64,000 nt of DNA from positions 40,721 through 104,720 of the IMG/VR virus record IMGVR_UViG_3300025724_000001; one strand, 5' to 3'. The number at the start of each line of letters is the position of its first letter. Positions within the stretch are counted from its first letter, which is position 1. Shown here piece by piece: positions 1 through 64,000 of this stretch. Both the position numbers and the translations under genes were made by a program. The notes below the pieces were generated by a model. It searched no databases. It saw nothing but the letters and a program-made list of their open reading frames with translations, and was not told the origin of the DNA. This DNA comes from a virus. Taxonomy: Duplodnaviria > Caudoviricetes.

Positions 1-2
1 AT

Positions 3-803
3 TGGGTTAAAAAAGTTGAAATGCAAGGACGAATACAGCAGCATGTGGATCATTCTATTTCCGTGACAGTTAATCTTCCAAAAGATATAACTGAAGAAAT
101 GGTTGCAAAGGTTTATGAAACAGGATGGAAGAGTGGCTGCAAGGGGCTTACAGTTTATCGTGATGGTAGTCGTAGTGGTGTTTTGATAAGTTCAGAAAAA
201 AAGACAGAAACACCATATGAAATTCACGTTCCCAAACGTCCAAAGAGATTGAAAGCACACATTCATCGTTTTCAAAATAATCTGGAGAAATGGATTGCTG
301 TAGTAGGATTGATGGATGGAAGACCATATGAAATATTTACCGGTAAACTTGAAAATGGACTTAGTTATTTACCTAGTAATATAAAGGAATGTGAAGTTGT
401 AAAAAATAAATTTGAAGTTGAAGAGATCAATGAAGAAGGAAAAACTATAAAGGTCACGAAAAAACGTTATGATATTGAATATATTGATAGTAATAGTGAA
501 AGACAAGTTCATACGGGTTTAAATCAAGCTTTCAATCCTGAATTTTGGAATTATGCCAAGTTAGTATCTGGTGTTTTAAGACAACGTATGCCGATTTATT
601 ATGTTTGGAATTTGGTGGATTCTCTTAATTTCAGGGAAGATCATATCAACACATGGAAAAATGGGGTTGCGCGTGTGATTAAAAAATATATAAAAGATGG
701 TGTTGAGGTGAATAAAAAATGCCCTAATTGTGGTAGCAATCATCTTGAATTTAAAGAGGGGTGTTTAACTTGCATGGGATGTGGAAATTCAAAATGTGGC
801 TAA
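3..803 (+). CDS. nrdJ: Class II (adenosylcobalamin-dependent) ribonucleotide reductase, C-terminal part (5' truncated by window)
   Basis: Motifs QQHVDHSISVTVNLP, GCKGLTVYRDGSR, GRPYEIF and C-terminal CPNCG...EGCLTCMGCGNSKCG. Frame is open from base 3, so the gene starts upstream. Confidence 0.9.
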   Translation, partial: WVKKVEMQGRIQQHVDHSISVTVNLPKDITEEMVAKVYETGWKSGCKGLTVYRDGSRSGVLISSEKKTETPYEIHVPKRPKRLKAHIHRFQNNLEKWIAVVGLMDGRPYEIFTGKLENGLSYLPSNIKECEVVKNKFEVEEINEEGKTIKVTKKRYDIEYIDSNSERQVHTGLNQAFNPEFWNYAKLVSGVLRQRMPIYYVWNLVDSLNFREDHINTWKNGVARVIKKYIKDGVEVNKKCPNCGSNHLEFKEGCLTCMGCGNSKCG

Positions 804-891
804 ATTGAATGTCATTTGAAAAAGAATAAAAAAGTTGTTTACTATTACCGAACAACTTTTTTTGTTTTTAGTCAAAATTTTTGGGTTTTTA

Positions 892-922
892 TTTGTTTAT
901 TTGAAAAACATTTGTATATTTG
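892..922 (+). promoter_or_regulatory. Bacteroidota-type primary-sigma promoter (-33 TTTG / -7 TAnnTTTG)
   Basis: TTTG at 892-895, 19-nt spacer, TATATTTG at 915-922 followed by CA; in-frame ATG at 949. Confidence 0.7.
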
Positions 923-948
923 CAATGAATAACTTAAATATTAAAATT

Positions 949-1167
949 ATGAATTTAATAGTTTATTTTTTCGTCTCTTATTTTGTATGTGTTATTTTGT
1001 ATTCAGTAATTGCAAGATATACAATATACAAGGGAAATGTGTATGTTAAATTATCCGCCATTGTTAAAGAGGGCGCGGTTGATTTTGGGAAAATATTCAC
1101 AGTGATTCTTTCAATTTGTGGTGTCATAATTGGAATAAATTATGTTAGGGTTTTGTGGTTTATATGA
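949..1167 (+). CDS. Small membrane protein (2 hydrophobic segments)
   Basis: ORF track starts at 835 (TTG), but the promoter at 892-922 favours the in-frame ATG at 949. Two hydrophobic stretches. Confidence 0.55.
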   Translation: MNLIVYFFVSYFVCVILYSVIARYTIYKGNVYVKLSAIVKEGAVDFGKIFTVILSICGVIIGINYVRVLWFI

Positions 1168-1355
1168 TTGTTTTAGAAAATAAAATAGTCAAAATAAACG
1201 ATATTAATCACTATGAATATAGGGCGGGCTATTTTTTAACATTGGAATTGTTAAAAAAATTAGTCAGAGATTTTCAGATAGATTGCGTAAATAGTTTTGT
1301 TAGTAATGATGAAACATATATTGAACAATGGTTGAAAAATAATAAAATTGAATGA
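1155..1355 (+). CDS. Hypothetical protein
   Basis: 66-aa ORF overlapping both neighbours in operon fashion. Confidence 0.5.
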   Translation: MVYMIVLENKIVKINDINHYEYRAGYFLTLELLKKLVRDFQIDCVNSFVSNDETYIEQWLKNNKIE

Positions 1356-1719
1356 GGATATTGGAATGTCTAATAGAAACAAATTAATTCGTGCTATAGA
1401 AACTGCTCATCCAAAACTTAAAGAAGAAATTATGTATCATCTTGAAAATGTTGATCATGGACAAGATGAGGGTAAAAACTTGGATTATGATATAGTTAAT
1501 GCGTTTGAGGATGCTATGGATACTATAGAAGATAATGATGAGTTTAAGGACTTAATACCACATTTAAAAAATTTATTTATTAAAATTGGCTATGCTATTC
1601 CAATATCTAAAGAAGTTTTTTCTAGAACAGTAGTAACATCAGGAAAGAAATATTGGTTTAAAAGAAATGGAATTTATTATGATGTTGCTGATTCTTGGGA
1701 AAATTGGTTGAAACAATAA
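1348..1719 (+). CDS. Hypothetical protein
   Basis: 123-aa acidic ORF followed by a terminator. Confidence 0.6.
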   Translation: MNEDIGMSNRNKLIRAIETAHPKLKEEIMYHLENVDHGQDEGKNLDYDIVNAFEDAMDTIEDNDEFKDLIPHLKNLFIKIGYAIPISKEVFSRTVVTSGKKYWFKRNGIYYDVADSWENWLKQ

Positions 1720-1749
1720 GAATAATTCATATATATTACGTTCATTTTG

Positions 1750-1778
1750 AATCGCGATAATTTCGCGATTTTTTTTTT
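1750..1778 (+). terminator. Intrinsic terminator
   Basis: AATCGCGA-taatt-TCGCGATT stem followed by T8; separates the small-gene operon from the baseplate genes. Confidence 0.75.
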
Positions 1779-1783
1779 CTTAA

Positions 1784-1790
1784 TATTTAT
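1784..1790 (+). promoter_or_regulatory. Putative phage late-promoter motif TATTTAT (other copies at 4816, 22191, 32739, 45803, 47679, 52095, 52757)
   Basis: Recurs 5-43 nt upstream of starts of mostly structural/head genes; here it lies directly after a terminator. Confidence 0.55.
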
Positions 1791-1795
1791 GAAAT

Positions 1796-2248
1796 ATGGC
1801 AACTACTTATGGTATAGATTATCCATTTAGGGATAGTGCGATCGGAAATTATGTAAAGATGACTTCAACTCCTGAAAGGGAAGTACGGGCAAATCTTATA
1901 CATTTATTATTGACAAGAAAAGGTAGTAGATATTTTCTTCCTGATTTTGGTACAAGATTATATGAATATATTTTTGATCAAAATGATATTGTGACATTTA
2001 ATAATATTGAGGATGAAATACGAGAGGGCGTGCGAAAATATATTCCGAATTTGGATATAAATTCAATAAATATAATGCCAGCTGAAGAAGATCCTGAAAC
2101 TCCATCAATGCCGGCTGAAGATGAGGATAAAAGATTATTTCGAATTGCAGATAATGCTGCAAAACCATATACGGCTAGGGTAAAAATAGATTATACAGTT
2201 AATAACGGAACATTTTCATCGTCCGATTTTGTAATTATTAATATATAA
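1796..2248 (+). CDS. Baseplate wedge subunit, T4 gp25/GPW-like
   Basis: YGIDYPF...VRANLIHLLLTRKGSRYFLPDFGTRLYEYIFD signature; 150 aa; near the wedge gene. Confidence 0.9.
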   Translation: MATTYGIDYPFRDSAIGNYVKMTSTPEREVRANLIHLLLTRKGSRYFLPDFGTRLYEYIFDQNDIVTFNNIEDEIREGVRKYIPNLDINSINIMPAEEDPETPSMPAEDEDKRLFRIADNAAKPYTARVKIDYTVNNGTFSSSDFVIINI

Positions 2249-2931
2249 TGAGCAGACTTAAATTATATGATATTGTGTGTGAATCGAGGGATATGTTTGA
2301 GGGATTCGATGAAACTGAATTAACTGAAGAGTATCCAACTGATTTTGATATCTCTAAATTTAAAATTTTACCATCATATGCGGCTAAATTGAGATATGCT
2401 GAAGAACATTTGGGGAAACCAATAGGGAGGGGTTCGTCACGAGTAGTTTATCGTGTTGACGAGAATAAAGTTCTTAAATTGGCAAAGAATCGACGAGGTG
2501 TTGCACAAAATGAAGTTGAAATTGATTGGGCGGGTGATGGTTATTATGAAAGTATTGTTGCAAATATTTTTGATTTTGATCGTTATGATCATTTATGGGT
2601 TGAAATGGAGTTGGCAATTAGAGCTAAACCAACAGATTTTAGAAGATTGTGGGGTGTGGAACAACAATATTTGGATTTATATCTATTAAACAAAGACGTT
2701 GAAAATCGGGGACGTCGTTCTCCATTTTATTTGGATGAACCAATACAGAAGAAATTAGATGAAAATGATAATGTACAATTATTAATTTCATTTATGTTGG
2801 ATTCAGATTCACCAGCAAATGATTTGGGACGAATAAGTTCATGGGGAATTGTAAAAAGAAACGGAAAAGATCATTTGGTTTTAATTGATTTTGGGCTAAC
2901 AAATGAGGTTTATGATACATATTATCATTAA
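2248..2931 (+). CDS. Protein-kinase-like protein
   Basis: Gly-loop IGRGSSRVVY, VLKLAK lysine, QNEVE glutamate, DL..ISSWG catalytic-loop region, LIDFG motif. Confidence 0.7.
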   Translation: MSRLKLYDIVCESRDMFEGFDETELTEEYPTDFDISKFKILPSYAAKLRYAEEHLGKPIGRGSSRVVYRVDENKVLKLAKNRRGVAQNEVEIDWAGDGYYESIVANIFDFDRYDHLWVEMELAIRAKPTDFRRLWGVEQQYLDLYLLNKDVENRGRRSPFYLDEPIQKKLDENDNVQLLISFMLDSDSPANDLGRISSWGIVKRNGKDHLVLIDFGLTNEVYDTYYH

Positions 2932-2942
2932 AAATAAATAAA

Positions 2943-4775
2943 ATGTCAAAACAAATAACATACGCAACAAGAGATTTTGCCGGACTTCGAGATGAGCTGG
3001 TTAAATTAACGAAGCAATATTATCCTGATTTAATTTCAAATTTCAATGATGCTTCGATTTATTCTGTATTGATGGATTTAAATGCTGCGGTTGCAGATAA
3101 TTTACATTTTCACATAGATAGAGTTTGGCAAGAGACTATGTTGGATTTTGCACAACAAAGACAATCATTATTTCATATAGCCAAAACGTATGGTCTAAAA
3201 ATACCCGGTCCTAGACCGTCTGTTGCTTTATGTGATTTTAGTATAAATGTACCGGTAAGAGGCGATAAAGATGATGAAAGATATGAAGGTGTTTTAAAAG
3301 CTGGCTCTCAAATATCTGGTGGTGGTCAAGTTTTTGAAATTGTTGAAGATGTTGATTTTTCAAGTCCATTTAATAGTAGAGGAGAATCAAATAGGCTTAA
3401 ATTACCAAATTTTGATAATAATAATAAATTAATTTCATATACAATAGTAAAACGGGAAGCTGTTATTAATGGTGTTTCAAGAATATATAGAAAAGTAATT
3501 ACAGATTTGGATCAAAAACCATTTTTAAAACTATATCTTCCTGAGCGAAATGTTTTGGGCGTTACTGCTGTTATTCACAAAGACGGTACTGGATATGGTG
3601 CAAATCCAACATCAGATGAATTTATGTTATCAAAAAATAAATGGTATGAGGTGAAGTCGTTAATTGAGGACAAAGTATTTATTCAAAATCCAACAGCTGC
3701 TTCAGATAGAGATAATTTTAAAGCCGGTGATTGGGTAAATGTTACTAAAAAGTTTTATACGGAATACACTCCAGAGGGATATTTTTCATTAACATTTGGT
3801 TCGGGGAATGTGGATCCTATGACAAATTTGGATAATTACATGACAAGAAATTTAAGAGTTAATCTTGCGACATTTTTAAATAATACATCATTAGGTGAAA
3901 TACCAAAATCAAACACAACATTATTTGTTAAGTATCGTGTTGGTGGTGGTAAAGAGACGAATATTGGAGTCAATGTTCTTACTGTAATGGATACTTATGA
4001 ATTAATTGTAAACGGTCCAAATTCGTCAATAAATACCCAAGTAAGTCAGTCAATTCGTGTAACAAATATAACACCAGCTATTGGTGGGTCAGACATTCCC
4101 ACAATAGAGGAAATAAGAAATATGATAGCATATAACTTTTCAGCACAAAATAGGGCAGTTACGTTAAATGATTATAAATCGTTAATTGAAAATATGCCAA
4201 GTACATATGGTGCACCAGCAAAGGTGAGTGTTATGGAAGAGGATAATAAAGTGAAAATAACGTTGTTATCTTATGATGAAAACGGGGCGTTAATTGAGAC
4301 AGTTTCTAACACATTAAAACATAATATTTTAAATTATCTTTCTAATTATAGGATGTTAAATGATTATATTGACATTCAAAGTGGTGAGGTCATTGATTTG
4401 GGGTTAGAAATTGATTTAGTTATTAATAAAAATGAAATTTCTACAGAAATATTAAAATCGATAATAGAACAAACAATATCATTCTTTTCGATATCAAAAA
4501 GAAAAATGGGAGATCCGTTATTTGTTGGAGATTTAATGAGGGAAATTGGTAATGTTACGGGCGTTGTTAACGTGGTGGATATTAGGGTATTTAATAAAGT
4601 GGGTGGTAAATATTCATCAAGTGAGGTTGTTCAAGCTTATGTTGATAATGAAACTAAAGAAATACAACAATCAGATAGTACAATTTATATGAAGTCCAAT
4701 CAAATATTTCAGATTAGATTTCCTAATACAGATATAAAAATTCGTACTAAAAATCTCACTTCAGCTACATATTAA
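2943..4775 (+). CDS. Baseplate wedge protein (T4 gp6/baseplate J-like)
   Basis: YATRDFAGLRDEL N-terminus, YRVGGG, FSAQNRAVTLNDY motifs; 610 aa; gp25 context. Confidence 0.88.
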   Translation: MSKQITYATRDFAGLRDELVKLTKQYYPDLISNFNDASIYSVLMDLNAAVADNLHFHIDRVWQETMLDFAQQRQSLFHIAKTYGLKIPGPRPSVALCDFSINVPVRGDKDDERYEGVLKAGSQISGGGQVFEIVEDVDFSSPFNSRGESNRLKLPNFDNNNKLISYTIVKREAVINGVSRIYRKVITDLDQKPFLKLYLPERNVLGVTAVIHKDGTGYGANPTSDEFMLSKNKWYEVKSLIEDKVFIQNPTAASDRDNFKAGDWVNVTKKFYTEYTPEGYFSLTFGSGNVDPMTNLDNYMTRNLRVNLATFLNNTSLGEIPKSNTTLFVKYRVGGGKETNIGVNVLTVMDTYELIVNGPNSSINTQVSQSIRVTNITPAIGGSDIPTIEEIRNMIAYNFSAQNRAVTLNDYKSLIENMPSTYGAPAKVSVMEEDNKVKITLLSYDENGALIETVSNTLKHNILNYLSNYRMLNDYIDIQSGEVIDLGLEIDLVINKNEISTEILKSIIEQTISFFSISKRKMGDPLFVGDLMREIGNVTGVVNVVDIRVFNKVGGKYSSSEVVQAYVDNETKEIQQSDSTIYMKSNQIFQIRFPNTDIKIRTKNLTSATY

Positions 4776-4836
4776 TTTGTTTTTTGTTTATCTTTTAGAA
4801 AATTGTTTAGTTTCCTATTTATATTAGTAAAAGGTA

Positions 4837-7800
4837 ATGCAAAAACATAGAATACATACAGATATTGGCCGAGATCATAAAATAACTGTACAGATTTCTA
4901 GCACGTATGATTTAATGGAGATATTATCTCTTAAATTTTCTCAAAAAGACATATATGCCTCTGGAAAATGTTCAGATTATGGTGTTGTTGTGGGTCGAGT
5001 CACAGCTAATAGTGGTTTTGGAATACCAAATGCTAAAGTTTCAATTTTTGTGCCTTTATCTGAAATGGATGAAAATGATCCAGTAATTTCTGCTCTTTAT
5101 CCATATAAAGATATTAATGATAAAGATGTTAATGGGTATCGATATAATTTATTACCACAAAGAAAACAACATGGGGGACATGCACCAACAGGTACCTTTA
5201 TGGATCAACAAGATATTTTAACACGAGAAGAATGTCTTGAAGTTTTTGAAAAATATTACAATTATACGGTAAAAACAAATGATTCTGGTGATTTTATGAT
5301 ATGGGGTGTTCCGATCGGGACACAGGTTTTACATATTGACATTGATTTGTCCGATATGGGTTGTTTTTCCTTGAGACCATATGACTTTATAAAAAAAGGA
5401 TATGCTACTGATGATTTTGACAGAGTATATGCATTTAAATCAAGTTCTGATATAGATAGTTTACCACAAATTATAACATTTGATAAAACAATAGATGTTT
5501 ATCCATTTTGGGGGAATGAGGAATTGTGTGAGATTGGTATTACTAGGACGGATTTTGATTTATCTGAAAGAAATATAAAAATAGATCCAGTTGCTTTAAT
5601 ACTCGTTTCAACTATAACGGACGATACTAATGACGCTGTTAAGAGAAATGGGAGAATTAAAAAGAAATCCGGATATAAGTGTAATTTACAAACAATACCG
5701 GGTACTGTTGAGTGTGTTCGTTTTACTGGTAAGTCTGTAATAGGATCAGATGGAATAACAGAGTATCCGGAACTCGAATATTTAAACATAACGGACACAA
5801 TTAATGATGATGGCGTGGTAATGATAGCATTACCAATGAATTTAGATTATATATACACGAATGAATTCGGTGAACAAGAAATAACAAACGATTCAAGTAA
5901 AGGAATACCAACATCGTCTATTGCAAGATTTAGATTTGACTTGGATTTTAATACATATAAACATGCAACGGCAAAATATCTTGTTCCAAATATTCGAGAA
6001 TTTAATCCAAATAATAATGGAACGTCTAATGGTGTTTTAAGTGACAGTGCATTAAGATATGGTGTTCAGTATAGTGAAGGGATGCTGGCAACATACACCT
6101 TTTCGGATGTGTTTGAAGATTATATAAATGTCGTTCCACCAATATCAGGAATGACATTAAGTGATTTAAACTATGATACGGATGTAAAGGAACACAAAAA
6201 AGATTTAATGCTGGGCACGAACAACACACTTAGTCCCGGATCTCCTGAAGATTATTTTTATAAGTTCATTTCAAATAAAGTATATACTGTTTCGTCATTT
6301 CAAGGTACTCATTATGAAACGGCAAAAATACGAGACGCATTTTTAGGGATTAAAGAAATACAACCGAATGTTGAAGATGATTGTGCATCAAACACGAATT
6401 ATTTTCCAACGAATTTTGCGTTTAAGAATCGAACGAAATTTACATTATTATTATCACAAGTTTTATTATTCATACAATTTATTTTTTCTGTAATAACAGT
6501 AAAATTTGCCGAAATTATTGGAAGAATAGCTTATAGTATTGGAAGAACATTTTTAAGTATCAATATTATGGGTGCTAAAGTTTTTCCAAAAGTTGGTCAA
6601 CAACTTATTGATTTTTCTTATAGAACACAAGATAAATATACACAACAATTACCATTAACAATTTATCCTGATTGTGAGGAATGTACGGCTGATGATGAAA
6701 CATTAATTCAAGAATGGACATCATTTAGCGATAGATATTGTCGAATAGCGGAGGTTAAGTTTAAAGTTAACGTAACTCCTATTATGGTAGAATTATCAGC
6801 AACGGTAGATCAATTACAAACAAGTGGTTCTACGGAACCTGGTGCCAATTTTTATTCGGTATCACCTAATGTGTTTTCTAGTTTATTGAGTGTGAATGTA
6901 TATGATTCGTTTTATGGTGATTCTGCTCGGCAAAATACGGATTTGTGCTCGGGAACAACAGAAATGCATTACACACAATTAAGTGATTTACATAATATAA
7001 CACTACCATCATCAAATGAACCGAGGTATGGCGCTGAAGTATATTCGTGGTCGTCAAATGTTACTGGAACAACAATAACTGGAATGACAAGTTTTAGTTC
7101 GTTTAGTGGATATTTTAAACCGATAAATAGTAATGAGCCCGAAAATATTGTGATACTTTCACTACCCATGGCTGCTATGTATGTTTATTTTAGTAAAGAA
7201 GTATGGAATGAGTTAACTGGGATGGATTTTATCCATAATCCAGAACTTGAAGATGAAATATATGATTTATATGCTGTTATTAGAATATATGATAGGGCTT
7301 TAGTTTCTGAGGAATTTCCGATTACTGGCGAAACAATAAATGTTGAAGTTGGATGTCAAAAATATGATAAATTATATAATGAAAATATAATGTTTCAATA
7401 TTTGTGGACAAATGATCCGGCTTTAGGTTATAATCCTTCATTACCAATTTTACCACCTAATTATTCAGATGATACCGGATTTAATGAAAATCGTAATATG
7501 CCGTCAACACATCCGTATTTAGTTTCAACGATAATAGGTACAAATAGTACTAGACGATTACCATTTATGCATGATTTTACGAGGTATTCAAAAAGACGAA
7601 ATATTGGTATTCAATACTATGATAGAAAAACCAAATCTGGCTTAAGTGAATTTAGAGACGGATTATTTACAATAATACCCGTCATTCAGGGTAAGAGTTA
7701 CAATTTAAAGGCTATTCAAGAATGGTATAGAAGAAAAAGAGTCGGTTTAACGTTTTGTGGTGGTGTTATTAATTATTCATTTATTGATAATTGGATTCAT

Positions 7801-9945
7801 GGTTTACTTTATTTCTTTAAATTCCATAAAAGAATTAGGTGGGATGATGAAAATAATTATGATTTAAATCAACGAGGATCAAAATATCCAAAAGAGCTTG
7901 TTTTTTATAATATTAGAGAAAAAGAGTTTTATTATAGATGTTGTCCTTATGTTTATGTAAACGAACAAGGAATTTTTACAGGACAAACATATATTCATGA
8001 TGGACATAATGTACAGGAAATATTACACCCAACAACATTTTTTGATCTTGGTGTTCGAGATGAATTTTTATCTGAAATATGTACTGAAGCAATATTTGAT
8101 CCGACATGTTCTGTGGTAAGAGATATAACATCAACATCATATCAAGATCCGGGGGGTATTGTTGAACATGCAATTAATTACCGATTAGATACTACTGGTG
8201 CGAAATTTAAAGTTGATGATTTTTTTAGTAACACTCATTATGGTTCAAATATAAAAGTTTTTGATGGTGATGTTACACAATTATTATCAATTAATTGTGA
8301 AACGGGAATAGAAGCTTTTGATACAGATAGTCCACATTATTCAATGTACAATGGTGAGTATATGGATCCAGAATCACCAGAATTTGATAATTATTTTTGT
8401 TTTGGTTCATTGTTCGGGCCCACACCGATAGATTTTAAATTTGATTTTAATGGAAAACGTATAAGATTATGTTTGAATTATAGGCTGGGTGATTTTACTC
8501 AAATTGTACCGTTTTATTTGTGGAATAAAAAAGGTGAGGGGTTTGGTCAATATGGGAATGATTCTGATAAACAAACATGGGATAGGACACAAATAGCCTC
8601 AATGCCATTACAACGAATATTTTCTATAAGTGATGTATCTGGTACTACAACAAATTATCTTATGGCGGACGGAGAAGAAGAATATCTTCTTAAACCGATG
8701 ACTATAACCCATAACACATTTAGTATGACAGGTGCCACAGAAGATATGTTAGAAAGATTTGAGGTAATTAGTTTAGAACCACCAAGCGATTTGAATAATA
8801 CTATTGGATTTATTGAGGGTGATTTGTGGTTACAAGTTTTAACTTATAGCGGAAGTGATTATCGAAAAGATCCGATAACTGGTATAATATATGTCGTTGT
8901 TAATAAAATGTGGGTACCACAATTCAATAACATTTATGAAGATAATTACAGAGAGAATTTTATACCTCAAACAGCATTGAATTATAGTGGTGAAAAACAA
9001 GTTCTTTCAACACCATTTTTATTTTATTTTGGTTTAAGGCCGGGCAAAACAGCACTCGATCTTCTAATAAAATCATTTGGTGATAGTGATGCGTTTATTT
9101 CGGATGAATTTGATGAATGCATTATTTCTGATATAATAACACCTACACCACCACCAACACCATCAATTTCGACACCTATACCATCAATTTCGATTCCAAT
9201 ACCTTCAGCTTCACTTCCTACACCATCATCACTGCCACCTGATTATGTTACAGTTAATATATTAAATAATGCGTCATCATCACTATCAATATCTGAATTA
9301 TGGATTGGTGGAGAACAACAGCATCCGGATCCACCATCACCAGATTTCCCATATTATCCTGGTGATAGTGGTGTGTTAATGTATTATGGTGGTGGGAGAT
9401 ACACAATTGTGGTGGTTATAAATGGGGTATATACAATACCATCATATTTGTCATTAGTCGATAGTAGTGGTGATGTCATTAATACGACTATAACTAATGA
9501 AGCATCTTTCCCATATAGTATTGTTCATTATGGTAGATTAGTAGTTAGTTCTGCACCTGTCACAATATCACTTAATGATGGTTATCAACCAGTACCATCA
9601 CCAACACGAACACCATCAATAACAGTATCACGCTCATCTGGCGCGCCACCACCCTCGCCGACACCAACAGTAACACCGACTCCGACACCTATTAGTGGGT
9701 ATATATATGAGGTTATATCTTATGGTTGTTATGATGGTACTAATTGTGATCCACCATCAATGGAAACAGAATATATTATAAATGAAAATCCTTTAGATGA
9801 AGGAATGTATTATAAAGACGGTATTGAACAAAAAGTTTATTATATAATAAAAGAAGAAAGTGGTTTTTTAAATCCTAAAGTTACACATATTTCTGGATTT
9901 GGATATTCATCGTGTAATGGGGCTTGTCAAGAATTACCTGATTAA
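4837..9945 (+). CDS. Large virion (baseplate-associated) protein with internal hydrophobic segment, P/T/S linkers and appended C-terminal domains
   Basis: 1702 aa; GVVVGRV...GIPNAKVSIF beta-sandwich-like start; hydrophobic helix followed by YPDCEEC; baseplate context. Confidence 0.7.
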   Translation: MQKHRIHTDIGRDHKITVQISSTYDLMEILSLKFSQKDIYASGKCSDYGVVVGRVTANSGFGIPNAKVSIFVPLSEMDENDPVISALYPYKDINDKDVNGYRYNLLPQRKQHGGHAPTGTFMDQQDILTREECLEVFEKYYNYTVKTNDSGDFMIWGVPIGTQVLHIDIDLSDMGCFSLRPYDFIKKGYATDDFDRVYAFKSSSDIDSLPQIITFDKTIDVYPFWGNEELCEIGITRTDFDLSERNIKIDPVALILVSTITDDTNDAVKRNGRIKKKSGYKCNLQTIPGTVECVRFTGKSVIGSDGITEYPELEYLNITDTINDDGVVMIALPMNLDYIYTNEFGEQEITNDSSKGIPTSSIARFRFDLDFNTYKHATAKYLVPNIREFNPNNNGTSNGVLSDSALRYGVQYSEGMLATYTFSDVFEDYINVVPPISGMTLSDLNYDTDVKEHKKDLMLGTNNTLSPGSPEDYFYKFISNKVYTVSSFQGTHYETAKIRDAFLGIKEIQPNVEDDCASNTNYFPTNFAFKNRTKFTLLLSQVLLFIQFIFSVITVKFAEIIGRIAYSIGRTFLSINIMGAKVFPKVGQQLIDFSYRTQDKYTQQLPLTIYPDCEECTADDETLIQEWTSFSDRYCRIAEVKFKVNVTPIMVELSATVDQLQTSGSTEPGANFYSVSPNVFSSLLSVNVYDSFYGDSARQNTDLCSGTTEMHYTQLSDLHNITLPSSNEPRYGAEVYSWSSNVTGTTITGMTSFSSFSGYFKPINSNEPENIVILSLPMAAMYVYFSKEVWNELTGMDFIHNPELEDEIYDLYAVIRIYDRALVSEEFPITGETINVEVGCQKYDKLYNENIMFQYLWTNDPALGYNPSLPILPPNYSDDTGFNENRNMPSTHPYLVSTIIGTNSTRRLPFMHDFTRYSKRRNIGIQYYDRKTKSGLSEFRDGLFTIIPVIQGKSYNLKAIQEWYRRKRVGLTFCGGVINYSFIDNWIHGLLYFFKFHKRIRWDDENNYDLNQRGSKYPKELVFYNIREKEFYYRCCPYVYVNEQGIFTGQTYIHDGHNVQEILHPTTFFDLGVRDEFLSEICTEAIFDPTCSVVRDITSTSYQDPGGIVEHAINYRLDTTGAKFKVDDFFSNTHYGSNIKVFDGDVTQLLSINCETGIEAFDTDSPHYSMYNGEYMDPESPEFDNYFCFGSLFGPTPIDFKFDFNGKRIRLCLNYRLGDFTQIVPFYLWNKKGEGFGQYGNDSDKQTWDRTQIASMPLQRIFSISDVSGTTTNYLMADGEEEYLLKPMTITHNTFSMTGATEDMLERFEVISLEPPSDLNNTIGFIEGDLWLQVLTYSGSDYRKDPITGIIYVVVNKMWVPQFNNIYEDNYRENFIPQTALNYSGEKQVLSTPFLFYFGLRPGKTALDLLIKSFGDSDAFISDEFDECIISDIITPTPPPTPSISTPIPSISIPIPSASLPTPSSLPPDYVTVNILNNASSSLSISELWIGGEQQHPDPPSPDFPYYPGDSGVLMYYGGGRYTIVVVINGVYTIPSYLSLVDSSGDVINTTITNEASFPYSIVHYGRLVVSSAPVTISLNDGYQPVPSPTRTPSITVSRSSGAPPPSPTPTVTPTPTPISGYIYEVISYGCYDGTNCDPPSMETEYIINENPLDEGMYYKDGIEQKVYYIIKEESGFLNPKVTHISGFGYSSCNGACQELPD

Positions 9946-9954
9946 ATTATGTAA

Positions 9955-12900
9955 ATGAAGAAAAAGAAGATCATATTACCAAAGCTAAGGTATGAAAACG
10001 CACCTGAAACAGATAGTCAAATTTCGATTGGATTCGAGTCTGATAAATCTCTTTTGAGAGGGGATGATAGGGATGTTGTTTTAAACTTATCTGAACAATT
10101 TACAGAAGAACGTGCAAATTGTAAACGATATAAGTTATATGGTAAGATGAGAATGGTTTTTAGAAACCTATATGCTGGTGCAACATCATATGATTATTTA
10201 CGTGAAAGATTATCCTTAGTTAGTGATGGGTCGGATAATAATTTCTGTGGTTATCTACCATATAACGAATTTGCGTTTTTAAGAGATGATATATATTATG
10301 AAACCACCGAATCATTGTCGGTTACTTCATTGAGTGGATTTACAGGATTTACCATGGTTACAAGTGGTCCAACTGAACATCAAACAATCACATCAGTTAC
10401 AGCACCATATCACAACTGGAATCTTTATACGAGTTATATTTCGGGTCAAGTTGATAATTTTCCAATGAAATATACATTGTCTGGCCGAACAAAAATTGAG
10501 GGTGAAAATGTTATAACATTTACTAGTGGTGATGGTATACCATTTAGGGTTGAAGAGACTGAAATACATTATGTTTTAACAAGTCCGGTACGACATGGAA
10601 TTAGTCGGGGTGAATACATCTTGATTGATGGAAGGTATTATTATGTGAATTCAGTTGGTGACAACATATTTGATTCTGAACATTATGTTATTAATATATT
10701 AAAATCACAGTTAAGTGGTGTTACTTTTAATCCGTTAGTTATTGGAAAACGTTGTATAGACATTAAAGATACTGAAAATTCCACGTCAAAATATTATGTA
10801 CATAAACATACAATATTAACATCATTGGGTGATTGTATTATTGATAAAGTAGGATTTGAATCACCAATTTGGGAAGACGAGAAAAAAGTTTTATATGAAA
10901 ATAGTGTGGGGGATAATGATGTTCTTGTTGTTCGAAATAGGATGGAAGCCGTGTTATTTGATTCATTGGAACCGTTTATTTTAACTGGAATAACAAATAA
11001 TTTAGGCCACACACCGATAGAACTTTATACTACAATTATTTTTAGAAATGGAAACGGATATTTCGAATATCCACCAAAAGTTGGTTATTCGTTTCATATG
11101 CATGATTCATGGATAGATGAACATTTTGATGGTTCAAATTCAATTGAAACTGGGTTAACGTCAACGTCATTTACAAGAGAAGGTTTTGTATATCCATTTT
11201 TTTCTGGAAATTCATTATCTAAAGGTTCAGAATTATATGGGGCGTTTGTTGAATATAATCCGAAGGAATTAAAAGAAAGAATAATATCAGAATCTTACCA
11301 TAAAATTGTTAGTAATAAAAATATTTTTAATCATGGCCAAGATCTTGATGAGGTATTTTCTGGTGCAAGTGAAACGAATCAAATTGGACTTCTATATCAA
11401 CCACATCATAGATTTAAGTTAAAGGAATTATCACCTTATATTGAAATAGCCGATGATAGTACACCAATATATAATCTTCCAGAAAACGCAAAGTATTTTC
11501 CTAATGAAAAACTTTGGAGGTGGCGAGATGTATATGAAGACGGATATATTGATCCAGATGGTTATGGTGTAGATCATCCATATTTAAATAATATTCATTT
11601 TGTACATAAAGATATTAATTTTTATATAAGAAACGAAAAAATTTATAAAAATAAAAAAGATGGGGTTATTAATTTTTATAGGAGAAAGGATGTTGATGAA
11701 TGTGTTGACGATTCGGTAATTATTAAACGTGGAGACGCCGAAATACCCGAACCATCTATATCGGTTTCCCCATCAGTGTCGTTAAGTGTAATGCCATCTA
11801 TTACACCTACGCCAACATTATCTGTTAGCATATCTATAACACCATCAATATCGATGTCATCATCTCAAGGTACGTCGTCGACACCGTCACCATCATTGTC
11901 ATTAACAAGAACTCCGTCGGTTACTAGAACACCAACAATAACACGAACACCAACAATATCATTATCTGCAATTCCGAGTCAAACACCGAGTGTAACACCC
12001 ACACAAATTTATCTTCAAATTTATTATATTGATCCGTCTGGTGTGGATGATGCTAGTCGTAGTGGTGGTGTGGGTGAAGAATGGGCAACATTATCATATG
12101 CTACTAGTAGAGTAACAACACCCGGAAGTCTTATATATGTAAATGCAGGAACTTATTATGAAACATCACAAAGTAATTTATCTGCGGGTGTTTCTATTGA
12201 TGGCGCTGGTAGAACATCTTGTATATTAAGTGCAACAACATCTTTATCGTATTTTGTGTATGCCGCAAGTTCTGCTGGAACAAATGGTAATCAATCAATT
12301 TCTAATGTAACGTTTGATTGTAATTTATTGGTTGATCGTGGAGTAAGATTTGCCGGTCGAAGTAATGTAACAGTACACGATTGTGGTATTGATAATGCAA
12401 TTTATTATGGATTAATTTTTTCGGATACAACAAGTAGAAGTGTTCATGTAGAACCAACATACTGGGCGACGAACAATAATATATATAATAATTATCTTGT
12501 TAATTGTGGTGGTGATAGATGGAATACGAATGATTCGTATTGGGAGGCATATGGTGCTATAGATATATCTGGTCAAGATGGAATGTTGATATATAATAAT
12601 AATATCGATAATCAAACTGGTGGTAGATATGCTTATGGTATTAAGGGGTTGAGTTTTGGTGGTTATCATAAAGGATTAAAGATTTATAATAACAAAATAA
12701 GAACAAATATTAGAGATAATGTTGGTGAACAATCATTTGGTTTCAATTTAGAATTATGGACAGGTGTTGGTGGTATTGAAATATATGATAATGATTTGAA
12801 TGGTGCAATTGATATGGGTGGTTATGGTTATTGGGACGACTATTCATATGGATTTGCAATGAAAGTTCATCATAATACTATTATTCAAGATAATTGGCCG

Positions 12901-15900
12901 ACAAATCAACCAGAAACCGGAATAATACTTGAATGTGGCGCAAGAGATGGATGTTATTTTTACAGTAACTGGGTTGAAAAATTCTCTACTGGATTTAGTT
13001 TGGGCACTACTGCAGCATCTTTAATTCAAGGTTTTAATGGTGTTTGGGTTTATTATAATGTATTTTGTAATTTGGGTTATACATCAGGTGGTGCTGGCGC
13101 GGGATTTTATGGTTATAATTTATCTACTGGTGTGACAATTCAGAATTTCAACATATTAAACAACGTCATACATAAAGTAAATAACAGCGGGGGTTTGGGT
13201 ATTGCATATGAATATTCCACACCAAATACATGGGTAAATACAAACATTAAAAATAACATAATATATAATGCATATAGCCCAATTCAGTTTAGAAATCAAA
13301 TAGTAAATAGTGTATATATACATAATAATTTAACATATGGTGCAACAAGAACCATTGATAATTCCACATCATGGGGAAATAGTACAATAATCACCAGAGA
13401 AATATTAAATAATCAAGAAGGTGTAGATCCGTTATTTACTTTGGTTGGAACTGATTTTACACTTACAAGTAATAGTCCTTGCATAAATACTGGTGTAGAT
13501 GTAGGATTAATTGAAGATTTTACTGGACAACCGGTTAGTAGTCCACCAGAGATTGGGGCTTATGAATATGTGGTTGTTGTTTCACAAACACCAACAATCA
13601 CACCAAGTATTTCTATTAGTAAAACACCGACTAGGACACCAAGTTTATCTGTGTCAAGAACACCTACTATATCATTGTCCAATACTCCGAGTATAACAAT
13701 TAGTAGAACGCCAACTATAACGCCAACTATAACACCAACTACAACACCAAGCATAACAATAAGTGTTACTCCAAGTAGTACTATTTTGACTGCACGATAT
13801 GTTTCAAGTAGTGGAGATGATTCAAATGATGGATTAACCGAATCAACACCTTGGAGAACAATAACTAAGGTTAATAACGAGTTTTCTTCTTTATCGCCAG
13901 GAACTGGTATTTTATTTAAACGAGGTGATGTATTTTATGGTACATTAACTATTGGTAGATCAGGCACATTGGGTAATCCAATAACGATAGGCTCATATGG
14001 TACTGGTTTTAAACCAATTATAGAAGGGTTTACAACGCTTAATTCATGGACGAGGGTTGGTACATCGTCAATATTTTATGCGTCAGCATCATTTAATATT
14101 AATCCAAATGTAGGACCACTAGTAACTATAGATGGTATGATAATAGAAAAGGGAAAATATCCAAATATGGGGTATAATACAATTTCAACAGTAGTAACAA
14201 GTCCTGCACCACCGATTGGCAGTCCAGTGACGATTACTGATTCTTCTTTATCATCAACACCTAATTGGACGGGAGCTGAAATTGTTATAAGATATGATAG
14301 ATGGACATTAATTAGATCTATTATTACCGATCATTCTGGAACATCATTAACGTTTAACACACCGTATGCTAATTTACCATATACTGGATGGGGATATTTT
14401 ATACAAAATCATATTGACACATTAAATGAATTGGGTGATTGGTATTATGATTCTGTGAATCAAAGGATATATATGCATTTTGGTTCAGGAACACCTGGGG
14501 AACATATTATACGGGCAACAACATTAGATCATACTGTTTATAATAATGGTTATTTAAGAAGGTTTATTATAATTGATGGTATTCATTTTAGAGGTACAGC
14601 TGGAGATAATATTCATATATGGAATAATGTATCAAATATAGATATTAAAAAATGTCGAATAGAATATTCTGGTGGTAATGCTATCTATCAACATGGTGGT
14701 AGTGGTAGTATGATTGATAATAATGACATTTTATTTTCTAGTCATAATGCTGTTCATATATTATTCCCAAATACTACAACAATAATCAATAATAGAATTT
14801 ATTATACAGGACATTATCTTGGATATACTACCACTGGAGATACAGCTTGTTTTGTTGGAATTAAATGTGGATCATCATCTAATGGTAATAATCTCATTGA
14901 GAATAATAAAATATATAATACGGGTTATTTACCAATTAATTTTGGTGGTGCGGGTAGTATTGTTAGGAGAAATTATATACACACATATTGTTATAATAAA
15001 GATGATGGGGCGGGAATTTACATATTTAATGACAGATCAGGTGGGAAGTTAGTTGAAGAGAATATAGTATTAAATGCTGTTGGTGCTGGTGCAGGTACAA
15101 ATAATCCTAATTCATCATCAGCGAATGGATTATATACTGATGGTGGAACTGCAAATGTTACATTTATAAGAAATATTGTTGGAAATGTAACCAGACAAGG
15201 TTATCATGGAAATCTTCCCGTAAATGTTACTTTAACAGGAAATACGTTCTTCCAATGTAGAGAATTAATGGGTTTATGGAAATTTGGTAATGCAGGATTT
15301 TGGGATGGAACTGGCACATTTATTACAGGATTAAATATTCAACATAATAAGTTTATTTCTACAGATCTTAATAGAAATTTAGCAAAGGGTATATTTTATG
15401 AAAATTCTACAACTGAGTTAAATGGTGCTGACATCTACGATGAAATAGAACGTTTGGGCGTTTGGAATAATAACTACTATTATACTAATGAAGAGTGTTT
15501 TGTATATATAGCACATAATTTATATCAAACAAACGCACCATATAATCTAGAAAGATGGAAAAGTGATTTTGGACAAGATCTAAATTCAAGTGTGGTTGTT
15601 AGTGAAAATCAATATACATTAAATTCTATAGGTCCTAATTTGATTACAAATGGAACATTTACTTCTGGTATAACGGGTTGGACGGCTTCTTCATCAGATT
15701 TAACTCTTGACTGGTATTCACCAGGAATTGGCGATGGGGGTGCTTTAAGTTTAACAAGTACACAAAATAATTTTTATTATTGGTGGTGGAATAATATTAA
15801 TGCTGCTGTAGCACATATTATTGGGGGTGTCGTGAATAATTCAAAACATTATTTATTACGTTTTCTTGGTAGAAGTACAATTAATAACAAAACATTATCA

Positions 15901-18900
15901 TTTAGATTAAGAAATACTGGCACTGGTTTTGAAAAACAAAGATTTTTTACGGTTTATAATACTAATACACAAAAGGATGTTTTACTTAGTAATCCCGATG
16001 AAGTTACTACCGGGGCAACCTTGAGAATTGTTGCTTGTGATGATCCTGTGACAACATACTTGGATAATATTGGGTTATATGAGGCGAATATTACTATAAT
16101 TGATCCGTATGATTATTTACATTTTATTTATAATGAAACTGAGACTGTTAAATATTATCAATTATCAGCATCAATGGAAGATGTTGATGGTACGATATAT
16201 TCGGGAACCATTAGTTTACTTCCATGGACTGGTTTAGTTCTTATTGGTTTTGGAACTGTAACTGATGCACCGCCGCCTGAAACACCAACACCAAGTGTTA
16301 GTATTTCTTTAAGTAGAACTCCTACAATTAGCGTAACACCATCGATTTCAAGAACACCGTCGGTTTCGTTTAGTCTAACACCAACAATTAGTGTAACGCC
16401 ATCGATTTCGATAACACCAAGTAATACCCCACCATATCCATCTTCAGGTGTGTTGGGATATTGGAGAATGGATGAAAATAGTGGTAATTTAGAAGATGTT
16501 TTGGGTAGATGTCCAGCAATTCCATATTCAGATTATCCAATAATATACAATGTTGATGGTAAGATTAATACCGCAATTAATTTTAGTGGTACTACTTGTG
16601 GTGCTCGCATTAGTGAAACGAATGCTCAAACATATTTGAATCCGAATGGTGATGAATATAGTATTCAAGCATGGGTAAAATTAAATGAATTACCAAGTGT
16701 TTCCGGTAGAACTTGTACAATACTTAGAAGCTCACTCGCTACTGCACCTTGGGAAAATATTGTGGTTAGGGCTGATAGTTATGATAGGTTCAGTATGAGG
16801 TTTACAGGACCAAGTGATAATAATTACGCATACACAACAGATAATTTAATTCAAGCTAATACATGGTATCATCTTGTATTTGTTATTTCTGGTATTGGAA
16901 AAAGACCAGTAATATATGTTAATAATACACCATATAGTGGTACAACAACACAGGGTGGTAATATTTGGAATGTTACCGGTACTACTGCCGGTTATAACAT
17001 TGGTGGTGCTTATAATGGTGTTCCATTGTCGTTTAATGGTGTTATTGATGAATTGTGTGTGTGGGGACGAGCAGTAACACCCGAAGAGGTTTCTGCGTTG
17101 TATAATAATGGTAATGGCTTACCTTTTGATGGACAAATTTTACCATCAGTCACACCGACAATATCTATTAGTAGAACTCCTAGTATAACGCCTAGTATTT
17201 CATTCAGTAGAACACCAACTAGAACGCCTAGTTTATCAATTAGTAGAACACCGTCCAGAACGCCTAGTATAACACCTAGTAGTTCAGTTTTAACTGCTCG
17301 ATACGTCTCAAGTAGTGGAAGTGACACAAATAATGGATTAACAGAATCCACACCATGGAGAACGTTAGATAAAGTTAATGCTGAGTTTTCGAATTTAAAT
17401 CCTGGTACAGAAATATTATTAAAAAAGGGTGATTCGTTTTATGGTACACTTGTAATAACTAAAAGTGGTACAAGTGGATCTAATAGTCCGTTTGTGTTTG
17501 GTACTTACGGTGATGGTAATGATCCCATTATACATGGTTTTACTACAATAACTGATGGATGGACACATGTTGGTAATAATGTTTATTCACATGATATAAT
17601 TGCTGATGAGCAAACTAATATGGTTCTTGTTAATGGTGTTCAAGTACCAATGGGTAGATGGCCAAACGGAACAACATATAGAACTTATGAGTCGTTTAAT
17701 GGTGCTAGTTCAATAACAGATAATACGTTATCAGAAGAAACGCCATACAATTGGGTTGGTGCTGAGGTCGTGATTAGAATGACTTACTGGATATTGGGTA
17801 GGTTTACTATAACTGGTCATACTGGTAATACAATATCATATAGTGGTAATACAATTGATTATTTATATAACAATTTCGGATATTTTATACAGAATGATAT
17901 AAGAACACTTGATGTTGAAAATGAATGGTATCATGATCATGCTGCCGGTAAGTTTTATATATATGGTAATCCCGCAGGTAAAACAATTCAAATTGCAACA
18001 AAAACAAATATAATTCAAAATCATGGTGGTTATGATTATATAACACTTGAGAATCTTTCATTACAAGGATCAATTGGTGATATTATTTCATTTGATGGTG
18101 GTAATTGGTATAACGCGGCCAATACAATAATACGAAACTGTATTTTAAAATTTGGCGGATCTCGTGGTATTGATATATACGGTAGTAATGGTTTTATTGT
18201 AGATAATATTATTGAACAATGTAATGATAATGCCATACATATTGTATCTGGTAGTAATACGATTGTTACTGGAAACACAATAACAAATATTGGATTACTG
18301 CTTGGTCAATCAAAGAGATTGTCTGCAAATGGAATATATAACGGTGGAACAAATTCATTAATTGATCATAATATTATAAATAATATCGGATTAAATGGTA
18401 TAACTGCTGGTAGTGGAACAAGTGGCATTGTTAAACATAATTTTATTAATAACTATTGTTTAACACTTACAGATGGTGGTGGAATTTATCACGGGCCTAG
18501 TAATCGCTCAATGCCATCTGATTATACAATAGAAAACAATATATGTCTTAATGGTTACGGGAATTATAATGGAACAACAAGTTCAAGTACCTATCTAGCT
18601 GAGGGTATATATCTTGATAGTTATTGTACTGGTCATACAGTACAATATAATATATGTGCACATAACGCAGGTAATGGTATTAAACTTAGTTCCAGTCATG
18701 ATAATATTTTACAATATAATTTGTGTTTTGATAATAAAGAAGCACAGTTATTCTCAAGTGGTTTTTGGTCAGAATATGCGACATTATATAATAACACAAT
18801 AAGATATAATCAGTTTATTGGAAAAGAAATAAATCATTATACATTAAAAGTTTATTTAACAATCGCAGATAATATTTCAAATTATGGTATATCAAATTAT

Positions 18901-20244
18901 AACTATTATGCGAGACCTATAAATCAAGGGTCGAATGATGTTATAATTAGAACAGGACAAAACAGTAATTGGGTTAATCGTACATTATCTGAATGGCGTT
19001 CGTATTCAAATCAGGATGCCAATTCAAACAATTCACTTGCAGGATCGGTGTCAAATTTGGATGATATTCATTTTATTTATAATGAAACGGACGAAAATAA
19101 ATATTATTCATTGTCAGCACCGATGAAAGATGTTGCAAATACAACATATTCGGGTATTATCACACTATCTCCATGGTCGGGATTAGTTCTTCTCGGGCCA
19201 GGAACCGTAACACTGGAGACATCACCAACAATTAGTAGCACACCAACTCCAACTAGAACAACTAGTGTGTCTATTACTAGAACACCGACAAGAACACCTA
19301 GTTTATCGTTTAGTAGGACACCAACTAGAACACCAAGTGTTTCAATAAGTAGGACACCATCAGTTTCATTATCAACACCAACATCAAATTCGATTATTGC
19401 AGATCATAATATAGCAAAACTTTCTAATTTATTAGCAATTCCAAGTAGCGCGATAACCAATGCGAAGTCAAATCTTCACATAGCATATGAACACACATCG
19501 CACGGTGAACAATTGGTTCAGGGTATGACCGGACTGGTTAATTGGAGAGGTTCGACATATTCATTTAATAATGGTGGGTCTGGTGGTGCGTTAGATTTAA
19601 GAGATCACGCAATTGCCCAAATGTTTAGTTGTTGGGGAATGGACCTTGGTAATACAAGATGTCCAAATAACGAACAATATCATTTGTGGGCGGAAAACAC
19701 TCGTACATATTTAGAGACTAATCCTGGTGTTAACGTTGTTATATGGTCTTGGTGTGGGCAAGTAAGTTATGCAACACAAGCTAATATTAACACTTATTTG
19801 ACATTAATGAATCAATTGGAGATTGATTATCCATCAATTAAGTTTGTATATATGACAGGTCATGTTGATGGACAACCATTATCAGGTACATTATTTACTA
19901 ATAATACAATTATAAGAAATTATTGTATTAATAATAATAAAATATTATTTGATTTTGCAGATATTGAAAGTTATGATCCTGATGGTAATTATTATGCAGA
20001 TAAGCGAGTAACAGATTGTTGTAATTATGATTATAATGGAGATGGTATTGTTAGTACTGATGGTGGTGATCCTGGATTACCAACAAATGGAGATAGAAAC
20101 TGGGCGTTAGACTGGCAAAACACACATCAGGTGAATGTTGATTGGTATAATTGTAACTCATCACATTCATATCCACTTAATGCGAATATGAAAGCATATG
20201 CGGCATGGTGGTTATGGGCTAGATTGGGTGGTTGGAGTGGATAA
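9955..20244 (+). CDS. Giant modular virion protein: core domain, three right-handed beta-helix domains, CBM-like, LamG-like and SGNH-like domains joined by S/T/P linkers
   Basis: 3429 aa; YVSSSGDDSNDGLTESTPWRT beta-helix starts; N/I-rich repeats; PEIGAYEY; NLITNGTF; GYWRMDE...WYHLVFV...FNGVIDEL (LamG); HTSHG...LFDFADIES. Confidence 0.8.
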   Translation: MKKKKIILPKLRYENAPETDSQISIGFESDKSLLRGDDRDVVLNLSEQFTEERANCKRYKLYGKMRMVFRNLYAGATSYDYLRERLSLVSDGSDNNFCGYLPYNEFAFLRDDIYYETTESLSVTSLSGFTGFTMVTSGPTEHQTITSVTAPYHNWNLYTSYISGQVDNFPMKYTLSGRTKIEGENVITFTSGDGIPFRVEETEIHYVLTSPVRHGISRGEYILIDGRYYYVNSVGDNIFDSEHYVINILKSQLSGVTFNPLVIGKRCIDIKDTENSTSKYYVHKHTILTSLGDCIIDKVGFESPIWEDEKKVLYENSVGDNDVLVVRNRMEAVLFDSLEPFILTGITNNLGHTPIELYTTIIFRNGNGYFEYPPKVGYSFHMHDSWIDEHFDGSNSIETGLTSTSFTREGFVYPFFSGNSLSKGSELYGAFVEYNPKELKERIISESYHKIVSNKNIFNHGQDLDEVFSGASETNQIGLLYQPHHRFKLKELSPYIEIADDSTPIYNLPENAKYFPNEKLWRWRDVYEDGYIDPDGYGVDHPYLNNIHFVHKDINFYIRNEKIYKNKKDGVINFYRRKDVDECVDDSVIIKRGDAEIPEPSISVSPSVSLSVMPSITPTPTLSVSISITPSISMSSSQGTSSTPSPSLSLTRTPSVTRTPTITRTPTISLSAIPSQTPSVTPTQIYLQIYYIDPSGVDDASRSGGVGEEWATLSYATSRVTTPGSLIYVNAGTYYETSQSNLSAGVSIDGAGRTSCILSATTSLSYFVYAASSAGTNGNQSISNVTFDCNLLVDRGVRFAGRSNVTVHDCGIDNAIYYGLIFSDTTSRSVHVEPTYWATNNNIYNNYLVNCGGDRWNTNDSYWEAYGAIDISGQDGMLIYNNNIDNQTGGRYAYGIKGLSFGGYHKGLKIYNNKIRTNIRDNVGEQSFGFNLELWTGVGGIEIYDNDLNGAIDMGGYGYWDDYSYGFAMKVHHNTIIQDNWPTNQPETGIILECGARDGCYFYSNWVEKFSTGFSLGTTAASLIQGFNGVWVYYNVFCNLGYTSGGAGAGFYGYNLSTGVTIQNFNILNNVIHKVNNSGGLGIAYEYSTPNTWVNTNIKNNIIYNAYSPIQFRNQIVNSVYIHNNLTYGATRTIDNSTSWGNSTIITREILNNQEGVDPLFTLVGTDFTLTSNSPCINTGVDVGLIEDFTGQPVSSPPEIGAYEYVVVVSQTPTITPSISISKTPTRTPSLSVSRTPTISLSNTPSITISRTPTITPTITPTTTPSITISVTPSSTILTARYVSSSGDDSNDGLTESTPWRTITKVNNEFSSLSPGTGILFKRGDVFYGTLTIGRSGTLGNPITIGSYGTGFKPIIEGFTTLNSWTRVGTSSIFYASASFNINPNVGPLVTIDGMIIEKGKYPNMGYNTISTVVTSPAPPIGSPVTITDSSLSSTPNWTGAEIVIRYDRWTLIRSIITDHSGTSLTFNTPYANLPYTGWGYFIQNHIDTLNELGDWYYDSVNQRIYMHFGSGTPGEHIIRATTLDHTVYNNGYLRRFIIIDGIHFRGTAGDNIHIWNNVSNIDIKKCRIEYSGGNAIYQHGGSGSMIDNNDILFSSHNAVHILFPNTTTIINNRIYYTGHYLGYTTTGDTACFVGIKCGSSSNGNNLIENNKIYNTGYLPINFGGAGSIVRRNYIHTYCYNKDDGAGIYIFNDRSGGKLVEENIVLNAVGAGAGTNNPNSSSANGLYTDGGTANVTFIRNIVGNVTRQGYHGNLPVNVTLTGNTFFQCRELMGLWKFGNAGFWDGTGTFITGLNIQHNKFISTDLNRNLAKGIFYENSTTELNGADIYDEIERLGVWNNNYYYTNEECFVYIAHNLYQTNAPYNLERWKSDFGQDLNSSVVVSENQYTLNSIGPNLITNGTFTSGITGWTASSSDLTLDWYSPGIGDGGALSLTSTQNNFYYWWWNNINAAVAHIIGGVVNNSKHYLLRFLGRSTINNKTLSFRLRNTGTGFEKQRFFTVYNTNTQKDVLLSNPDEVTTGATLRIVACDDPVTTYLDNIGLYEANITIIDPYDYLHFIYNETETVKYYQLSASMEDVDGTIYSGTISLLPWTGLVLIGFGTVTDAPPPETPTPSVSISLSRTPTISVTPSISRTPSVSFSLTPTISVTPSISITPSNTPPYPSSGVLGYWRMDENSGNLEDVLGRCPAIPYSDYPIIYNVDGKINTAINFSGTTCGARISETNAQTYLNPNGDEYSIQAWVKLNELPSVSGRTCTILRSSLATAPWENIVVRADSYDRFSMRFTGPSDNNYAYTTDNLIQANTWYHLVFVISGIGKRPVIYVNNTPYSGTTTQGGNIWNVTGTTAGYNIGGAYNGVPLSFNGVIDELCVWGRAVTPEEVSALYNNGNGLPFDGQILPSVTPTISISRTPSITPSISFSRTPTRTPSLSISRTPSRTPSITPSSSVLTARYVSSSGSDTNNGLTESTPWRTLDKVNAEFSNLNPGTEILLKKGDSFYGTLVITKSGTSGSNSPFVFGTYGDGNDPIIHGFTTITDGWTHVGNNVYSHDIIADEQTNMVLVNGVQVPMGRWPNGTTYRTYESFNGASSITDNTLSEETPYNWVGAEVVIRMTYWILGRFTITGHTGNTISYSGNTIDYLYNNFGYFIQNDIRTLDVENEWYHDHAAGKFYIYGNPAGKTIQIATKTNIIQNHGGYDYITLENLSLQGSIGDIISFDGGNWYNAANTIIRNCILKFGGSRGIDIYGSNGFIVDNIIEQCNDNAIHIVSGSNTIVTGNTITNIGLLLGQSKRLSANGIYNGGTNSLIDHNIINNIGLNGITAGSGTSGIVKHNFINNYCLTLTDGGGIYHGPSNRSMPSDYTIENNICLNGYGNYNGTTSSSTYLAEGIYLDSYCTGHTVQYNICAHNAGNGIKLSSSHDNILQYNLCFDNKEAQLFSSGFWSEYATLYNNTIRYNQFIGKEINHYTLKVYLTIADNISNYGISNYNYYARPINQGSNDVIIRTGQNSNWVNRTLSEWRSYSNQDANSNNSLAGSVSNLDDIHFIYNETDENKYYSLSAPMKDVANTTYSGIITLSPWSGLVLLGPGTVTLETSPTISSTPTPTRTTSVSITRTPTRTPSLSFSRTPTRTPSVSISRTPSVSLSTPTSNSIIADHNIAKLSNLLAIPSSAITNAKSNLHIAYEHTSHGEQLVQGMTGLVNWRGSTYSFNNGGSGGALDLRDHAIAQMFSCWGMDLGNTRCPNNEQYHLWAENTRTYLETNPGVNVVIWSWCGQVSYATQANINTYLTLMNQLEIDYPSIKFVYMTGHVDGQPLSGTLFTNNTIIRNYCINNNKILFDFADIESYDPDGNYYADKRVTDCCNYDYNGDGIVSTDGGDPGLPTNGDRNWALDWQNTHQVNVDWYNCNSSHSYPLNANMKAYAAWWLWARLGGWSG

Positions 20245-20257
20245 TTAAATTAATTAA

Positions 20258-21073
20258 ATGGATATATTAAAAAGTAAATCGAATAGAAATATCCTTATTA
20301 GTGAGGAAACGAGGTTTGGGATTGACCTTGGATGGGAAGAGAATTTTCAAGAATTTGAACGTGAAACATTAAAATCTATTATAAACCCAATAGATAATTT
20401 TGAAACTGTTCGTTATATTCATAATGAATATATTGGTATAAGTGGAATATCTCAAAATGATATTTGGTATCATTTTTATTTTTTTAATAGTGATAATCCA
20501 CCAACATATTTTGGTGGTTTAAATTATGAGTATGTCGGGTTATCTCCTGAACAAAACTCAATAATAACAAAGTCGGAAAACACTAGTTTTTTTAGCCTTG
20601 AATTTTATAAAGCACCGAGTGGTGAAATTATTGATAGTAATAATAGGAAATTAGTTTTCACAAAACACCTACCAATTCCATTAGGTGAAAAAGTGTTTTA
20701 TACACCAATAGGTCGGGAGATTTATTTACCAATTTTTACTGGAAACAATTATAGAAATAAAGAAAATATGTTTTTATTCTGGTTTCAAGATGATACAGTT
20801 TTGAAGGGTTCGATTTATAAAGGTGATACTTTTTACGTAACAGCAAAATATTATAATGCTATAGATGGTACGATATTAAGTTTTTTGAATTCACCTAAAT
20901 CATATTATGATATTGTAAATGAATCTACAGACATTTATCATAGAATGGTGGTAGATAAAAATGATTATTCGTATATTGTTTATTCTGGAAATACTAGTGA
21001 AGAAAGAATAGGTTTAGACAATCAACCAGTATCATTTTATGCCTACGGATATTACACAAAATCTTTAATATAA
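20258..21073 (+). CDS. Putative structural protein
   Basis: 271-aa ORF inside the tail/baseplate operon. Confidence 0.6.
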   Translation: MDILKSKSNRNILISEETRFGIDLGWEENFQEFERETLKSIINPIDNFETVRYIHNEYIGISGISQNDIWYHFYFFNSDNPPTYFGGLNYEYVGLSPEQNSIITKSENTSFFSLEFYKAPSGEIIDSNNRKLVFTKHLPIPLGEKVFYTPIGREIYLPIFTGNNYRNKENMFLFWFQDDTVLKGSIYKGDTFYVTAKYYNAIDGTILSFLNSPKSYYDIVNESTDIYHRMVVDKNDYSYIVYSGNTSEERIGLDNQPVSFYAYGYYTKSLI

Positions 21074-21075
21074 AA

Positions 21076-22185
21076 ATGAAAAAAGAAGTATATCAAATAT
21101 TAAGAAAGACAATACCCGAAGTTGAATTGGTATCACTGGATAGTCAAAATTGGTATGATTCAAATCACAATTTAATTCCGTGGTCTGGTGGTACAAATTT
21201 GGCACCTCAAAATGGTGATGTCATTTATAATATAAAGGGTACTGTACAGATTGGTTGGTATATGTGGTCTGGAAATACATGGATAACAATTAATAAATCA
21301 CAAGCATATGATAGTTATCAAATACCAATATTTTTAGTAGATACAATTGATGAAATGGGTATTATGGTTGGTTTTGATGGGGAAATTGAACAGGTTGAAC
21401 AGTTTTCTAATTTTACATATACCATAAATAATCAAACAATTACCATTTACAATACGGTTAACACAAATAAATTAAATACACTAGTTGATTCCATATATAC
21501 GATTTCATGGGGAGATGGTGAACCTGATAGTAATTTATTATCACCAACAATTTATGATACAGTATTACCAAATGTTACACACACATATGATGTTCCTGGT
21601 AATTATGTTATTGAAATTACCATTGACTCACCATGGAAAATAGAGAAATTAAAACGAACAATTGAGGTACCATTTAACGGAGCAATAATGCCTACAGATC
21701 TAGGTACATTACAATTCGAAATACCCTATTCTAATCCATTAATCATTGAAACTCAAGATTATTTACAGGATTACACTACGTTAACTGGTAACACAAATGA
21801 TACAATAATATCTTTTATTGCAATAGGAAAAAGTCGAATTGATGAATTTAAATTATATGGTTTATCTGCTTATAGTGGTATAACAATTACTTCTGAATAT
21901 ACGGGTTATACCATTGATGGGTTATATTATATGGATTATTCTGATGGGTACACATATATAACGGGAAACACATCGGATTATAATCATGAAGAGGTATACA
22001 ATGGAATGATAACTAGAAATGAACATTTAATTGGTTTTCTTGATCAGCCAGCGATATATTCTGATATTTTTGTGGAAAGGGGTAAACTTGGTGTTATGGA
22101 GCGGAATCTTAGACTAGGTGAAATTGATAACGTTGGTGAATTAGAAATATATGGGGGTGGGTTTTTTAAAGTGAAAAATCAATAA
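21076..22185 (+). CDS. Putative structural protein with PKD-like domain
   Basis: YTISWGDG...VTHTYDVPGNYVIEITI PKD-type motif. Confidence 0.65.
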   Translation: MKKEVYQILRKTIPEVELVSLDSQNWYDSNHNLIPWSGGTNLAPQNGDVIYNIKGTVQIGWYMWSGNTWITINKSQAYDSYQIPIFLVDTIDEMGIMVGFDGEIEQVEQFSNFTYTINNQTITIYNTVNTNKLNTLVDSIYTISWGDGEPDSNLLSPTIYDTVLPNVTHTYDVPGNYVIEITIDSPWKIEKLKRTIEVPFNGAIMPTDLGTLQFEIPYSNPLIIETQDYLQDYTTLTGNTNDTIISFIAIGKSRIDEFKLYGLSAYSGITITSEYTGYTIDGLYYMDYSDGYTYITGNTSDYNHEEVYNGMITRNEHLIGFLDQPAIYSDIFVERGKLGVMERNLRLGEIDNVGELEIYGGGFFKVKNQ

Positions 22186-22216
22186 TTTCATATTTATATA
22201 AATAAAAGAGATAGAA

Positions 22217-23149
22217 ATGGCAATTGGATCTTATGGGACAATAAGGGCGGCTGACGTATCGCCAGAAGATGTAGAAATTTTATATCATTTTACACCCGAT
22301 AGAAAAACTAGTTCACCTGTTACATTAAGAACATTGAACGCAACGTCAATTTTAACACCTGTTTTTCATAATGCAGAAACGGCATTATCATCTGAATCTG
22401 ATCGGCCACCTGTTGCAGATGTGGAAATTCTAGGTGGTATGTATAATTTAAAATTAGAGTCCGAAGATTTTTCTGATTTGGGATACTATACATTACATTT
22501 AAGACCAAAACAAATCAGAACTATTATTAGCGATTGTGGTGTGTTGGCATCATTACCATCGGTTAGGGGTCTTATAATTGATATGTCTAATGTTGTTACG
22601 TCAGATAGAAATAAATTTTCACCACAAAATCTTGTTGGTTATCGTATAGAATATATTAATCCAACAGATAATAAAAAAATTCCTAATTTTTATCGAATGA
22701 TAACATCGAATTTTTATTGTGAACCAATTACAACTAATTTGGTAAATACAAGTCAAAAAGCTATTCGGTATAGGTATTCTGATAATGCAACGAATCTGAT
22801 GTTTTTAACAATAACACCAAGCGCAGCTCCATCGACAAGACCGACAACAGTACCGTATATTGGCCAACCAAATCAAACGATTATTATATCTAATACATAT
22901 TTTAATCCGACAACGATTGAAATTGAGATGGTTGAACATGATATTTCAACGTTGGCGTATGCTCTTTATGGTAATCAGAGCAAGGCCATGTCAAGTGGTA
23001 TTTACACCATTTATGATAAGGATAATAATATTTATAAACAATTTAATTTATACGAAATTAAAGACGAATTTAATGAAACATTATATGAAATTAGAGAAAA
23101 AAGAGATGATATTGATGAATCATTAAATTTTGATACAATTACAGAATAA
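22217..23149 (+). CDS. Putative structural protein
   Basis: 310 aa, preceded by TATTTAT, coupled to the next gene by TAATG overlap. Confidence 0.6.
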   Translation: MAIGSYGTIRAADVSPEDVEILYHFTPDRKTSSPVTLRTLNATSILTPVFHNAETALSSESDRPPVADVEILGGMYNLKLESEDFSDLGYYTLHLRPKQIRTIISDCGVLASLPSVRGLIIDMSNVVTSDRNKFSPQNLVGYRIEYINPTDNKKIPNFYRMITSNFYCEPITTNLVNTSQKAIRYRYSDNATNLMFLTITPSAAPSTRPTTVPYIGQPNQTIIISNTYFNPTTIEIEMVEHDISTLAYALYGNQSKAMSSGIYTIYDKDNNIYKQFNLYEIKDEFNETLYEIREKRDDIDESLNFDTITE

Positions 23150-26100
23150 TGGCACGTTACAAAGTACCTAGTCAAGCCGCAAGCGGCGCGGATTCATTTA
23201 GTGACGATTTAGTTGGTCGTCAAATTACCGAAGGTTCAAGCCTAATGACAGGTACTAATTTTATTATTGAAAAAACTATACCTGAACGTAATACTAAAGA
23301 ATTTCGAACACAACCATTTTCTGATTTTTTAACACTTGATGATATTGTTGACGAAAAGCATGTTATTGAGGATTTTGATAACACAAAAAAAGAAATCAAA
23401 TTTAATAATGACAAAAAGAATGCAGATCGTTCACTTTATGGTTCATTAAAACAGAGAATTAGGGTCGCTATTAATAATATTATTTCTAAGTATCCGGCAG
23501 CAATACAGGTTAATTCAACATTTATTGGTGGTGTTAATTATACTGCAGAGAATATAGTATATTCAAGTCAAACAAACACAACCGAATTTGATGTTCCATA
23601 TAAATTAATATATAATCCTTTAGAAATTATATTAAAAACACCAAAAAGTGGTATTTTACCAGAAACAGATAACAATATACGTAATTTTTATTCTTCCTTT
23701 ACAAAGTATGTTATTGATTTAACTGGTGAAACTTTTAATATTATATCGTATTCTGAACCTGATTCAAATAATAGAATAACATTAAGGGTTGATGGTAATT
23801 GTTTTAATGGATATTCTGCATTTACCAAAAACTATCTTATTAGGCCAACAGATGGAATTGTTGAAAATTTTTATGAACAATTAGATGATCTTGAGCGGGT
23901 TTTAATTAATAGAGAAACAAATCCAAAATTTACTGCTGCGTTTAATGTACCAAGGGATAGTAGTGATGGTTCATCAACTGAAACTGTTACTATAAATGTA
24001 AATTGGCCAATATCTAATGACGGTTGGAACATATCAATTGTTGGTTTATTATTTGATTATTATATAGATAAGATAAGTTCTTTGGCTGATGAAGTCGATA
24101 ATTATAAATCTAATTTAATTGTTAGATTTTTAACATCACCTCAATTATATGAATTTGATACGGATGATAAAAAAATCGAAGCCGTTTTCCAAATTTATGG
24201 TCGGGCATTTGATAATGTGAAAAAATTTATTGATAACATTGCGTATATGAGAAATGTAAGCTACGATGGTATCAATAATGTTCCTGATATTTTATTAAAA
24301 AACCTAGCTGAAACATTAGGATTATCAACAATAAATTTATTCACTGAAAAAACACTTGAAGAGTCACTTTATACGCGACACGACACTCAATATGATGGTG
24401 TTTCATTAGGAACTAATTTGATTGAGGCCGAATATGAATTTTATAGAAGAATATTAGTTAATCTGGCGTTTCTTTATAAATCAAAAGGAACTAGAACAGC
24501 AATTGAATTTTTCTTAAAATTTATTGGTGCACCGGAGCCAATGATTAGATTGGATGAATATGTTTATAAAGTTGATGGATCACTTCCATCGCAAACAATC
24601 GAAGACGATATTAGAAATGTAATTCAGAGTCAGGTGTCGTCTAGTGTGATGACATGGGATGAAAATCTTTCTGGTTATACATTAACGCGGTTTTCGGGTG
24701 AGACGAGATTAACGAGAGACAAATATCCGGTTGATGAAGACACTGGATTTCCAAGAGGTATTGAATATCCTGATGGCTCGATGTTTTTTCAAAAAGGTGC
24801 GGGGTGGTATAAACGAACACTACATCACAGATCATCAGAGGTGATTGATTATGATAATTCCAATTTAACTGGACGAACCAAAGTAATTAAAACCAAACCC
24901 GCCCCATTTACATATGGGGAAGATTATTTCGATGTTTATAGACAACTTCCAGGATTAAATTATGGGTATTCGTTAGTTTCCAATGTTGATAATAAAAAAA
25001 TTGAGTTAGTAGATGATGAGGCAATATCAAGGTTAACATTAAATAGAAAAAATGTTAATGTGTTTTTGTCTGCCGATAGAGCAATTGATTATGACATATA
25101 TCGAAAATCCAGAGATTTAATGTTGAATTTTGGTGTGTTAACACCACAAACAGGGGTAACATTTGCTGAATTTTTGAGTAATGTAACAAATGACATTATA
25201 AGTAATTCCCATGTTGTTAAATATCAGAATACATATGATAGTCTATTGAGAGTATATTGGGCTTATCAGAACCAAATATTATTTACACCATATAACTATA
25301 TTTCGGTAAATGAATTTATTAACAGATTAAGTCCATATTGGGTTGATATTATCGAACAATTTATTCCTGCAACAACATTATGGCTGGGTGGAAATTTAAT
25401 TGAAAATAGTATATTCAATAGATCAAAATACAAACATAAAAGACCAGTGGGGTCGACAGCATATATTGAAGTTTTATATCCTGATTTTGAAACAGTAATC
25501 GTTGAAGATCTAAGAACATTTATAGGCGGTGGAACTGTAGATAATACTAGTTATGAAAGTTATTTTAGGGGTTTAACATCGTTTTATGGTGTTTCATATA
25601 CAATTACATTAGAGATTAATGGAACTGTTTATAGTAGACAAACAGGTAATTTAAGAACATTCACTGGATTTACACCGACAAGTCCGTGTACAAGGTTAAC
25701 ACCAACAACAGAATCAATACCTCTTATATGTGATTATGTGGGAAGTACTTTATTTAGTGAGATTAACGCAATTGAAAATATGCGAGATGAGTGGAAAGAT
25801 ATAGTTAATACGTTAGTCGAAGAAATAAGTACCGATGAAAATAGTGAATATACGGTAACTGCAGTGTTTTGCAATACACCGGATAATGTAGAATACGTCG
25901 CATTTACTGTCACACCAAAAGATAACACTCGTATAATCGAATCGTTTGATTATTATTTTACACCATCATATGGCTTATATCATGATGAAACCAATATGGA
26001 GGCAAGAGTTGAACCTATTAACACATTAATTTTTAGTGGTGATAGTAATTGTGAGTTATATACTGATATTAACATATTAACAAACATATATGGCTATATA

Positions 26101-29100
26101 CCAACAATTGTGGGTGATGAAAGTGGCAATAGTATGCCGGCATATATACAATTTAATTGTGATGAACCCATTAATGTTCTTCCGATGCAATCTGAATGTA
26201 GTTATTCGATTACTGGTTTTAGTGAGACAAGTTCACATGAATTAATTTTATCAGATGCGGCAAACACCGAAGTTCACTTGAAAATTAACGGATTACAATA
26301 CGTTGTTACAGACTGGACGGATACTTTGAGTGGATTTACGGCGTGGCCAAAAGTTGAATATCGGCCAAGTTATGATTACGGACTAAAAAAAGGTACATAT
26401 GTGTTAAAGGTGAATGGTGGTGGTGTACCTACTACATACCAAGAACTTGAAGTAGCGATAAGTAATGGTAATATTATCGAAGAGTTAGTTGAAAATATTG
26501 TGAGCGGTGATACATTATTATCAATGACATTAAAATCCGCGTCAGAACTTACCGCGTCACAGTTTCAACTAGCCCCTGTTAATGGTTATCAATTTGCTTT
26601 TGACTATCGTTTTGTTAGTATTGAAAATATTGTATGTTTTAGCTCAATTAAAACGTATTTAATTAATAATAAATTTAAGGTTTTACCAACAAGTAAAGTT
26701 TTGGTTTATAGTGTAATCGAATGTGTTCGTCCATCGTTTCTTTTTAAATATCCCGAAGATTTGTACGTAGAAGTAAGTGGTTCAACAAGCGCAGAATATT
26801 TGATTACTGAAACAGGCTTTCCAATTAAAGTAACATCAGTTGAATTTACTAATTGTGATGTTCATGACATTTATTATCAATTAAATACACACGAAGATAC
26901 GAGTAATGTTGTGTTATTTGATGGTATGTTAACTGGTGATGATAAAATAATTGTATCGTATGTTAAAGAAGATATCACCATTTTTGATTTTCAATTACGT
27001 CAGTACTGTATAGATTCTGCTCGTGGTGTTGATGAGGACCATCCATTAAATACTTTAACAAATAGACCATCAACGTTTACTGGGTGGTGTTATAATGGCA
27101 TTCCACCAACACCTTCAGCAACTCCAGTAATAAGTCCGTCAAATACACCGATGGTGACTAGAACACCAACTACAACACCCGTAATAGTTTCATCTACTTT
27201 ATCAGTAACGAGCACACCAAGTGCATCACTAGTTCTTTCAGCAACACCAACGGTAACACCTAGTGTTACGTTTAGTGGTGTTCCATCTATCACGCCAAGT
27301 ATTTCGGTTAGTAGAACGCCAACAATAACACCTAGTGTTACGTTTAGTGGTGTTCCATCCGTCACGCCAAGTATTTCGGTTAGTAGAACGCCAACAATAA
27401 CACCTAGTATTTCGGTTAGTAGAACGCCAACAATAACACCTAGTATTTCGGTTAGTAGAACGCCAACTATATCAGTATCGAATACTCCTGGTGTATCTAT
27501 AACACCATCAATAAGTGTTAGTCCTAGTATTTCAGTTAGTAGAACACCAACCAGAACACCTAGTATTTCAGTTAGTAGAACACCAACACCTACTATTAGT
27601 GTTTCATTATCGCAAGTACCATCTGTCACGCCTAGTATTTCAATTAGTAGAACACCAACAAGGACACCAAGTATAACAATTAGTAGAACACCGAGTGCGA
27701 CAATACCGATGTACACTGCTTGTGGTACATATAGTTTAGGGTTAAATGGTGTTAGTGGTGGTTCTTTTTTAAGTGCTGGTATATTAACTGGCACAACAAC
27801 ACCAAGTGATTATGTTATTGAATGGAGAATGAATTCGACTTCAGGAACTGTAGTCTTTACGACGGGTTCACGTTATGAATATGATGCTACAATTCAAAGA
27901 GAACATCCATTTGTTGATGAAATTGTCGAGTCAGGAACGTTATATCCGGTGATAAGAAAGATATTAATTGGTGGATACACCTATACACCAACTTATGAAT
28001 CCGGAAATAGATTAAGTTCGGATTTATTAACTTGCTTACCATCAGTGGTTATTACACCAATAACATGTGATAGTACATATGGTGTTGATCCAGATAATGT
28101 TTATCCGTTTAATTTAATTTATGAAAACAAAAATGATGGTGGATTAAATAAATCAAGAATATTCACATATCAATTATATAATGATACCAAATATATGGCG
28201 GTTGAATTTTTTGGTTTTGAAGTTTCTGAACAATTAAAAATATATTATTGTACAACAAACAATCCAAATGGAACTTTAATTGAAAATTGGGTTCATGGTT
28301 TATATTATACGGGTAGTACTCATTTAACTACTTATGTGTATTTAAGAACATCAATTTATAGTGGTATGTCTTGGAATGGTGGTGGTTTGTATCCAGTTAA
28401 TTATCCAACAAATCCTCGAATTGCATATATAAATTATTCAAATTGTAATCCATTAAGATTTGTTTTTAAAATGACAGATTTTACGTGGACTAACGGTGAT
28501 TATTTAAAATTTGAAATTATTGGTAGTGTATTTGAACCAGACAAAATAAACACGAACTGGAGACTTAGACTTGATTGTGTTGACGAACTTGATGTGTTGT
28601 CATGTGATTATAATCTTAGTAGTGATGTAAATAAAATAAATTCAACACCGGTAATGGTTTATTCGGGAGATCCTGAATGTAATTATATTGTTTATTATAA
28701 CACGTTATCAGGTTATACATTACCAGACAGAACGAACCCAAATACTCCATGGATGCATAGATACATAACATCTAATATTCTTTCATCTGGAAATTCTATA
28801 GGTGGGTTTGAAAATACACAAATTGGAATATTATGTCCTTGGAAAATATCATCTGCCTATTCTTTAGTAATATATAACACAGGATATAATACCTGTATGA
28901 ATATGGCTGCGGGGCAAACAATTACAATCACAAAAGACACAACATCAATAACATTTACATTTAGTGACATTGCTGACTTTAATGATGCACAAAGTGATTA
29001 TTCACAAATAACTGGTTCTACAGAATGGGCAACATGGGCTTCATATCCCGATACGAATGTGAGTTATTATGGTTATTATAGAATAATGTCGAGAATAGCT

Positions 29101-30855
29101 TCGTCATGTGGTGATGACTATGTTGATATTGATTGGTGTTTCTTTAGAACAGCACCTGTAGTGTTTAATTCAGTTAATAAAACAATGAATATTGTGTTTG
29201 TAATTCCAACAAACAATATAACACCAACACAATGTGATAATAGTTATCAGATGGTTAATTCTGTAATAACTATGTTAACACAGACAAAAAATAGAGTTAT
29301 ACCTACCGGATTAAATGTTACATCTTGTAGGTATGAAGGGCTTTTAATAGCATATCGTCTTACTAAAATTACATCACAAACAAATCCAACAGCACGCCGT
29401 TATAGAATAACAACAATAGAAGATGTGTTTGTAAATGGTTTATGTGATTTGTCAAATTATGGTTTTTGTAAGGGTATTGACACTGGTTATCCGACAGCTT
29501 GGGTGATGTATAAATTTTATGATAGAATTAGATTTGGTGATGTTTCCACACATGAAACACGAATGAATACATGGTGTCTCGATAGGGCTAAGGGATTACG
29601 AACAGATAATTGTAATGATTTTGGTGAAAGTAATTGGGAAACTGTGTATTGTGCATCGGGTTCAACACCATCACCAAGTATAACTCCGAGTGCATCAACA
29701 CCAACACCAAGTGGGGCTGGTGTATATCAATATGATATTGTGACACACACCACACACGCTTCTAGTGATGGTGCTTGTGCGTCTATGAATCTTCCTGATG
29801 ATACAATTTATATGGCAACATCTTCACCCATTATTGGATATTATGCATATAGTGATGCGGCATTGTCGTTTCCTTTCCAAGGTGATCAACGCTGGTATTA
29901 CACAAAAAGTAATACTATTGAATATGCAGTACAAATAATGATTGATGGTTATATAAATGATGTGGTTAATTGTAGTACAACATTACCAACACCATCACCT
30001 ACCATATCTTTAAGTAAAACACCGTTTCCGTCACGATCTATAACACCAACACCATCACCTACGATATCATTTTCTAGAACACCTAGTACGACACCAACAA
30101 AGGCTATTGTTGCTGTAACAAATAATGCTAGCATACCATTGATTGAGAATGTTATGGTAAATGATGGATCAATTTCTTCTAGTGGTTTTCCGTTGAGTTA
30201 TTTAGATACTTTAACAGGAACTACATCAAATTTGGGTTCACAGAATATTGATGTTTATATTTCATATTGGGATGGTGGTTCTAATTATATTAAATTTATT
30301 GATAGCAATAATATTACACATTATAGTTCACTAGTTGGTAGTTCACCATATGGAGAAATAACACACACACTTTCTAGTGTTTATATTTCATTATCTAGGC
30401 CGATTATACTTTCGTTGGAAGATGGAACACCGCCGGCACCTAGTTCTACACCAAGTGTCACAAGAACTATTACACGCACACCAAGTTCTAGTAGTGGTGC
30501 TAGCCCAACACCATCACGAACAGTAACACCAACACCAACACCAAGTCCATTTGGCCCGACAATTAATGTTGTTAATGCCGGAACATACAGTATTACTAAT
30601 ATACAAGTAAATAATATAACAATACCAGATATTAATTTTCCAATTTTATCATCACAGTCAGCCATTGGGCACACAACAGTTTATAGTACTAGTACATCAA
30701 TTACAGTCACATTAAGTCAGGGTTCATTTGGGGAAAGTATAACAGTAAATAATGATTGTCAAGGTACTGATGGTGGTGGTGATTATTCCTTTATAGGTGT
30801 TAATACAACTGTAGGTACAATAACAATTGGTTATATGACAGGGTCATGTCAATAA
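23149..30855 (+). CDS. Large baseplate protein (gp7/P2 gpI-like YKSKGT motif) with S/T/P repeats and appended domains
   Basis: 2568 aa; VPDILLKNLAETLG and LYKSKGTRTAIEFFL motifs typical of wedge-initiator/tail-I-like proteins. Confidence 0.7.
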   Translation: MARYKVPSQAASGADSFSDDLVGRQITEGSSLMTGTNFIIEKTIPERNTKEFRTQPFSDFLTLDDIVDEKHVIEDFDNTKKEIKFNNDKKNADRSLYGSLKQRIRVAINNIISKYPAAIQVNSTFIGGVNYTAENIVYSSQTNTTEFDVPYKLIYNPLEIILKTPKSGILPETDNNIRNFYSSFTKYVIDLTGETFNIISYSEPDSNNRITLRVDGNCFNGYSAFTKNYLIRPTDGIVENFYEQLDDLERVLINRETNPKFTAAFNVPRDSSDGSSTETVTINVNWPISNDGWNISIVGLLFDYYIDKISSLADEVDNYKSNLIVRFLTSPQLYEFDTDDKKIEAVFQIYGRAFDNVKKFIDNIAYMRNVSYDGINNVPDILLKNLAETLGLSTINLFTEKTLEESLYTRHDTQYDGVSLGTNLIEAEYEFYRRILVNLAFLYKSKGTRTAIEFFLKFIGAPEPMIRLDEYVYKVDGSLPSQTIEDDIRNVIQSQVSSSVMTWDENLSGYTLTRFSGETRLTRDKYPVDEDTGFPRGIEYPDGSMFFQKGAGWYKRTLHHRSSEVIDYDNSNLTGRTKVIKTKPAPFTYGEDYFDVYRQLPGLNYGYSLVSNVDNKKIELVDDEAISRLTLNRKNVNVFLSADRAIDYDIYRKSRDLMLNFGVLTPQTGVTFAEFLSNVTNDIISNSHVVKYQNTYDSLLRVYWAYQNQILFTPYNYISVNEFINRLSPYWVDIIEQFIPATTLWLGGNLIENSIFNRSKYKHKRPVGSTAYIEVLYPDFETVIVEDLRTFIGGGTVDNTSYESYFRGLTSFYGVSYTITLEINGTVYSRQTGNLRTFTGFTPTSPCTRLTPTTESIPLICDYVGSTLFSEINAIENMRDEWKDIVNTLVEEISTDENSEYTVTAVFCNTPDNVEYVAFTVTPKDNTRIIESFDYYFTPSYGLYHDETNMEARVEPINTLIFSGDSNCELYTDINILTNIYGYIPTIVGDESGNSMPAYIQFNCDEPINVLPMQSECSYSITGFSETSSHELILSDAANTEVHLKINGLQYVVTDWTDTLSGFTAWPKVEYRPSYDYGLKKGTYVLKVNGGGVPTTYQELEVAISNGNIIEELVENIVSGDTLLSMTLKSASELTASQFQLAPVNGYQFAFDYRFVSIENIVCFSSIKTYLINNKFKVLPTSKVLVYSVIECVRPSFLFKYPEDLYVEVSGSTSAEYLITETGFPIKVTSVEFTNCDVHDIYYQLNTHEDTSNVVLFDGMLTGDDKIIVSYVKEDITIFDFQLRQYCIDSARGVDEDHPLNTLTNRPSTFTGWCYNGIPPTPSATPVISPSNTPMVTRTPTTTPVIVSSTLSVTSTPSASLVLSATPTVTPSVTFSGVPSITPSISVSRTPTITPSVTFSGVPSVTPSISVSRTPTITPSISVSRTPTITPSISVSRTPTISVSNTPGVSITPSISVSPSISVSRTPTRTPSISVSRTPTPTISVSLSQVPSVTPSISISRTPTRTPSITISRTPSATIPMYTACGTYSLGLNGVSGGSFLSAGILTGTTTPSDYVIEWRMNSTSGTVVFTTGSRYEYDATIQREHPFVDEIVESGTLYPVIRKILIGGYTYTPTYESGNRLSSDLLTCLPSVVITPITCDSTYGVDPDNVYPFNLIYENKNDGGLNKSRIFTYQLYNDTKYMAVEFFGFEVSEQLKIYYCTTNNPNGTLIENWVHGLYYTGSTHLTTYVYLRTSIYSGMSWNGGGLYPVNYPTNPRIAYINYSNCNPLRFVFKMTDFTWTNGDYLKFEIIGSVFEPDKINTNWRLRLDCVDELDVLSCDYNLSSDVNKINSTPVMVYSGDPECNYIVYYNTLSGYTLPDRTNPNTPWMHRYITSNILSSGNSIGGFENTQIGILCPWKISSAYSLVIYNTGYNTCMNMAAGQTITITKDTTSITFTFSDIADFNDAQSDYSQITGSTEWATWASYPDTNVSYYGYYRIMSRIASSCGDDYVDIDWCFFRTAPVVFNSVNKTMNIVFVIPTNNITPTQCDNSYQMVNSVITMLTQTKNRVIPTGLNVTSCRYEGLLIAYRLTKITSQTNPTARRYRITTIEDVFVNGLCDLSNYGFCKGIDTGYPTAWVMYKFYDRIRFGDVSTHETRMNTWCLDRAKGLRTDNCNDFGESNWETVYCASGSTPSPSITPSASTPTPSGAGVYQYDIVTHTTHASSDGACASMNLPDDTIYMATSSPIIGYYAYSDAALSFPFQGDQRWYYTKSNTIEYAVQIMIDGYINDVVNCSTTLPTPSPTISLSKTPFPSRSITPTPSPTISFSRTPSTTPTKAIVAVTNNASIPLIENVMVNDGSISSSGFPLSYLDTLTGTTSNLGSQNIDVYISYWDGGSNYIKFIDSNNITHYSSLVGSSPYGEITHTLSSVYISLSRPIILSLEDGTPPAPSSTPSVTRTITRTPSSSSGASPTPSRTVTPTPTPSPFGPTINVVNAGTYSITNIQVNNITIPDINFPILSSQSAIGHTTVYSTSTSITVTLSQGSFGESITVNNDCQGTDGGGDYSFIGVNTTVGTITIGYMTGSCQ
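27255..27700 (+). repeat. S/T/P tandem repeats with a 36-nt unit (PSISVSRTPTIT)
   Basis: Exact or near-exact copies of AGTATTTCGGTTAGTAGAACGCCAACAATAACACCT between about 27298 and 27468. Confidence 0.85.
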
Positions 30856-32732
30856 TGATGAAAAAAATAAAATAAATGGGACAAATTAGAGTCATATTAA
30901 CAGGAATAAGCACATCGAACGATTTTCGAGTATATTACAAACGCGACGATACGGGTTATGGACCATATCCAATAACAGGACCAAGTTGGTTAAATTATCC
31001 GAACGAAATGGATCCTGATGGTATATTTCCTGCTAGTACATCAGTTATTCGGTTATATGAAACAGTTGTCACATTTGATAATGATTATGTTTATTGGATA
31101 AAACTTGAAGATGTTAATGATTCAAAAAGATATCTTATTAAAAACATTAAAATCCATGGTGATAATTTCTGTCCGGATATTCAAGTCACACCAACAGTAA
31201 CACCAACAATATCAATAACACCCACACCATCATCGACACCACAAATGACACCAACACCGTCATTAAGTCCGCAAGCATCACCGACACCATCACCAACTCA
31301 GGGTGTTTCGATAACACCATCACCATCGTTATCTACGACGCCGTCGATTAGTATGTCATTATCACCAACTCGAACACCGTCGGTTTCACAATCAGCAAGT
31401 GTAGATAGTGAAATATATTTTGCATCATTAAGTGGTAATGATGTTGTTATGGGAGTAAACAATGCTCAGGGTAGAACTTTTAATATTAATTTATATTATC
31501 ATTTAACCGCAGAAGTCGATAATAATTGGAGTTGTAATCCTAATATACCAAGTGGAAATGCATTACAGACAACAACGAGAATTCTTGTATCAACTAATGG
31601 TGGTGCAACATGGACAAATAGGGACAGTGTGAGGGCAGAAATACCTGGTGGCGATTGTCAGGATGATTATCAGGAAAAATTTGGATATACGACTATTACA
31701 AATATAACAAACGTATCTCAAGTTAAAGTACGAATAGAGTATGATTGTTATCAAACACAAGATATTAGTAGGGGTACTGGATATGTAACCATATCCTCAG
31801 CAATTGTTGTTAATGGTGGTGGTAATGCTGTAGTGATATGTAATGATGAATTTTCTGCCACATGTGATAATCCAAACGAGCCGGTTAAGATTTTGTGCGG
31901 TGGATTACCACCATCACCAATGCCGTCACCACCGCCACCATCACCAAGTTCAACACCGACAAGGGCGTTAATTGTTGTTGAGAATAACGCTGCTATACCT
32001 TCAATTAGTAATGTTATGGTAAATGATGGGCCAATATCTTCTGGTGGGTTCCCATTGACATATTTAGGAATATTAACTGGATCTACATCAGATTTGGGTT
32101 CACAAAATATTGATATTTATATTACATATTGGGAAGGTGGTTCTAATTATATTAAGTTAACTGATAGTAATAATGTCACATATTATAGTAGTTTGATAGG
32201 AGAAACGCCAGGTGGTGAAATAACACATATAATTCCTAGTATTTATATTTCATTATCCAGACCGGTCAGACTTTCATTGGAAGACGGTACACCACCTTCA
32301 CCAAGCGTCACACCGAGTGTTACAAGAACAGTTACACGTACACCAAGTCCAAGTTTTGGTGCTAGTACTACTCCATCACGAACAGTAACACCAACACCAT
32401 CACCATCACCATTTGGACCAACAGTTATTATATATAATATGGGAACATATAATATTAACGAGGTAACAATAGGTACAATAACAGTTTCGGGAATTAATTT
32501 TCCAATTGTTCCTTCAACTTGGGCTATGGGACATACAACAGTATATAGTACCAACACGGTAGTTGACGTTATGTTAAATCAAGGTTCAATTGGTGAAAGT
32601 GTTTCGGTAAATAATAGTTGTGTAGAAAGTCAAGGAGAAGGTACTTTTACTTTTATTGGTGTTGATACTACTACAGGTCCGGTTACAATAACTTATGCTA
32701 TGGGATCATGTGAATAATGATGAAAAAATAAA
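30103..32732 (+). repeat. Duplicated C-terminal two-domain module (copies at about 30103-30870 and 31965-32732)
   Basis: Colinear proteins NNA.IP.I.NVMVNDG...SLEDGTPP...GPT...GSC; the downstream TAATGATGAAAAAA(A)TAAA is also shared. Confidence 0.85.
30876..32717 (+). CDS. Virion accessory protein with S/T/P linkers and duplicated Ig-like C-terminal module
   Basis: 613 aa; C-terminal ~250 aa paralogous to the end of the preceding gene. Confidence 0.7.
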
Positions 32733-32773
32733 TGTTTATATTTATAAGAATAATAGGAATAACGTAAAAAGAA

Positions 32774-34753
32774 ATGGGGTTTTTAGTTGCAAATGTTTCA
32801 GAAAATTTAGCTGGTCGAATAACGAATAAAGGAAGAAAGAAAATTGCACAGGGCAATTTCAATATTACTTATTTTCAAGTGGGCGATTCTGAATATGACT
32901 ATACACTACCGTTTTATGAATTTAATGGAGATGAAAATCCGGGTCAAAAAGTGTTGATGCCATTTGATAAAGATTCTCAAGTTAAATATCCTTACAAGTA
33001 TAGTGAATCGTCAATAAGTGGGACAACATATGGAACACCAGTACAATCAGTTCAAATGGATAGAATTACAAATTATTTAAGTGCTGTTGGTTTTGTTTCG
33101 GATTATAATGAATCAACGATTAATTCGACATATGAGCCTATAAATATTTCTAGAATAAATGGAAGCAATATTTTGTCTGTTTCAAACGGTACATTATATT
33201 ATAATGTTGAATTTATTACAATATTATTTGGTGATTTAGGAATTGGTGGAACAATATCTGAGAATGTACATTCATCATTAACATATAAGATTATTGATAT
33301 TGTAAATGACAATTTACATTTGGATAGACCGATGCCGAATTTATCATTTTTGTCTGGTGATGTAACTATAGTATCTAACGCTTTATCTTCATTTAATCCG
33401 TGTATAGATCAAGAATATTCATGGGATTTGAATACTGTTTGGAGTAAAACACCAGCTGGGTTGGATCCAGCAATAGTTCCATTAACAACATTCGATAGTA
33501 ATGTTTTTGTATCAGCAAAAGAATATTTTGGATATAATACTTCATCAGGACAAACAGATAACACGTTAACAACAATTACAAATACTTTTGGGAATAAAAT
33601 TATTGTCCCGCCAGAGGAACAACATTCTATTAGTATTTTACACTATTCTAAAGTGGGTGTAGCATCGTTAGACCCTGATTTACCATATAAATATGAAGAT
33701 TACATCGGGCATAATGAGGATGAAACAGAATATTTTGAAATTTATATTCCTTTCATATTATATGATAGAAATACAACCACAACTATTGGTGCAAGATTTT
33801 TTATGGATACTGAAGATTTTTATATAAATTCAACAGCAATAGATACCAGACCAAATCAAATGAAGTTTAGATATTTAATTGACGAACAGGGTGTGAAAGT
33901 TGGTAAAGTTTTTGTAAATCATAAAGTAATTATTTTTGATGATCAAGAAATTGTTGCGGCATTGGATTATAAATCGAATAGGAATTATACATTACCAATA
34001 CCACAAATTTCAACTATTCCAATTGATTCAAAATGTGATGATCATGGAAACTCATTAATTCCATTATTAAGTGGTGGTACTACTGGTCAAACTGTATTTG
34101 TCACATATCTTTTACAACATCAAGCGTCGGGTGATTCACAATTATCTGGTATGTGTTGTAATTACTATTCTAAAATTTCAAATAGTATCGTTGATAGTGA
34201 TGTTTCAATTAAATTTGATACTGATGATTTTCAATTCATGAGGTCAACTTTTTCTGATGTAACAAATGGATATATTGCAGACACTTTCCAAATACTTGTA
34301 CAGGTTGTCAATACGGGTGAGCAGCCAGATCCAACATTATGGAAAATAATTGATTTTACAGATCAGATACCTAACCATACTCCCGGAACATTAATAAATC
34401 CGACAACTCTTCGTGATACACGATTTATTATCACTAGTTATGATTATGAAAATGCTGGATTATATGTTATACCAGAAACACATTTTGGTGATTTTCAATC
34501 ATTTCCGGGTAGCATTAAAGTTGCGAGGGTAACAGATATGGAAGTTATGAGATTTTTGGTGAATTTACCTTCCGGTTATTTTGAAACAACACAGAATCCA
34601 TCATATGATACCACAGCAATACCCGCAATACCAAAAAGAATTACAGAAGTGGCTTTATTAGATGAAAATAAAGACGTACTTGTTATTGCTAAAGCGTCAA
34701 GTCCAATAGAAAAGGTTGGTACAATAGTTTTAGCAGTTCAATTAGATATTTAA
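32774..34753 (+). CDS. Tail-collar/fibre-anchor-like baseplate protein
   Basis: ITNKGRKKIAQGNFNITYFQVGDSE N-terminus and ITEVALLDENKDVLVIAK..SPIEK C-terminus resemble a split tail-fibre attachment domain. Confidence 0.6.
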   Translation: MGFLVANVSENLAGRITNKGRKKIAQGNFNITYFQVGDSEYDYTLPFYEFNGDENPGQKVLMPFDKDSQVKYPYKYSESSISGTTYGTPVQSVQMDRITNYLSAVGFVSDYNESTINSTYEPINISRINGSNILSVSNGTLYYNVEFITILFGDLGIGGTISENVHSSLTYKIIDIVNDNLHLDRPMPNLSFLSGDVTIVSNALSSFNPCIDQEYSWDLNTVWSKTPAGLDPAIVPLTTFDSNVFVSAKEYFGYNTSSGQTDNTLTTITNTFGNKIIVPPEEQHSISILHYSKVGVASLDPDLPYKYEDYIGHNEDETEYFEIYIPFILYDRNTTTTIGARFFMDTEDFYINSTAIDTRPNQMKFRYLIDEQGVKVGKVFVNHKVIIFDDQEIVAALDYKSNRNYTLPIPQISTIPIDSKCDDHGNSLIPLLSGGTTGQTVFVTYLLQHQASGDSQLSGMCCNYYSKISNSIVDSDVSIKFDTDDFQFMRSTFSDVTNGYIADTFQILVQVVNTGEQPDPTLWKIIDFTDQIPNHTPGTLINPTTLRDTRFIITSYDYENAGLYVIPETHFGDFQSFPGSIKVARVTDMEVMRFLVNLPSGYFETTQNPSYDTTAIPAIPKRITEVALLDENKDVLVIAKASSPIEKVGTIVLAVQLDI

Positions 34754-34853
34754 GCTTTACAAAACAAAAAATATTTTATAATATTTAATGTTTTATGATT
34801 AATCTGTGATAAAATTTATCACCTTGGTTGTGGTTTAAAATATTATTTACTAA

Positions 34854-35459
34854 ATGGAGAATGAATTAAAATTAAAAAACAAACCAAAAATTTTAGGTCT
34901 TGACATATCAAGTAAAACCATTGGGTGGGCTTTATTTGACATGACAACATCAACATTATTAGAGGCTTCTCATTTTACACCAAAGATAAAACCCCAGCCA
35001 GAAGATAAAATTGAAGAATTATTATTAAAAGCCGAGGCATTTAAAAAACATCTTGAGAAGTATAAGGATTATGGTATTATAAAAATTATTATCGAAGAAC
35101 CATTATTGAATTCAAATAATATATATACTGTGGGAACACTTATACGTTATAATTCAATGATACTTAAAATTTGTTATGATATTTTTAAAGTAGTCCCAAC
35201 ATTTATATCAACATATAATGCCAGAAAATTCGCATTTCCGGATCTGGTACGTGATAATGGTAAAGGAAAAAATGTATTATTCGGTGGGTTTCCAAAAGAT
35301 ATTGACAAAAAACATATTATATGGGAACATGTTAATGCTGTTTGTCCCGAAATTAACTGGATTAGGGATAAAAACGGAAAATTAAAAAAAGAAAGTTATG
35401 ATATTAGTGATAGTGTGACGTGTGTTATTGGTTATATTAACATGATAAAACAACAATGA
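34854..35459 (+). CDS. RuvC-like Holliday junction resolvase
   Basis: ILGLDISSKTIGWA, IIIEEP, DISDS acidic motifs. Confidence 0.8.
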   Translation: MENELKLKNKPKILGLDISSKTIGWALFDMTTSTLLEASHFTPKIKPQPEDKIEELLLKAEAFKKHLEKYKDYGIIKIIIEEPLLNSNNIYTVGTLIRYNSMILKICYDIFKVVPTFISTYNARKFAFPDLVRDNGKGKNVLFGGFPKDIDKKHIIWEHVNAVCPEINWIRDKNGKLKKESYDISDSVTCVIGYINMIKQQ

Positions 35460-35493
35460 GCTCTTCATGTCTTTTTATATATTTTTTTGTGTG

Positions 35494-35530
35494 AAGTGGG
35501 TGAAAAAAACGATTTTCCACCCACTTTTTT
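35494..35530 (+). terminator. Intrinsic terminator
   Basis: AAGTGGGTG...CACCCACTT stem followed by a T run. Confidence 0.75.
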
Positions 35531-35576
35531 AGTTTTAATTTTTTTTTCTCATTTTTTTTACTTATAATTTAATATT

Positions 35577-36518
35577 ATGGTCGAAACGGACGTTAAATAT
35601 GACATGATCGTTGATCTCTTAATTGATATTTTGGGTGATTATAAGTATCATAATGAGCGGGCAGGACAAATTGCATTTTCTTGTCCAGTATGTAGTTATG
35701 AAATTAAAGGTTTGGATCATTTGGACGGCAAAGGAAATTTGGAAGTTAATTATATTGAGGGTGTATATAAATGTTGGGCCTGTTCCGAAAGTCACGATAC
35801 ACATGGAACATTAAGAAAATTAATACGAAAGTATGGGAATTATAAGCAATTAAAAAAATATCAATTACTTATACCCGACACAAAACCTAGTGTAGGAAAA
35901 AAAATATATAGTAGAGTGAGACTCCCAAAAGAATTTATTTCGTTAAAAGATGTTAGTGGTGGTATTAAACTAACTCATTATTATAAATCGGCAATTAACT
36001 ATCTCACAGAGAGAAATGTCACGGAAAAAATAATTAATAAATACAATATTGGTTTTTGTTATAACGGTGATTATGCAAATAGAATAATAATACCGTCATA
36101 TGATATTGATGGATGTGTAAATTATTTTACAGCTAGATCGTATGAAAAAAAACCGAAACGTAAATATATGAATCCTGAAGCTGAAAAAGATGCAATTATT
36201 TTCAATGAGTATCTAATTGATTGGAATAAACCAATTAATTTAGTTGAAGGTCCGTTTGATCATATTTTTGTTGATAATTCAATTCCAATGTTAGGAAAAA
36301 AAATGAGTGATTTGCTATTTGATAGACTTTATAATAACGCAAATAAGATAACAATAATACTTGATGGTGATGCATGGGCTGATGCCGAGAAACTTTATTA
36401 TAAATTAAATGGTGGAAAGTTATTTGGAAAGATATGGGTTGTTAAATTACCAATTGATAAAGATATTGCAGAATTGTGTGGAAATTTAAATGAATATAAG
36501 CCATTTCAAATAGATTGA
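35577..36518 (+). CDS. DnaG-type DNA primase
   Basis: Zn-finger CPVC...CWAC, RIIIPSYD, TOPRIM LVEGPFD and ILDGDA. Confidence 0.88.
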   Translation: MVETDVKYDMIVDLLIDILGDYKYHNERAGQIAFSCPVCSYEIKGLDHLDGKGNLEVNYIEGVYKCWACSESHDTHGTLRKLIRKYGNYKQLKKYQLLIPDTKPSVGKKIYSRVRLPKEFISLKDVSGGIKLTHYYKSAINYLTERNVTEKIINKYNIGFCYNGDYANRIIIPSYDIDGCVNYFTARSYEKKPKRKYMNPEAEKDAIIFNEYLIDWNKPINLVEGPFDHIFVDNSIPMLGKKMSDLLFDRLYNNANKITIILDGDAWADAEKLYYKLNGGKLFGKIWVVKLPIDKDIAELCGNLNEYKPFQID

Positions 36519-36521
36519 ATT

Positions 36522-36803
36522 ATGACTACTAGGGAATTATATTTTAAGGTGAAATATTTGGCGGATGATAACCCATGTGCTTGTCTGGGATATACATTTG
36601 AAGATGAAAATGGTATGATTCGAGTTAGTGGTGGAAGTTTATTTATATCATTTCATGATGATATGAAAAAAACATTTGAGGAGATTGATAATATTGAAAA
36701 AACTCCCGGTTTCATGTTTTGGAATAATTCTGAAGAAGGAGAAAAGTTTTTAGAAAATTTTTTTAGAAAATATGGTAAACAATTAATAAAATTATGGATT
36801 TAA
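36522..36803 (+). CDS. Hypothetical protein
   Basis: 93-aa ORF in operon. Confidence 0.55.
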   Translation: MTTRELYFKVKYLADDNPCACLGYTFEDENGMIRVSGGSLFISFHDDMKKTFEEIDNIEKTPGFMFWNNSEEGEKFLENFFRKYGKQLIKLWI

Positions 36804-37645
36804 AAGAATTGGCAATAGAAATTAGAGAGGCATTAAAAGAAAGAAGAAATAATATTGGTTTATCTTTTGTTGAAAATAAACACATATATTATATGCGTGA
36901 TATTAACGGAAATTTCACCACTAAATTTCCGTCTGTTTCTAAAATAATTAAGAATTTTTATAAACCTTTTGATGCTCAAGGAATATCGCTTAGAATGTCT
37001 AAAGGTGACCTTGAAGAACAAAAAAGATTATTAGCCGAATGGAAAAAAGCTGGGGAGGATTCAGTTAATTTGGGTAGTCGGGCACATTATGAAATGGAAA
37101 AATTTGTTGTCGAACAATATAATGATTTTAAAGAAGTAAGACGCCCAAAATTTTATTGTACGGATGAACAGATTATTAGAAGTGATAAAATGATTGAGGC
37201 GGGGAAAAATTTTATTAATCTTATGCATGAAAGGGGTGCTGTTTTGGTTGATACTGAAATGGTGATGGGAGATCCGGAATTGGGTTATGTTGGTCAGTCT
37301 GATAACACTTGGATAATGATGAATAAAGATATGAATGATTTTGGTTTTGTTATTACTGATTATAAAAGTAATCAACCAAAAAATTTTGAGGTAATGCCTT
37401 ATACTGAAAAATTGTATCCACCATTTCAGGATTATCCGGACAATGCTCTTGGTCATTATTATTTACAGATACCATTGTATGGGAAATTATTAATGAAAAT
37501 GTTGGAAGGAAGTAGATTTGAAAACAACAAATTTCTTGGTGGTGTTATTGTATTATTGAAAGATGATGGGAATTTTGTTGAATATAAAGTACCGCAGTCA
37601 ATAATAACAACAATGATGAATTTAAATCTTAAACAATTTTTATAA
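36794..37645 (+). CDS. PD-(D/E)XK exonuclease
   Basis: FPSVSKII, GSRAH, GQSD, ITDYKS, YYLQIPLY motifs. Confidence 0.8.
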   Translation: MDLKELAIEIREALKERRNNIGLSFVENKHIYYMRDINGNFTTKFPSVSKIIKNFYKPFDAQGISLRMSKGDLEEQKRLLAEWKKAGEDSVNLGSRAHYEMEKFVVEQYNDFKEVRRPKFYCTDEQIIRSDKMIEAGKNFINLMHERGAVLVDTEMVMGDPELGYVGQSDNTWIMMNKDMNDFGFVITDYKSNQPKNFEVMPYTEKLYPPFQDYPDNALGHYYLQIPLYGKLLMKMLEGSRFENNKFLGGVIVLLKDDGNFVEYKVPQSIITTMMNLNLKQFL

Positions 37646-37646
37646 T

Positions 37647-38468
37647 ATGGTTAAAAAAATAGTACATATTTCGGATATTCATATCAGAACAAATCAATTA
37701 CACGATTTATATAAAAGACAATTTGAATTGTTTTTTAATGATTTACAAAAAAAATTATACACAGATGTGGATAATAAATTTCAAGTGTGTGATTATAGAA
37801 TAGTAATTACTGGTGATTTATTTCATCAAAAAATAAACATATCGAATGAATTGATAATGTTGGTTTCTTGGTTTATTGACAAGTTGACGGATTTGGGTCA
37901 TGTTGTTATTATTCCAGGTAATCACGATTTTTTAGTTAATAATACCGAACGACTTGATAGTATAACTCCAATTGTGGAATTATTAGATAAACCAGATAAA
38001 ATATACTATTATAACGAAAGTGATGTGTATAAAGATGATGGGATATATTGGGTTGTTTATTCATTATATCAAAATAATCAAAGACCAAAATTTGAAAAGG
38101 AAGTTGGTGTTTATCATGTGGGGTTATTTCACGGCCCAATACAGGGTTTATCAACTGATCTAGGTTATAAGTTTGATGATGGTTATGATACGTTAAATTT
38201 TGTTGATTTAGATCTTTTACTATGTGGAGATATACACAAAAGACAAAAATTTAAATTACCTGATGGTGGTGATGCTATAATGATTGGTAGTTTTATACAG
38301 CAAGATTTTGGTGAAACTGTAAACCATCATGGATATGGAATATTTGATATGGAAACAAAAGAATATACTTTCCATGATTTACCAAATGAACAACCATTTT
38401 TACATTTTAAGTTAAATGACATTAAAGATATTGAAACCGAAAGTGAGCGTCTCATTAATCTTGGATGA
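37647..38468 (+). CDS. Mre11/SbcD-like metallophosphoesterase nuclease (T4 gp47-like)
   Basis: HISDIH, ITGDLFH, PGNHD, LFHG, GDIHKRQ, IGSFIQQDFGE. Confidence 0.88.
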   Translation: MVKKIVHISDIHIRTNQLHDLYKRQFELFFNDLQKKLYTDVDNKFQVCDYRIVITGDLFHQKINISNELIMLVSWFIDKLTDLGHVVIIPGNHDFLVNNTERLDSITPIVELLDKPDKIYYYNESDVYKDDGIYWVVYSLYQNNQRPKFEKEVGVYHVGLFHGPIQGLSTDLGYKFDDGYDTLNFVDLDLLLCGDIHKRQKFKLPDGGDAIMIGSFIQQDFGETVNHHGYGIFDMETKEYTFHDLPNEQPFLHFKLNDIKDIETESERLINLG

Positions 38469-38661
38469 TGAGTTTATTCAATATTGTGAGTTAAATAACA
38501 TTGAAGATATTGAAAAATTTGCCAGAGAAATATTCAATCGCGGATTTACTATTTTGAAATATGGGGAAAAACCACAAATTAAAGAAAATAAAGTGGTAAC
38601 ACCATCTAAGGTTGTCAGAACAAATGTGATGAAGGATAATATTAATCTTTATGATGAATAA
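38416..38661 (+). CDS. Hypothetical protein
   Basis: 81-aa ORF; true start may be GTG at 38443. Confidence 0.55.
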   Translation: MTLKILKPKVSVSLILDDEFIQYCELNNIEDIEKFAREIFNRGFTILKYGEKPQIKENKVVTPSKVVRTNVMKDNINLYDE

Positions 38662-38674
38662 AATAAATTAAACT

Positions 38675-38986
38675 ATGATAAAAATAATTTTGTGGGTAAT
38701 AATTGCTTATGGGATATCAACAATTATTACTGCAGGTGCGATTTTTGAAAAACCGCGTATGTGGATAATAAAGAAATCAGATTTCTGGGGTGATTTTATT
38801 ACTTGTATGTTGTGTATCCCAACGTGGGTGGGGTTTTTTCTGTCATTTGTGTTAGGTGGGCTCACTACCGAATGTTTTGGCGTTAGTCCGTATGTTGGAT
38901 GGTTCTTTGATGGGATGTTCACTGCGGGTGCCGTATGGGCCATAAACTCTCTAATAGAATTTTTTGAGGAGAGTAGAATAAAATAA
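38675..38986 (+). CDS. Small membrane protein with CxxC...W motif (DUF1360-like)
   Basis: Three hydrophobic segments; FITCMLCIPTWVG. Confidence 0.6.
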   Translation: MIKIILWVIIAYGISTIITAGAIFEKPRMWIIKKSDFWGDFITCMLCIPTWVGFFLSFVLGGLTTECFGVSPYVGWFFDGMFTAGAVWAINSLIEFFEESRIK

Positions 38987-38992
38987 TTATTT

Positions 38993-39721
38993 ATGTCTAA
39001 AAAAAGAAAATTAAAAAATGAAAGTTATAATGATAAAGAATTAAAAGAATTTTGTATAAGACACGGAAAAGAAATATTTGGTTTCGATGTAAGACTTAAT
39101 TATGAAGATCCTGAATATGGAATTGATTTGGTTGCTGTGCATGATCCAACAATTGGGATTGAATTAGAAAGAGCCGGTTCGATTTATAGTTTTTGGGATG
39201 ATCATGAGGGTTATCAATATAAGATGGATTATGATTTTAAACATATTAATATGGAAATAGATCGAAAAGGTCATTTTTTTCAGGAATATCATTTAAAATA
39301 TCCTGAAGAATTACCGGCCGAATGGAATCCTATGGTTTATAATCCTAGTTACAATAAAAATATGTTTTTTAGGATATCTTTTCATTTTCATCAAGGAATT
39401 TTAGTACCAAACGATGTTATTAGAAATCCAGAAAAAACGCTTTTATGTTGGAAAAAGGTAAAAAACAATTTTTCTAATAGGGAAGAACATTGGGCTTCGT
39501 GGAAGAAAGAAGACACAATTACATTCAATTATATAGATGGTAAAATGGTGAGGGAAACAGATGATCCGTCCACACATTTACCATCTATTTCTGATGAGAA
39601 ATTAAAATTTTTGAAAAAAGAAAAAATAAGAATAAAAGCAGAAGCAAAGAAAAAAGAAAATGAGGAAAAATTAAAAAGAGCAACGGAAGTTTATAAAAAT
39701 TCGAAGAAACATGACAAATAA
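38993..39721 (+). CDS. Hypothetical protein, possible restriction-endonuclease-like fold
   Basis: YGIDLV...GIELER acidic motif; basic C-terminal helix. Confidence 0.45.
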   Translation: MSKKRKLKNESYNDKELKEFCIRHGKEIFGFDVRLNYEDPEYGIDLVAVHDPTIGIELERAGSIYSFWDDHEGYQYKMDYDFKHINMEIDRKGHFFQEYHLKYPEELPAEWNPMVYNPSYNKNMFFRISFHFHQGILVPNDVIRNPEKTLLCWKKVKNNFSNREEHWASWKKEDTITFNYIDGKMVRETDDPSTHLPSISDEKLKFLKKEKIRIKAEAKKKENEEKLKRATEVYKNSKKHDK

Positions 39722-42053
39722 AAATCCATTTATTAAAGTTGAGTGGGAAGACACACCCGAAAATTTGACTCAAGAAAGAATTAAACGTGTAAAAGAGTAT
39801 TTTAAGAAAAAATACAATGCCACTAACGTAAAGGTTAATACAATAATATCTAATACGGCAGCAAATGTAAAATTAAAATCTTTAGAAGCGACGGACAACA
39901 TTTTAGATTATGAATATCAAAAAAAATTGGTAAAAGATTTTATTAAAGAGAATAAAATTAACATTAAATGGGATTTAATTAATCGGTTAGATAACCGGAT
40001 TAATAATGAAATAGATAAGATTGAACAAAATAAGGCTAGATATAATAAATGGTATATAAAAAGGATAGAATTTTCCAATTTTCTTTCTTTTGGTGATGAT
40101 AATGTTATTGATTTTACCGAACTTGATGGTATAACAGCAGTTGAATCTGAACCAAAAAATTTTGGCGGAAAATCAACTGCCACAGTTGATTTGTTAATGT
40201 TTTTATTTTTTAATTCAACATCGAAAACAAGGGTTGCTATTGATATATTCAACAAATTTAGGGATTGTGATGAAGTAAAGGTAAAGGGATATGTGACTAT
40301 TGATGGTGATGATTATATTATTGAAAGAAAAATTATTCGTAAAAAAAGTAGGTCTGGGGAATATTCAACCAAAAATGAGTTGGAATTTTATAAAATTTCA
40401 CATGATGATGGTGTTGTGAATTTATCTGGTGAGCAACGAAGAGAAACGGAAAAGTTTATTACTTCAGCTATTGGAACTGAAGAAGATTTTTTATCAACAA
40501 TATTAACCACCGGACATAATCTTGAAGATTTAATTAACTCAAAACCAACTGCAAGAGGACAAATATTAACAAAATTTCTTGGATTAGAAACACTTAAAAT
40601 CAAAGAAGAAAAATGTAAAGAAATTTTTAATGAATGGAGTAAAAAACTAGTTTCAAACACATATAATATTGTTCAGTTAGAGAGTGATAATGTACAGTAT
40701 GAATCTATCATTAAAGAAACTGAAGAAAGTACGAAAAAACTTCAAATAAATTTATCTGAATTTGAAACGGAATTAGTTTCATTGTCAGAAAAAAGAGATA
40801 AATTATTACAATCTAAGAATAATGATATAGATCAAGAATTGATTCGTACAAATCCGATTTTATTAAAAAAGGAAATTGGTGATTTAATTGAGAAGCAGAT
40901 AAAAACAAAAGAAATGTCATCTGTTGTTATAGTTAAAGAACCCACACAATATTATTCAGAAGAAGAACACAATATTTTAAATCGTCAAATTAGTGATATT
41001 CAAGTTACAATTGGTGTGCTGAAAAATAATATTAAGAGTAATGAAGAATATATCAAAAAATTGGAAAATAGTAGTATGTGTCCATACTGTAGAAGACCAT
41101 TAGAGGGGGTTGATCATAAGAATAAGATTCATGAAACAAAAGAGACTATTGTGTCGTTAATTAATACCCAGACTGAAAATGAGAAACAGAAAGATAATCT
41201 TGTAAAAAAGGAGGTCAAATATGCGACATTAAAAAAAGAATATGAAGAATATGAAAGGAATAAACTTCGTAAAGCCAAATATGACTTGGAGGTTGAACAA
41301 ATGCAAATGGATATTGATAAATGTCAAAGTCGTTTAAATAACTATGAAAGTAATAAGAGTAAACTTGAAGAGAATCAAAGAATTGAAAGTGAAATTATTA
41401 TTTTAAAGACAAAAATTGATACCGCAATAGCTGATATTAGTACAAGTAAGGTTAATATTGAAAAAAACAATAATAATGTCACCAATTTGCGTGAGAAAAT
41501 AAAAATAAATCATGAATTAATTGCGAAAATTAAAACGGAAGAAGAAATATCTACAACATTTAAAGTTTATTTGTTGATTTATGGTAAAAATGGAATTTCG
41601 AAGGTTATTATGAGAAATATGATACCGTTATTAAATCAGGAGTTATATAGGATACTTCAAGATAGTTGTTATTTCACCCTGGAGATGAATATAAACGATC
41701 GAAATGAACTGGAGTTCCTGATGATTGATAATGAAACACGTGTCGTTAAATCTCTTAATTCGGGGTCTGGTTACGAAAAAACAATATCATCATTGGCGTT
41801 AAGAAGTATATTAACAAAAGTATCTTCATTACCCAAGCCAAACATAATTGTAATGGATGAAGCTTTTAATGCGGTGGCGAATGATAATCTTGAATTGGTT
41901 GGTGAATTTTTTAAGAAAATAAAGAATTATTTTGAACACATTTTTGTTATTTCACATAACCCATTAATTCGTAACTGGTCAGATAATTTAATTATGATAA
42001 GAAAAGACGAGAACGTATCATCAATAGATTACGTAAAAAATAAGATATTTTAA
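39711..42053 (+). CDS. Rad50/SbcC-like SMC ATPase (T4 gp46-like)
   Basis: Walker A KNFGGKST, coiled coil with CPYC zinc hook, SGSGYEK signature, IIVMDE Walker B, VISH. Confidence 0.9.
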   Translation: MTNKNPFIKVEWEDTPENLTQERIKRVKEYFKKKYNATNVKVNTIISNTAANVKLKSLEATDNILDYEYQKKLVKDFIKENKINIKWDLINRLDNRINNEIDKIEQNKARYNKWYIKRIEFSNFLSFGDDNVIDFTELDGITAVESEPKNFGGKSTATVDLLMFLFFNSTSKTRVAIDIFNKFRDCDEVKVKGYVTIDGDDYIIERKIIRKKSRSGEYSTKNELEFYKISHDDGVVNLSGEQRRETEKFITSAIGTEEDFLSTILTTGHNLEDLINSKPTARGQILTKFLGLETLKIKEEKCKEIFNEWSKKLVSNTYNIVQLESDNVQYESIIKETEESTKKLQINLSEFETELVSLSEKRDKLLQSKNNDIDQELIRTNPILLKKEIGDLIEKQIKTKEMSSVVIVKEPTQYYSEEEHNILNRQISDIQVTIGVLKNNIKSNEEYIKKLENSSMCPYCRRPLEGVDHKNKIHETKETIVSLINTQTENEKQKDNLVKKEVKYATLKKEYEEYERNKLRKAKYDLEVEQMQMDIDKCQSRLNNYESNKSKLEENQRIESEIIILKTKIDTAIADISTSKVNIEKNNNNVTNLREKIKINHELIAKIKTEEEISTTFKVYLLIYGKNGISKVIMRNMIPLLNQELYRILQDSCYFTLEMNINDRNELEFLMIDNETRVVKSLNSGSGYEKTISSLALRSILTKVSSLPKPNIIVMDEAFNAVANDNLELVGEFFKKIKNYFEHIFVISHNPLIRNWSDNLIMIRKDENVSSIDYVKNKIF

Positions 42054-42064
42054 TTGGTTATTTT

Positions 42065-42871
42065 ATGAAAAAAACAAGAATCATCAATACAAATGAATTA
42101 CAAAATTATTTAAAGGATTTAAAGAAAATACCGGTAATAACACATGAAAGACAAGATGAAATATTTAAAAAATTAAAAGATAAAAATATCACAAAACAAG
42201 AAAAAGAAAAATTACATAATGAGTTAGTTGTTGGAAATTTACGATTTGTTGTTTCGGTAGCAAAACAATACCAAAACCAGGGTATGGATTTTTTAGATCT
42301 TATTTCTGAGGGAAATATGGGACTGTTAAAGGCTGTAGATAGATTTGATCCGTCAAGTGGTTTAAAATTTATATCATATGCTGTGTGGTGGGTGAAACAA
42401 TCAATTATGGCATCATTGAACGAGAACTCAAGAACAATTCGAATACCTTCTAATTTAATACAAGACGCCCAAAAATCAAAACAAGATGAATTTGACGATT
42501 ATTATGGTTATCCAAATAGTTGTGTTAATGAAATAACATATTGTTTACCTTTTTGTGTTGCTTTAAGTACTGAAATAAATGAGGATGGTGACGAATTAAT
42601 TGATATTATACGTGATCCCAATGAACAAAATCCGGAAAATATTTTTCAATCTGCAGATGAAATTAGAAAAAGAGTGTCAGCAATATTAAGTGTGTTAGAT
42701 GATAGAGAAAAAATAATTATTGAAAAATATTTTGGATTAAATGGTGTTGAGTCAAATCTTGATGATCTTGGTGAGGAATTTCATTGTACAAAAGAACGAA
42801 TTCGTCAGTTGAAAGACAAAGCAATTAAGAAATTACGTAATGAGAGTTATTCATTATTGAAATATCTGTAA
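42065..42871 (+). CDS. Sigma70-family RNA polymerase sigma factor
   Basis: NLRFVVSVAKQYQNQG...DLISEGNMGL...FISYAVWWVKQSI region 2; TKERIRQ region 4. Confidence 0.92.
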   Translation: MKKTRIINTNELQNYLKDLKKIPVITHERQDEIFKKLKDKNITKQEKEKLHNELVVGNLRFVVSVAKQYQNQGMDFLDLISEGNMGLLKAVDRFDPSSGLKFISYAVWWVKQSIMASLNENSRTIRIPSNLIQDAQKSKQDEFDDYYGYPNSCVNEITYCLPFCVALSTEINEDGDELIDIIRDPNEQNPENIFQSADEIRKRVSAILSVLDDREKIIIEKYFGLNGVESNLDDLGEEFHCTKERIRQLKDKAIKKLRNESYSLLKYL

Positions 42872-42873
42872 AA

Positions 42874-43737
42874 ATGAATAAATTAAAGGAATTATGGAAT
42901 AAAATTATTAGTTTTTTGTCTCCATATTTGAAAATTTATGGGGTATTTAAATTTTTAACAAGCAAAACATTTTTAATTTTAATAGTTCTTGTTATTACTG
43001 TTTTATTAACTAGATCTTGTGTTAATAATAGGGAAATTCGGAGAATAAATGATATTCAAATACAGAATATCTTAGCTTTACTTGATACGATACATGTTGA
43101 AAAAAATAAAAATAAAGAGCAACAATTTGTGATTGCTAGTTATGTTACAGATGTTAATAATCTTGAAATTCTTAATAAAGAACTTTATAATGAGGTGATT
43201 GCACAACGTGGTGAAGTAATATCATTAAATAAGGTGATATATCGTTTAGAACAAGAGGCTGATTATTTTAAAAAACAAATAAATCATATGGAATCGATTA
43301 TAAGTCAGCCAGTACAAATAAACGATACCACATATAGAATAACATGGGAGAAGAGGTACGATTGGGATAAATTGAATTATGATATATATAGAGGTGAAAC
43401 AATTGTTGGATTGGGTAAGTTTGGGTTGAGACATTATGATAGTGATATAACATATAGAATATCTCAAGTTGATTTAATGTTTGGGCAAGTAGTAGAAAAT
43501 GGTCAATTAAGGATTTTTGTGAAAACAAATTACCCAGGATTTACACCACAATCGTTACAAGGTGTGTTGATTGATCCAAATACTAATTCATATATAAAGA
43601 GTTTGATTAAGAAGAAAAAATGGTTACCTAATACATTATCTATTGGTGTTGGACCATCATTTGGTTATGATATTTTATCAACTAAGATATATTTAGGTAT
43701 AGGGGTAAATGTAAATTATAATCTCCTACAATGGTAA
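42874..43737 (+). CDS. Membrane-anchored coiled-coil protein, putative spanin
   Basis: N-terminal TM ending LLTRSC, coiled coil, C-terminal amphipathic beta-strands ending YNLLQW. Confidence 0.5.
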   Translation: MNKLKELWNKIISFLSPYLKIYGVFKFLTSKTFLILIVLVITVLLTRSCVNNREIRRINDIQIQNILALLDTIHVEKNKNKEQQFVIASYVTDVNNLEILNKELYNEVIAQRGEVISLNKVIYRLEQEADYFKKQINHMESIISQPVQINDTTYRITWEKRYDWDKLNYDIYRGETIVGLGKFGLRHYDSDITYRISQVDLMFGQVVENGQLRIFVKTNYPGFTPQSLQGVLIDPNTNSYIKSLIKKKKWLPNTLSIGVGPSFGYDILSTKIYLGIGVNVNYNLLQW

Positions 43738-43749
43738 AATTTAAAAATT

Positions 43750-44103
43750 ATGGAACGAACACCACAACAATTTTTTTCTAAGAATATGAAATGGTTTACT
43801 CTTGTGTTTTTTATCCTTTTTCTGTTCAAATCAGTTCAAAGTTGTAATCGGAATATGGGTAATAGAATTATAGAAAAACAATATAAACATACTATTGACT
43901 CTTTGACAAAAAAATACGATATTTTTGAAAAGGAAACAACAACAATTATTAGACAGCTTGAATTTGAGTTAAAACTTGAAAAAGAAAAGGCTGGTGAGGC
44001 TAATAGACGCGCGGAAGCTGTCCAGTCTGTTGCTGAAAAAATAAGGGCAAATACGACAGTAAATGTTCGCGGTGCCGAAGTTGATACTACAAAAAGAAAA
44101 TGA
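43750..44103 (+). CDS. Putative lipoprotein/membrane-anchored coiled-coil protein (lysis cassette)
   Basis: Hydrophobic stretch ending VQSC, then coiled coil. Confidence 0.5.
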   Translation: MERTPQQFFSKNMKWFTLVFFILFLFKSVQSCNRNMGNRIIEKQYKHTIDSLTKKYDIFEKETTTIIRQLEFELKLEKEKAGEANRRAEAVQSVAEKIRANTTVNVRGAEVDTTKRK

Positions 44104-45101
44104 AATTATTTAAAAAAAATTACGATAGAGAGGATTTATTACACCTTGGACTTATAGTGACATTTGCCATTTTGTATGTGGCAACAGCATTTGTTTCATT
44201 TTATCATGCAATAACATTTTTTCACATTGCAAATGCTATTTGGTTGTCAATAATATTGAGTTTTGTTGCCGAAATTGGTCAGGCTTCTGTATTATTTAGT
44301 ATACTTCTTACAGATAACCGGAATAAATTTCTACCTTGGGTTATAATGATAATTCTAACATCATTACAAGTTATTGGTAATGTTGTTAGTTCTTTTGATT
44401 GGATTGTAACACATAACGATGCTGGTCTAGAAAATTTTAAAAGATCCATTTTATTTGCAGTACAAACTGATGACCCTGAAATGTTCAGAATAATTGTTGC
44501 ATGGATTTCAGGTGCTCTTCTTCCTGTTATAGCATTATCAATGACGGCACTTGTTGCCCAGAATATAGATTTACGAGCTAAAAAAAGAAAGGAACTTGAA
44601 AGTAAAACATCACCAATAAATGATGTTAATAATCTAGATGACACTGAACCCATACCGGCAAGTGTTATTGTAGGTGAGGTGTCGAAAATCCGTCCAACAG
44701 AGGAAGAACTCGAAAAAATGGAAAAATTTTTAAGTAAGAAAAGTCCGATTGAAAAACCACCAGTTGAAGAAAATGAAAAAACAAAAGACAAACCAGTTGT
44801 GGTGTCGGATGTACCTTTTGATGAATCAAATTTTAATTCTGATATAATTAATGAAGAAATTGAAGAAGATTTCGGTCCTGTTGATTTAACAAATGAAAAA
44901 CCGGATGATGTTCCAACGATAGAATTAGAGAAAGTTGTAACGCCAACAGCACAAGAAGTTATAGAATCAACAATTTCTAAAGAACAGGAATCTCCACCAC
45001 TTATTGAGGAAAAACCACAACCATTACCAACAAATCCAATAACACAAGAACAACTTGATAGAATTAGACAAATTGCTAGAGAGAATTTAAAAAAAAAATA
45101 A
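44100..45101 (+). CDS. Four-TM membrane protein with long acidic disordered tail (holin-like by context)
   Basis: Four hydrophobic segments in the first ~155 aa; E/P/D-rich tail; ends on an A10 run (see frameshift finding). Confidence 0.65.
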   Translation: MKLFKKNYDREDLLHLGLIVTFAILYVATAFVSFYHAITFFHIANAIWLSIILSFVAEIGQASVLFSILLTDNRNKFLPWVIMIILTSLQVIGNVVSSFDWIVTHNDAGLENFKRSILFAVQTDDPEMFRIIVAWISGALLPVIALSMTALVAQNIDLRAKKRKELESKTSPINDVNNLDDTEPIPASVIVGEVSKIRPTEEELEKMEKFLSKKSPIEKPPVEENEKTKDKPVVVSDVPFDESNFNSDIINEEIEEDFGPVDLTNEKPDDVPTIELEKVVTPTAQEVIESTISKEQESPPLIEEKPQPLPTNPITQEQLDRIRQIARENLKKK

Positions 45102-45257
45102 CAGAGGTAGAAGAGGAGATAGAAGAAACGTTTACATCTGGTGATATCCTAACAGATAACATTCCCGAACCAACACCGTCGGCTCGGGAATTTTTTATGC
45201 CTACAGAAAAAGAAAATAAAAAAATAACATATAATTCAGTAAAAAGTTTTTTGAGAG

Positions 45258-45878
45258 ATGTTGCAAGTTCAAAGCGTAGAAGACCTAGAGGGAGTTAAAT
45301 TAAATGTTAGTAAGAGAAAAACTAAAAAGACTCAAATTTTTTTATATGACACACAAAGAAGATTTGATGATTTTATTATGAAATTAAGGTATAGAAATAA
45401 TGAAAAATATGAAGAAATACCACATTTTATAATAAGTAAGTCAGGTGATATTTTTAAGGTATTTGATACTGATTATAGTTCAAAAACGTTTGGTGTGAAG
45501 AATATTGATAATAGACAAGTAAAGATTGCGTTGGAAAATTTGGGTTGGTTAATTAAAAATACGATTACCGGTGCGTTATATAATTGGATAGGTGATCCAT
45601 ATAGGTCTGAGCCATATGTAAAAAGATGGAGAAATTATTATTTCTGGGATCCATATTCTGAAGAGCAAATGAATGCATTGGTTAAAATAACAAAAGAAAT
45701 TTGTAAAAAACATAATATACCATATCAAACAGTACCATCACAAGGATATTTATCTAATGTAAGAAAGTTTGATGGAATTGTATGTAAATCAAATTTTCTA
45801 AGTATTTATACAGATATAAACCCTTCTTTTAATTTTAATATATTTTATAAAAATGACACAGAAACAACCGATAAATGA
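45258..45878 (+). CDS. Amidase_2/PGRP-fold protein, apparently lacking Zn-binding histidines
   Basis: IPHFIISKSGDI, IALENLG, YSEEQMNALVKI..EICKKHNIP, TDINP. Confidence 0.7.
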   Translation: MLQVQSVEDLEGVKLNVSKRKTKKTQIFLYDTQRRFDDFIMKLRYRNNEKYEEIPHFIISKSGDIFKVFDTDYSSKTFGVKNIDNRQVKIALENLGWLIKNTITGALYNWIGDPYRSEPYVKRWRNYYFWDPYSEEQMNALVKITKEICKKHNIPYQTVPSQGYLSNVRKFDGIVCKSNFLSIYTDINPSFNFNIFYKNDTETTDK

Positions 45879-46437
45879 GTATGATTTAACAAAAAAAATG
45901 TTAAATACAATACGAGAAATACAGGCTAGTGTGGATTCAAATAAATTTGTGTTACTTAGAGAACAAGTAACCAATGATAAGGAAACTGTTATAAGAAAGG
46001 GTGATGGTATTCCACCACCACCAATAGATAATGATAATATGGACTATGAAAGTGGTGAAGAACAAGAAGATATTGCTGTTATTAATGATGTAGAAGTTGT
46101 GATTCATTCAGAAGATCCAGAAGATTTAGAATTAAAAGATGATGAAAAAAACAATATATCACAATTAATAGATGAATTTAGAACTGAAGTTTCGGAAATT
46201 GTTGAATTTGATAAATTGCACATATATGAGGATAATGCAAAATTAGAGGGGAAAATTAGTGATGTAAATTTAGGGTTTACATTATCAACGGGCAATGATA
46301 CCGGAATATATCTTTCAAATACATCTATGATGAAAATTGATGAAGATACTATGGATATGATTAATAAATTAAAAACATTCCATCCGAAATTTATTAATAC
46401 AATTAATAATTTGTTAGTACATAGAAAATCAACATAA
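45853..46437 (+). CDS. Acidic hypothetical protein, putative head-packaged protein
   Basis: INE/IRE/LLRE motifs in the N-terminal part; TATTTAT upstream. Confidence 0.5.
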   Translation: MTQKQPINEYDLTKKMLNTIREIQASVDSNKFVLLREQVTNDKETVIRKGDGIPPPPIDNDNMDYESGEEQEDIAVINDVEVVIHSEDPEDLELKDDEKNNISQLIDEFRTEVSEIVEFDKLHIYEDNAKLEGKISDVNLGFTLSTGNDTGIYLSNTSMMKIDEDTMDMINKLKTFHPKFINTINNLLVHRKST

Positions 46438-46438
46438 C

Positions 46439-46678
46439 ATGGCATTAACAAGTAGTGATAAAAGTCAAATTGAAACGATTGCTAGAAAAGAAATAAAATC
46501 GTTTATGGATAGTACTCAGGCACATAATATTGTGATGAGAATAATACAGAAAGAGCTTGGTGGGAGAAGAATAGACGAAAGAATGGTTGATTTGGCAACT
46601 AAAGTCGTTGTTGAATTGTTTAAAACATTCTGGCAAAGAAAATCATTTTGGGAGGGTGCAATAAAAAACGTAAGATAA
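46439..46678 (+). CDS. Hypothetical protein
   Basis: 79-aa ORF tightly packed in operon. Confidence 0.6.
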   Translation: MALTSSDKSQIETIARKEIKSFMDSTQAHNIVMRIIQKELGGRRIDERMVDLATKVVVELFKTFWQRKSFWEGAIKNVR

Positions 46679-46679
46679 T

Positions 46680-47675
46680 ATGGAAATGGATAAAACAAAT
46701 AAAATACGTGGCGGAAAAGCCGATGGAATGAGTGTAGAAGATATAGCAAGAAAACACAATGTTTTTGTGGGTACAATAAAAAAACAGATAGAAATGGGTA
46801 TTAAAATTGAAAAAGAACATACCCATGACGAGAAGAAAGCGAGGGAAATAGCTATGGATCATTTGACCGAATTACCAGATTATTACACTCGATTAAATAA
46901 AATGGAAAAATCTGGTGAAAAATCGTTGAAGAAAAAAGACACAAAAGAACAGATGGATGCTAGTGCGTCTGGTTCATATGAAGCACCGCTTAGTAATCCT
47001 ATTACCAGACCAATAAGTAGAGTTCATGAAATGACGAAAAAAGAATTTACTGAACAAATGGGTAGTGGTATTTCTGCTGGTGCTATGTACGATGGTCCTA
47101 TAGGGACTGCTGGACCATCAAGTCCAATGGATAAAACAAAGAAAAGAAGAAAAGATCCGTTAAAGATTGATAATGCCGAGTCCACAATGGGTGGAGCAAG
47201 TATAACTGGTGCTTCAACAAAAGATATGATTGCCACAAAAAAGGGTTTTCCAAGATTTGGGGGGCCAGGTGCCAAATTTGTTGAAATCGATAATAAATGT
47301 AAAACATTCCCATATTGTGATCAAGGTGCTAGTTCAGATCGGGCATTTAAAGGAAGACCAAATCCAATTAAATTAAAAGAAATAAGAGAATTACAAAAAT
47401 CAATACAAGAAGTATCACAGGAATATCAAATCCCTGCTGAGATTGTTGCTGAAATGGTGGTAAATCAAATACTATCTGAAGGTGTACCATCACATATGTT
47501 TGATAAATCCAATTTGGATGCTCTTGCTACTTGGGGTGCACCAAAAAAAGTACGGAAGTACAGAATAACAGTACCTGATGGTTTTGATATTGTTGTTCCA
47601 GATAATGATTTATTTTCGGCCGTAAAGTTATTTTTCTATAAAAATGATATTAAATTTGATACGGAAGAAATTTAG
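46680..47675 (+). CDS. DUF5661-like domain protein, putative head-packaged protein
   Basis: QIEMGIKIEKEHT...AREIAMDHLTELPDYYTRL motif; repeated EQM...G.(M)Y..P segments. Confidence 0.6.
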   Translation: MEMDKTNKIRGGKADGMSVEDIARKHNVFVGTIKKQIEMGIKIEKEHTHDEKKAREIAMDHLTELPDYYTRLNKMEKSGEKSLKKKDTKEQMDASASGSYEAPLSNPITRPISRVHEMTKKEFTEQMGSGISAGAMYDGPIGTAGPSSPMDKTKKRRKDPLKIDNAESTMGGASITGASTKDMIATKKGFPRFGGPGAKFVEIDNKCKTFPYCDQGASSDRAFKGRPNPIKLKEIRELQKSIQEVSQEYQIPAEIVAEMVVNQILSEGVPSHMFDKSNLDALATWGAPKKVRKYRITVPDGFDIVVPDNDLFSAVKLFFYKNDIKFDTEEI

Positions 47676-47690
47676 TGATATTTATTAGAT

Positions 47691-48848
47691 ATGAATATAA
47701 GAGATTTAAATAAATTAACGTCAGAAATCTTAGAACAAGAGGCTAAGAAATTAATTATGGAACAGTTGTATGGTAAACAATCAACGGAAAATGATGATAC
47801 TGAAACAGATGTCAAAAAATTCCAAACATTATCTGGATTAATTGATCGAATATCAAGTATTGAGAATATTGGGGATGTAGATTTTGGTGTAGTGATTAAT
47901 ATCGAGGGGATTACCGAAGAAGATTTGATTAACAATTGTGGTGGTTCATCATTTGATGAGGCACAACAAAATCTAATGCAGGGATTACATCATGATTTGG
48001 AGGAAAATGGTGTTGGAAATAGTTTTGATATTGATATTGAATCAGATGGTGATGAAAACACATTAAATTTAAAAATAAAAATAACAACCAATAATGATGA
48101 GTTATCTGGTAGTGATGAAATGAAAGAAAATACTATGGATACTAACCCAACGATTGACAAGAAAAAAAATATCATTCTAGGTGGTGATGTTAATGAAAAT
48201 ACCAAAAAAAGGATATTGAGACTTAATGAGAATGAAATGAAACAGTTAATAAGGCGTATAATTAAAGAGGCGTCAGAACCGACAATGGACGCAACAACAG
48301 AGAAAGCGATTACTGATAGTAGTAAATTAAATAGTGATTATCTGGCGGATGTTGAGAAAAAAATAAAAAAATATTTATCATTTACGGGTAATGATAATCC
48401 AAAATTTCCAAACCAGGTTGGTCAAGGAGAAGATAAAGTTGCACGAGTAGCAACAGATGAAGAAGAGGATATGATTGATCTTAATAGAGGTCGAGGGTCA
48501 CAGGATTTGGATTACGATACTGATTCTGTTGGTGAGAATGGTGAACCACCAGAACCATTTAAAGAAAGAATACGAAAAGCGTTAGAGGGTGATTCAACAA
48601 TGGGTAATGATCCAGATGCTGGTAATGCAATTAAAACTGATACTGGTGAAAAAATGTGGAAAAACAGAGAAAAAAGATTAAAAGCCAGGAAAGAAGAACC
48701 ACTTTATCCGAAAGAAGCAGTTCCGGTTGAAGTTAAAGACAAGGATGATGGTGTTGTACCTAAAAGAACTGTTAATGAAAATAAAATTATTAAGGAAGAA
48801 ATTAAAAGAATGAAAGTGTTGTCTTCTTATAACAAGAGGACACAATAA
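47691..48848 (+). CDS. Acidic putative head-packaged protein
   Basis: RLNENEMKQLIRRIIKE and IIKEEIKRMKVL motifs; TATTTAT 5 nt before ATG. Confidence 0.55.
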   Translation: MNIRDLNKLTSEILEQEAKKLIMEQLYGKQSTENDDTETDVKKFQTLSGLIDRISSIENIGDVDFGVVINIEGITEEDLINNCGGSSFDEAQQNLMQGLHHDLEENGVGNSFDIDIESDGDENTLNLKIKITTNNDELSGSDEMKENTMDTNPTIDKKKNIILGGDVNENTKKRILRLNENEMKQLIRRIIKEASEPTMDATTEKAITDSSKLNSDYLADVEKKIKKYLSFTGNDNPKFPNQVGQGEDKVARVATDEEEDMIDLNRGRGSQDLDYDTDSVGENGEPPEPFKERIRKALEGDSTMGNDPDAGNAIKTDTGEKMWKNREKRLKARKEEPLYPKEAVPVEVKDKDDGVVPKRTVNENKIIKEEIKRMKVLSSYNKRTQ

Positions 48849-48886
48849 CCTTTTTTTTATGGAATTTTATCCATATATTTAATTAT

Positions 48887-49333
48887 ATGGGTAAGAGGAC
48901 TGACATACTTGAAAAATATCAAGACCAAACTGAAATTTGGTATAAAACTCACAATATAATAAGAGAACGTTCTGAATTATATTGTGATTTTTTTTCTTCT
49001 TTATTATTATTGATTGATGAAACATATCTAGGGCCTGATATATTAAAATTAGAAAGTGATATATTAAATCATTTTAATTGGTGTTTTAATAAAGTTATAT
49101 CTAATTTTGAAAAAGAACGAATTTATTTTGTGTCAAAAGGCTCTCATCATGAATATCTTTGGGATTTGTTTAATAAATGGTATTATATGTCTGAAATGGT
49201 TGAGAAGTGTGATATATTGTTAGAATATTTTGATTTGTTATTTAATTTTGGGAAAATTAAGACACCGTCAGAAATTGAAATTTTCACCGATGTTTATAAA
49301 ATAATGGATAAAAACTTGAAAAAGATGAATTAA
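48887..49333 (+). CDS. Hypothetical protein
   Basis: 148-aa ORF. Confidence 0.6.
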   Translation: MGKRTDILEKYQDQTEIWYKTHNIIRERSELYCDFFSSLLLLIDETYLGPDILKLESDILNHFNWCFNKVISNFEKERIYFVSKGSHHEYLWDLFNKWYYMSEMVEKCDILLEYFDLLFNFGKIKTPSEIEIFTDVYKIMDKNLKKMN

Positions 49334-49362
49334 ATATGTATATTTTTTAAAAATAATTTAAT

Positions 49363-49536
49363 GTGGAAAAAATAGCAAAAATTTACGAGTTAATTGTATT
49401 AATGGAAAATGAGGCTGAAAAGGTTTATAATAAAGGTAATCGCAGTGCAGCAACGAGAGCGAGAAAATACGCACAAGAAATAAGGAATTTACTAGGTGAT
49501 TTCCGTAAAGAAATAATTGATGTTGTAAAGAAATAA
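49363..49536 (+). CDS. Histone H1-like (Hc1 family) small protein, absent from the ORF track
   Basis: GTG start, 57 aa: MEKIAKIYELIVLMENEAEKVYNKGNRSAATRARKYAQEIRNLLGDFRKEIIDVVKK. KGN.AA.TRARK motif; stop overlaps the next ATG. Confidence 0.75.
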   Translation: MEKIAKIYELIVLMENEAEKVYNKGNRSAATRARKYAQEIRNLLGDFRKEIIDVVKK

Positions 49537-49721
49537 TGTTAGAGAAAATTTTTTTATATTTTTTTATTTTATCGGGATTGTATGTTTTTGTTTTTGTTGT
49601 AAAATTTTTTATTCTTCTTAAACAAGACAATCCACCACCAATAATAAACACTAAACTAGAAAAGATATTGTTATATTTGTCAATGGCATATATCCTTACT
49701 GGAATAGTAACAATGCTTTGA
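49536..49721 (+). CDS. Small two-TM membrane protein
   Basis: 61 aa with two hydrophobic segments. Confidence 0.6.
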   Translation: MLEKIFLYFFILSGLYVFVFVVKFFILLKQDNPPPIINTKLEKILLYLSMAYILTGIVTML

Positions 49722-50185
49722 TAATGGGAAAAAAAATAATGTTTGACACAATATTTTCTATAAGGCCGTTTTTTTTCTCACTTAGAGAAATAAAAGAGAA
49801 TGTCAGTCTTGATATTAAAATTCCATTAAGTTGGAATATTAATCCTGATGTTAATGGGGTTGATAAAGATGTTTCAATAAAAGTTCAGGATGAAAATGAA
49901 AGGAACAGATTAATTTCAATAATTGGTCTTGCGACAAAAACAGGTTACGATGCTGTGTTTTCGTCTGCAAAACAAATTATCACATATAATCAAGAAATTG
50001 AAGAAAAAAATAGATTATTTAATGAAAAAGTTGAAGAATTAAAAAAATTCTTTTTAGAAGCACCTATTGAAAAATTAAAAGATATTTCATTTACTAACGA
50101 AAAACATGGGGTACGAAATAGAAAGAGCACTAGAGAGGCTAAAGTGGGAAATGAAGAAGGATCAGGATCAAACGAATCAGAATAA
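49718..50185 (+). CDS. Hypothetical protein
   Basis: 155-aa ORF; start may be ATG 49724 or 49739. Confidence 0.6.
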   Translation: MIMGKKIMFDTIFSIRPFFFSLREIKENVSLDIKIPLSWNINPDVNGVDKDVSIKVQDENERNRLISIIGLATKTGYDAVFSSAKQIITYNQEIEEKNRLFNEKVEELKKFFLEAPIEKLKDISFTNEKHGVRNRKSTREAKVGNEEGSGSNESE

Positions 50186-50327
50186 AAAAAAGACGATTGA
50201 AGAAATTAAGTCATACAACAGAACTGAAATTCTTGAGGTAATTAAAAATAGAGATAAGTTATCACACCCACAAAAAAAATCATTTTTTCAAAAACTTTTA
50301 TTAATATTTGGTAATGGCAAAAAGTAA
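50106..50327 (+). CDS. Hypothetical protein
   Basis: 73-aa charged ORF overlapping neighbours. Confidence 0.5.
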   Translation: MGYEIERALERLKWEMKKDQDQTNQNKKKTIEEIKSYNRTEILEVIKNRDKLSHPQKKSFFQKLLLIFGNGKK

Positions 50328-50550
50328 TAATATTTTAAATCAACTAGCAGTTATAGCTGATTTACTTGAAAAGATTGAAATCGATTCGTCAATTATTACT
50401 GTAACGTTTAATCTTAAAAATAAAGATTTCACCAATTTTTTTGCAAAAATTGCACAAAGAAGTGGTATTGCAACAAAAACAACAAATGATGATGTTTTTA
50501 TTTTGAAAATTGGTAAAGTAGATTATCTTTTTAATAGGAATAATGCCTAA
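50308..50550 (+). CDS. Hypothetical protein
   Basis: 80-aa ORF; likely ATG start at 50314. Confidence 0.5.
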   Translation: MVMAKSNNILNQLAVIADLLEKIEIDSSIITVTFNLKNKDFTNFFAKIAQRSGIATKTTNDDVFILKIGKVDYLFNRNNA

Positions 50551-51169
50551 ATAATTCACTTTTTTTAAACCCTCTTTTTTCTAGAAAATCATATAATAAA
50601 CTACGTTGTGTTCTTGTAATATCTCTTACAAAAATAAAATTTCCTTTTTTTCGTTTTATTAAATCTTCTTTAACTATATCAAATAATCTATTTGCATCCG
50701 CAATATTTTTATTACCAAACAATCGAACATCATTTTCAACTTGAAGAAATAATTTGTTATTTAATGTGAATATTTGTGCAATATCAGTAACACGTAAAAT
50801 AATGTCCATCATTTCATGATAATGAATTCTTTTTTTTGTTTCAAAATCATATATTAATTCTTCGTCCCAGTATGGAATTAAGTCTTTTATTCTATATTTT
50901 TCATTATTTATTTGTGCTTCAACATTTCTTCCTAAATCGTCTTTAATATATGTTGGTTTTGACCACGGATTTCTTGGAAATAAAAGACCTAATTCAAAAT
51001 TGAGTTTTCTTTTACGTCCACCGCCTTGTAGTTTAACGAATGGTGGTGGTCTTTGCGTTTTTAATTCTCGCCAATGACTATATATTGTGTTTTTGGTCAT
51101 AGCACTGGCTAATATTCTTTGTTTTTTTTTATTACAAAATAAGACAATTAAATATTTTGGCTGTTTCAT
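50531..51169 (-). CDS. Basic hypothetical protein (only convincing minus-strand gene)
   Basis: Fills a + strand gap. ATG at 51169 (MKQPKY) preferred over the track start at 51187. Confidence 0.65.
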   Translation of the reverse strand: MKQPKYLIVLFCNKKKQRILASAMTKNTIYSHWRELKTQRPPPFVKLQGGGRKRKLNFELGLLFPRNPWSKPTYIKDDLGRNVEAQINNEKYRIKDLIPYWDEELIYDFETKKRIHYHEMMDIILRVTDIAQIFTLNNKLFLQVENDVRLFGNKNIADANRLFDIVKEDLIKRKKGNFIFVRDITRTQRSLLYDFLEKRGFKKSELFRHYSY

Positions 51170-51249
51170 AATATAAAAGATAAACAATTAATTTGTTTTT
51201 TTCCATTATTTTCGTTACATTTTAATTTGTATATTGAATTATTTAAAAT

Positions 51250-52092
51250 ATGATAAGTTATATTGGCGGAAAAGCGCGTATTGGAAAATGGATTGTCCCA
51301 TTTATTCCGATGGATATTAAAACCTATGTTGAACCATTTTCGGGTATGTTTTGGGTGTTTTTTAATATGGATTTAAACAAATATCCGAAATTGGAAACGG
51401 TAGTTTATAATGATTTTAATAAATTAAATGCTAATCTTTTTCGTTGTTCAAAATATTATGATAGATTATTAGAGGAACTATCAAAATATCCAAGGCAACA
51501 ACGCAACGTAGTAAACACACCACCAGAATACGCACAGATATTTAGAAGATGTCAAAAAGAAGTGTTCGATCCAAGTTTGGTAATTGGTGATGAACCTAAT
51601 TTTGATGTTGCCGGTAAATATGTTTATGTATTAACACAAATATTTTCCGGGTCAAAGCCCGAAACATCAAAATATACAGATTATAAAGGGAAATATAGAT
51701 GTAAAGTTGATATTTTTGAAGATAAACTTCGACACCCCAAATATAGGGAACATCTTGATAATATAACATTTATTGAAGACGTGGACTTTGAAGACATACT
51801 TAAAAGATATGATTCGCCAAGCACGTATTTTTATCTCGATCCACCATATTGGAAAACAGAAAATTATTATTCGGCACATGATTTTGATAGTGATGATCAT
51901 CGTAGATTAGCTGAAAGATTGAAAAAAATAGAAGGAAAATTTAGTTTATCGTATTATGAATTTCCACAATTACTTAATTGGTATCCGAAAGACCAATATA
52001 GATGGGAATCTAAAGGATTTATGAAAGCGGCGGCAGCAAAAGAAGGTGTTCCACAAAACATAGGAATGGAATTGCTTATTATGAATTATTAA
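51250..52092 (+). CDS. Dam-like (D12 class) DNA adenine methyltransferase
   Basis: YIGGK, YVEPFSG, YNDFN, FYLDPPY motifs. Confidence 0.9.
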   Translation: MISYIGGKARIGKWIVPFIPMDIKTYVEPFSGMFWVFFNMDLNKYPKLETVVYNDFNKLNANLFRCSKYYDRLLEELSKYPRQQRNVVNTPPEYAQIFRRCQKEVFDPSLVIGDEPNFDVAGKYVYVLTQIFSGSKPETSKYTDYKGKYRCKVDIFEDKLRHPKYREHLDNITFIEDVDFEDILKRYDSPSTYFYLDPPYWKTENYYSAHDFDSDDHRRLAERLKKIEGKFSLSYYEFPQLLNWYPKDQYRWESKGFMKAAAAKEGVPQNIGMELLIMNY

Positions 52093-52106
52093 TCTATTTA
52101 TAGTAG

Positions 52107-52427
52107 ATGGATACTTCAAAAAAAATATCACCAGAAGTTTTAATTTATATTCAAAATCTAAAACAGTTTTTTAGTAATAATAAAAGTGCCTTGGAGTATT
52201 TTGATATTGATGATAATTTTGATGAATTTTATGAACAATTAGCAAATATTTCACAAAAAAATTTTGATGAAACAGGTGAACCGGAACTATCAATATTTCA
52301 ACTTGAAACATTAAGACATAAAATCGCAAATCCTATACAAATAAAAAGATCTGATGATGGTCGAGAATTACTGACTGGTGCGATTTTTTTAAAGAACGGT
52401 AATTTTGATATGATCTGTTTAAATTAA
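52107..52427 (+). CDS. Hypothetical protein
   Basis: 106-aa ORF with TATTTAT upstream. Confidence 0.55.
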   Translation: MDTSKKISPEVLIYIQNLKQFFSNNKSALEYFDIDDNFDEFYEQLANISQKNFDETGEPELSIFQLETLRHKIANPIQIKRSDDGRELLTGAIFLKNGNFDMICLN

Positions 52428-52433
52428 TTTTTC

Positions 52434-52703
52434 GTGATTACAATATATGTTTTTACATTACCTGGTTGTTTGGCATGTACAATACTTAAATCTTCGTTGA
52501 ATCGTGAAAATGTATCGTTTATTGATGTTGACATAACAATAAATAAAGATTTGTGGAATTATATTCGTAATCAAGGCGTTTCTGATTTTTTACCGGCAAT
52601 TTTTATTAAATCGTCGGAAAGTGATGATGGTGATTTTTATTCCATGAATGTCCATTTTAATGAAACACAACAAATAGTGGATATAATAAAGAACAATTAT
52701 TAG
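52434..52703 (+). CDS. Glutaredoxin/NrdH-like redoxin
   Basis: 89 aa; VFTLPGCLAC CxxC; LPAIFI cis-Pro region. Confidence 0.7.
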   Translation: MITIYVFTLPGCLACTILKSSLNRENVSFIDVDITINKDLWNYIRNQGVSDFLPAIFIKSSESDDGDFYSMNVHFNETQQIVDIIKNNY

Positions 52704-52756
52704 TACAAATAACCCAAAAAAATCATTCATTTTTGTTAACATAACTTTTATAAAAG

Positions 52757-52786
52757 TATTTATCTGAAAGTAACTTCAGATAAATG
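52757..52786 (+). promoter_or_regulatory. Late-promoter motif inside an 11-bp hairpin that covers the start codon
   Basis: ATTTATCTGAA (52758-52768) pairs with TTCAGATAAAT (52775-52785); ATG at 52784. Confidence 0.65.
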
Positions 52787-55700
52787 GCTTTGCAAAAAAT
52801 AAACTGGACACAAATTGATTCCGCCAATGTTCCGTCTGGTACTACTGTTGATTTAGGTTCGACACAAACACCAATTGATAATACGTTTGTAAAAACATTA
52901 TATATTGGTGAATATGAGAATCCTGACATATTACATAATTTTCATTGGTATTTAAGTGGTTTAACACCATGTACTGGGGAGACTGGATCTAGTGGAACAT
53001 CTGGAACTTCGGGTGTGAGTGGTGATTTGTATACAACCACATCAAATTCAATATTAACAATATCTGCCGGATCTAAAACACTTATAGTTGAACCGGATTT
53101 ATCTTATGTTCCGGGGCACACAATAGTCATTGGTCATTCAGCATCAAATTATATGAGAGGTATTGTTAGTTCATATAATAGTACTACAGGACAACTTATT
53201 GCTATTATTTCAACTGTTGTTGGGTCTGGAACTTACAATACATGGGGTGTTGGTTTAACTAGTGTACCGGGACCTTCTGGTTCTTCAGGTACAAGCGGTA
53301 CTTCTGGTAGTTCTGGATTATCTGGTGTAGATGGCACATCAGGTTCTTCTGGTATAAGTGGTGTTGATGGAAGTTCTGGAACATCTGGCACATCTGGTTC
53401 TTCTGGTATAAGTGGTGTTGATGGTACGTCCGGTTCTAGTGGTACGTCCGGATTGTCTGGTGTTGATGGAACACCCGGTTCTAGTGGATCTTCAGGTACA
53501 AGTGGTACTTCTGGTAGTTCTGGTATTTCTGGTGTTGACGGTTCGTCGGGTACGAGCGGAACATCGGGATTAAGTGGTGATTTATTTAGTACTGTTTCCA
53601 ATTCTTCGTTAACTTTAGGTACTGGTATTCAGTTTCTTATAGTTGAACGTGGATTATCATATGTGACAGGACAAAGAGTAGTTGTTGCTTATGATAGTAC
53701 CAATTATATGTTAGGTATTGTTGATTCATATGATCCACAAACAGGACTTTTAGTGGTTAATTCACAATTAATTAATGGATCAGGTACATATAATGAATGG
53801 TCAGTCGGTTTAGCTGGTATATCAGGTGAAGATGGTACTTCAGGAACAAGTGGTACATCTGGTAGTGGTGGTTCTTCGGGTAGTTCTGGAAGTTCGGGTA
53901 CTTCTGGTATTGCGGGAACATCCGGTTCTAGTGGTACGTCAGGTTTATCTGGTGTTGATGGTACACCCGGATCTAGTGGCACGTCAGGTACAAGTGGATT
54001 AGAAGGCGTTGAGGGACATTTGGCTATATGGAGATATTCTGAAGTTATGAATACATCCATAAATCCTGGCGTGGGTTTTTTTACATTGGATGCTCCTGAC
54101 TGGGGTGTGTCACCAAATTATATTGCAATAAGTGATACTGGTTTTACACCAAATTTAGATTTTATAACATATCTTGATTCTTTACAAACAGGAACGATTA
54201 TAAAACTTATTAAGAAGAATGATGCCACTGTTTTAAAATATCTTGAAATAATATCTTTAGAACCATATGAACTTGGATTTGAAAGATATGGTGTAACACA
54301 AATTGCTGGTACGGGTGCTGATCCAATGAATGGTGATGAATTTCTGGTGTTAATGACAGGAATGAGGGGTGCTACAGGAATTTCGGGAACATCAGGAACG
54401 TCAGGTTCGAGTGGCCAAGATGGTACTAGTGGTACTTCTGGTATAAGAGGTGCGGATGGTACATCTGGTACGTCGGGAACGTCGGGAGTTAGAGGTTTAC
54501 CTGGTATACCGGGTTCATCTGGTACGTCAGGAACTTCGGGTGTCAGAGGTTTACCAGGACTACCGGGAACGTCTGGTTCTTCTGGTACATCAGGATCAAG
54601 TGGTGTTAGTGGTAGTAGTGGTACATCTGGTTCAAGTGGCATTGAAGGACATCTGGCTATTTGGAGATATTCTAATGTTTTAAATACAGCAATAAATCCA
54701 GGTTTGGGGTATTTCACTTTGGACGCACCAAACTGGGGTATGAGTCCAACAACGATAGCAATTAGTGATACTGGTTATACACCAAATTTATCTTTTGAAA
54801 CATATATAGACACAATATCTAATGGATCTATTATAAAGATTATAAAGGTACAAGATGGGACGGTTTTAAAATATCTTCAAGTAGTTGGAAATCCGGTATA
54901 TGAAAATGGGTATGAACGATTTAATGTTATACAAATTGCTGGGACTGGTGATAATCCTTTACAAGACGATGAATTCACAATTACTGTTATTAGTGGTGCT
55001 GGTGGCGGTACTTATACTGGTGATACATCGTGTGAACTCACTGAATGTGATAATGGTGGTATAGTATTAGAAGAAACACCTGATGGTTATTCAATATGTA
55101 CGTTATATAATTCTAGACTTGATCCTCTTTTAGCGACACCAGAATCTGTTGGTGGAATACCAGTAGGTACTACTGTTAGTCAATTAACCGGCAAAACTTT
55201 GGTTGAAATTGTTGATGATTTATTATTCCCAGCTGTTTTACCGACATATACGATTCCTACAATAGCATTAAATGGTGTTACGAGTGGTATTCGAGAAGTT
55301 GGGTGGACACTTACATCTGATTTGAGAACATATGGTATTAAAAATGATGCTGGTCCATATACACAAATGAGAGTGTTAAGAAATGGTTCACCATTATTAA
55401 CCGACACAACACTAACACAGTCACCAGCAACAGCAATACCAAGTCAATTTGGTTATCCTGATCCAAACAATCCAAACTATCGTTATGATAGTGATATACA
55501 TTCAGAATCATATGTAATTCCATTAGGTTCAACAACATATCGTGGTGATGGTAATTATAATGCGGGGTTACCTAAGCAAGATAATAAAGGTAATGTTGAT
55601 ACAAGACCATTTGCTGTTCGAACAACATCGGCGCCACAGTCAGCAGCGAATCTTTTTGTCACATCCACATATACAATAACTGGTATATATCCATATTTCT

Positions 55701-56047
55701 GGGGTGTATCTTCCGAATTACCAACAGCAGAAATGATTGCGTCAATCATATCTGGTGGTACTGCAAATAAAGTATTATCACAAGCATCGGGTACGTTGAG
55801 TATTAATTATAACATACCGAGCTCGTGGTTATATATATGGGTTGCATATCAATCAAATTATACAACAAAAACTAAGTGGTATATCACGGCATTAAATAAT
55901 GGTGATATAGATGGTAGTTTTATAACAATAGCAACGACACAATTAGTCAATAGTCCTGATAATTATTGGAATGGCATAAACTTTAAAATGCATTGGAGTG
56001 TATATCCAACACAATTGGATTCGCCAATAGAATATAGAAATACTTAA
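52784..56047 (+). CDS. Fibre-like protein with Gly-X-Ser repeats and two pairs of duplicated globular domains
   Basis: 1087 aa; (G-[ST]-S)n tracts; domain A at about 53021 and 53576; domain B (EGHLAIWRYS...) at about 54011 and 54644. Confidence 0.8.
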   Translation: MALQKINWTQIDSANVPSGTTVDLGSTQTPIDNTFVKTLYIGEYENPDILHNFHWYLSGLTPCTGETGSSGTSGTSGVSGDLYTTTSNSILTISAGSKTLIVEPDLSYVPGHTIVIGHSASNYMRGIVSSYNSTTGQLIAIISTVVGSGTYNTWGVGLTSVPGPSGSSGTSGTSGSSGLSGVDGTSGSSGISGVDGSSGTSGTSGSSGISGVDGTSGSSGTSGLSGVDGTPGSSGSSGTSGTSGSSGISGVDGSSGTSGTSGLSGDLFSTVSNSSLTLGTGIQFLIVERGLSYVTGQRVVVAYDSTNYMLGIVDSYDPQTGLLVVNSQLINGSGTYNEWSVGLAGISGEDGTSGTSGTSGSGGSSGSSGSSGTSGIAGTSGSSGTSGLSGVDGTPGSSGTSGTSGLEGVEGHLAIWRYSEVMNTSINPGVGFFTLDAPDWGVSPNYIAISDTGFTPNLDFITYLDSLQTGTIIKLIKKNDATVLKYLEIISLEPYELGFERYGVTQIAGTGADPMNGDEFLVLMTGMRGATGISGTSGTSGSSGQDGTSGTSGIRGADGTSGTSGTSGVRGLPGIPGSSGTSGTSGVRGLPGLPGTSGSSGTSGSSGVSGSSGTSGSSGIEGHLAIWRYSNVLNTAINPGLGYFTLDAPNWGMSPTTIAISDTGYTPNLSFETYIDTISNGSIIKIIKVQDGTVLKYLQVVGNPVYENGYERFNVIQIAGTGDNPLQDDEFTITVISGAGGGTYTGDTSCELTECDNGGIVLEETPDGYSICTLYNSRLDPLLATPESVGGIPVGTTVSQLTGKTLVEIVDDLLFPAVLPTYTIPTIALNGVTSGIREVGWTLTSDLRTYGIKNDAGPYTQMRVLRNGSPLLTDTTLTQSPATAIPSQFGYPDPNNPNYRYDSDIHSESYVIPLGSTTYRGDGNYNAGLPKQDNKGNVDTRPFAVRTTSAPQSAANLFVTSTYTITGIYPYFWGVSSELPTAEMIASIISGGTANKVLSQASGTLSINYNIPSSWLYIWVAYQSNYTTKTKWYITALNNGDIDGSFITIATTQLVNSPDNYWNGINFKMHWSVYPTQLDSPIEYRNT

Positions 56048-56054
56048 TATATAG

Positions 56055-59000
56055 ATGGCTATAAATCTTAACGACAATATTAATTTAAAGGCTCCAAAAA
56101 TTTTAGATTGGAGATACGGTCCTTGGGTTAGTGTTTTAGAGGCAAATACAAGTATATCATTAGAACAAAGACAACGAGGGTTAACTGTTGGTATATTGTC
56201 TGGTACTGGTATTAACGAATATTGGTATTATGCTGGAATAACTGATTCTGATTTAATATTAAAAACTATTGGTGGCGGCTCAGGCGAATCTGGTACATCT
56301 GGTACATCAGGCACTAGTGGTGAATCTGGAACTTCGGGCACTAGTGGTAGTTCAGGTTCTTCGGGTATTTCTGGTATTGACGGTTCATCTGGTACATCTG
56401 GAACGTCTGGAACAAGTGGAAGTAGTGGTGAATCTGGTAGTTCGGGAACATCTGGTATTGATGGTACATCTGGAACGTCTGGAACAAGTGGAAGTAGTGG
56501 CGAATCTGGTAGTTCAGGAACATCTGGTATTGATGGCTCATCTGGTACATCAGGGACAAGTGGTAGTTCGGGTATATCAGGTATAGATGGTTCATCAGGT
56601 ACATCTGGCAGTTCGGGATCTAGTGGTAGTTCTGGAACTAGTGGTTCTTCTGGATTTTCTGGAACTGATGGTAGTTCTGGAACATCAGGTAGTTCGGGTT
56701 CGAGTGGTTCGTCGGGGATATCTGGTGATAGATATATGGCGACATCAACAGACACGTTAACGATTAGTGGTGGTACACAAACTTTAAATATTGGTAGTGG
56801 TTATTCATATAGTGCTGGACAATCATTGGTGATTGGTTATGATAGTTCGAACTATATGACGGGTATGGTTTCATCATATGATCCGGTAACCGGTATTTTG
56901 GTTGGGAATATTGTAGATGTAACAGGATCTGGCACATATAGTGAATGGGATATAAATTTAGCGGGTGCTCAAGGTGCTGATGGTTCCAGTGGTAGTTCGG
57001 GTACATCTGGAACATCAGGTTTATCAGGTTCTTCTGGAACTTCTGGAAGTGGTGGTACTTCAGGAACAAGTGGTAGTTCAGGATCTTCAGGTATTTCTGG
57101 TATTGACGGATCATCGGGTACTAGTGGTGAGTCTGGTACTTCAGGTACTAGTGGTAGTTCTGGTATTGACGGATCATCAGGCACGTCTGGTAGTTCTGGT
57201 TTGTCTGGAGTTGACGGTACTTCGGGAAGCTCGGGTTCATCTGGGACGAGTGGTTCTTCAGGCACTAGTGGTGGATCTGGTTTTGATGGAACATCTGGAA
57301 GTTCTGGTTCATCTGGAACATCAGGAACTAGTGGTACGTCAGGATTAAGTGGTAGTTCTGGTACATCTGGTAGTTCGGGATCAAGTGGTTCATCTGGATT
57401 ATCTGGCGATAGATATTTGGCAACATCAACAAACACGTTAACAATTAGTGGTGGAACACAAACATTAAATATAGGTACTGGATATTCATATAGTGCGGGT
57501 CAATCATTAGTTATTGGTTATGATAGCACAAATTATATGACGGGTATGGTATCGTCATATGATCCAATGACAGGCGAATTAGTTGGTGATATTATAGATG
57601 TTACAGGATCTGGCACATATAGTGAATGGGATATAAATTTAGCTGGCGCTCAAGGCGCTGATGGCTCTTCGGGTACATCTGGCACATCAGGAACGTCTGG
57701 TATATCAGGTAGTTCTGGTACTTCAGGTAGTTCTGGTAGTAGTGGAACATCTGGTTTAAGTGGATCATCCGGAACGAGCGGTAGTTCTGGCATAACGGGT
57801 GAAGATGGTTCTTCGGGTACGTCTGGTACTAGTGGTAGTTCAGGAACAAATGGTTCATCAGGTACATCAGGATCGAGTGGATCAGATGGTTCATCTGGAA
57901 CAAGTGGATCGTCTGGTAGTAGTGGTATTGATGGTTCATCAGGAACAAGTGGTTCATCTGGTAGTGGTGGCACATCTGGAACAAGCGGTAGTTCTGGTAT
58001 ATCTGGTGTTGATGGCACATCGGGTAGTTCTGGTAGTAGTGGTACATCAGGATCAGGTGGTTCATCAGGAACAAGCGGTAGTTCTGGCAGTTCGGGCACA
58101 AGTGGGAGTTCTGGTTCATCAGGAACAAGTGGCAGTTCTGGAACATCAGGAAATAGTGGGACATCTGGTAGTTCGGGTTCGTCTGGTACTAGTGGAACTT
58201 CAGGGAGTTCTGGTTCATCAGGAACAAGTGGTTCGTCAGGTAGTTCCGGCACCTCTGGATCAAGTGGTAGTTCAGGAACAAGCGGCTCGTCTGGAACTAG
58301 TGGTAGTTCAGGGAGTTCGGGTACATCAGGATCGAATGGGTCATCTGGCACTTCAGGCACTTCAGGTTCTAGTGGTAGTAGTGGCTCGTCGGGATTTTCT
58401 GGTGACAGATATTTAGCCACATCAACGGATACGTTAACAATTAGTGGTGGAACACAAACATTAAATATTGGTACTGGTTATTCATACAGTGCCGGACAGT
58501 CTTTGGTTATTGGACATGACGGCACAAATTATATGACAGGAATAGTTTCGTCATACGATCCGATAACAGGATTAATGGTTGGAGACATTCAAACTGTCGA
58601 AGGATCTGGTACATATAGTGAATGGGATATAAATTTAGCTGGAGCACAGGGGGCTGATGGTTCAAGTGGTTCATCTGGTTCATCAGGCACATCAGGTGTG
58701 TCAGGTTCATCTGGATCTTCTGGATCTTCTGGAACGAGCGGAACATCAGGTAGTTCTGGAAGTTCAGGTACAAATGGTTCGTCTGGAACTAGTGGTAGTA
58801 GTGGATCATCCGGTACGTCTGGATCAAGTGGCTCGTCTGGAACTAGTGGTAGTTCTGGAAGTTCGGGTACATCAGGATCAAGTGGATCAGATGGTTCGTC
58901 TGGAACTAGCGGTAGTAGTGGCTCATCAGGATCGTCTGGTACGTCTGGATCAAGCGGCTCGTCTGGAACTAGTGGTAGTTCTGGAAGTTCGGGTACATCA

Positions 59001-62000
59001 GGATCAAGTGGATCGGCCGGATCGTCAGGAACTTCAGGTACTAGTGGTTCTAGTGGCTCATCTGGTACAAGTGGTTCATCAGGATCATCGGGTACTAGTG
59101 GTTCTAGTGGTAGTTCTGGTTTATCTGGTAGTAGTGGCACGTCAGGATCATCGGGTAGTTCTGGAACTAGTGGAACATCGGGGAGTTCTGGAAGCTCTGG
59201 TACATCTGGTTCTAGTGGTAGTTCTGGAACAAGTGGTTCATCAGGATCTAGTGGTAGTTCCGGTACTTCAGGATCAAGTGGTTCAAATGGTAGTTCTGGT
59301 ACTTCGGGTACTAGTGGTACATCAGGAAGTTCAGGTTCATCTGGAACATCCGGTAGTTCAGGTTCATCTGGTACTTCTGGTTCTAGTGGTAGTTCTGGAA
59401 CAAGTGGCTCGTCTGGAACATCCGGTAGTTCTGGTTCATCTGGTACTTCAGGATCAAGTGGTTCGGATGGTAGTTCTGGTACTTCTGGTTCTAGTGGTAG
59501 TAGTGGCTCGTCAGGTTTTTCTGGTGATAGATATTTGGCCACATCAACTGATACATTAACGATTAGCGGTGGAACACAAACTTTAAATATAGGAACCGGA
59601 TACTCATATAGTGCTGGACAATCATTGGTTATTGGTCATGATGGTACTAATTATATGACTGGTATTGTTTCATTTTATGATCCAACAACTGGATTAATGG
59701 TTGGAGATATTCAAACTATTGAAGGATCTGGCACATATAATGAATGGGATATAAATTTAGCTGGTGCTCAAGGTGCTGACGGATCAAGTGGTTCATCTGG
59801 AACATCGGGGACATCAGGTATATCGGGTAGTTCGGGTACATCAGGATCTTCTGGAACGAGCGGAACATCTGGAAGTTCTGGTAGTTCGGGTATAAGTGGT
59901 AGTAGTGGAACATCAGGAAGTTCTGGGTCGTCGGGAACTTCTGGTTCAAGTGGATCGTCTGGAACTAGCGGCAGCTCTGGTTCATCTGGAACATCAGGTT
60001 CTAGTGGTTCTGACGGATCATCTGGCACTAGTGGTAGTAGTGGATCATCGGGAACATCGGGTTCTAGTGGCTCCGATGGGTCTTCTGGTACATCTGGTTC
60101 TAGTGGTTCTGACGGATCATCTGGCACTAGTGGTAGTTCAGGATCATCAGGAACTAGTGGTATAGATGGTTCATCTGGAACATCTGGTTCGTCGGGTATA
60201 AGTGGATCATCAGGAACTAGCGGATCTTCAGGTAGTGGTGGTTCATCTGGCACGTCAGGAACTAGTGGTAGTTCGGGTTCAAGTGGTAGTGCGGGGTCTT
60301 CTGGTAGTAGCGGTACATCAGGAAGTTCTGGAACATCAGGTTCATCTGGAACAAGTGGGTCGTCTGGTAGTAGTGGTGTGTCGGGAACTGATGGTTCATC
60401 AGGAACGTCTGGGTCTAATGGTTCTGACGGTTCTTCTGGTACTAGTGGAACATCTGGCGTAAGTGGTTCATCTGGCACTAGTGGTAGTTCAGGTTCATCT
60501 GGGACTAGTGGGAACTCTGGAACGTCAGGGACATCTGGCTCTAGTGGTTCAGATGGGTCTTCTGGTACTAGTGGCACATCAGGTTCAGGTGGAACATCTG
60601 GATCGTCAGGAAGTTCCGGAACTAGTGGTAGTAGTGGATCATCTGGTAGTTCTGGAACTAGTGGTAGTTCTGGGTTATCAGGAACATCTGGAAGTTCAGG
60701 AAGTTCTGGTACAAGTGGGTCTGATGGTTCATCTGGAACATCGGGAACAAGTGGAACATCAGGATCATCAGGTACTTCTGGAAGTAGTGGTTCATCTGGT
60801 ACTAGTGGCACGTCAGGTAGTAGTGGATCTTCTGGTACAAGCGGATCGTCGGGTAGTTCGGGTACGTCAGGATCAAGTGGTACATCTGGCACATCAGGTA
60901 GTTCGGGGTCATCTGGAACATCTGGGTGGTCGGGTGATAGATATTTGGCCACATCGACTGATACCTTAACAATTGGTTATGGAACACAAACTTTAAATAT
61001 TGGTAGTGGTTATTCATATAGTGCAGGACAATCATTAATTATTGGTTATGACAGTTCAAATTATATGACTGGTATTGTTTCGTCATATAATCCAGTAACT
61101 GGTGTTTTAGTTGGTAATGTATTAGATGTAACAGGATCTGGCACATATAGTGAATGGGATATAAATTTAGCTGGCGCTCAAGGCGCTGATGGCTCTTCGG
61201 GTACATCTGGCACATCAGGATCAAGTGGATCGGTCGGATCATCAGGAACTTCAGGTACTAGTGGTTCTAGTGGTTCATCGGGTAGCTCAGGAACATCTGG
61301 TAGTTCAGGTATTTCTGGTATTGATGGTTCATCTGGAACATCTGGTTCGGGTGGTAGTAGTGGGACATCTGGTAGTTCTGGTTCATCTGGAACATCTGGT
61401 AGTTCTGGTTCTTCGGGTATATCTGGAACTAGTGGTACATCGGGAAGTTCGGGGAGTTCGGGTACTAATGGTTCATCTGGAACATCTGGTAGTTCTGGTA
61501 CATCTGGAAGTTCAGGAACTAGTGGTTTAGATGGTTCGTCAGGTACTAGTGGTACGTCTGGATCTAGTGGATCAAATGGTTCGTCAGGTACTAGTGGTAC
61601 ATCTGGAAGTTCTGGTAGCTCTGGAACGTCAGGTAGTTCTGGAACAAGTGGTTCTTCGGGTAGTTCTGGCACATCTGGTTCTAGTGGTGTTAGTGGGTCT
61701 TCAGGTACATCTGGAAGCTCGGGATCAAGTGGTGTAGATGGTACCTCTGGTACAAGCGGAACATCAGGAACTGGTGTTTCTGGAACAACATATAATGATT
61801 TTTATTATGATCCCGACACAAAAACGTTGTTTGTTTCAAATATACATTTAACTGGTTCTTCAATTACAGCAACCAATATTCCCGTTGTAGAAGATACAGG
61901 AACAAAATTGGTATTAAGTGGTAATGTTATATGTGAAGTTACAAATATAACTACTGGCACATCAGGAACTAGTGGAACTTCTGGTAGTTCTGGTATTTCA

Positions 62001-63131
62001 GGTTCGTCTGGAACATCTGGAAGTTCAGGAAGTTCCGGTACTAGTGGCAGTTCTGGTATTTCTGGGTCATCAGGAACATCAGGTTCTAGTGGTTCTGACG
62101 GATCTTCGGGTACTAGTGGTAGTTCTGGGTTATCAGGAAGTTCTGGTACTAGTGGCAGTTCTGGTATTTCTGGGTCATCTGGAACATCAGGAAGTAGTGG
62201 TAGTTCTGGAACATCTGGAAGTTCAGGTTTGTCAGGAACATCAGGTAGTAGTGGTAGTTCTGGAACATCTGGTAGTTCGGGTATAAGTGGTAGTAGTGGT
62301 ACATCAGGAAGTAGTGGTAGTTCAGGTTCATCTGGTATATCTGGTGTTGATGGATCATCAGGCACATCTGGAAGTTCTGGAATATCTGGTTCATCAGGAA
62401 CATCTGGAAATAGTGGTAGTTCTGGTACATCTGGAAGTTCTGGTATTTCAGGTTCATCAGGAACATCTGGTACTAGTGGTAGTTCTGGACTATCTGGTAT
62501 TGATGGAACATCGGGAAGCTCAGGATCGAGTGGAACATCTGGTAGTTCTGGTATTTCAGGTTCGTCTGGAACATCTGGTAGTTCTGGTATTTCAGGTTCG
62601 TCTGGAACATCTGGAAGTTCTGGAATATCAGGCACATCAGGAACATCTGGCAGTTCTGGTTCATCTGGAACATCTGGTTCGGGTGGTAGTAGTGGAACAT
62701 CTGGCAGTTCTGGTTCATCTGGTATATCTGGTGTTGACGGATCATCAGGTACATCTGGTAGTTCTGGAATATCAGGTTCGTCTGGAACATCTGGTATTTC
62801 AGGTTCATCTGGAACATCTGGAAGTTCTGGAACATCTGGTAGTTCTGGATTATCAGGTATTGATGGAACATCTGGTAGTTCTGGAACATCTGGTAGTTCT
62901 GGATTATCAGGTATTGATGGAACATCTGGTAGTTCTGGAACATCTGGTGTGTCTGGCGCGTCTGGAACATCAGGTACAAGTGGTACATCACCAAATATGG
63001 ATGATTATATTACTAACACATGTGATATTTGGACGGGTACAGGAAAAGTAACTTGTATTGTAACATTAACTCAACTAGAATATGATGCAATTGGTACAAA
63101 AAACCCAAATACTTTATATGTAATAATTTAA
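56055..63131 (+). CDS. Giant Gly-X-Ser repeat (collagen/polyglycine-II-like) fibre protein
   Basis: 2358 aa; Gly every third residue over most of its length; five copies of a ~85-aa domain; C-terminal LTQLEYDAIGTKNPNTLYVI motif. Confidence 0.85.
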   Translation: MAINLNDNINLKAPKILDWRYGPWVSVLEANTSISLEQRQRGLTVGILSGTGINEYWYYAGITDSDLILKTIGGGSGESGTSGTSGTSGESGTSGTSGSSGSSGISGIDGSSGTSGTSGTSGSSGESGSSGTSGIDGTSGTSGTSGSSGESGSSGTSGIDGSSGTSGTSGSSGISGIDGSSGTSGSSGSSGSSGTSGSSGFSGTDGSSGTSGSSGSSGSSGISGDRYMATSTDTLTISGGTQTLNIGSGYSYSAGQSLVIGYDSSNYMTGMVSSYDPVTGILVGNIVDVTGSGTYSEWDINLAGAQGADGSSGSSGTSGTSGLSGSSGTSGSGGTSGTSGSSGSSGISGIDGSSGTSGESGTSGTSGSSGIDGSSGTSGSSGLSGVDGTSGSSGSSGTSGSSGTSGGSGFDGTSGSSGSSGTSGTSGTSGLSGSSGTSGSSGSSGSSGLSGDRYLATSTNTLTISGGTQTLNIGTGYSYSAGQSLVIGYDSTNYMTGMVSSYDPMTGELVGDIIDVTGSGTYSEWDINLAGAQGADGSSGTSGTSGTSGISGSSGTSGSSGSSGTSGLSGSSGTSGSSGITGEDGSSGTSGTSGSSGTNGSSGTSGSSGSDGSSGTSGSSGSSGIDGSSGTSGSSGSGGTSGTSGSSGISGVDGTSGSSGSSGTSGSGGSSGTSGSSGSSGTSGSSGSSGTSGSSGTSGNSGTSGSSGSSGTSGTSGSSGSSGTSGSSGSSGTSGSSGSSGTSGSSGTSGSSGSSGTSGSNGSSGTSGTSGSSGSSGSSGFSGDRYLATSTDTLTISGGTQTLNIGTGYSYSAGQSLVIGHDGTNYMTGIVSSYDPITGLMVGDIQTVEGSGTYSEWDINLAGAQGADGSSGSSGSSGTSGVSGSSGSSGSSGTSGTSGSSGSSGTNGSSGTSGSSGSSGTSGSSGSSGTSGSSGSSGTSGSSGSDGSSGTSGSSGSSGSSGTSGSSGSSGTSGSSGSSGTSGSSGSAGSSGTSGTSGSSGSSGTSGSSGSSGTSGSSGSSGLSGSSGTSGSSGSSGTSGTSGSSGSSGTSGSSGSSGTSGSSGSSGSSGTSGSSGSNGSSGTSGTSGTSGSSGSSGTSGSSGSSGTSGSSGSSGTSGSSGTSGSSGSSGTSGSSGSDGSSGTSGSSGSSGSSGFSGDRYLATSTDTLTISGGTQTLNIGTGYSYSAGQSLVIGHDGTNYMTGIVSFYDPTTGLMVGDIQTIEGSGTYNEWDINLAGAQGADGSSGSSGTSGTSGISGSSGTSGSSGTSGTSGSSGSSGISGSSGTSGSSGSSGTSGSSGSSGTSGSSGSSGTSGSSGSDGSSGTSGSSGSSGTSGSSGSDGSSGTSGSSGSDGSSGTSGSSGSSGTSGIDGSSGTSGSSGISGSSGTSGSSGSGGSSGTSGTSGSSGSSGSAGSSGSSGTSGSSGTSGSSGTSGSSGSSGVSGTDGSSGTSGSNGSDGSSGTSGTSGVSGSSGTSGSSGSSGTSGNSGTSGTSGSSGSDGSSGTSGTSGSGGTSGSSGSSGTSGSSGSSGSSGTSGSSGLSGTSGSSGSSGTSGSDGSSGTSGTSGTSGSSGTSGSSGSSGTSGTSGSSGSSGTSGSSGSSGTSGSSGTSGTSGSSGSSGTSGWSGDRYLATSTDTLTIGYGTQTLNIGSGYSYSAGQSLIIGYDSSNYMTGIVSSYNPVTGVLVGNVLDVTGSGTYSEWDINLAGAQGADGSSGTSGTSGSSGSVGSSGTSGTSGSSGSSGSSGTSGSSGISGIDGSSGTSGSGGSSGTSGSSGSSGTSGSSGSSGISGTSGTSGSSGSSGTNGSSGTSGSSGTSGSSGTSGLDGSSGTSGTSGSSGSNGSSGTSGTSGSSGSSGTSGSSGTSGSSGSSGTSGSSGVSGSSGTSGSSGSSGVDGTSGTSGTSGTGVSGTTYNDFYYDPDTKTLFVSNIHLTGSSITATNIPVVEDTGTKLVLSGNVICEVTNITTGTSGTSGTSGSSGISGSSGTSGSSGSSGTSGSSGISGSSGTSGSSGSDGSSGTSGSSGLSGSSGTSGSSGISGSSGTSGSSGSSGTSGSSGLSGTSGSSGSSGTSGSSGISGSSGTSGSSGSSGSSGISGVDGSSGTSGSSGISGSSGTSGNSGSSGTSGSSGISGSSGTSGTSGSSGLSGIDGTSGSSGSSGTSGSSGISGSSGTSGSSGISGSSGTSGSSGISGTSGTSGSSGSSGTSGSGGSSGTSGSSGSSGISGVDGSSGTSGSSGISGSSGTSGISGSSGTSGSSGTSGSSGLSGIDGTSGSSGTSGSSGLSGIDGTSGSSGTSGVSGASGTSGTSGTSPNMDDYITNTCDIWTGTGKVTCIVTLTQLEYDAIGTKNPNTLYVII
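56276..62990 (+). repeat. 9-nt-period GGN-(ACN/AGT/TCN)-(TCN/AGT) repeat tracts interrupted by five ~260-nt domain repeats
   Basis: Domain copies start at about 56724, 57405, 58401, 59523 and 60933 (GDRY.ATST...WDINLAGAQGADG). Confidence 0.9.
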
Positions 63132-63193
63132 ATGTACTTTAATTTTAATAATTAATTGTTTAATTTTCGTTGATTGTTGTTTTGTAGATTTTT

Positions 63194-64000
63194 ATGAGTG
63201 ATTTTTTATTTGAAACAAATTATCCTCCGGCAATATATCTGGGTGACAACACCGTTAAATCAATAAGGGTGGGTAATACTATTGTATGGCCTAGAACACC
63301 AACACCATCAGCTTCAGTATCACCAACACCAGGTGCTTCAGTAACACCTAGTGTTTCATTTAGTAAAACTCCTAGTATCACACCCACTATTTCATTTAGC
63401 AGAACTCCTAGCATTACACCGAGTATTTCATTTAGCAGAACTCCTAGCATAACACCTAGTATTTCATTTAGTAGAACACCAAGTATTAGCATCACACCGA
63501 GTATATCGTTTAGTAGAACACCTAGCATTACACCGAGTATTTCATTCAGTAAAACACCTAGCATAACGCCTAGTATATCATTTAGTAGAACACCAAGTAT
63601 AACACCATCAATATCGTTTAGTAGAACACCAAGTATAACACCATCAATATCGTTTAGTAGAACACCTAGCATTACACCGAGTATTTCATTCAGTAGAACA
63701 CCAAGCATATCGTTCTCAAGAACACCAAGTATTAGCATCACACCGAGTATATCGTTTAGTAGAACACCTAGCATTACACCGAGTATTTCATTCAGTAAAA
63801 CACCTAGCATAACGCCTAGTATATCATTTAGCAGAACACCTAGCATAACACCAAGTATTTCATTTAGCAGGACACCCAGCATTACACCAAGTATTAGCAT
63901 CACACCGAGTATATCGTTTAGTAGAACACCTAGCATTACACCGAGTATTTCATTCAGTAGAACACCAACTAGAACGCCTAGTTTATCAATTAGTAGAACA
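63194..64000 (+). CDS. S/T/P-repeat virion protein (3' truncated; absent from ORF track)
   Basis: ATG at 63194: MSDFLFETNYPPAIYLGDNTVKSIRVGNTIVWPRTPTPS, then (SRTPSITPSISF)n open to the window end. Confidence 0.85.
   Translation, partial: MSDFLFETNYPPAIYLGDNTVKSIRVGNTIVWPRTPTPSASVSPTPGASVTPSVSFSKTPSITPTISFSRTPSITPSISFSRTPSITPSISFSRTPSISITPSISFSRTPSITPSISFSKTPSITPSISFSRTPSITPSISFSRTPSITPSISFSRTPSITPSISFSRTPSISFSRTPSISITPSISFSRTPSITPSISFSKTPSITPSISFSRTPSITPSISFSRTPSITPSISITPSISFSRTPSITPSISFSRTPTRTPSLSISRT
63345..64000 (+). repeat. Tandem 36-nt repeat encoding SRTPSITPSISF
   Basis: Roughly 17-18 imperfect units, with longer exact internal duplications. Confidence 0.9.

Follow-up and report, generated by a model that had tools for sequence, protein, structure and literature searches.

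The motif [ST]-G-x-T, which recurs through presumed outer virion proteins of a large tailed phage, is probably a sequon for O-glycosylation encoded by the phage and primed by a candidate glycosyltransferase (GT) of the GT4/GT-B family. The window, the whole stretch of DNA analysed, comprises 64,000 nucleotides of an IMG/VR virus record (Duplodnaviria; Caudoviricetes), and its proteins come from a contig that is 34% complete. Gene position and domains are the basis for placing the motif proteins in the virion. The counts, codon use and controls given below support the conclusion that [ST]GxT is a hydroxyl-specific motif, selected at the protein level, and not a generic beta-turn.

The motif in the proteins of the window

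The motif had been noticed by hand counting in a sequence-only reading, and its enrichment persisted after correction for composition. Five window proteins (369, 3429, 2568, 659 and 1702 aa), which were chosen post hoc, contain 56 sites, against 12.7–14.6 after shuffling (z 11.5–12.5, about 12; shuffle maximum 28). Shuffling was done over whole proteins and locally over 50, 20 and 10 aa. The other structural proteins of the window contain 9 sites (6.4–7.1 shuffled) and the non-structural proteins 3 (3.6–4.7 shuffled). The hand counts were reproduced in all five proteins (Table 1), including the two sites ending in S within the first 590 aa of the 3429-aa protein and the 9 of 20 in the first 1320 aa of the 2568-aa protein. 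The zeros in the gp6-like wedge and in NrdJ, primase, Mre11, Rad50, sigma and Dam were also recovered, the latter as 0/22, where the hand count had a denominator of 16. The motif had been called virion-specific; the motif-rich set does consist of presumed virion proteins, but it is a subset of them, with few or no sites in the wedge, tube, neck, 310-aa and 613-aa proteins.

Table 1. Features discussed in the text. Positions refer to the window unless prefixed; fractions are motif counts.
Feature	Position	Strand	Remarks
227-aa ORF, putatively kinase-like	2248..2931	+	between gp25 and gp6
gp6-like baseplate wedge	2943..4775	+	internal negative control: 0/5 here, 0/221 in relatives
1702-aa presumed baseplate protein	4837..9945	+	directly after gp6-like wedge; 9 sites, all within residues 400-1350; homologous ORFs 379/1153; no Pfam or PHROG match
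3429-aa protein	9955..20244	+	N-terminal core (7/11), two beta-helix regions, LamG domain, Pro/Thr/Ser linkers; 22 sites in total; homologous ORFs 560/849
271-aa protein	20258..21073	+	1 site; 1-7 per homolog; homologous ORFs 217/379
369-aa PKD-domain protein	21076..22185	+	6/6 sites; homologs with 2-15 at shifting positions
310-aa conserved protein	22217..23149	+	0 sites here; SGRT in 11/29 homologs where others read xDRN
2568-aa protein	23149..30855	+	15 sites; at residues 1539-1857, a match to a motif-rich protein of LR756501, a phage of 735 kb
613-aa protein	30876..32717	+	Pro/Thr/Ser linkers, yet 1/10 only
659-aa protein	32774..34753	+	4/9; three relatives 14/26, 10/16, 14/18
Candidate writer, GT4/GT-B	G001:48266-49480		PHROG 7162 at 1e-41

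In the five proteins and one outside the window, x-T followed SG in 32 of 101 cases and TG in 32 of 76. After NG (5/60), DG (5/60), GG (4/59) and AG (4/28) it occurred at background in the same six proteins. The enrichment was seen again in 80 related loci (0.26–0.71 per locus). [ST]GxT was enriched 8.3-fold and [ST]GxS 1.5-fold, Pro was absent at x (0.0-fold) and charged residues at -1 were reduced to 0.2-fold, so that the full form reads hydrophobic-[S/T]-G-{not P}-T.

General O-glycosylation in Bacteroidota is host-encoded, acts on exported proteins and uses the sequon D-[ST]-[AILVMT]. It resembles the present case in having a short Ser/Thr sequon spread over many proteins, and a Bacteroidota host is plausible here. 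However, the motif differs: Asp at -1 is depleted to 0.2-fold and Gly at +1 and Thr at +3 are required, and the Flavobacterium phage immuto lacks [ST]GxT. The N-x-S/T sequon likewise excludes Pro at x, prefers Thr to Ser downstream and shows evolutionary turnover of sites, all of which the short motif described here shares with it. Unlike that sequon, [ST]GxT has Ser/Thr at position 0, a fixed Gly at +1 and Thr at +3, and has a soluble GT4 as candidate writer in place of an oligosaccharyltransferase.

The stretch also turned up in further sequencing runs from sludge and digesters. Contigs from RNA libraries span the region, which is not proof of transcription.

Turnover and placement of sites

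All synonymous codons occur at the motif, and off-frame and reverse translations were at background. Thr at position 4 was kept in 92–98% of homolog comparisons in which [ST]G was kept, and in 33–52% of those in which Gly or the first S/T was lost; this coupling was followed in 102 homologs, over 64 columns and 238 parsimony changes. The first residue swaps freely between Ser and Thr, and position 4 is nearly always Thr. Motif sites are gained and lost as whole units in variable regions. In the sheath, 194 of 259 sites fall in a variable insert (residues 100–300), and residues 750–938, within the core that aligns to T4 gp18, have the motif at 0 of 116 [ST]G.

The sequence-only reading had allowed that the motif might be a beta-turn common to beta-rich proteins in general. 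This was not borne out, since x-T after N-G and D-G is at background and a same-fold control differs: SG/TG occurred in 16 of 23 BspA repeats of a GT-positive phage, compared with 3.7% in 120 mostly cellular BspA proteins. The 23 repeats all belong to one protein and are hence not independent events. The surface-loop preference that had been expected did not appear (0.58 of family sites in loops, 0.56 background) in the AlphaFold model of the 369-aa protein, an alignment-based monomer with a pTM of 0.34 and the sole usable model (the single-sequence version had a pLDDT of 31). The model puts many sites in hairpins or where a loop enters a strand, and the family's two best-kept sites in predicted strands.

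The tube had 0/2, and the capsid sites of the relative G001 lie at residues 134–410 of 576; sites are internal, not C-terminal in capsid or tail-tube subunits. Mycobacteriophages encode their own GTs and are reported to carry glycans at the C-termini of these subunits (Freeman et al. 2023, as cited in PMC12619734 and PMC12582341). The likeness lies in a tailed phage with its own GTs, which are here seen in relatives, glycans on structural proteins being a feature of the mycobacteriophages. The present case differs in an internal four-residue motif with dozens of sites in many folds and a tube without it, and its glycans are a prediction from sequence. Capsid glycosylation of Vp54 in the chlorovirus PBCV-1 is virus-encoded, independent of the host and mainly N-linked, and involves several GTs, with no common sequence pattern recognisable (PMC4691112). 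PBCV-1 is a eukaryotic virus; here the pattern itself is the finding.

The candidate writer

The profile of the GT4/GT-B family matches PglA-type, TarM and TreT structures, in its C-terminal part only. Atlas neighbours likewise place the candidate as GT4/GT-B. All six of the other motif-positive genomes have a member of the family, even the distant LR756501 (ortholog at 540610-541809), whereas six motif-negative phages lack it; the candidate is the only G001 protein that scored high in all five other motif-positive genomes and was yet missing from the six negatives. Observed/expected [ST]GxT was 1.7–3.3 in six GT-positive genomes and 1.1–1.4 in six GT-negative ones, with 1–13 and 0 proteins per genome at P<0.001, respectively; [ND]GxT gave 0.6–1.4 in both groups alike. 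A motif-rich protein lay within 10 kb (<=10 kb) in 70 of 80 loci with this GT. The suggested co-occurrence of modifying enzyme and motif was thus found, as one GT4 family that tracks the motif across lineages; these amount to about two independent lineages, with LR756501 on a long branch. The exception is phi92, where the motif is missing although two distant GT4 homologs (191 and 150 bits) are present. Its gp163/gp164 (PHROG 7162), in a four-GT cluster, are the closest annotated homologs of the candidate (27% identity), but they are about 70–90 aa shorter and form a separate branch (100% support), and phi92 shows no [ST]GxT enrichment.

A glycosyltransferase had been predicted outside the window. 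Neither a GT2 search nor the GT4 profile found one on the phage's own 34%-complete contig, because of the incompleteness of which the GT is not seen in this phage itself; no leftward extension was obtained. Relatives have a GT2/GT4/GT4 cluster just beyond the equivalent of this contig's left end; it stops 3.2 kb upstream of the gene homologous to the first large gene that is whole on the contig, and in the relatives the prediction holds. The GT4 neighbours are dUTPase, PhoH and HAD genes, with thymidylate synthase nearby in LR756501, a neighbourhood that also fits DNA or nucleotide chemistry; GT contexts on short contigs have no structural genes to judge by. The single GTDB match is a phage contig inside a MAG.

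Other writers were rejected. The 227-aa kinase-like ORF is missing from 12/12 related gp25-gp6 loci and from G001-G003. The GT trio at G001 198657/199561/200805 is common to Mel-JY01, immuto and RM378, which lack the motif. LR756501 lacks G001 44166 (GT4-like) and 43384 (GT2), and many GT loci do not have them within 10 kb; they are therefore extenders at most.

Moraphages are aquatic T4-like phages of 200–307 kb with PolB, core GTs, glutamine synthetase and predicted Bacteroidota hosts; in the part of PMC12619734 available, which names 25 genomes, the GT substrate is left open and no motif is described. The relatives G001 and G011 (245 and 311 kb) resemble them in their large genomes, PolB, several GTs and glutamine synthetase. 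Of heat-shock genes, for which moraphages are characterised by DnaK/DnaJ, just a ClpB-like ATPase was noted in G001.

Alternative readings and significance

The motif could instead serve for non-covalent docking, its reader being a decoration protein, a chaperone or an assembly factor of phage or host origin, with the link to the GT due to shared ancestry and one coincidence. Selection and turnover of whole units suit any short linear motif, some conserved sites lie in predicted strands, and a second AAA ATPase partly co-occurs with the motif. We nevertheless consider this unlikely: both fixed side chains are hydroxyls, Pro is excluded at x, and no structural reader shared by G001 and LR756501 was found (phmmer gave no match for the capsid, portal and terminase of LR756501), whereas the GT is common to both. 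Slightly less credit is given to a modification sequon that serves a different enzyme or chemistry, be it nucleotidyl transfer, phosphorylation, a further phage GT or an enzyme of the host. G001, G002, G003, G009 and LR756501 all have a Pol-beta-fold nucleotidyltransferase that the negatives lack, but it was not found in motif-positive G006 and G010, both possibly fragments. The kinase-like ORF of this window would suit phosphorylation, against which stands its absence from relatives. Immuto and 80 similar loci lack the motif, and a general Bacteroidota host enzyme is therefore disfavoured.

It is improbable that the motif reflects a structural preference of beta-rich phage proteins (a Ser/Thr-Gly turn into a beta-strand, or a Thr ladder), amplified by clade composition, with the GTs acting on DNA or the host surface. 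The sites at strand entries and hairpins fit it, a fold can raise G-x-T (cellular BspA: 0.29 after [ST]G, 0.26 after [ND]G), and DNA is often the substrate of phage GTs according to PMC12619734. However, the usual hairpin-turn pairs N-G and D-G stay at background, counts in the sheath and capsid orthologs from Mel-JY01 and immuto were 0/7, 2/18, 1/12 and 0/8, and P-SSM2, T4 and the LamG series of G001 were not enriched. Near-complete GT-positive genomes each have one thymidylate synthase, of canonical type, and lack a hydroxymethylase as a separate paralog; a TET/JBP search, run without a positive control, found none. It is scarcely credible that the pattern arises at the DNA level, or artefactually from repeats or composition. 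The proteins are rich in S, T and G and the codon preceding Gly favours NNT, but non-motif S/T-G shows the same bias, other frames are at background, z stays above 11 with 10-aa local shuffles and counting distinct contexts keeps the effect; a DNA-level motif was ruled out by the shuffles, frames and shared bias.

Under phage-encoded O-glycosylation, [ST]GxT would serve as acceptor sequon in presumed outer proteins of the virion, both in a clade of T4-like myophages of ~300 kb and in an unrelated 735-kb lineage. The GT4 would act in the infected cytoplasm, read Gly (+1) and Thr (+3) and add the first sugar to Ser/Thr at position 0. Thr at position 4 would provide a reading hydroxyl comparable to that of N-x-S/T, or may itself be the acceptor. 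The neighbouring, patchier GT4 and GT2 could extend the glycan, giving a dense coat over baseplate, fibre, sheath-insert and some capsid domains that might, speculatively, serve in shielding against proteases or grazers, solubility or adhesion. In large uncultured phages of sewage and freshwater, the tag goes together with one phage sugar-transfer enzyme, which suggests, short of proof, a rule-based sugar coat on the virus. The chances are about even that a widespread group of huge phages, ranging from freshwater and sludge myophages of ~300 kb up to LR756501 at 735 kb, runs its own sequon-directed O-glycosylation, in which a soluble GT4 primes dozens of virion sites and newly acquired domains become re-tuned as they gain the tag.

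The motif was not described in any paper found, subscription journals being mostly outside the coverage of the search, and no cultured phage carrying it was found. Phage virion glycosylation so far comprises few cases, without a site rule. If true, this would be the first defined phage glycosylation sequon in the literature searched, a portable four-residue tag. With a named candidate enzyme, glycosylation could be predicted from the sequences of hundreds of uncultured genomes, and a test would take a single gene and a peptide and no phage culture. Glycoengineering could also make use of a cytoplasmic enzyme that reads such a tag. The core GTs carried by large aquatic phages would gain a testable role. 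Even with a different chemistry, a motif selected across unrelated virion folds in two distant phage lineages needs a reader not yet described.

Enrichment of the [ST]-G-x-T motif

The virus record is a linear contig of 104.7 kb, estimated to be 34% complete, of which the window covers bases 40,721-104,720. The phage is a T4-like myophage (sheath, tube, neck, gp25 and a gp6-like wedge are present) and its sequence occurs in activated-sludge and digester metagenomes. The flagged stretch is a series of large genes downstream of the wedge, with PKD, LamG and beta-helix domains and Pro/Thr/Ser linkers; gene position and domains suggest that their products are virion proteins.

Recounting SG and TG dipeptides followed by x-T gave the same figures as the hand counts of the sequence-only reading. 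The five proteins (1702, 3429, 369, 2568 and 659 aa) contain 56 [ST]-G-x-T sites versus 13-15 in shuffles with block sizes down to 10 residues (z 11.5-12.5), confirming enrichment after composition correction. No enrichment was seen in the remaining structural proteins (9 versus approximately 7) or in the non-structural proteins (3 versus approximately 4). When three-residue gapped patterns were scanned in all structural proteins, SG.T and TG.T came just behind Pro/Thr/Ser-linker patterns. In the five proteins and one outside the window, x-T followed SG in 32% and TG in 42% of cases, and NG, DG and GG in just 7-8%. Every synonymous codon is used at the sites and the other reading frames are at background, showing that the signal is at the protein level. 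The motif is real, and neither composition nor fold explains it.

Features of the contig and of other phage genomes
Feature	Location	Observation
462-aa protein	G000:C1:607-1995 (L001, own record)	Outside window, near left end of contig; 8/15 sites
227-aa ORF	window 2248-2931	Between gp25 and gp6; insertion absent from close relatives; homologs in G006 and Rhodothermus phage RM378 (PHROG 4301)
Pro/Thr/Ser linkers	window 4837-32717	At least 9, mucin-like, in motif-carrying proteins; length differs between strains
Two collagen-like fibres	window 52784-56047 and 56055-63131	Built of G-[ST]-S triplets; 489 [ST]G.S in the 2358-aa protein
GT4 gene	G001:48266-49480 (245-kb relative)	Candidate writer
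Nucleotidyltransferase	G001:19994-20776; G003 homolog L119:17791-18867	Pol-beta fold; shared with LR756501, absent from motif-negative phages
LamG-like proteins	G001:148139-162413	About a dozen in a row, shared with immuto; motif not enriched
GT4 match	G011:C1:260150-261367 (311-kb relative)	One internal TAA
Phage fragment of this group	L460 (JAJFLM010000089.1), in a Deltaproteobacteria MAG	GT4, prohead protease, capsid
Four-GT cluster	L224 102200-105376 (phi92, cultured E. coli phage)	Includes two distant GT4 homologs; no enriched motif
Large proteins of RM378	L234-L240	[VI]-T-x-S patterns, 36 vs 8 expected

The linkers are possible substrates for a second O-glycosylation activity. S-G-x-S in the fibres, a relaxed form of the motif, could be a further acceptor or unrelated.

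Behaviour of the motif in homologs

In 80 related loci x-T follows 26-71% of [ST]G pairs; in the wedge family of these loci it follows none of 221. The 102 homologs of the 369-aa protein (2-15 sites each) place their sites in 64 different columns of the alignment and require 238 parsimony changes, both counts being inflated by alignment shifts. The positions are coupled: T4 was retained in 92-98% of comparisons in which [ST]G was retained, versus 33-52% otherwise. S and T exchange freely at position 1, S is scarcely tolerated at position 4 ([ST]GxT 8.3x, [ST]GxS 1.5x), Pro is never present at x, and the preceding residue is hydrophobic and uncharged. Of the 259 sites counted across 39 sheaths, 194 fall within a variable insert (residues 100-300); residues 750-938, which belong to the core aligning to T4 gp18, contain 116 [ST]G pairs but not one site. 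One GT-positive phage encodes a BspA leucine-rich-repeat protein with SG/TG in 16 of 23 repeats (3.7% in 120 mostly cellular BspA proteins); this is a single protein and may reflect one amplified event.

The expected preference for loops was not borne out, as 58% of sites in the AlphaFold model of the 369-aa protein begin in loops versus a background of 56%. In this model many sites appear at loop-to-strand entries, and the two best-conserved are predicted in strands. Selection acts on [ST]-G-x-T, which is mobile, specific for hydroxyl residues and carried by some of the presumed outer virion domains; on sequence evidence it behaves like a recognition motif.

Co-distribution with a GT4 glycosyltransferase

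The sequence-only reading had proposed a glycosyltransferase (GT) outside the window. In relatives a GT cluster was found just beyond the equivalent of the contig's left end; the 34%-complete contig itself gave no GT2 match and no hit in a GT4 profile search. The relatives share a conserved block (late sigma, GT2, GT4-like, HAD, PhoH, dUTPase, GT4; 60-75% identity), and 3.2 kb separate its end from the downstream homolog of the 462-aa gene; in this phage the cluster should accordingly lie immediately beyond the contig end. The motif-rich neighbour of GT4 is usually a homolog of the 462-aa protein, and a motif-rich protein lies within 10 kb of GT4 in 70 of 80 GT4 loci, mostly of one clade.

With repeats damped, observed/expected [ST]GxT was 1.7-3.3 in six GT4-positive genomes, 2.35 in the own contig and 1.1-1.4 in LR756508, Mel-JY01, immuto, RM378, P-SSM2 and T4; [ND]GxT ranged from 0.6 to 1.4 in all genomes compared. 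Two cultured phages, Mel-JY01 and immuto, have capsid, portal, sheath and another GT trio in common with the clade, and lack both the motif and the GT4-bearing cluster. The motif is also absent from 80 immuto-like loci, and this GT cluster from one complete genome among them. The 735-kb LR756501, whose capsid, portal and terminase have no phmmer hit to the clade, encodes a dozen motif-rich proteins (e.g. 25/46, 17/25 and 15/21) and GT4 (34% identity), and lacks the other two cluster GTs. In an all-protein screen from G001, GT4 was the only strong hit in 5/5 other positive genomes and 0/6 negatives; one nucleotidyltransferase and one AAA ATPase nearly matched its distribution. The exception is phi92, which lacks the motif and has two distant GT4 homologs, both shorter, that form a separate branch. 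The motif is co-distributed with one GT4 family. Because the helicase tree requires at least 2 changes for the motif and placement of the long LR756501 branch is unsure, about two independent lineages support this co-occurrence.

The LamG-like run of G001 probably represents mobile cargo that has yet to be re-tuned or is inaccessible. The RM378 enrichment possibly reflects repeats or a different motif.

Proposed function

We lean towards a reading in which GT4 would prime O-glycosylation at [ST]-G-x-T, most likely placing the first sugar on the position-0 Ser/Thr, and the adjoining GTs would lengthen the glycan. It is unlikely that the motif serves non-covalent docking, and slightly more so that it is the target of another enzyme or chemistry. 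Less probable still is a structural turn combined with GTs acting on DNA. The nucleotide-metabolism neighbours of GT4 favour action on DNA; against it, no second thymidylate-synthase-family gene was found in near-complete GT-positive genomes. A search for TET/JBP genes, run without a positive control, gave no match.

Glycosylation by GT4 would work like that of mycobacteriophage or chlorovirus virions, but we assign this candidate system to neither: mycobacteriophage sites are C-terminal (PMC12619734) and chlorovirus sites have no common pattern (PMC4691112), whereas here the putative sites would share [ST]-G-x-T. The lineage resembles the moraphages (PMC12619734) in genome size and gene content. 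A literature search for the motif found no paper. The motif has a named and testable candidate enzyme, GT4.

Follow-up and report, generated by a model that had tools for sequence, protein, structure and literature searches.

The window, by which we mean the whole 64,000-nt stretch of DNA analysed here, which comes from an uncultured large phage, is marked by long genes in which the Pfam domains Beta_helix and Laminin_G_3 sit between linkers rich in Ser, Thr and Pro. Altogether sixteen linker segments were found in six ORFs; they make up roughly 10% of the length of these genes and share with one another in-phase exact matches of 8-14 nt. An initial annotation, made from the sequence alone, had recognized this linker family in five genes (starting at 4837, 9955, 23149, 30876 and 63194), and it is indeed present in all five of them; a sixth ORF, at the contig start, carries it as well. 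Moreover, blocks of paralogy coincide with the segments between linkers, and three paralogous domain blocks shared among four genes, with an amino acid identity of 66-79%, end at linkers.

The longest of these genes (9955..20244, on the plus strand like all other features described below) encodes a 3,429-aa virion protein, in which a conserved core of 595 aa is followed by five appended domains, namely D2 (no clear family), D3 (beta-helix), D4 (Laminin_G_3), D5 (beta-helix) and D6 (unknown). Its linkers 1 to 5 lie at 11740..12012, 13573..13782, 16252..16455, 17137..17298 and 19195..19392. In relatives at about 50% identity the core is found alone, as a protein of 593-616 aa which ends where linker 1 starts here. 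The nearest cellular relatives of the D5 beta-helix are multidomain proteins, the few with a named source belonging to Bacteroidota or Saccharibacteria.

The other linker-bearing genes of the window are a 1,702-aa virion protein gene (4837..9945) with linkers at 9121-9255 and 9580-9708; a 2,568-aa virion protein gene (23149..30855) with a linker array at 27091-27717 and linkers at 29641-29724, 29962-30114 and 30412-30570; a 613-aa protein gene (30876..32717) with three linkers, whose C-terminal 251 aa have a paralogue at the end of the 2,568-aa protein, with the homology beginning within a linker; and the 5' part of an end gene (63194..64000). The latter consists of 27 N-terminal residues and, from 63275, a linker array of at least 242 aa with a period of 36 nt and internal exact repeats of up to 113 nt; in other strains the complete end gene encodes 1,800-1,812 aa. 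Directly downstream of it, in L015, there are glycosyltransferase genes, which are the sole hint toward O-glycosylation of the linkers. Public contigs often break in these linkers, and one of them begins within linker 3.

The 57-nt identity and the contig end

A 57-mer is found exactly twice in the window, at 17194-17250 in linker 4 of the 3,429-aa gene and at 63944-64000 in the last unit of the end gene's linker array, both copies being on the plus strand, in frame and encoding the same 19 residues. This identity of two linkers 46.7 kb apart, pointed out in the initial annotation, is real and far beyond chance. In fact a second exact match of the 57-mer occurred in none of 100 shuffles, and between different linkers the next-longest exact match is 27 nt and the median 12 nt. 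The linkers are biased in composition (ACA makes up 67% of Thr codons and CCA 63% of Pro codons), so two linkers with the same peptide might have happened on the same codons. However, where different linkers encode identical peptide windows only 46% of the codons are identical, and the probability that all 19 codons agree, given the linker codon usage, is about 6e-8; together with the shuffles this makes the probability of a coincidence practically negligible.

Outside the block the two loci soon diverge. The 44 nt to its left are only about 80% identical, while in other strains the exact run is 54 nt and the adjoining 60 nt are 60% identical on the left and 50% on the right. What remains is an island of identity of 54-59 nt with sharp edges between diverged paralogous sequences, which is the pattern of a gene-conversion tract, and it is present at both loci in all strains examined, wherever both loci are seen. 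Exact searches with the 57-mer in viral contigs and with a 36-mer in metagenome contigs gave no match, a result of little weight as the records near the window were apparently outside the searched set.

Position 64000 of the window coincides with the final base of the 104,720-nt record, so the second copy, described as running off the window, in fact ends where the assembly stops. This raises the question of an assembly artefact, in which the last 32 bases of the contig would have been drawn from linker 4 via a 25-nt stretch common to the array units and linker 4. Such a reading would fit the coincidence of the copy with the contig end, the composition of the last 90 nt (58 nt that repeat an upstream array unit exactly and 32 nt that repeat linker 4 exactly, the two overlapping by 25 nt) and the frequency with which public contigs have their break points in linkers. 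It is nevertheless highly improbable, because four independent assemblies of near-identical strains, made with different assemblers (JGI 3300010342, ENA ERZ27257436, ENA ERZ27257459 and JGI 3300009676), read through this unit at the corresponding position of the end gene and agree with it in 56 of 57 bases, and this contradicts the misassembly that the initial annotation had named as an outcome that would refute it. Moreover, a 126-kb JGI contig carries both copies. The one difference is at 63996, where the window strain has G, the array's own consensus, and the other strains have A; for the window strain, both the base at 63996 and the sequence past 64000 are inferred from these other strains.

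It had also been suggested that the match may be longer, continuing past 64000 into a beta-helix domain like the one that follows linker 4. The first part holds for about 2 nt in the other strains and no further. The four strains with a complete gene then diverge from linker 4, and about 2.5 more linker units are followed not by a beta-helix but by a domain that has its paralogue within the 2,568-aa protein. Accordingly it is very unlikely that these 57 nt open a second copy of linker 4 and its beta-helix, a long one that was collapsed in the assembly, even though the contig stops there as it would at the edge of a long repeat and the array of the window strain does differ from the others in having more units and the G at 63996. 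Another observation against such a duplication is that a k=31 contig from a different sample starts at window position 17223, a point 30 nt short of where the repeat is predicted to end, which would fit a graph branch at 17252/17253. Probably the assembler stopped at 64000 because of this exact repeat, with which an expanded tandem array ends. The opposite end, where the contig begins, has exact matches of no more than 14-18 nt elsewhere in the contig, and the break there is not explained by a repeat within it. A circular permutation, with the contig end joined to its start in one gene, was considered and rejected, the end-gene tail and the downstream genes in L015 not matching the first bases of the contig.

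The 57-nt identity is thus a genuine short patch common to two spacers, and it fits the trace expected of a short ectopic exchange between linkers. As to the initial reading of a recent gene conversion or recombination, the island is as expected of a short exchange, but the sharing of 54 nt by all strains examined means that it was not a fresh event in this strain.

Domain-loss alleles in near-identical strains

In strains whose flanks are 99.7-99.98% identical to the window at the DNA level, the 3,429-aa gene also occurs in forms of 2,261, 1,674, 1,668, 998 and 978 aa, making at least six architectures in the wild; a fixed domain architecture among orthologues, which would have spoken against linkers as joints, is contradicted by these forms. 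Their five junctions are all in frame and inside linkers. Linkers 1 and 4 are joined in the 1,668-aa form with a microhomology of 12 nt and in the 1,674-aa form with 10 nt; linkers 2 and 4 in the 2,261-aa form with 8 nt; linkers 1 and 5 in the 978-aa form with 13 nt and in the 998-aa form with 10 nt. The left partners lie in linker 1 at 11921-11933, 11925-11936, 11930-11939 and 11945-11954 and in linker 2 at 13702-13709 (2,261-aa form); the right partners in linker 5 are at 19223-19232 and 19274-19286, and three deletion junctions fall at 17206-17219, within the first copy of the 57-nt block. At least six samples, for which different assembly programs had been used, contain the 1,668-aa form, and two contain the 1,674-aa form. 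De Bruijn graph assemblers normally use k-mers longer than 8-13 nt, so joins with microhomologies of this size need real reads.

A further loss is seen in the 1,702-aa gene of one strain, in which aa 1440-1586, that is the domain between its two linkers, is missing. The exact homology at this junction is only about 4 nt, and selection for an in-frame product may there outweigh homology. The comparison of orthologues for breakpoints in linkers, as proposed in the initial annotation, is therefore positive: the junctions of all six large deletions, five in the 3,429-aa gene and one in the 1,702-aa gene, lie inside linkers, although the 1,674/1,668 and 998/978 pairs possibly differ by secondary small deletions, in which case the five would reduce to maybe three independent large deletions.

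The positions of the junctions are informative as well. Both junctions between linkers 1 and 4 are at the two longest matches available, and one of those between linkers 1 and 5 is at a tied-longest match. All matches of at least 8 nt in the three tabulated linker pairs, and all 51 matches of at least 10 nt across all ten linker pairs, have the same codon phase, so that a homology-guided crossover there is automatically in frame. The arrays also vary, and always by whole units. In the 2,568-aa gene, strains differ only by the loss of 2 or 3 array units, with indels of 24 and 36 aa, every indel being a whole number of linker units; the end-gene array has 12, 13 or at least 17 units depending on the strain, the window strain having more. 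One mosaic event is of another kind, namely a divergent patch of about 900 nt (about 23% divergence) in one strain, which starts and ends inside D2, outside the linkers.

The initial annotation went further and proposed a shuffling of domains among virion proteins. Among close strains no domain was seen to have moved between genes; what is observed are losses within one gene and changes of unit number, and the paralogous cassettes of four genes, which end at linkers, show no exchange there. Nor do our results tie the proposed plug-in system to a Mre11/Rad50/RuvC-like machinery. Genes of the Mre11/Rad50 type are present, for a Mre11/SbcD-like metallophosphoesterase (37647..38468) and a SbcC/Rad50-like ATPase (39711..42053), yet nothing links them to the junctions, the microhomology of 4-13 nt does not point to them, and no dedicated machinery was seen.

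A proposed role of the linkers, and known systems

Taken together, natural populations of this phage have repeatedly lost whole domains or domain blocks between two linkers of one gene and have changed in the number of array units. To explain these observations, we suggest that the giant tail and baseplate-associated proteins of a large phage of the myovirus type would consist of folded domains strung on Ser/Thr/Pro-rich spacers. A dispersed repeat family with short units of about 36 nt (12 aa) would encode these spacers, its members being read in a common codon phase and sharing a core of 8-13 nt around Arg-Thr-Pro codons. Annealing, slippage or crossover between two linkers would then give an in-frame product owing to the common phase, and over a longer term the same joints may have bounded the domain cassettes common to four genes. 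The identity of 57 nt (54 nt in other strains), which linker 4 of the 3,429-aa gene shares with the final unit of the end gene's first array, would be a gene-conversion-like patch or a recently copied unit. We give a probability of roughly three in four to this reading, in which in-phase linker repeats permit in-frame domain loss and the 57-nt identity stems from a short ectopic exchange or a recently copied unit; as far as sequence comparison can tell, the idea of linkers as joints is largely borne out.

A quite unlikely alternative holds that exchange between genes is absent, the linkers changing by local slippage and deletion and the island being a remnant of one old copying event, or of homogenisation within the array plus chance. 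That all directly seen events are intragenic, that the island is common to all strains and that the G at 63996 is the array consensus would agree with it. However, an island of 54-59 nt between genes 46.7 kb apart, against at most 27 nt for other linker pairs, requires some transfer of sequence between the two loci, and the cassettes of several genes, at 66-79% amino acid identity, end at linkers. In the opposite direction, the in-phase linkers might form an evolved recombination grammar, by which cassettes are lost and are regained at high frequency through crossover with co-infecting long-form genomes. We regard this as unlikely; if it were true, it would concern depolymerase-like and lectin-like cassettes, the population would always hold several architectures as a hedge against changes of the host surface, and identity islands of at least 50 nt would permit exchange between different genes.

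The wild architectures of one gene, at least six in number, offer a system for following, through time and against the hosts, which domains a receptor-binding or depolymerase-bearing protein carries. As a practical warning, metagenomic assemblies break at these linker arrays, in which gene callers also set wrong gene starts or predict antisense ORFs.

Among known systems, secreted bacterial glycoside hydrolases and other multidomain surface proteins space their catalytic and binding domains with flexible linkers rich in Pro and Thr. The phage linkers resemble them in composition, whereas those linkers are described as features of proteins and not as DNA-level recombination joints in a virus population. 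Tandem-repeat contingency loci, in which slipped-strand mispairing switches expression on and off, are similar in that the number of array units varies by whole units among otherwise identical strains; here, in contrast, the frame is kept and spacer length or domain content is altered, with no on/off switching.

Closer parallels come from phages. In the antireceptors of Streptococcus thermophilus phages, collagen-like repeats separate domains and flank the variable region (Duplessis and Moineau 2001, via PMC5601072). They share with our phage a low-complexity coding repeat between the domains of a host-recognition protein, but theirs is a Gly-X-Y repeat in small siphoviruses instead of a Ser/Thr/Pro one, and in the portion of the account that treats them no comparable multi-kb in-frame deletion series was found. 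In the distal tail-fibre and adhesin genes of T-even phages, the glycine-rich motifs of gp38 flank hypervariable segments and have been proposed as crossover points (Tetart et al. 1998; Trojet et al. 2011, via PMC12032242). The likeness lies in short conserved stretches repeated in fibre genes (gp37/gp38) as candidate crossover points, the modules between them being exchanged or removed with the frame kept. In our phage, too, short conserved DNA is repeated at module boundaries, and natural breakpoints lie in the repeats (6 of 6 large junctions and all array indels, the one mosaic patch excepted). The differences are that our joints are low-complexity Ser/Thr/Pro spacers from 36-nt repeats and not glycine-rich structural motifs, that they connect entire folded domains (80-820 aa) in proteins as long as 3,429 aa, and that what is directly seen is a series of domain-loss alleles in near-identical wild strains and not swaps of adhesin specificity.

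In the literature searched, no direct precedent was found for linkers of the S/T/P or PT type acting as recombination joints in phage fibres. The present case adds a well-documented example to a known mode of phage fibre evolution: modular exchange of fibres is usually inferred from distant comparisons, while here strains of about 99.8% identity give nucleotide-resolved junctions, from which the mechanism can be read directly as in-phase microhomology of 8-13 nt with a preference for the longest available matches.

The repeated linker block and the end of the record

Exactly two copies of the 57-nt sequence lie in the window, at 17194-17250 in L4, one of the Ser/Thr/Pro-rich linkers L1-L5 of the 3,429-aa virion protein (9955-20244), and at 63944-64000 in the last gene (ORF from 63194, the end gene), and it is absent from all 100 shuffles. 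Each copy is read in frame as an identical run of 19 residues, and the left flanks of the two are about 80% identical over 44 nt. Among the 16 linker segments mapped in six ORFs, exact matches between different linkers have a median length of 12 nt, and the runner-up, located in a truly paralogous region, reaches 27 nt. Moreover, where two linkers have a stretch of peptide in common, only 46% of the codons agree, and the probability of 19 identical codons, computed from linker codon usage, is about 6e-8. The initial annotation had reported an exact identity between linkers 46.7 kb apart with all 19 codons matching while neighbouring linker units differ; both observations are borne out, and the identity is real and beyond chance. 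As the block is present in every strain examined, it sets neither donor nor date.

The window covers bases 40721-104720 of the source record, a single virus record of 104,720 nt rated about 34% complete, so that position 64000 is the end of the assembly. The end gene starts with 27 ordinary residues followed by at least 242 residues of linker array with a 36-nt period, in which the longest internal exact repeat is 113 nt. Its final 90 nt can be divided into 58 nt that repeat an upstream array unit exactly and 32 nt identical to L4, with a 25-nt overlap, a pattern that would be expected from a real junction and from a mis-join in the assembly graph alike. Independent contigs of near-identical strains were collected from JGI, ENA, NCBI and Logan assemblies by exact-protein look-ups with neighbouring genes, and four of these extend across the end gene: L015/L016 (JGI 3300010342, 126 kb, carrying both copies of the block), L017 (ENA ERZ27257436), L018 (ENA ERZ27257459) and L019 (JGI 3300009676). 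In all four the final unit of the array matches the last 57 nt of the window bar one base, an A (Lys) in the contigs versus a G (Arg) in the window. Given this recurrence in four independent assemblies, the terminal sequence is authentic, and an assembly artefact at the second copy, as a misassembly of the match would have been, is contradicted.

Where complete, in other strains, the end gene encodes 1,800-1,812 aa. In the four contigs divergence from L4 begins two bases past the block, and about 2.5 further linker units lead to a domain that has its paralogue within the 2,568-aa virion protein (23149-30855, +), so in these strains the identity does not run on past the equivalent of 64000 into a beta-helix as had been suggested. 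The exact run shared with L4 in these strains is 54 nt, with flanking 60 nt that are 60% and 50% identical. The array has at least 17 units in the window strain versus 12-13 in the others, and this longer array together with the exact 57-nt repeat would be sufficient reason for an assembler to stop at 64000.

Linkers break assemblies, and public contigs of this phage often start or stop in linker arrays. L022, L025 and L027 start at window positions 12000, 16389 and 17223; the last, assembled at k=31 from a different sample, thereby begins 30 nt before the predicted repeat end, which is what a graph branch at that end would probably give. Five contigs (L024, L026-L029) stop within the array of the 2,568-aa gene, after 1,377-1,386 aa. 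The record itself also starts inside an array of the same family, where an ORF cut by the contig start (genome 3-563, before the window) encodes 74 aa of the linker family and then a 113-aa domain; it was considered as the continuation of the end gene and rejected. The source annotation of L015 places an antisense 156-aa ORF in the array (17166-17636, -) and the start of the end gene at 17803 in place of 17140, both being annotation artefacts of the repeat. Long antisense ORFs also overlie the window arrays, for example at 63220-63936 (-). Directly downstream of the complete end gene, L015:22633-27077 encodes a 907-aa protein with Glycos_transf_1 and Methyltransf_21 matches and a second product, at least 709 aa long, that matches Glyco_transf_9; the two are candidates for glycosylating the Ser/Thr-rich linkers. 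Elsewhere in the record, an intergenic gap 24.4 kb before the window (genome 16232-16351) holds a perfect 14-bp tandem repeat of at least nine copies.

Domain loss at linkers among near-identical strains

Used as a homology query, the C-terminal third of the 3,429-aa protein found 97-100% identical proteins of 1,668 and 978 aa, in which the conserved core and L1 are joined straight to L4 or L5. Aligned with the window at the nucleotide level, the contigs that encode shortened forms show five distinct junctions, with flanks 99.7-99.98% identical to the window. L1 is joined to L4 in the 1,668-aa form through a 12-nt microhomology (11925-11936 / 17208-17219) and in the 1,674-aa form through 10 nt (11945-11954 / 17210-17219); L2 is joined to L4 in a 2,261-aa form through 8 nt (13702-13709 / 17206-17213); and L1 is joined to L5 in the 978-aa form through 13 nt (11921-11933 / 19274-19286) and in a 998-aa form through 10 nt (11930-11939 / 19223-19232). 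All five are in frame, and breakpoints of orthologues fall in linkers as anticipated. The 1,668-aa form comes from at least six samples (SPAdes-type, JGI and Logan pipelines), the 1,674-aa form from two, and the full form from at least two other assemblies. As 8-13 nt is shorter than the usual k-mers of de Bruijn graph assemblers, these joins cannot be graph artefacts. The 1,674/1,668 and 998/978 pairs may be linked by secondary small deletions.

Two further variants of this gene were observed. In L025:1-3855 (JGI 3300010345) a single-base indel divides its 3' part between ORFs of 386 and 874 aa, which reflects a frameshifted allele or else a sequencing error. At L024:5400-6300 (about window 12155-13055) about 900 nt diverge by some 23%, while the rest of the gene keeps more than 99.9% identity with the window; both ends of this patch lie inside the appended domain D2, not in linkers, and the patch seems to have been imported from a divergent lineage.

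Other genes vary too. In one strain the 1,702-aa gene (4837-9945, +) is without residues 1440-1586, the very domain that its two linkers enclose, and in six strains the 2,568-aa gene shows 0-7 residue differences, with indels confined to the loss of 2 or 3 linker units. At 52784-63131 lie two fibre genes of the collagen-like Gly-X-Ser type (1,087 and 2,358 aa), and the longer differs between strains by 42-aa and 18-aa repeat indels, being identical elsewhere.

As to mechanism, in the 3,429-aa gene all exact matches of at least 8 nt within the three linker pairs tabulated share the same codon phase, as do 51/51 matches of at least 10 nt in all ten pairs. Both L1/L4 junctions sit at the two longest available matches, and one L1/L5 junction at a tied-longest match; hence junction choice follows homology, and homology guarantees frame. 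An SbcC-like gene (39711-42053) and an Mre11/SbcD-like gene (37647-38468) are present, yet nothing ties the proposed Mre11/Rad50-like machinery to the junctions, and microhomology of 4-13 nt would be equally compatible with replication slippage or annealing. The events seen directly among close strains are losses and unit-number changes only, with no cassette movement between genes. The proposal that linkers shuffle domains among virion proteins is therefore borne out for intragenic loss at linkers and is not supported for gene-to-gene moves among these strains.

Paralogous domains, distant relatives and known systems

On a longer time scale, L009-L011, distant relatives with about 50% protein identity, have the 595-aa core by itself, as a protein of 593-616 aa, which stops at the point where L1 begins in the window, and the appended domains are absent from their 21.8 kb of sequence. 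The neighbours of their core gene bear large Thr/Pro arrays of their own, which suggests that the repeat habit is clade-wide with a different unit. These arrays can be very long (L009:15479-17089; L010:13814-17608), one of about 290 aa, and in a second gene a unit of about 60 aa that ends in K-T-P-L-Y occurs nine times. In the window phage, paralogous blocks coincide with inter-linker segments. D4 (Laminin_G_3) is over its whole length 79% identical to end-gene residues 902-1128; residues 1489-2168 of the 2,568-aa protein are 67% identical to end-gene residues 186-863; and the C-terminal 251 residues of the 2,568-aa protein are homologous to the end of the 613-aa one (30876-32717, +), with homology beginning in a linker. 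D3 and D5 are right-handed beta-helices, and D5 has its closest cellular relatives in multidomain proteins, of which the few with a named source come from Bacteroidota or Saccharibacteria.

Our literature search found no description of S/T/P linkers as recombination joints in phage, and the main value of the present data is the strain-resolved allelic series. The closest described phenomena are the recombination between conserved motifs of the fibre and adhesin genes of T-even phages, as outlined in PMC12032242 (citing Tetart 1998 and Trojet 2011), and the collagen-like repeats that separate domains in the antireceptors of S. thermophilus phages, as summarised in PMC5601072 (citing Duplessis and Moineau 2001).
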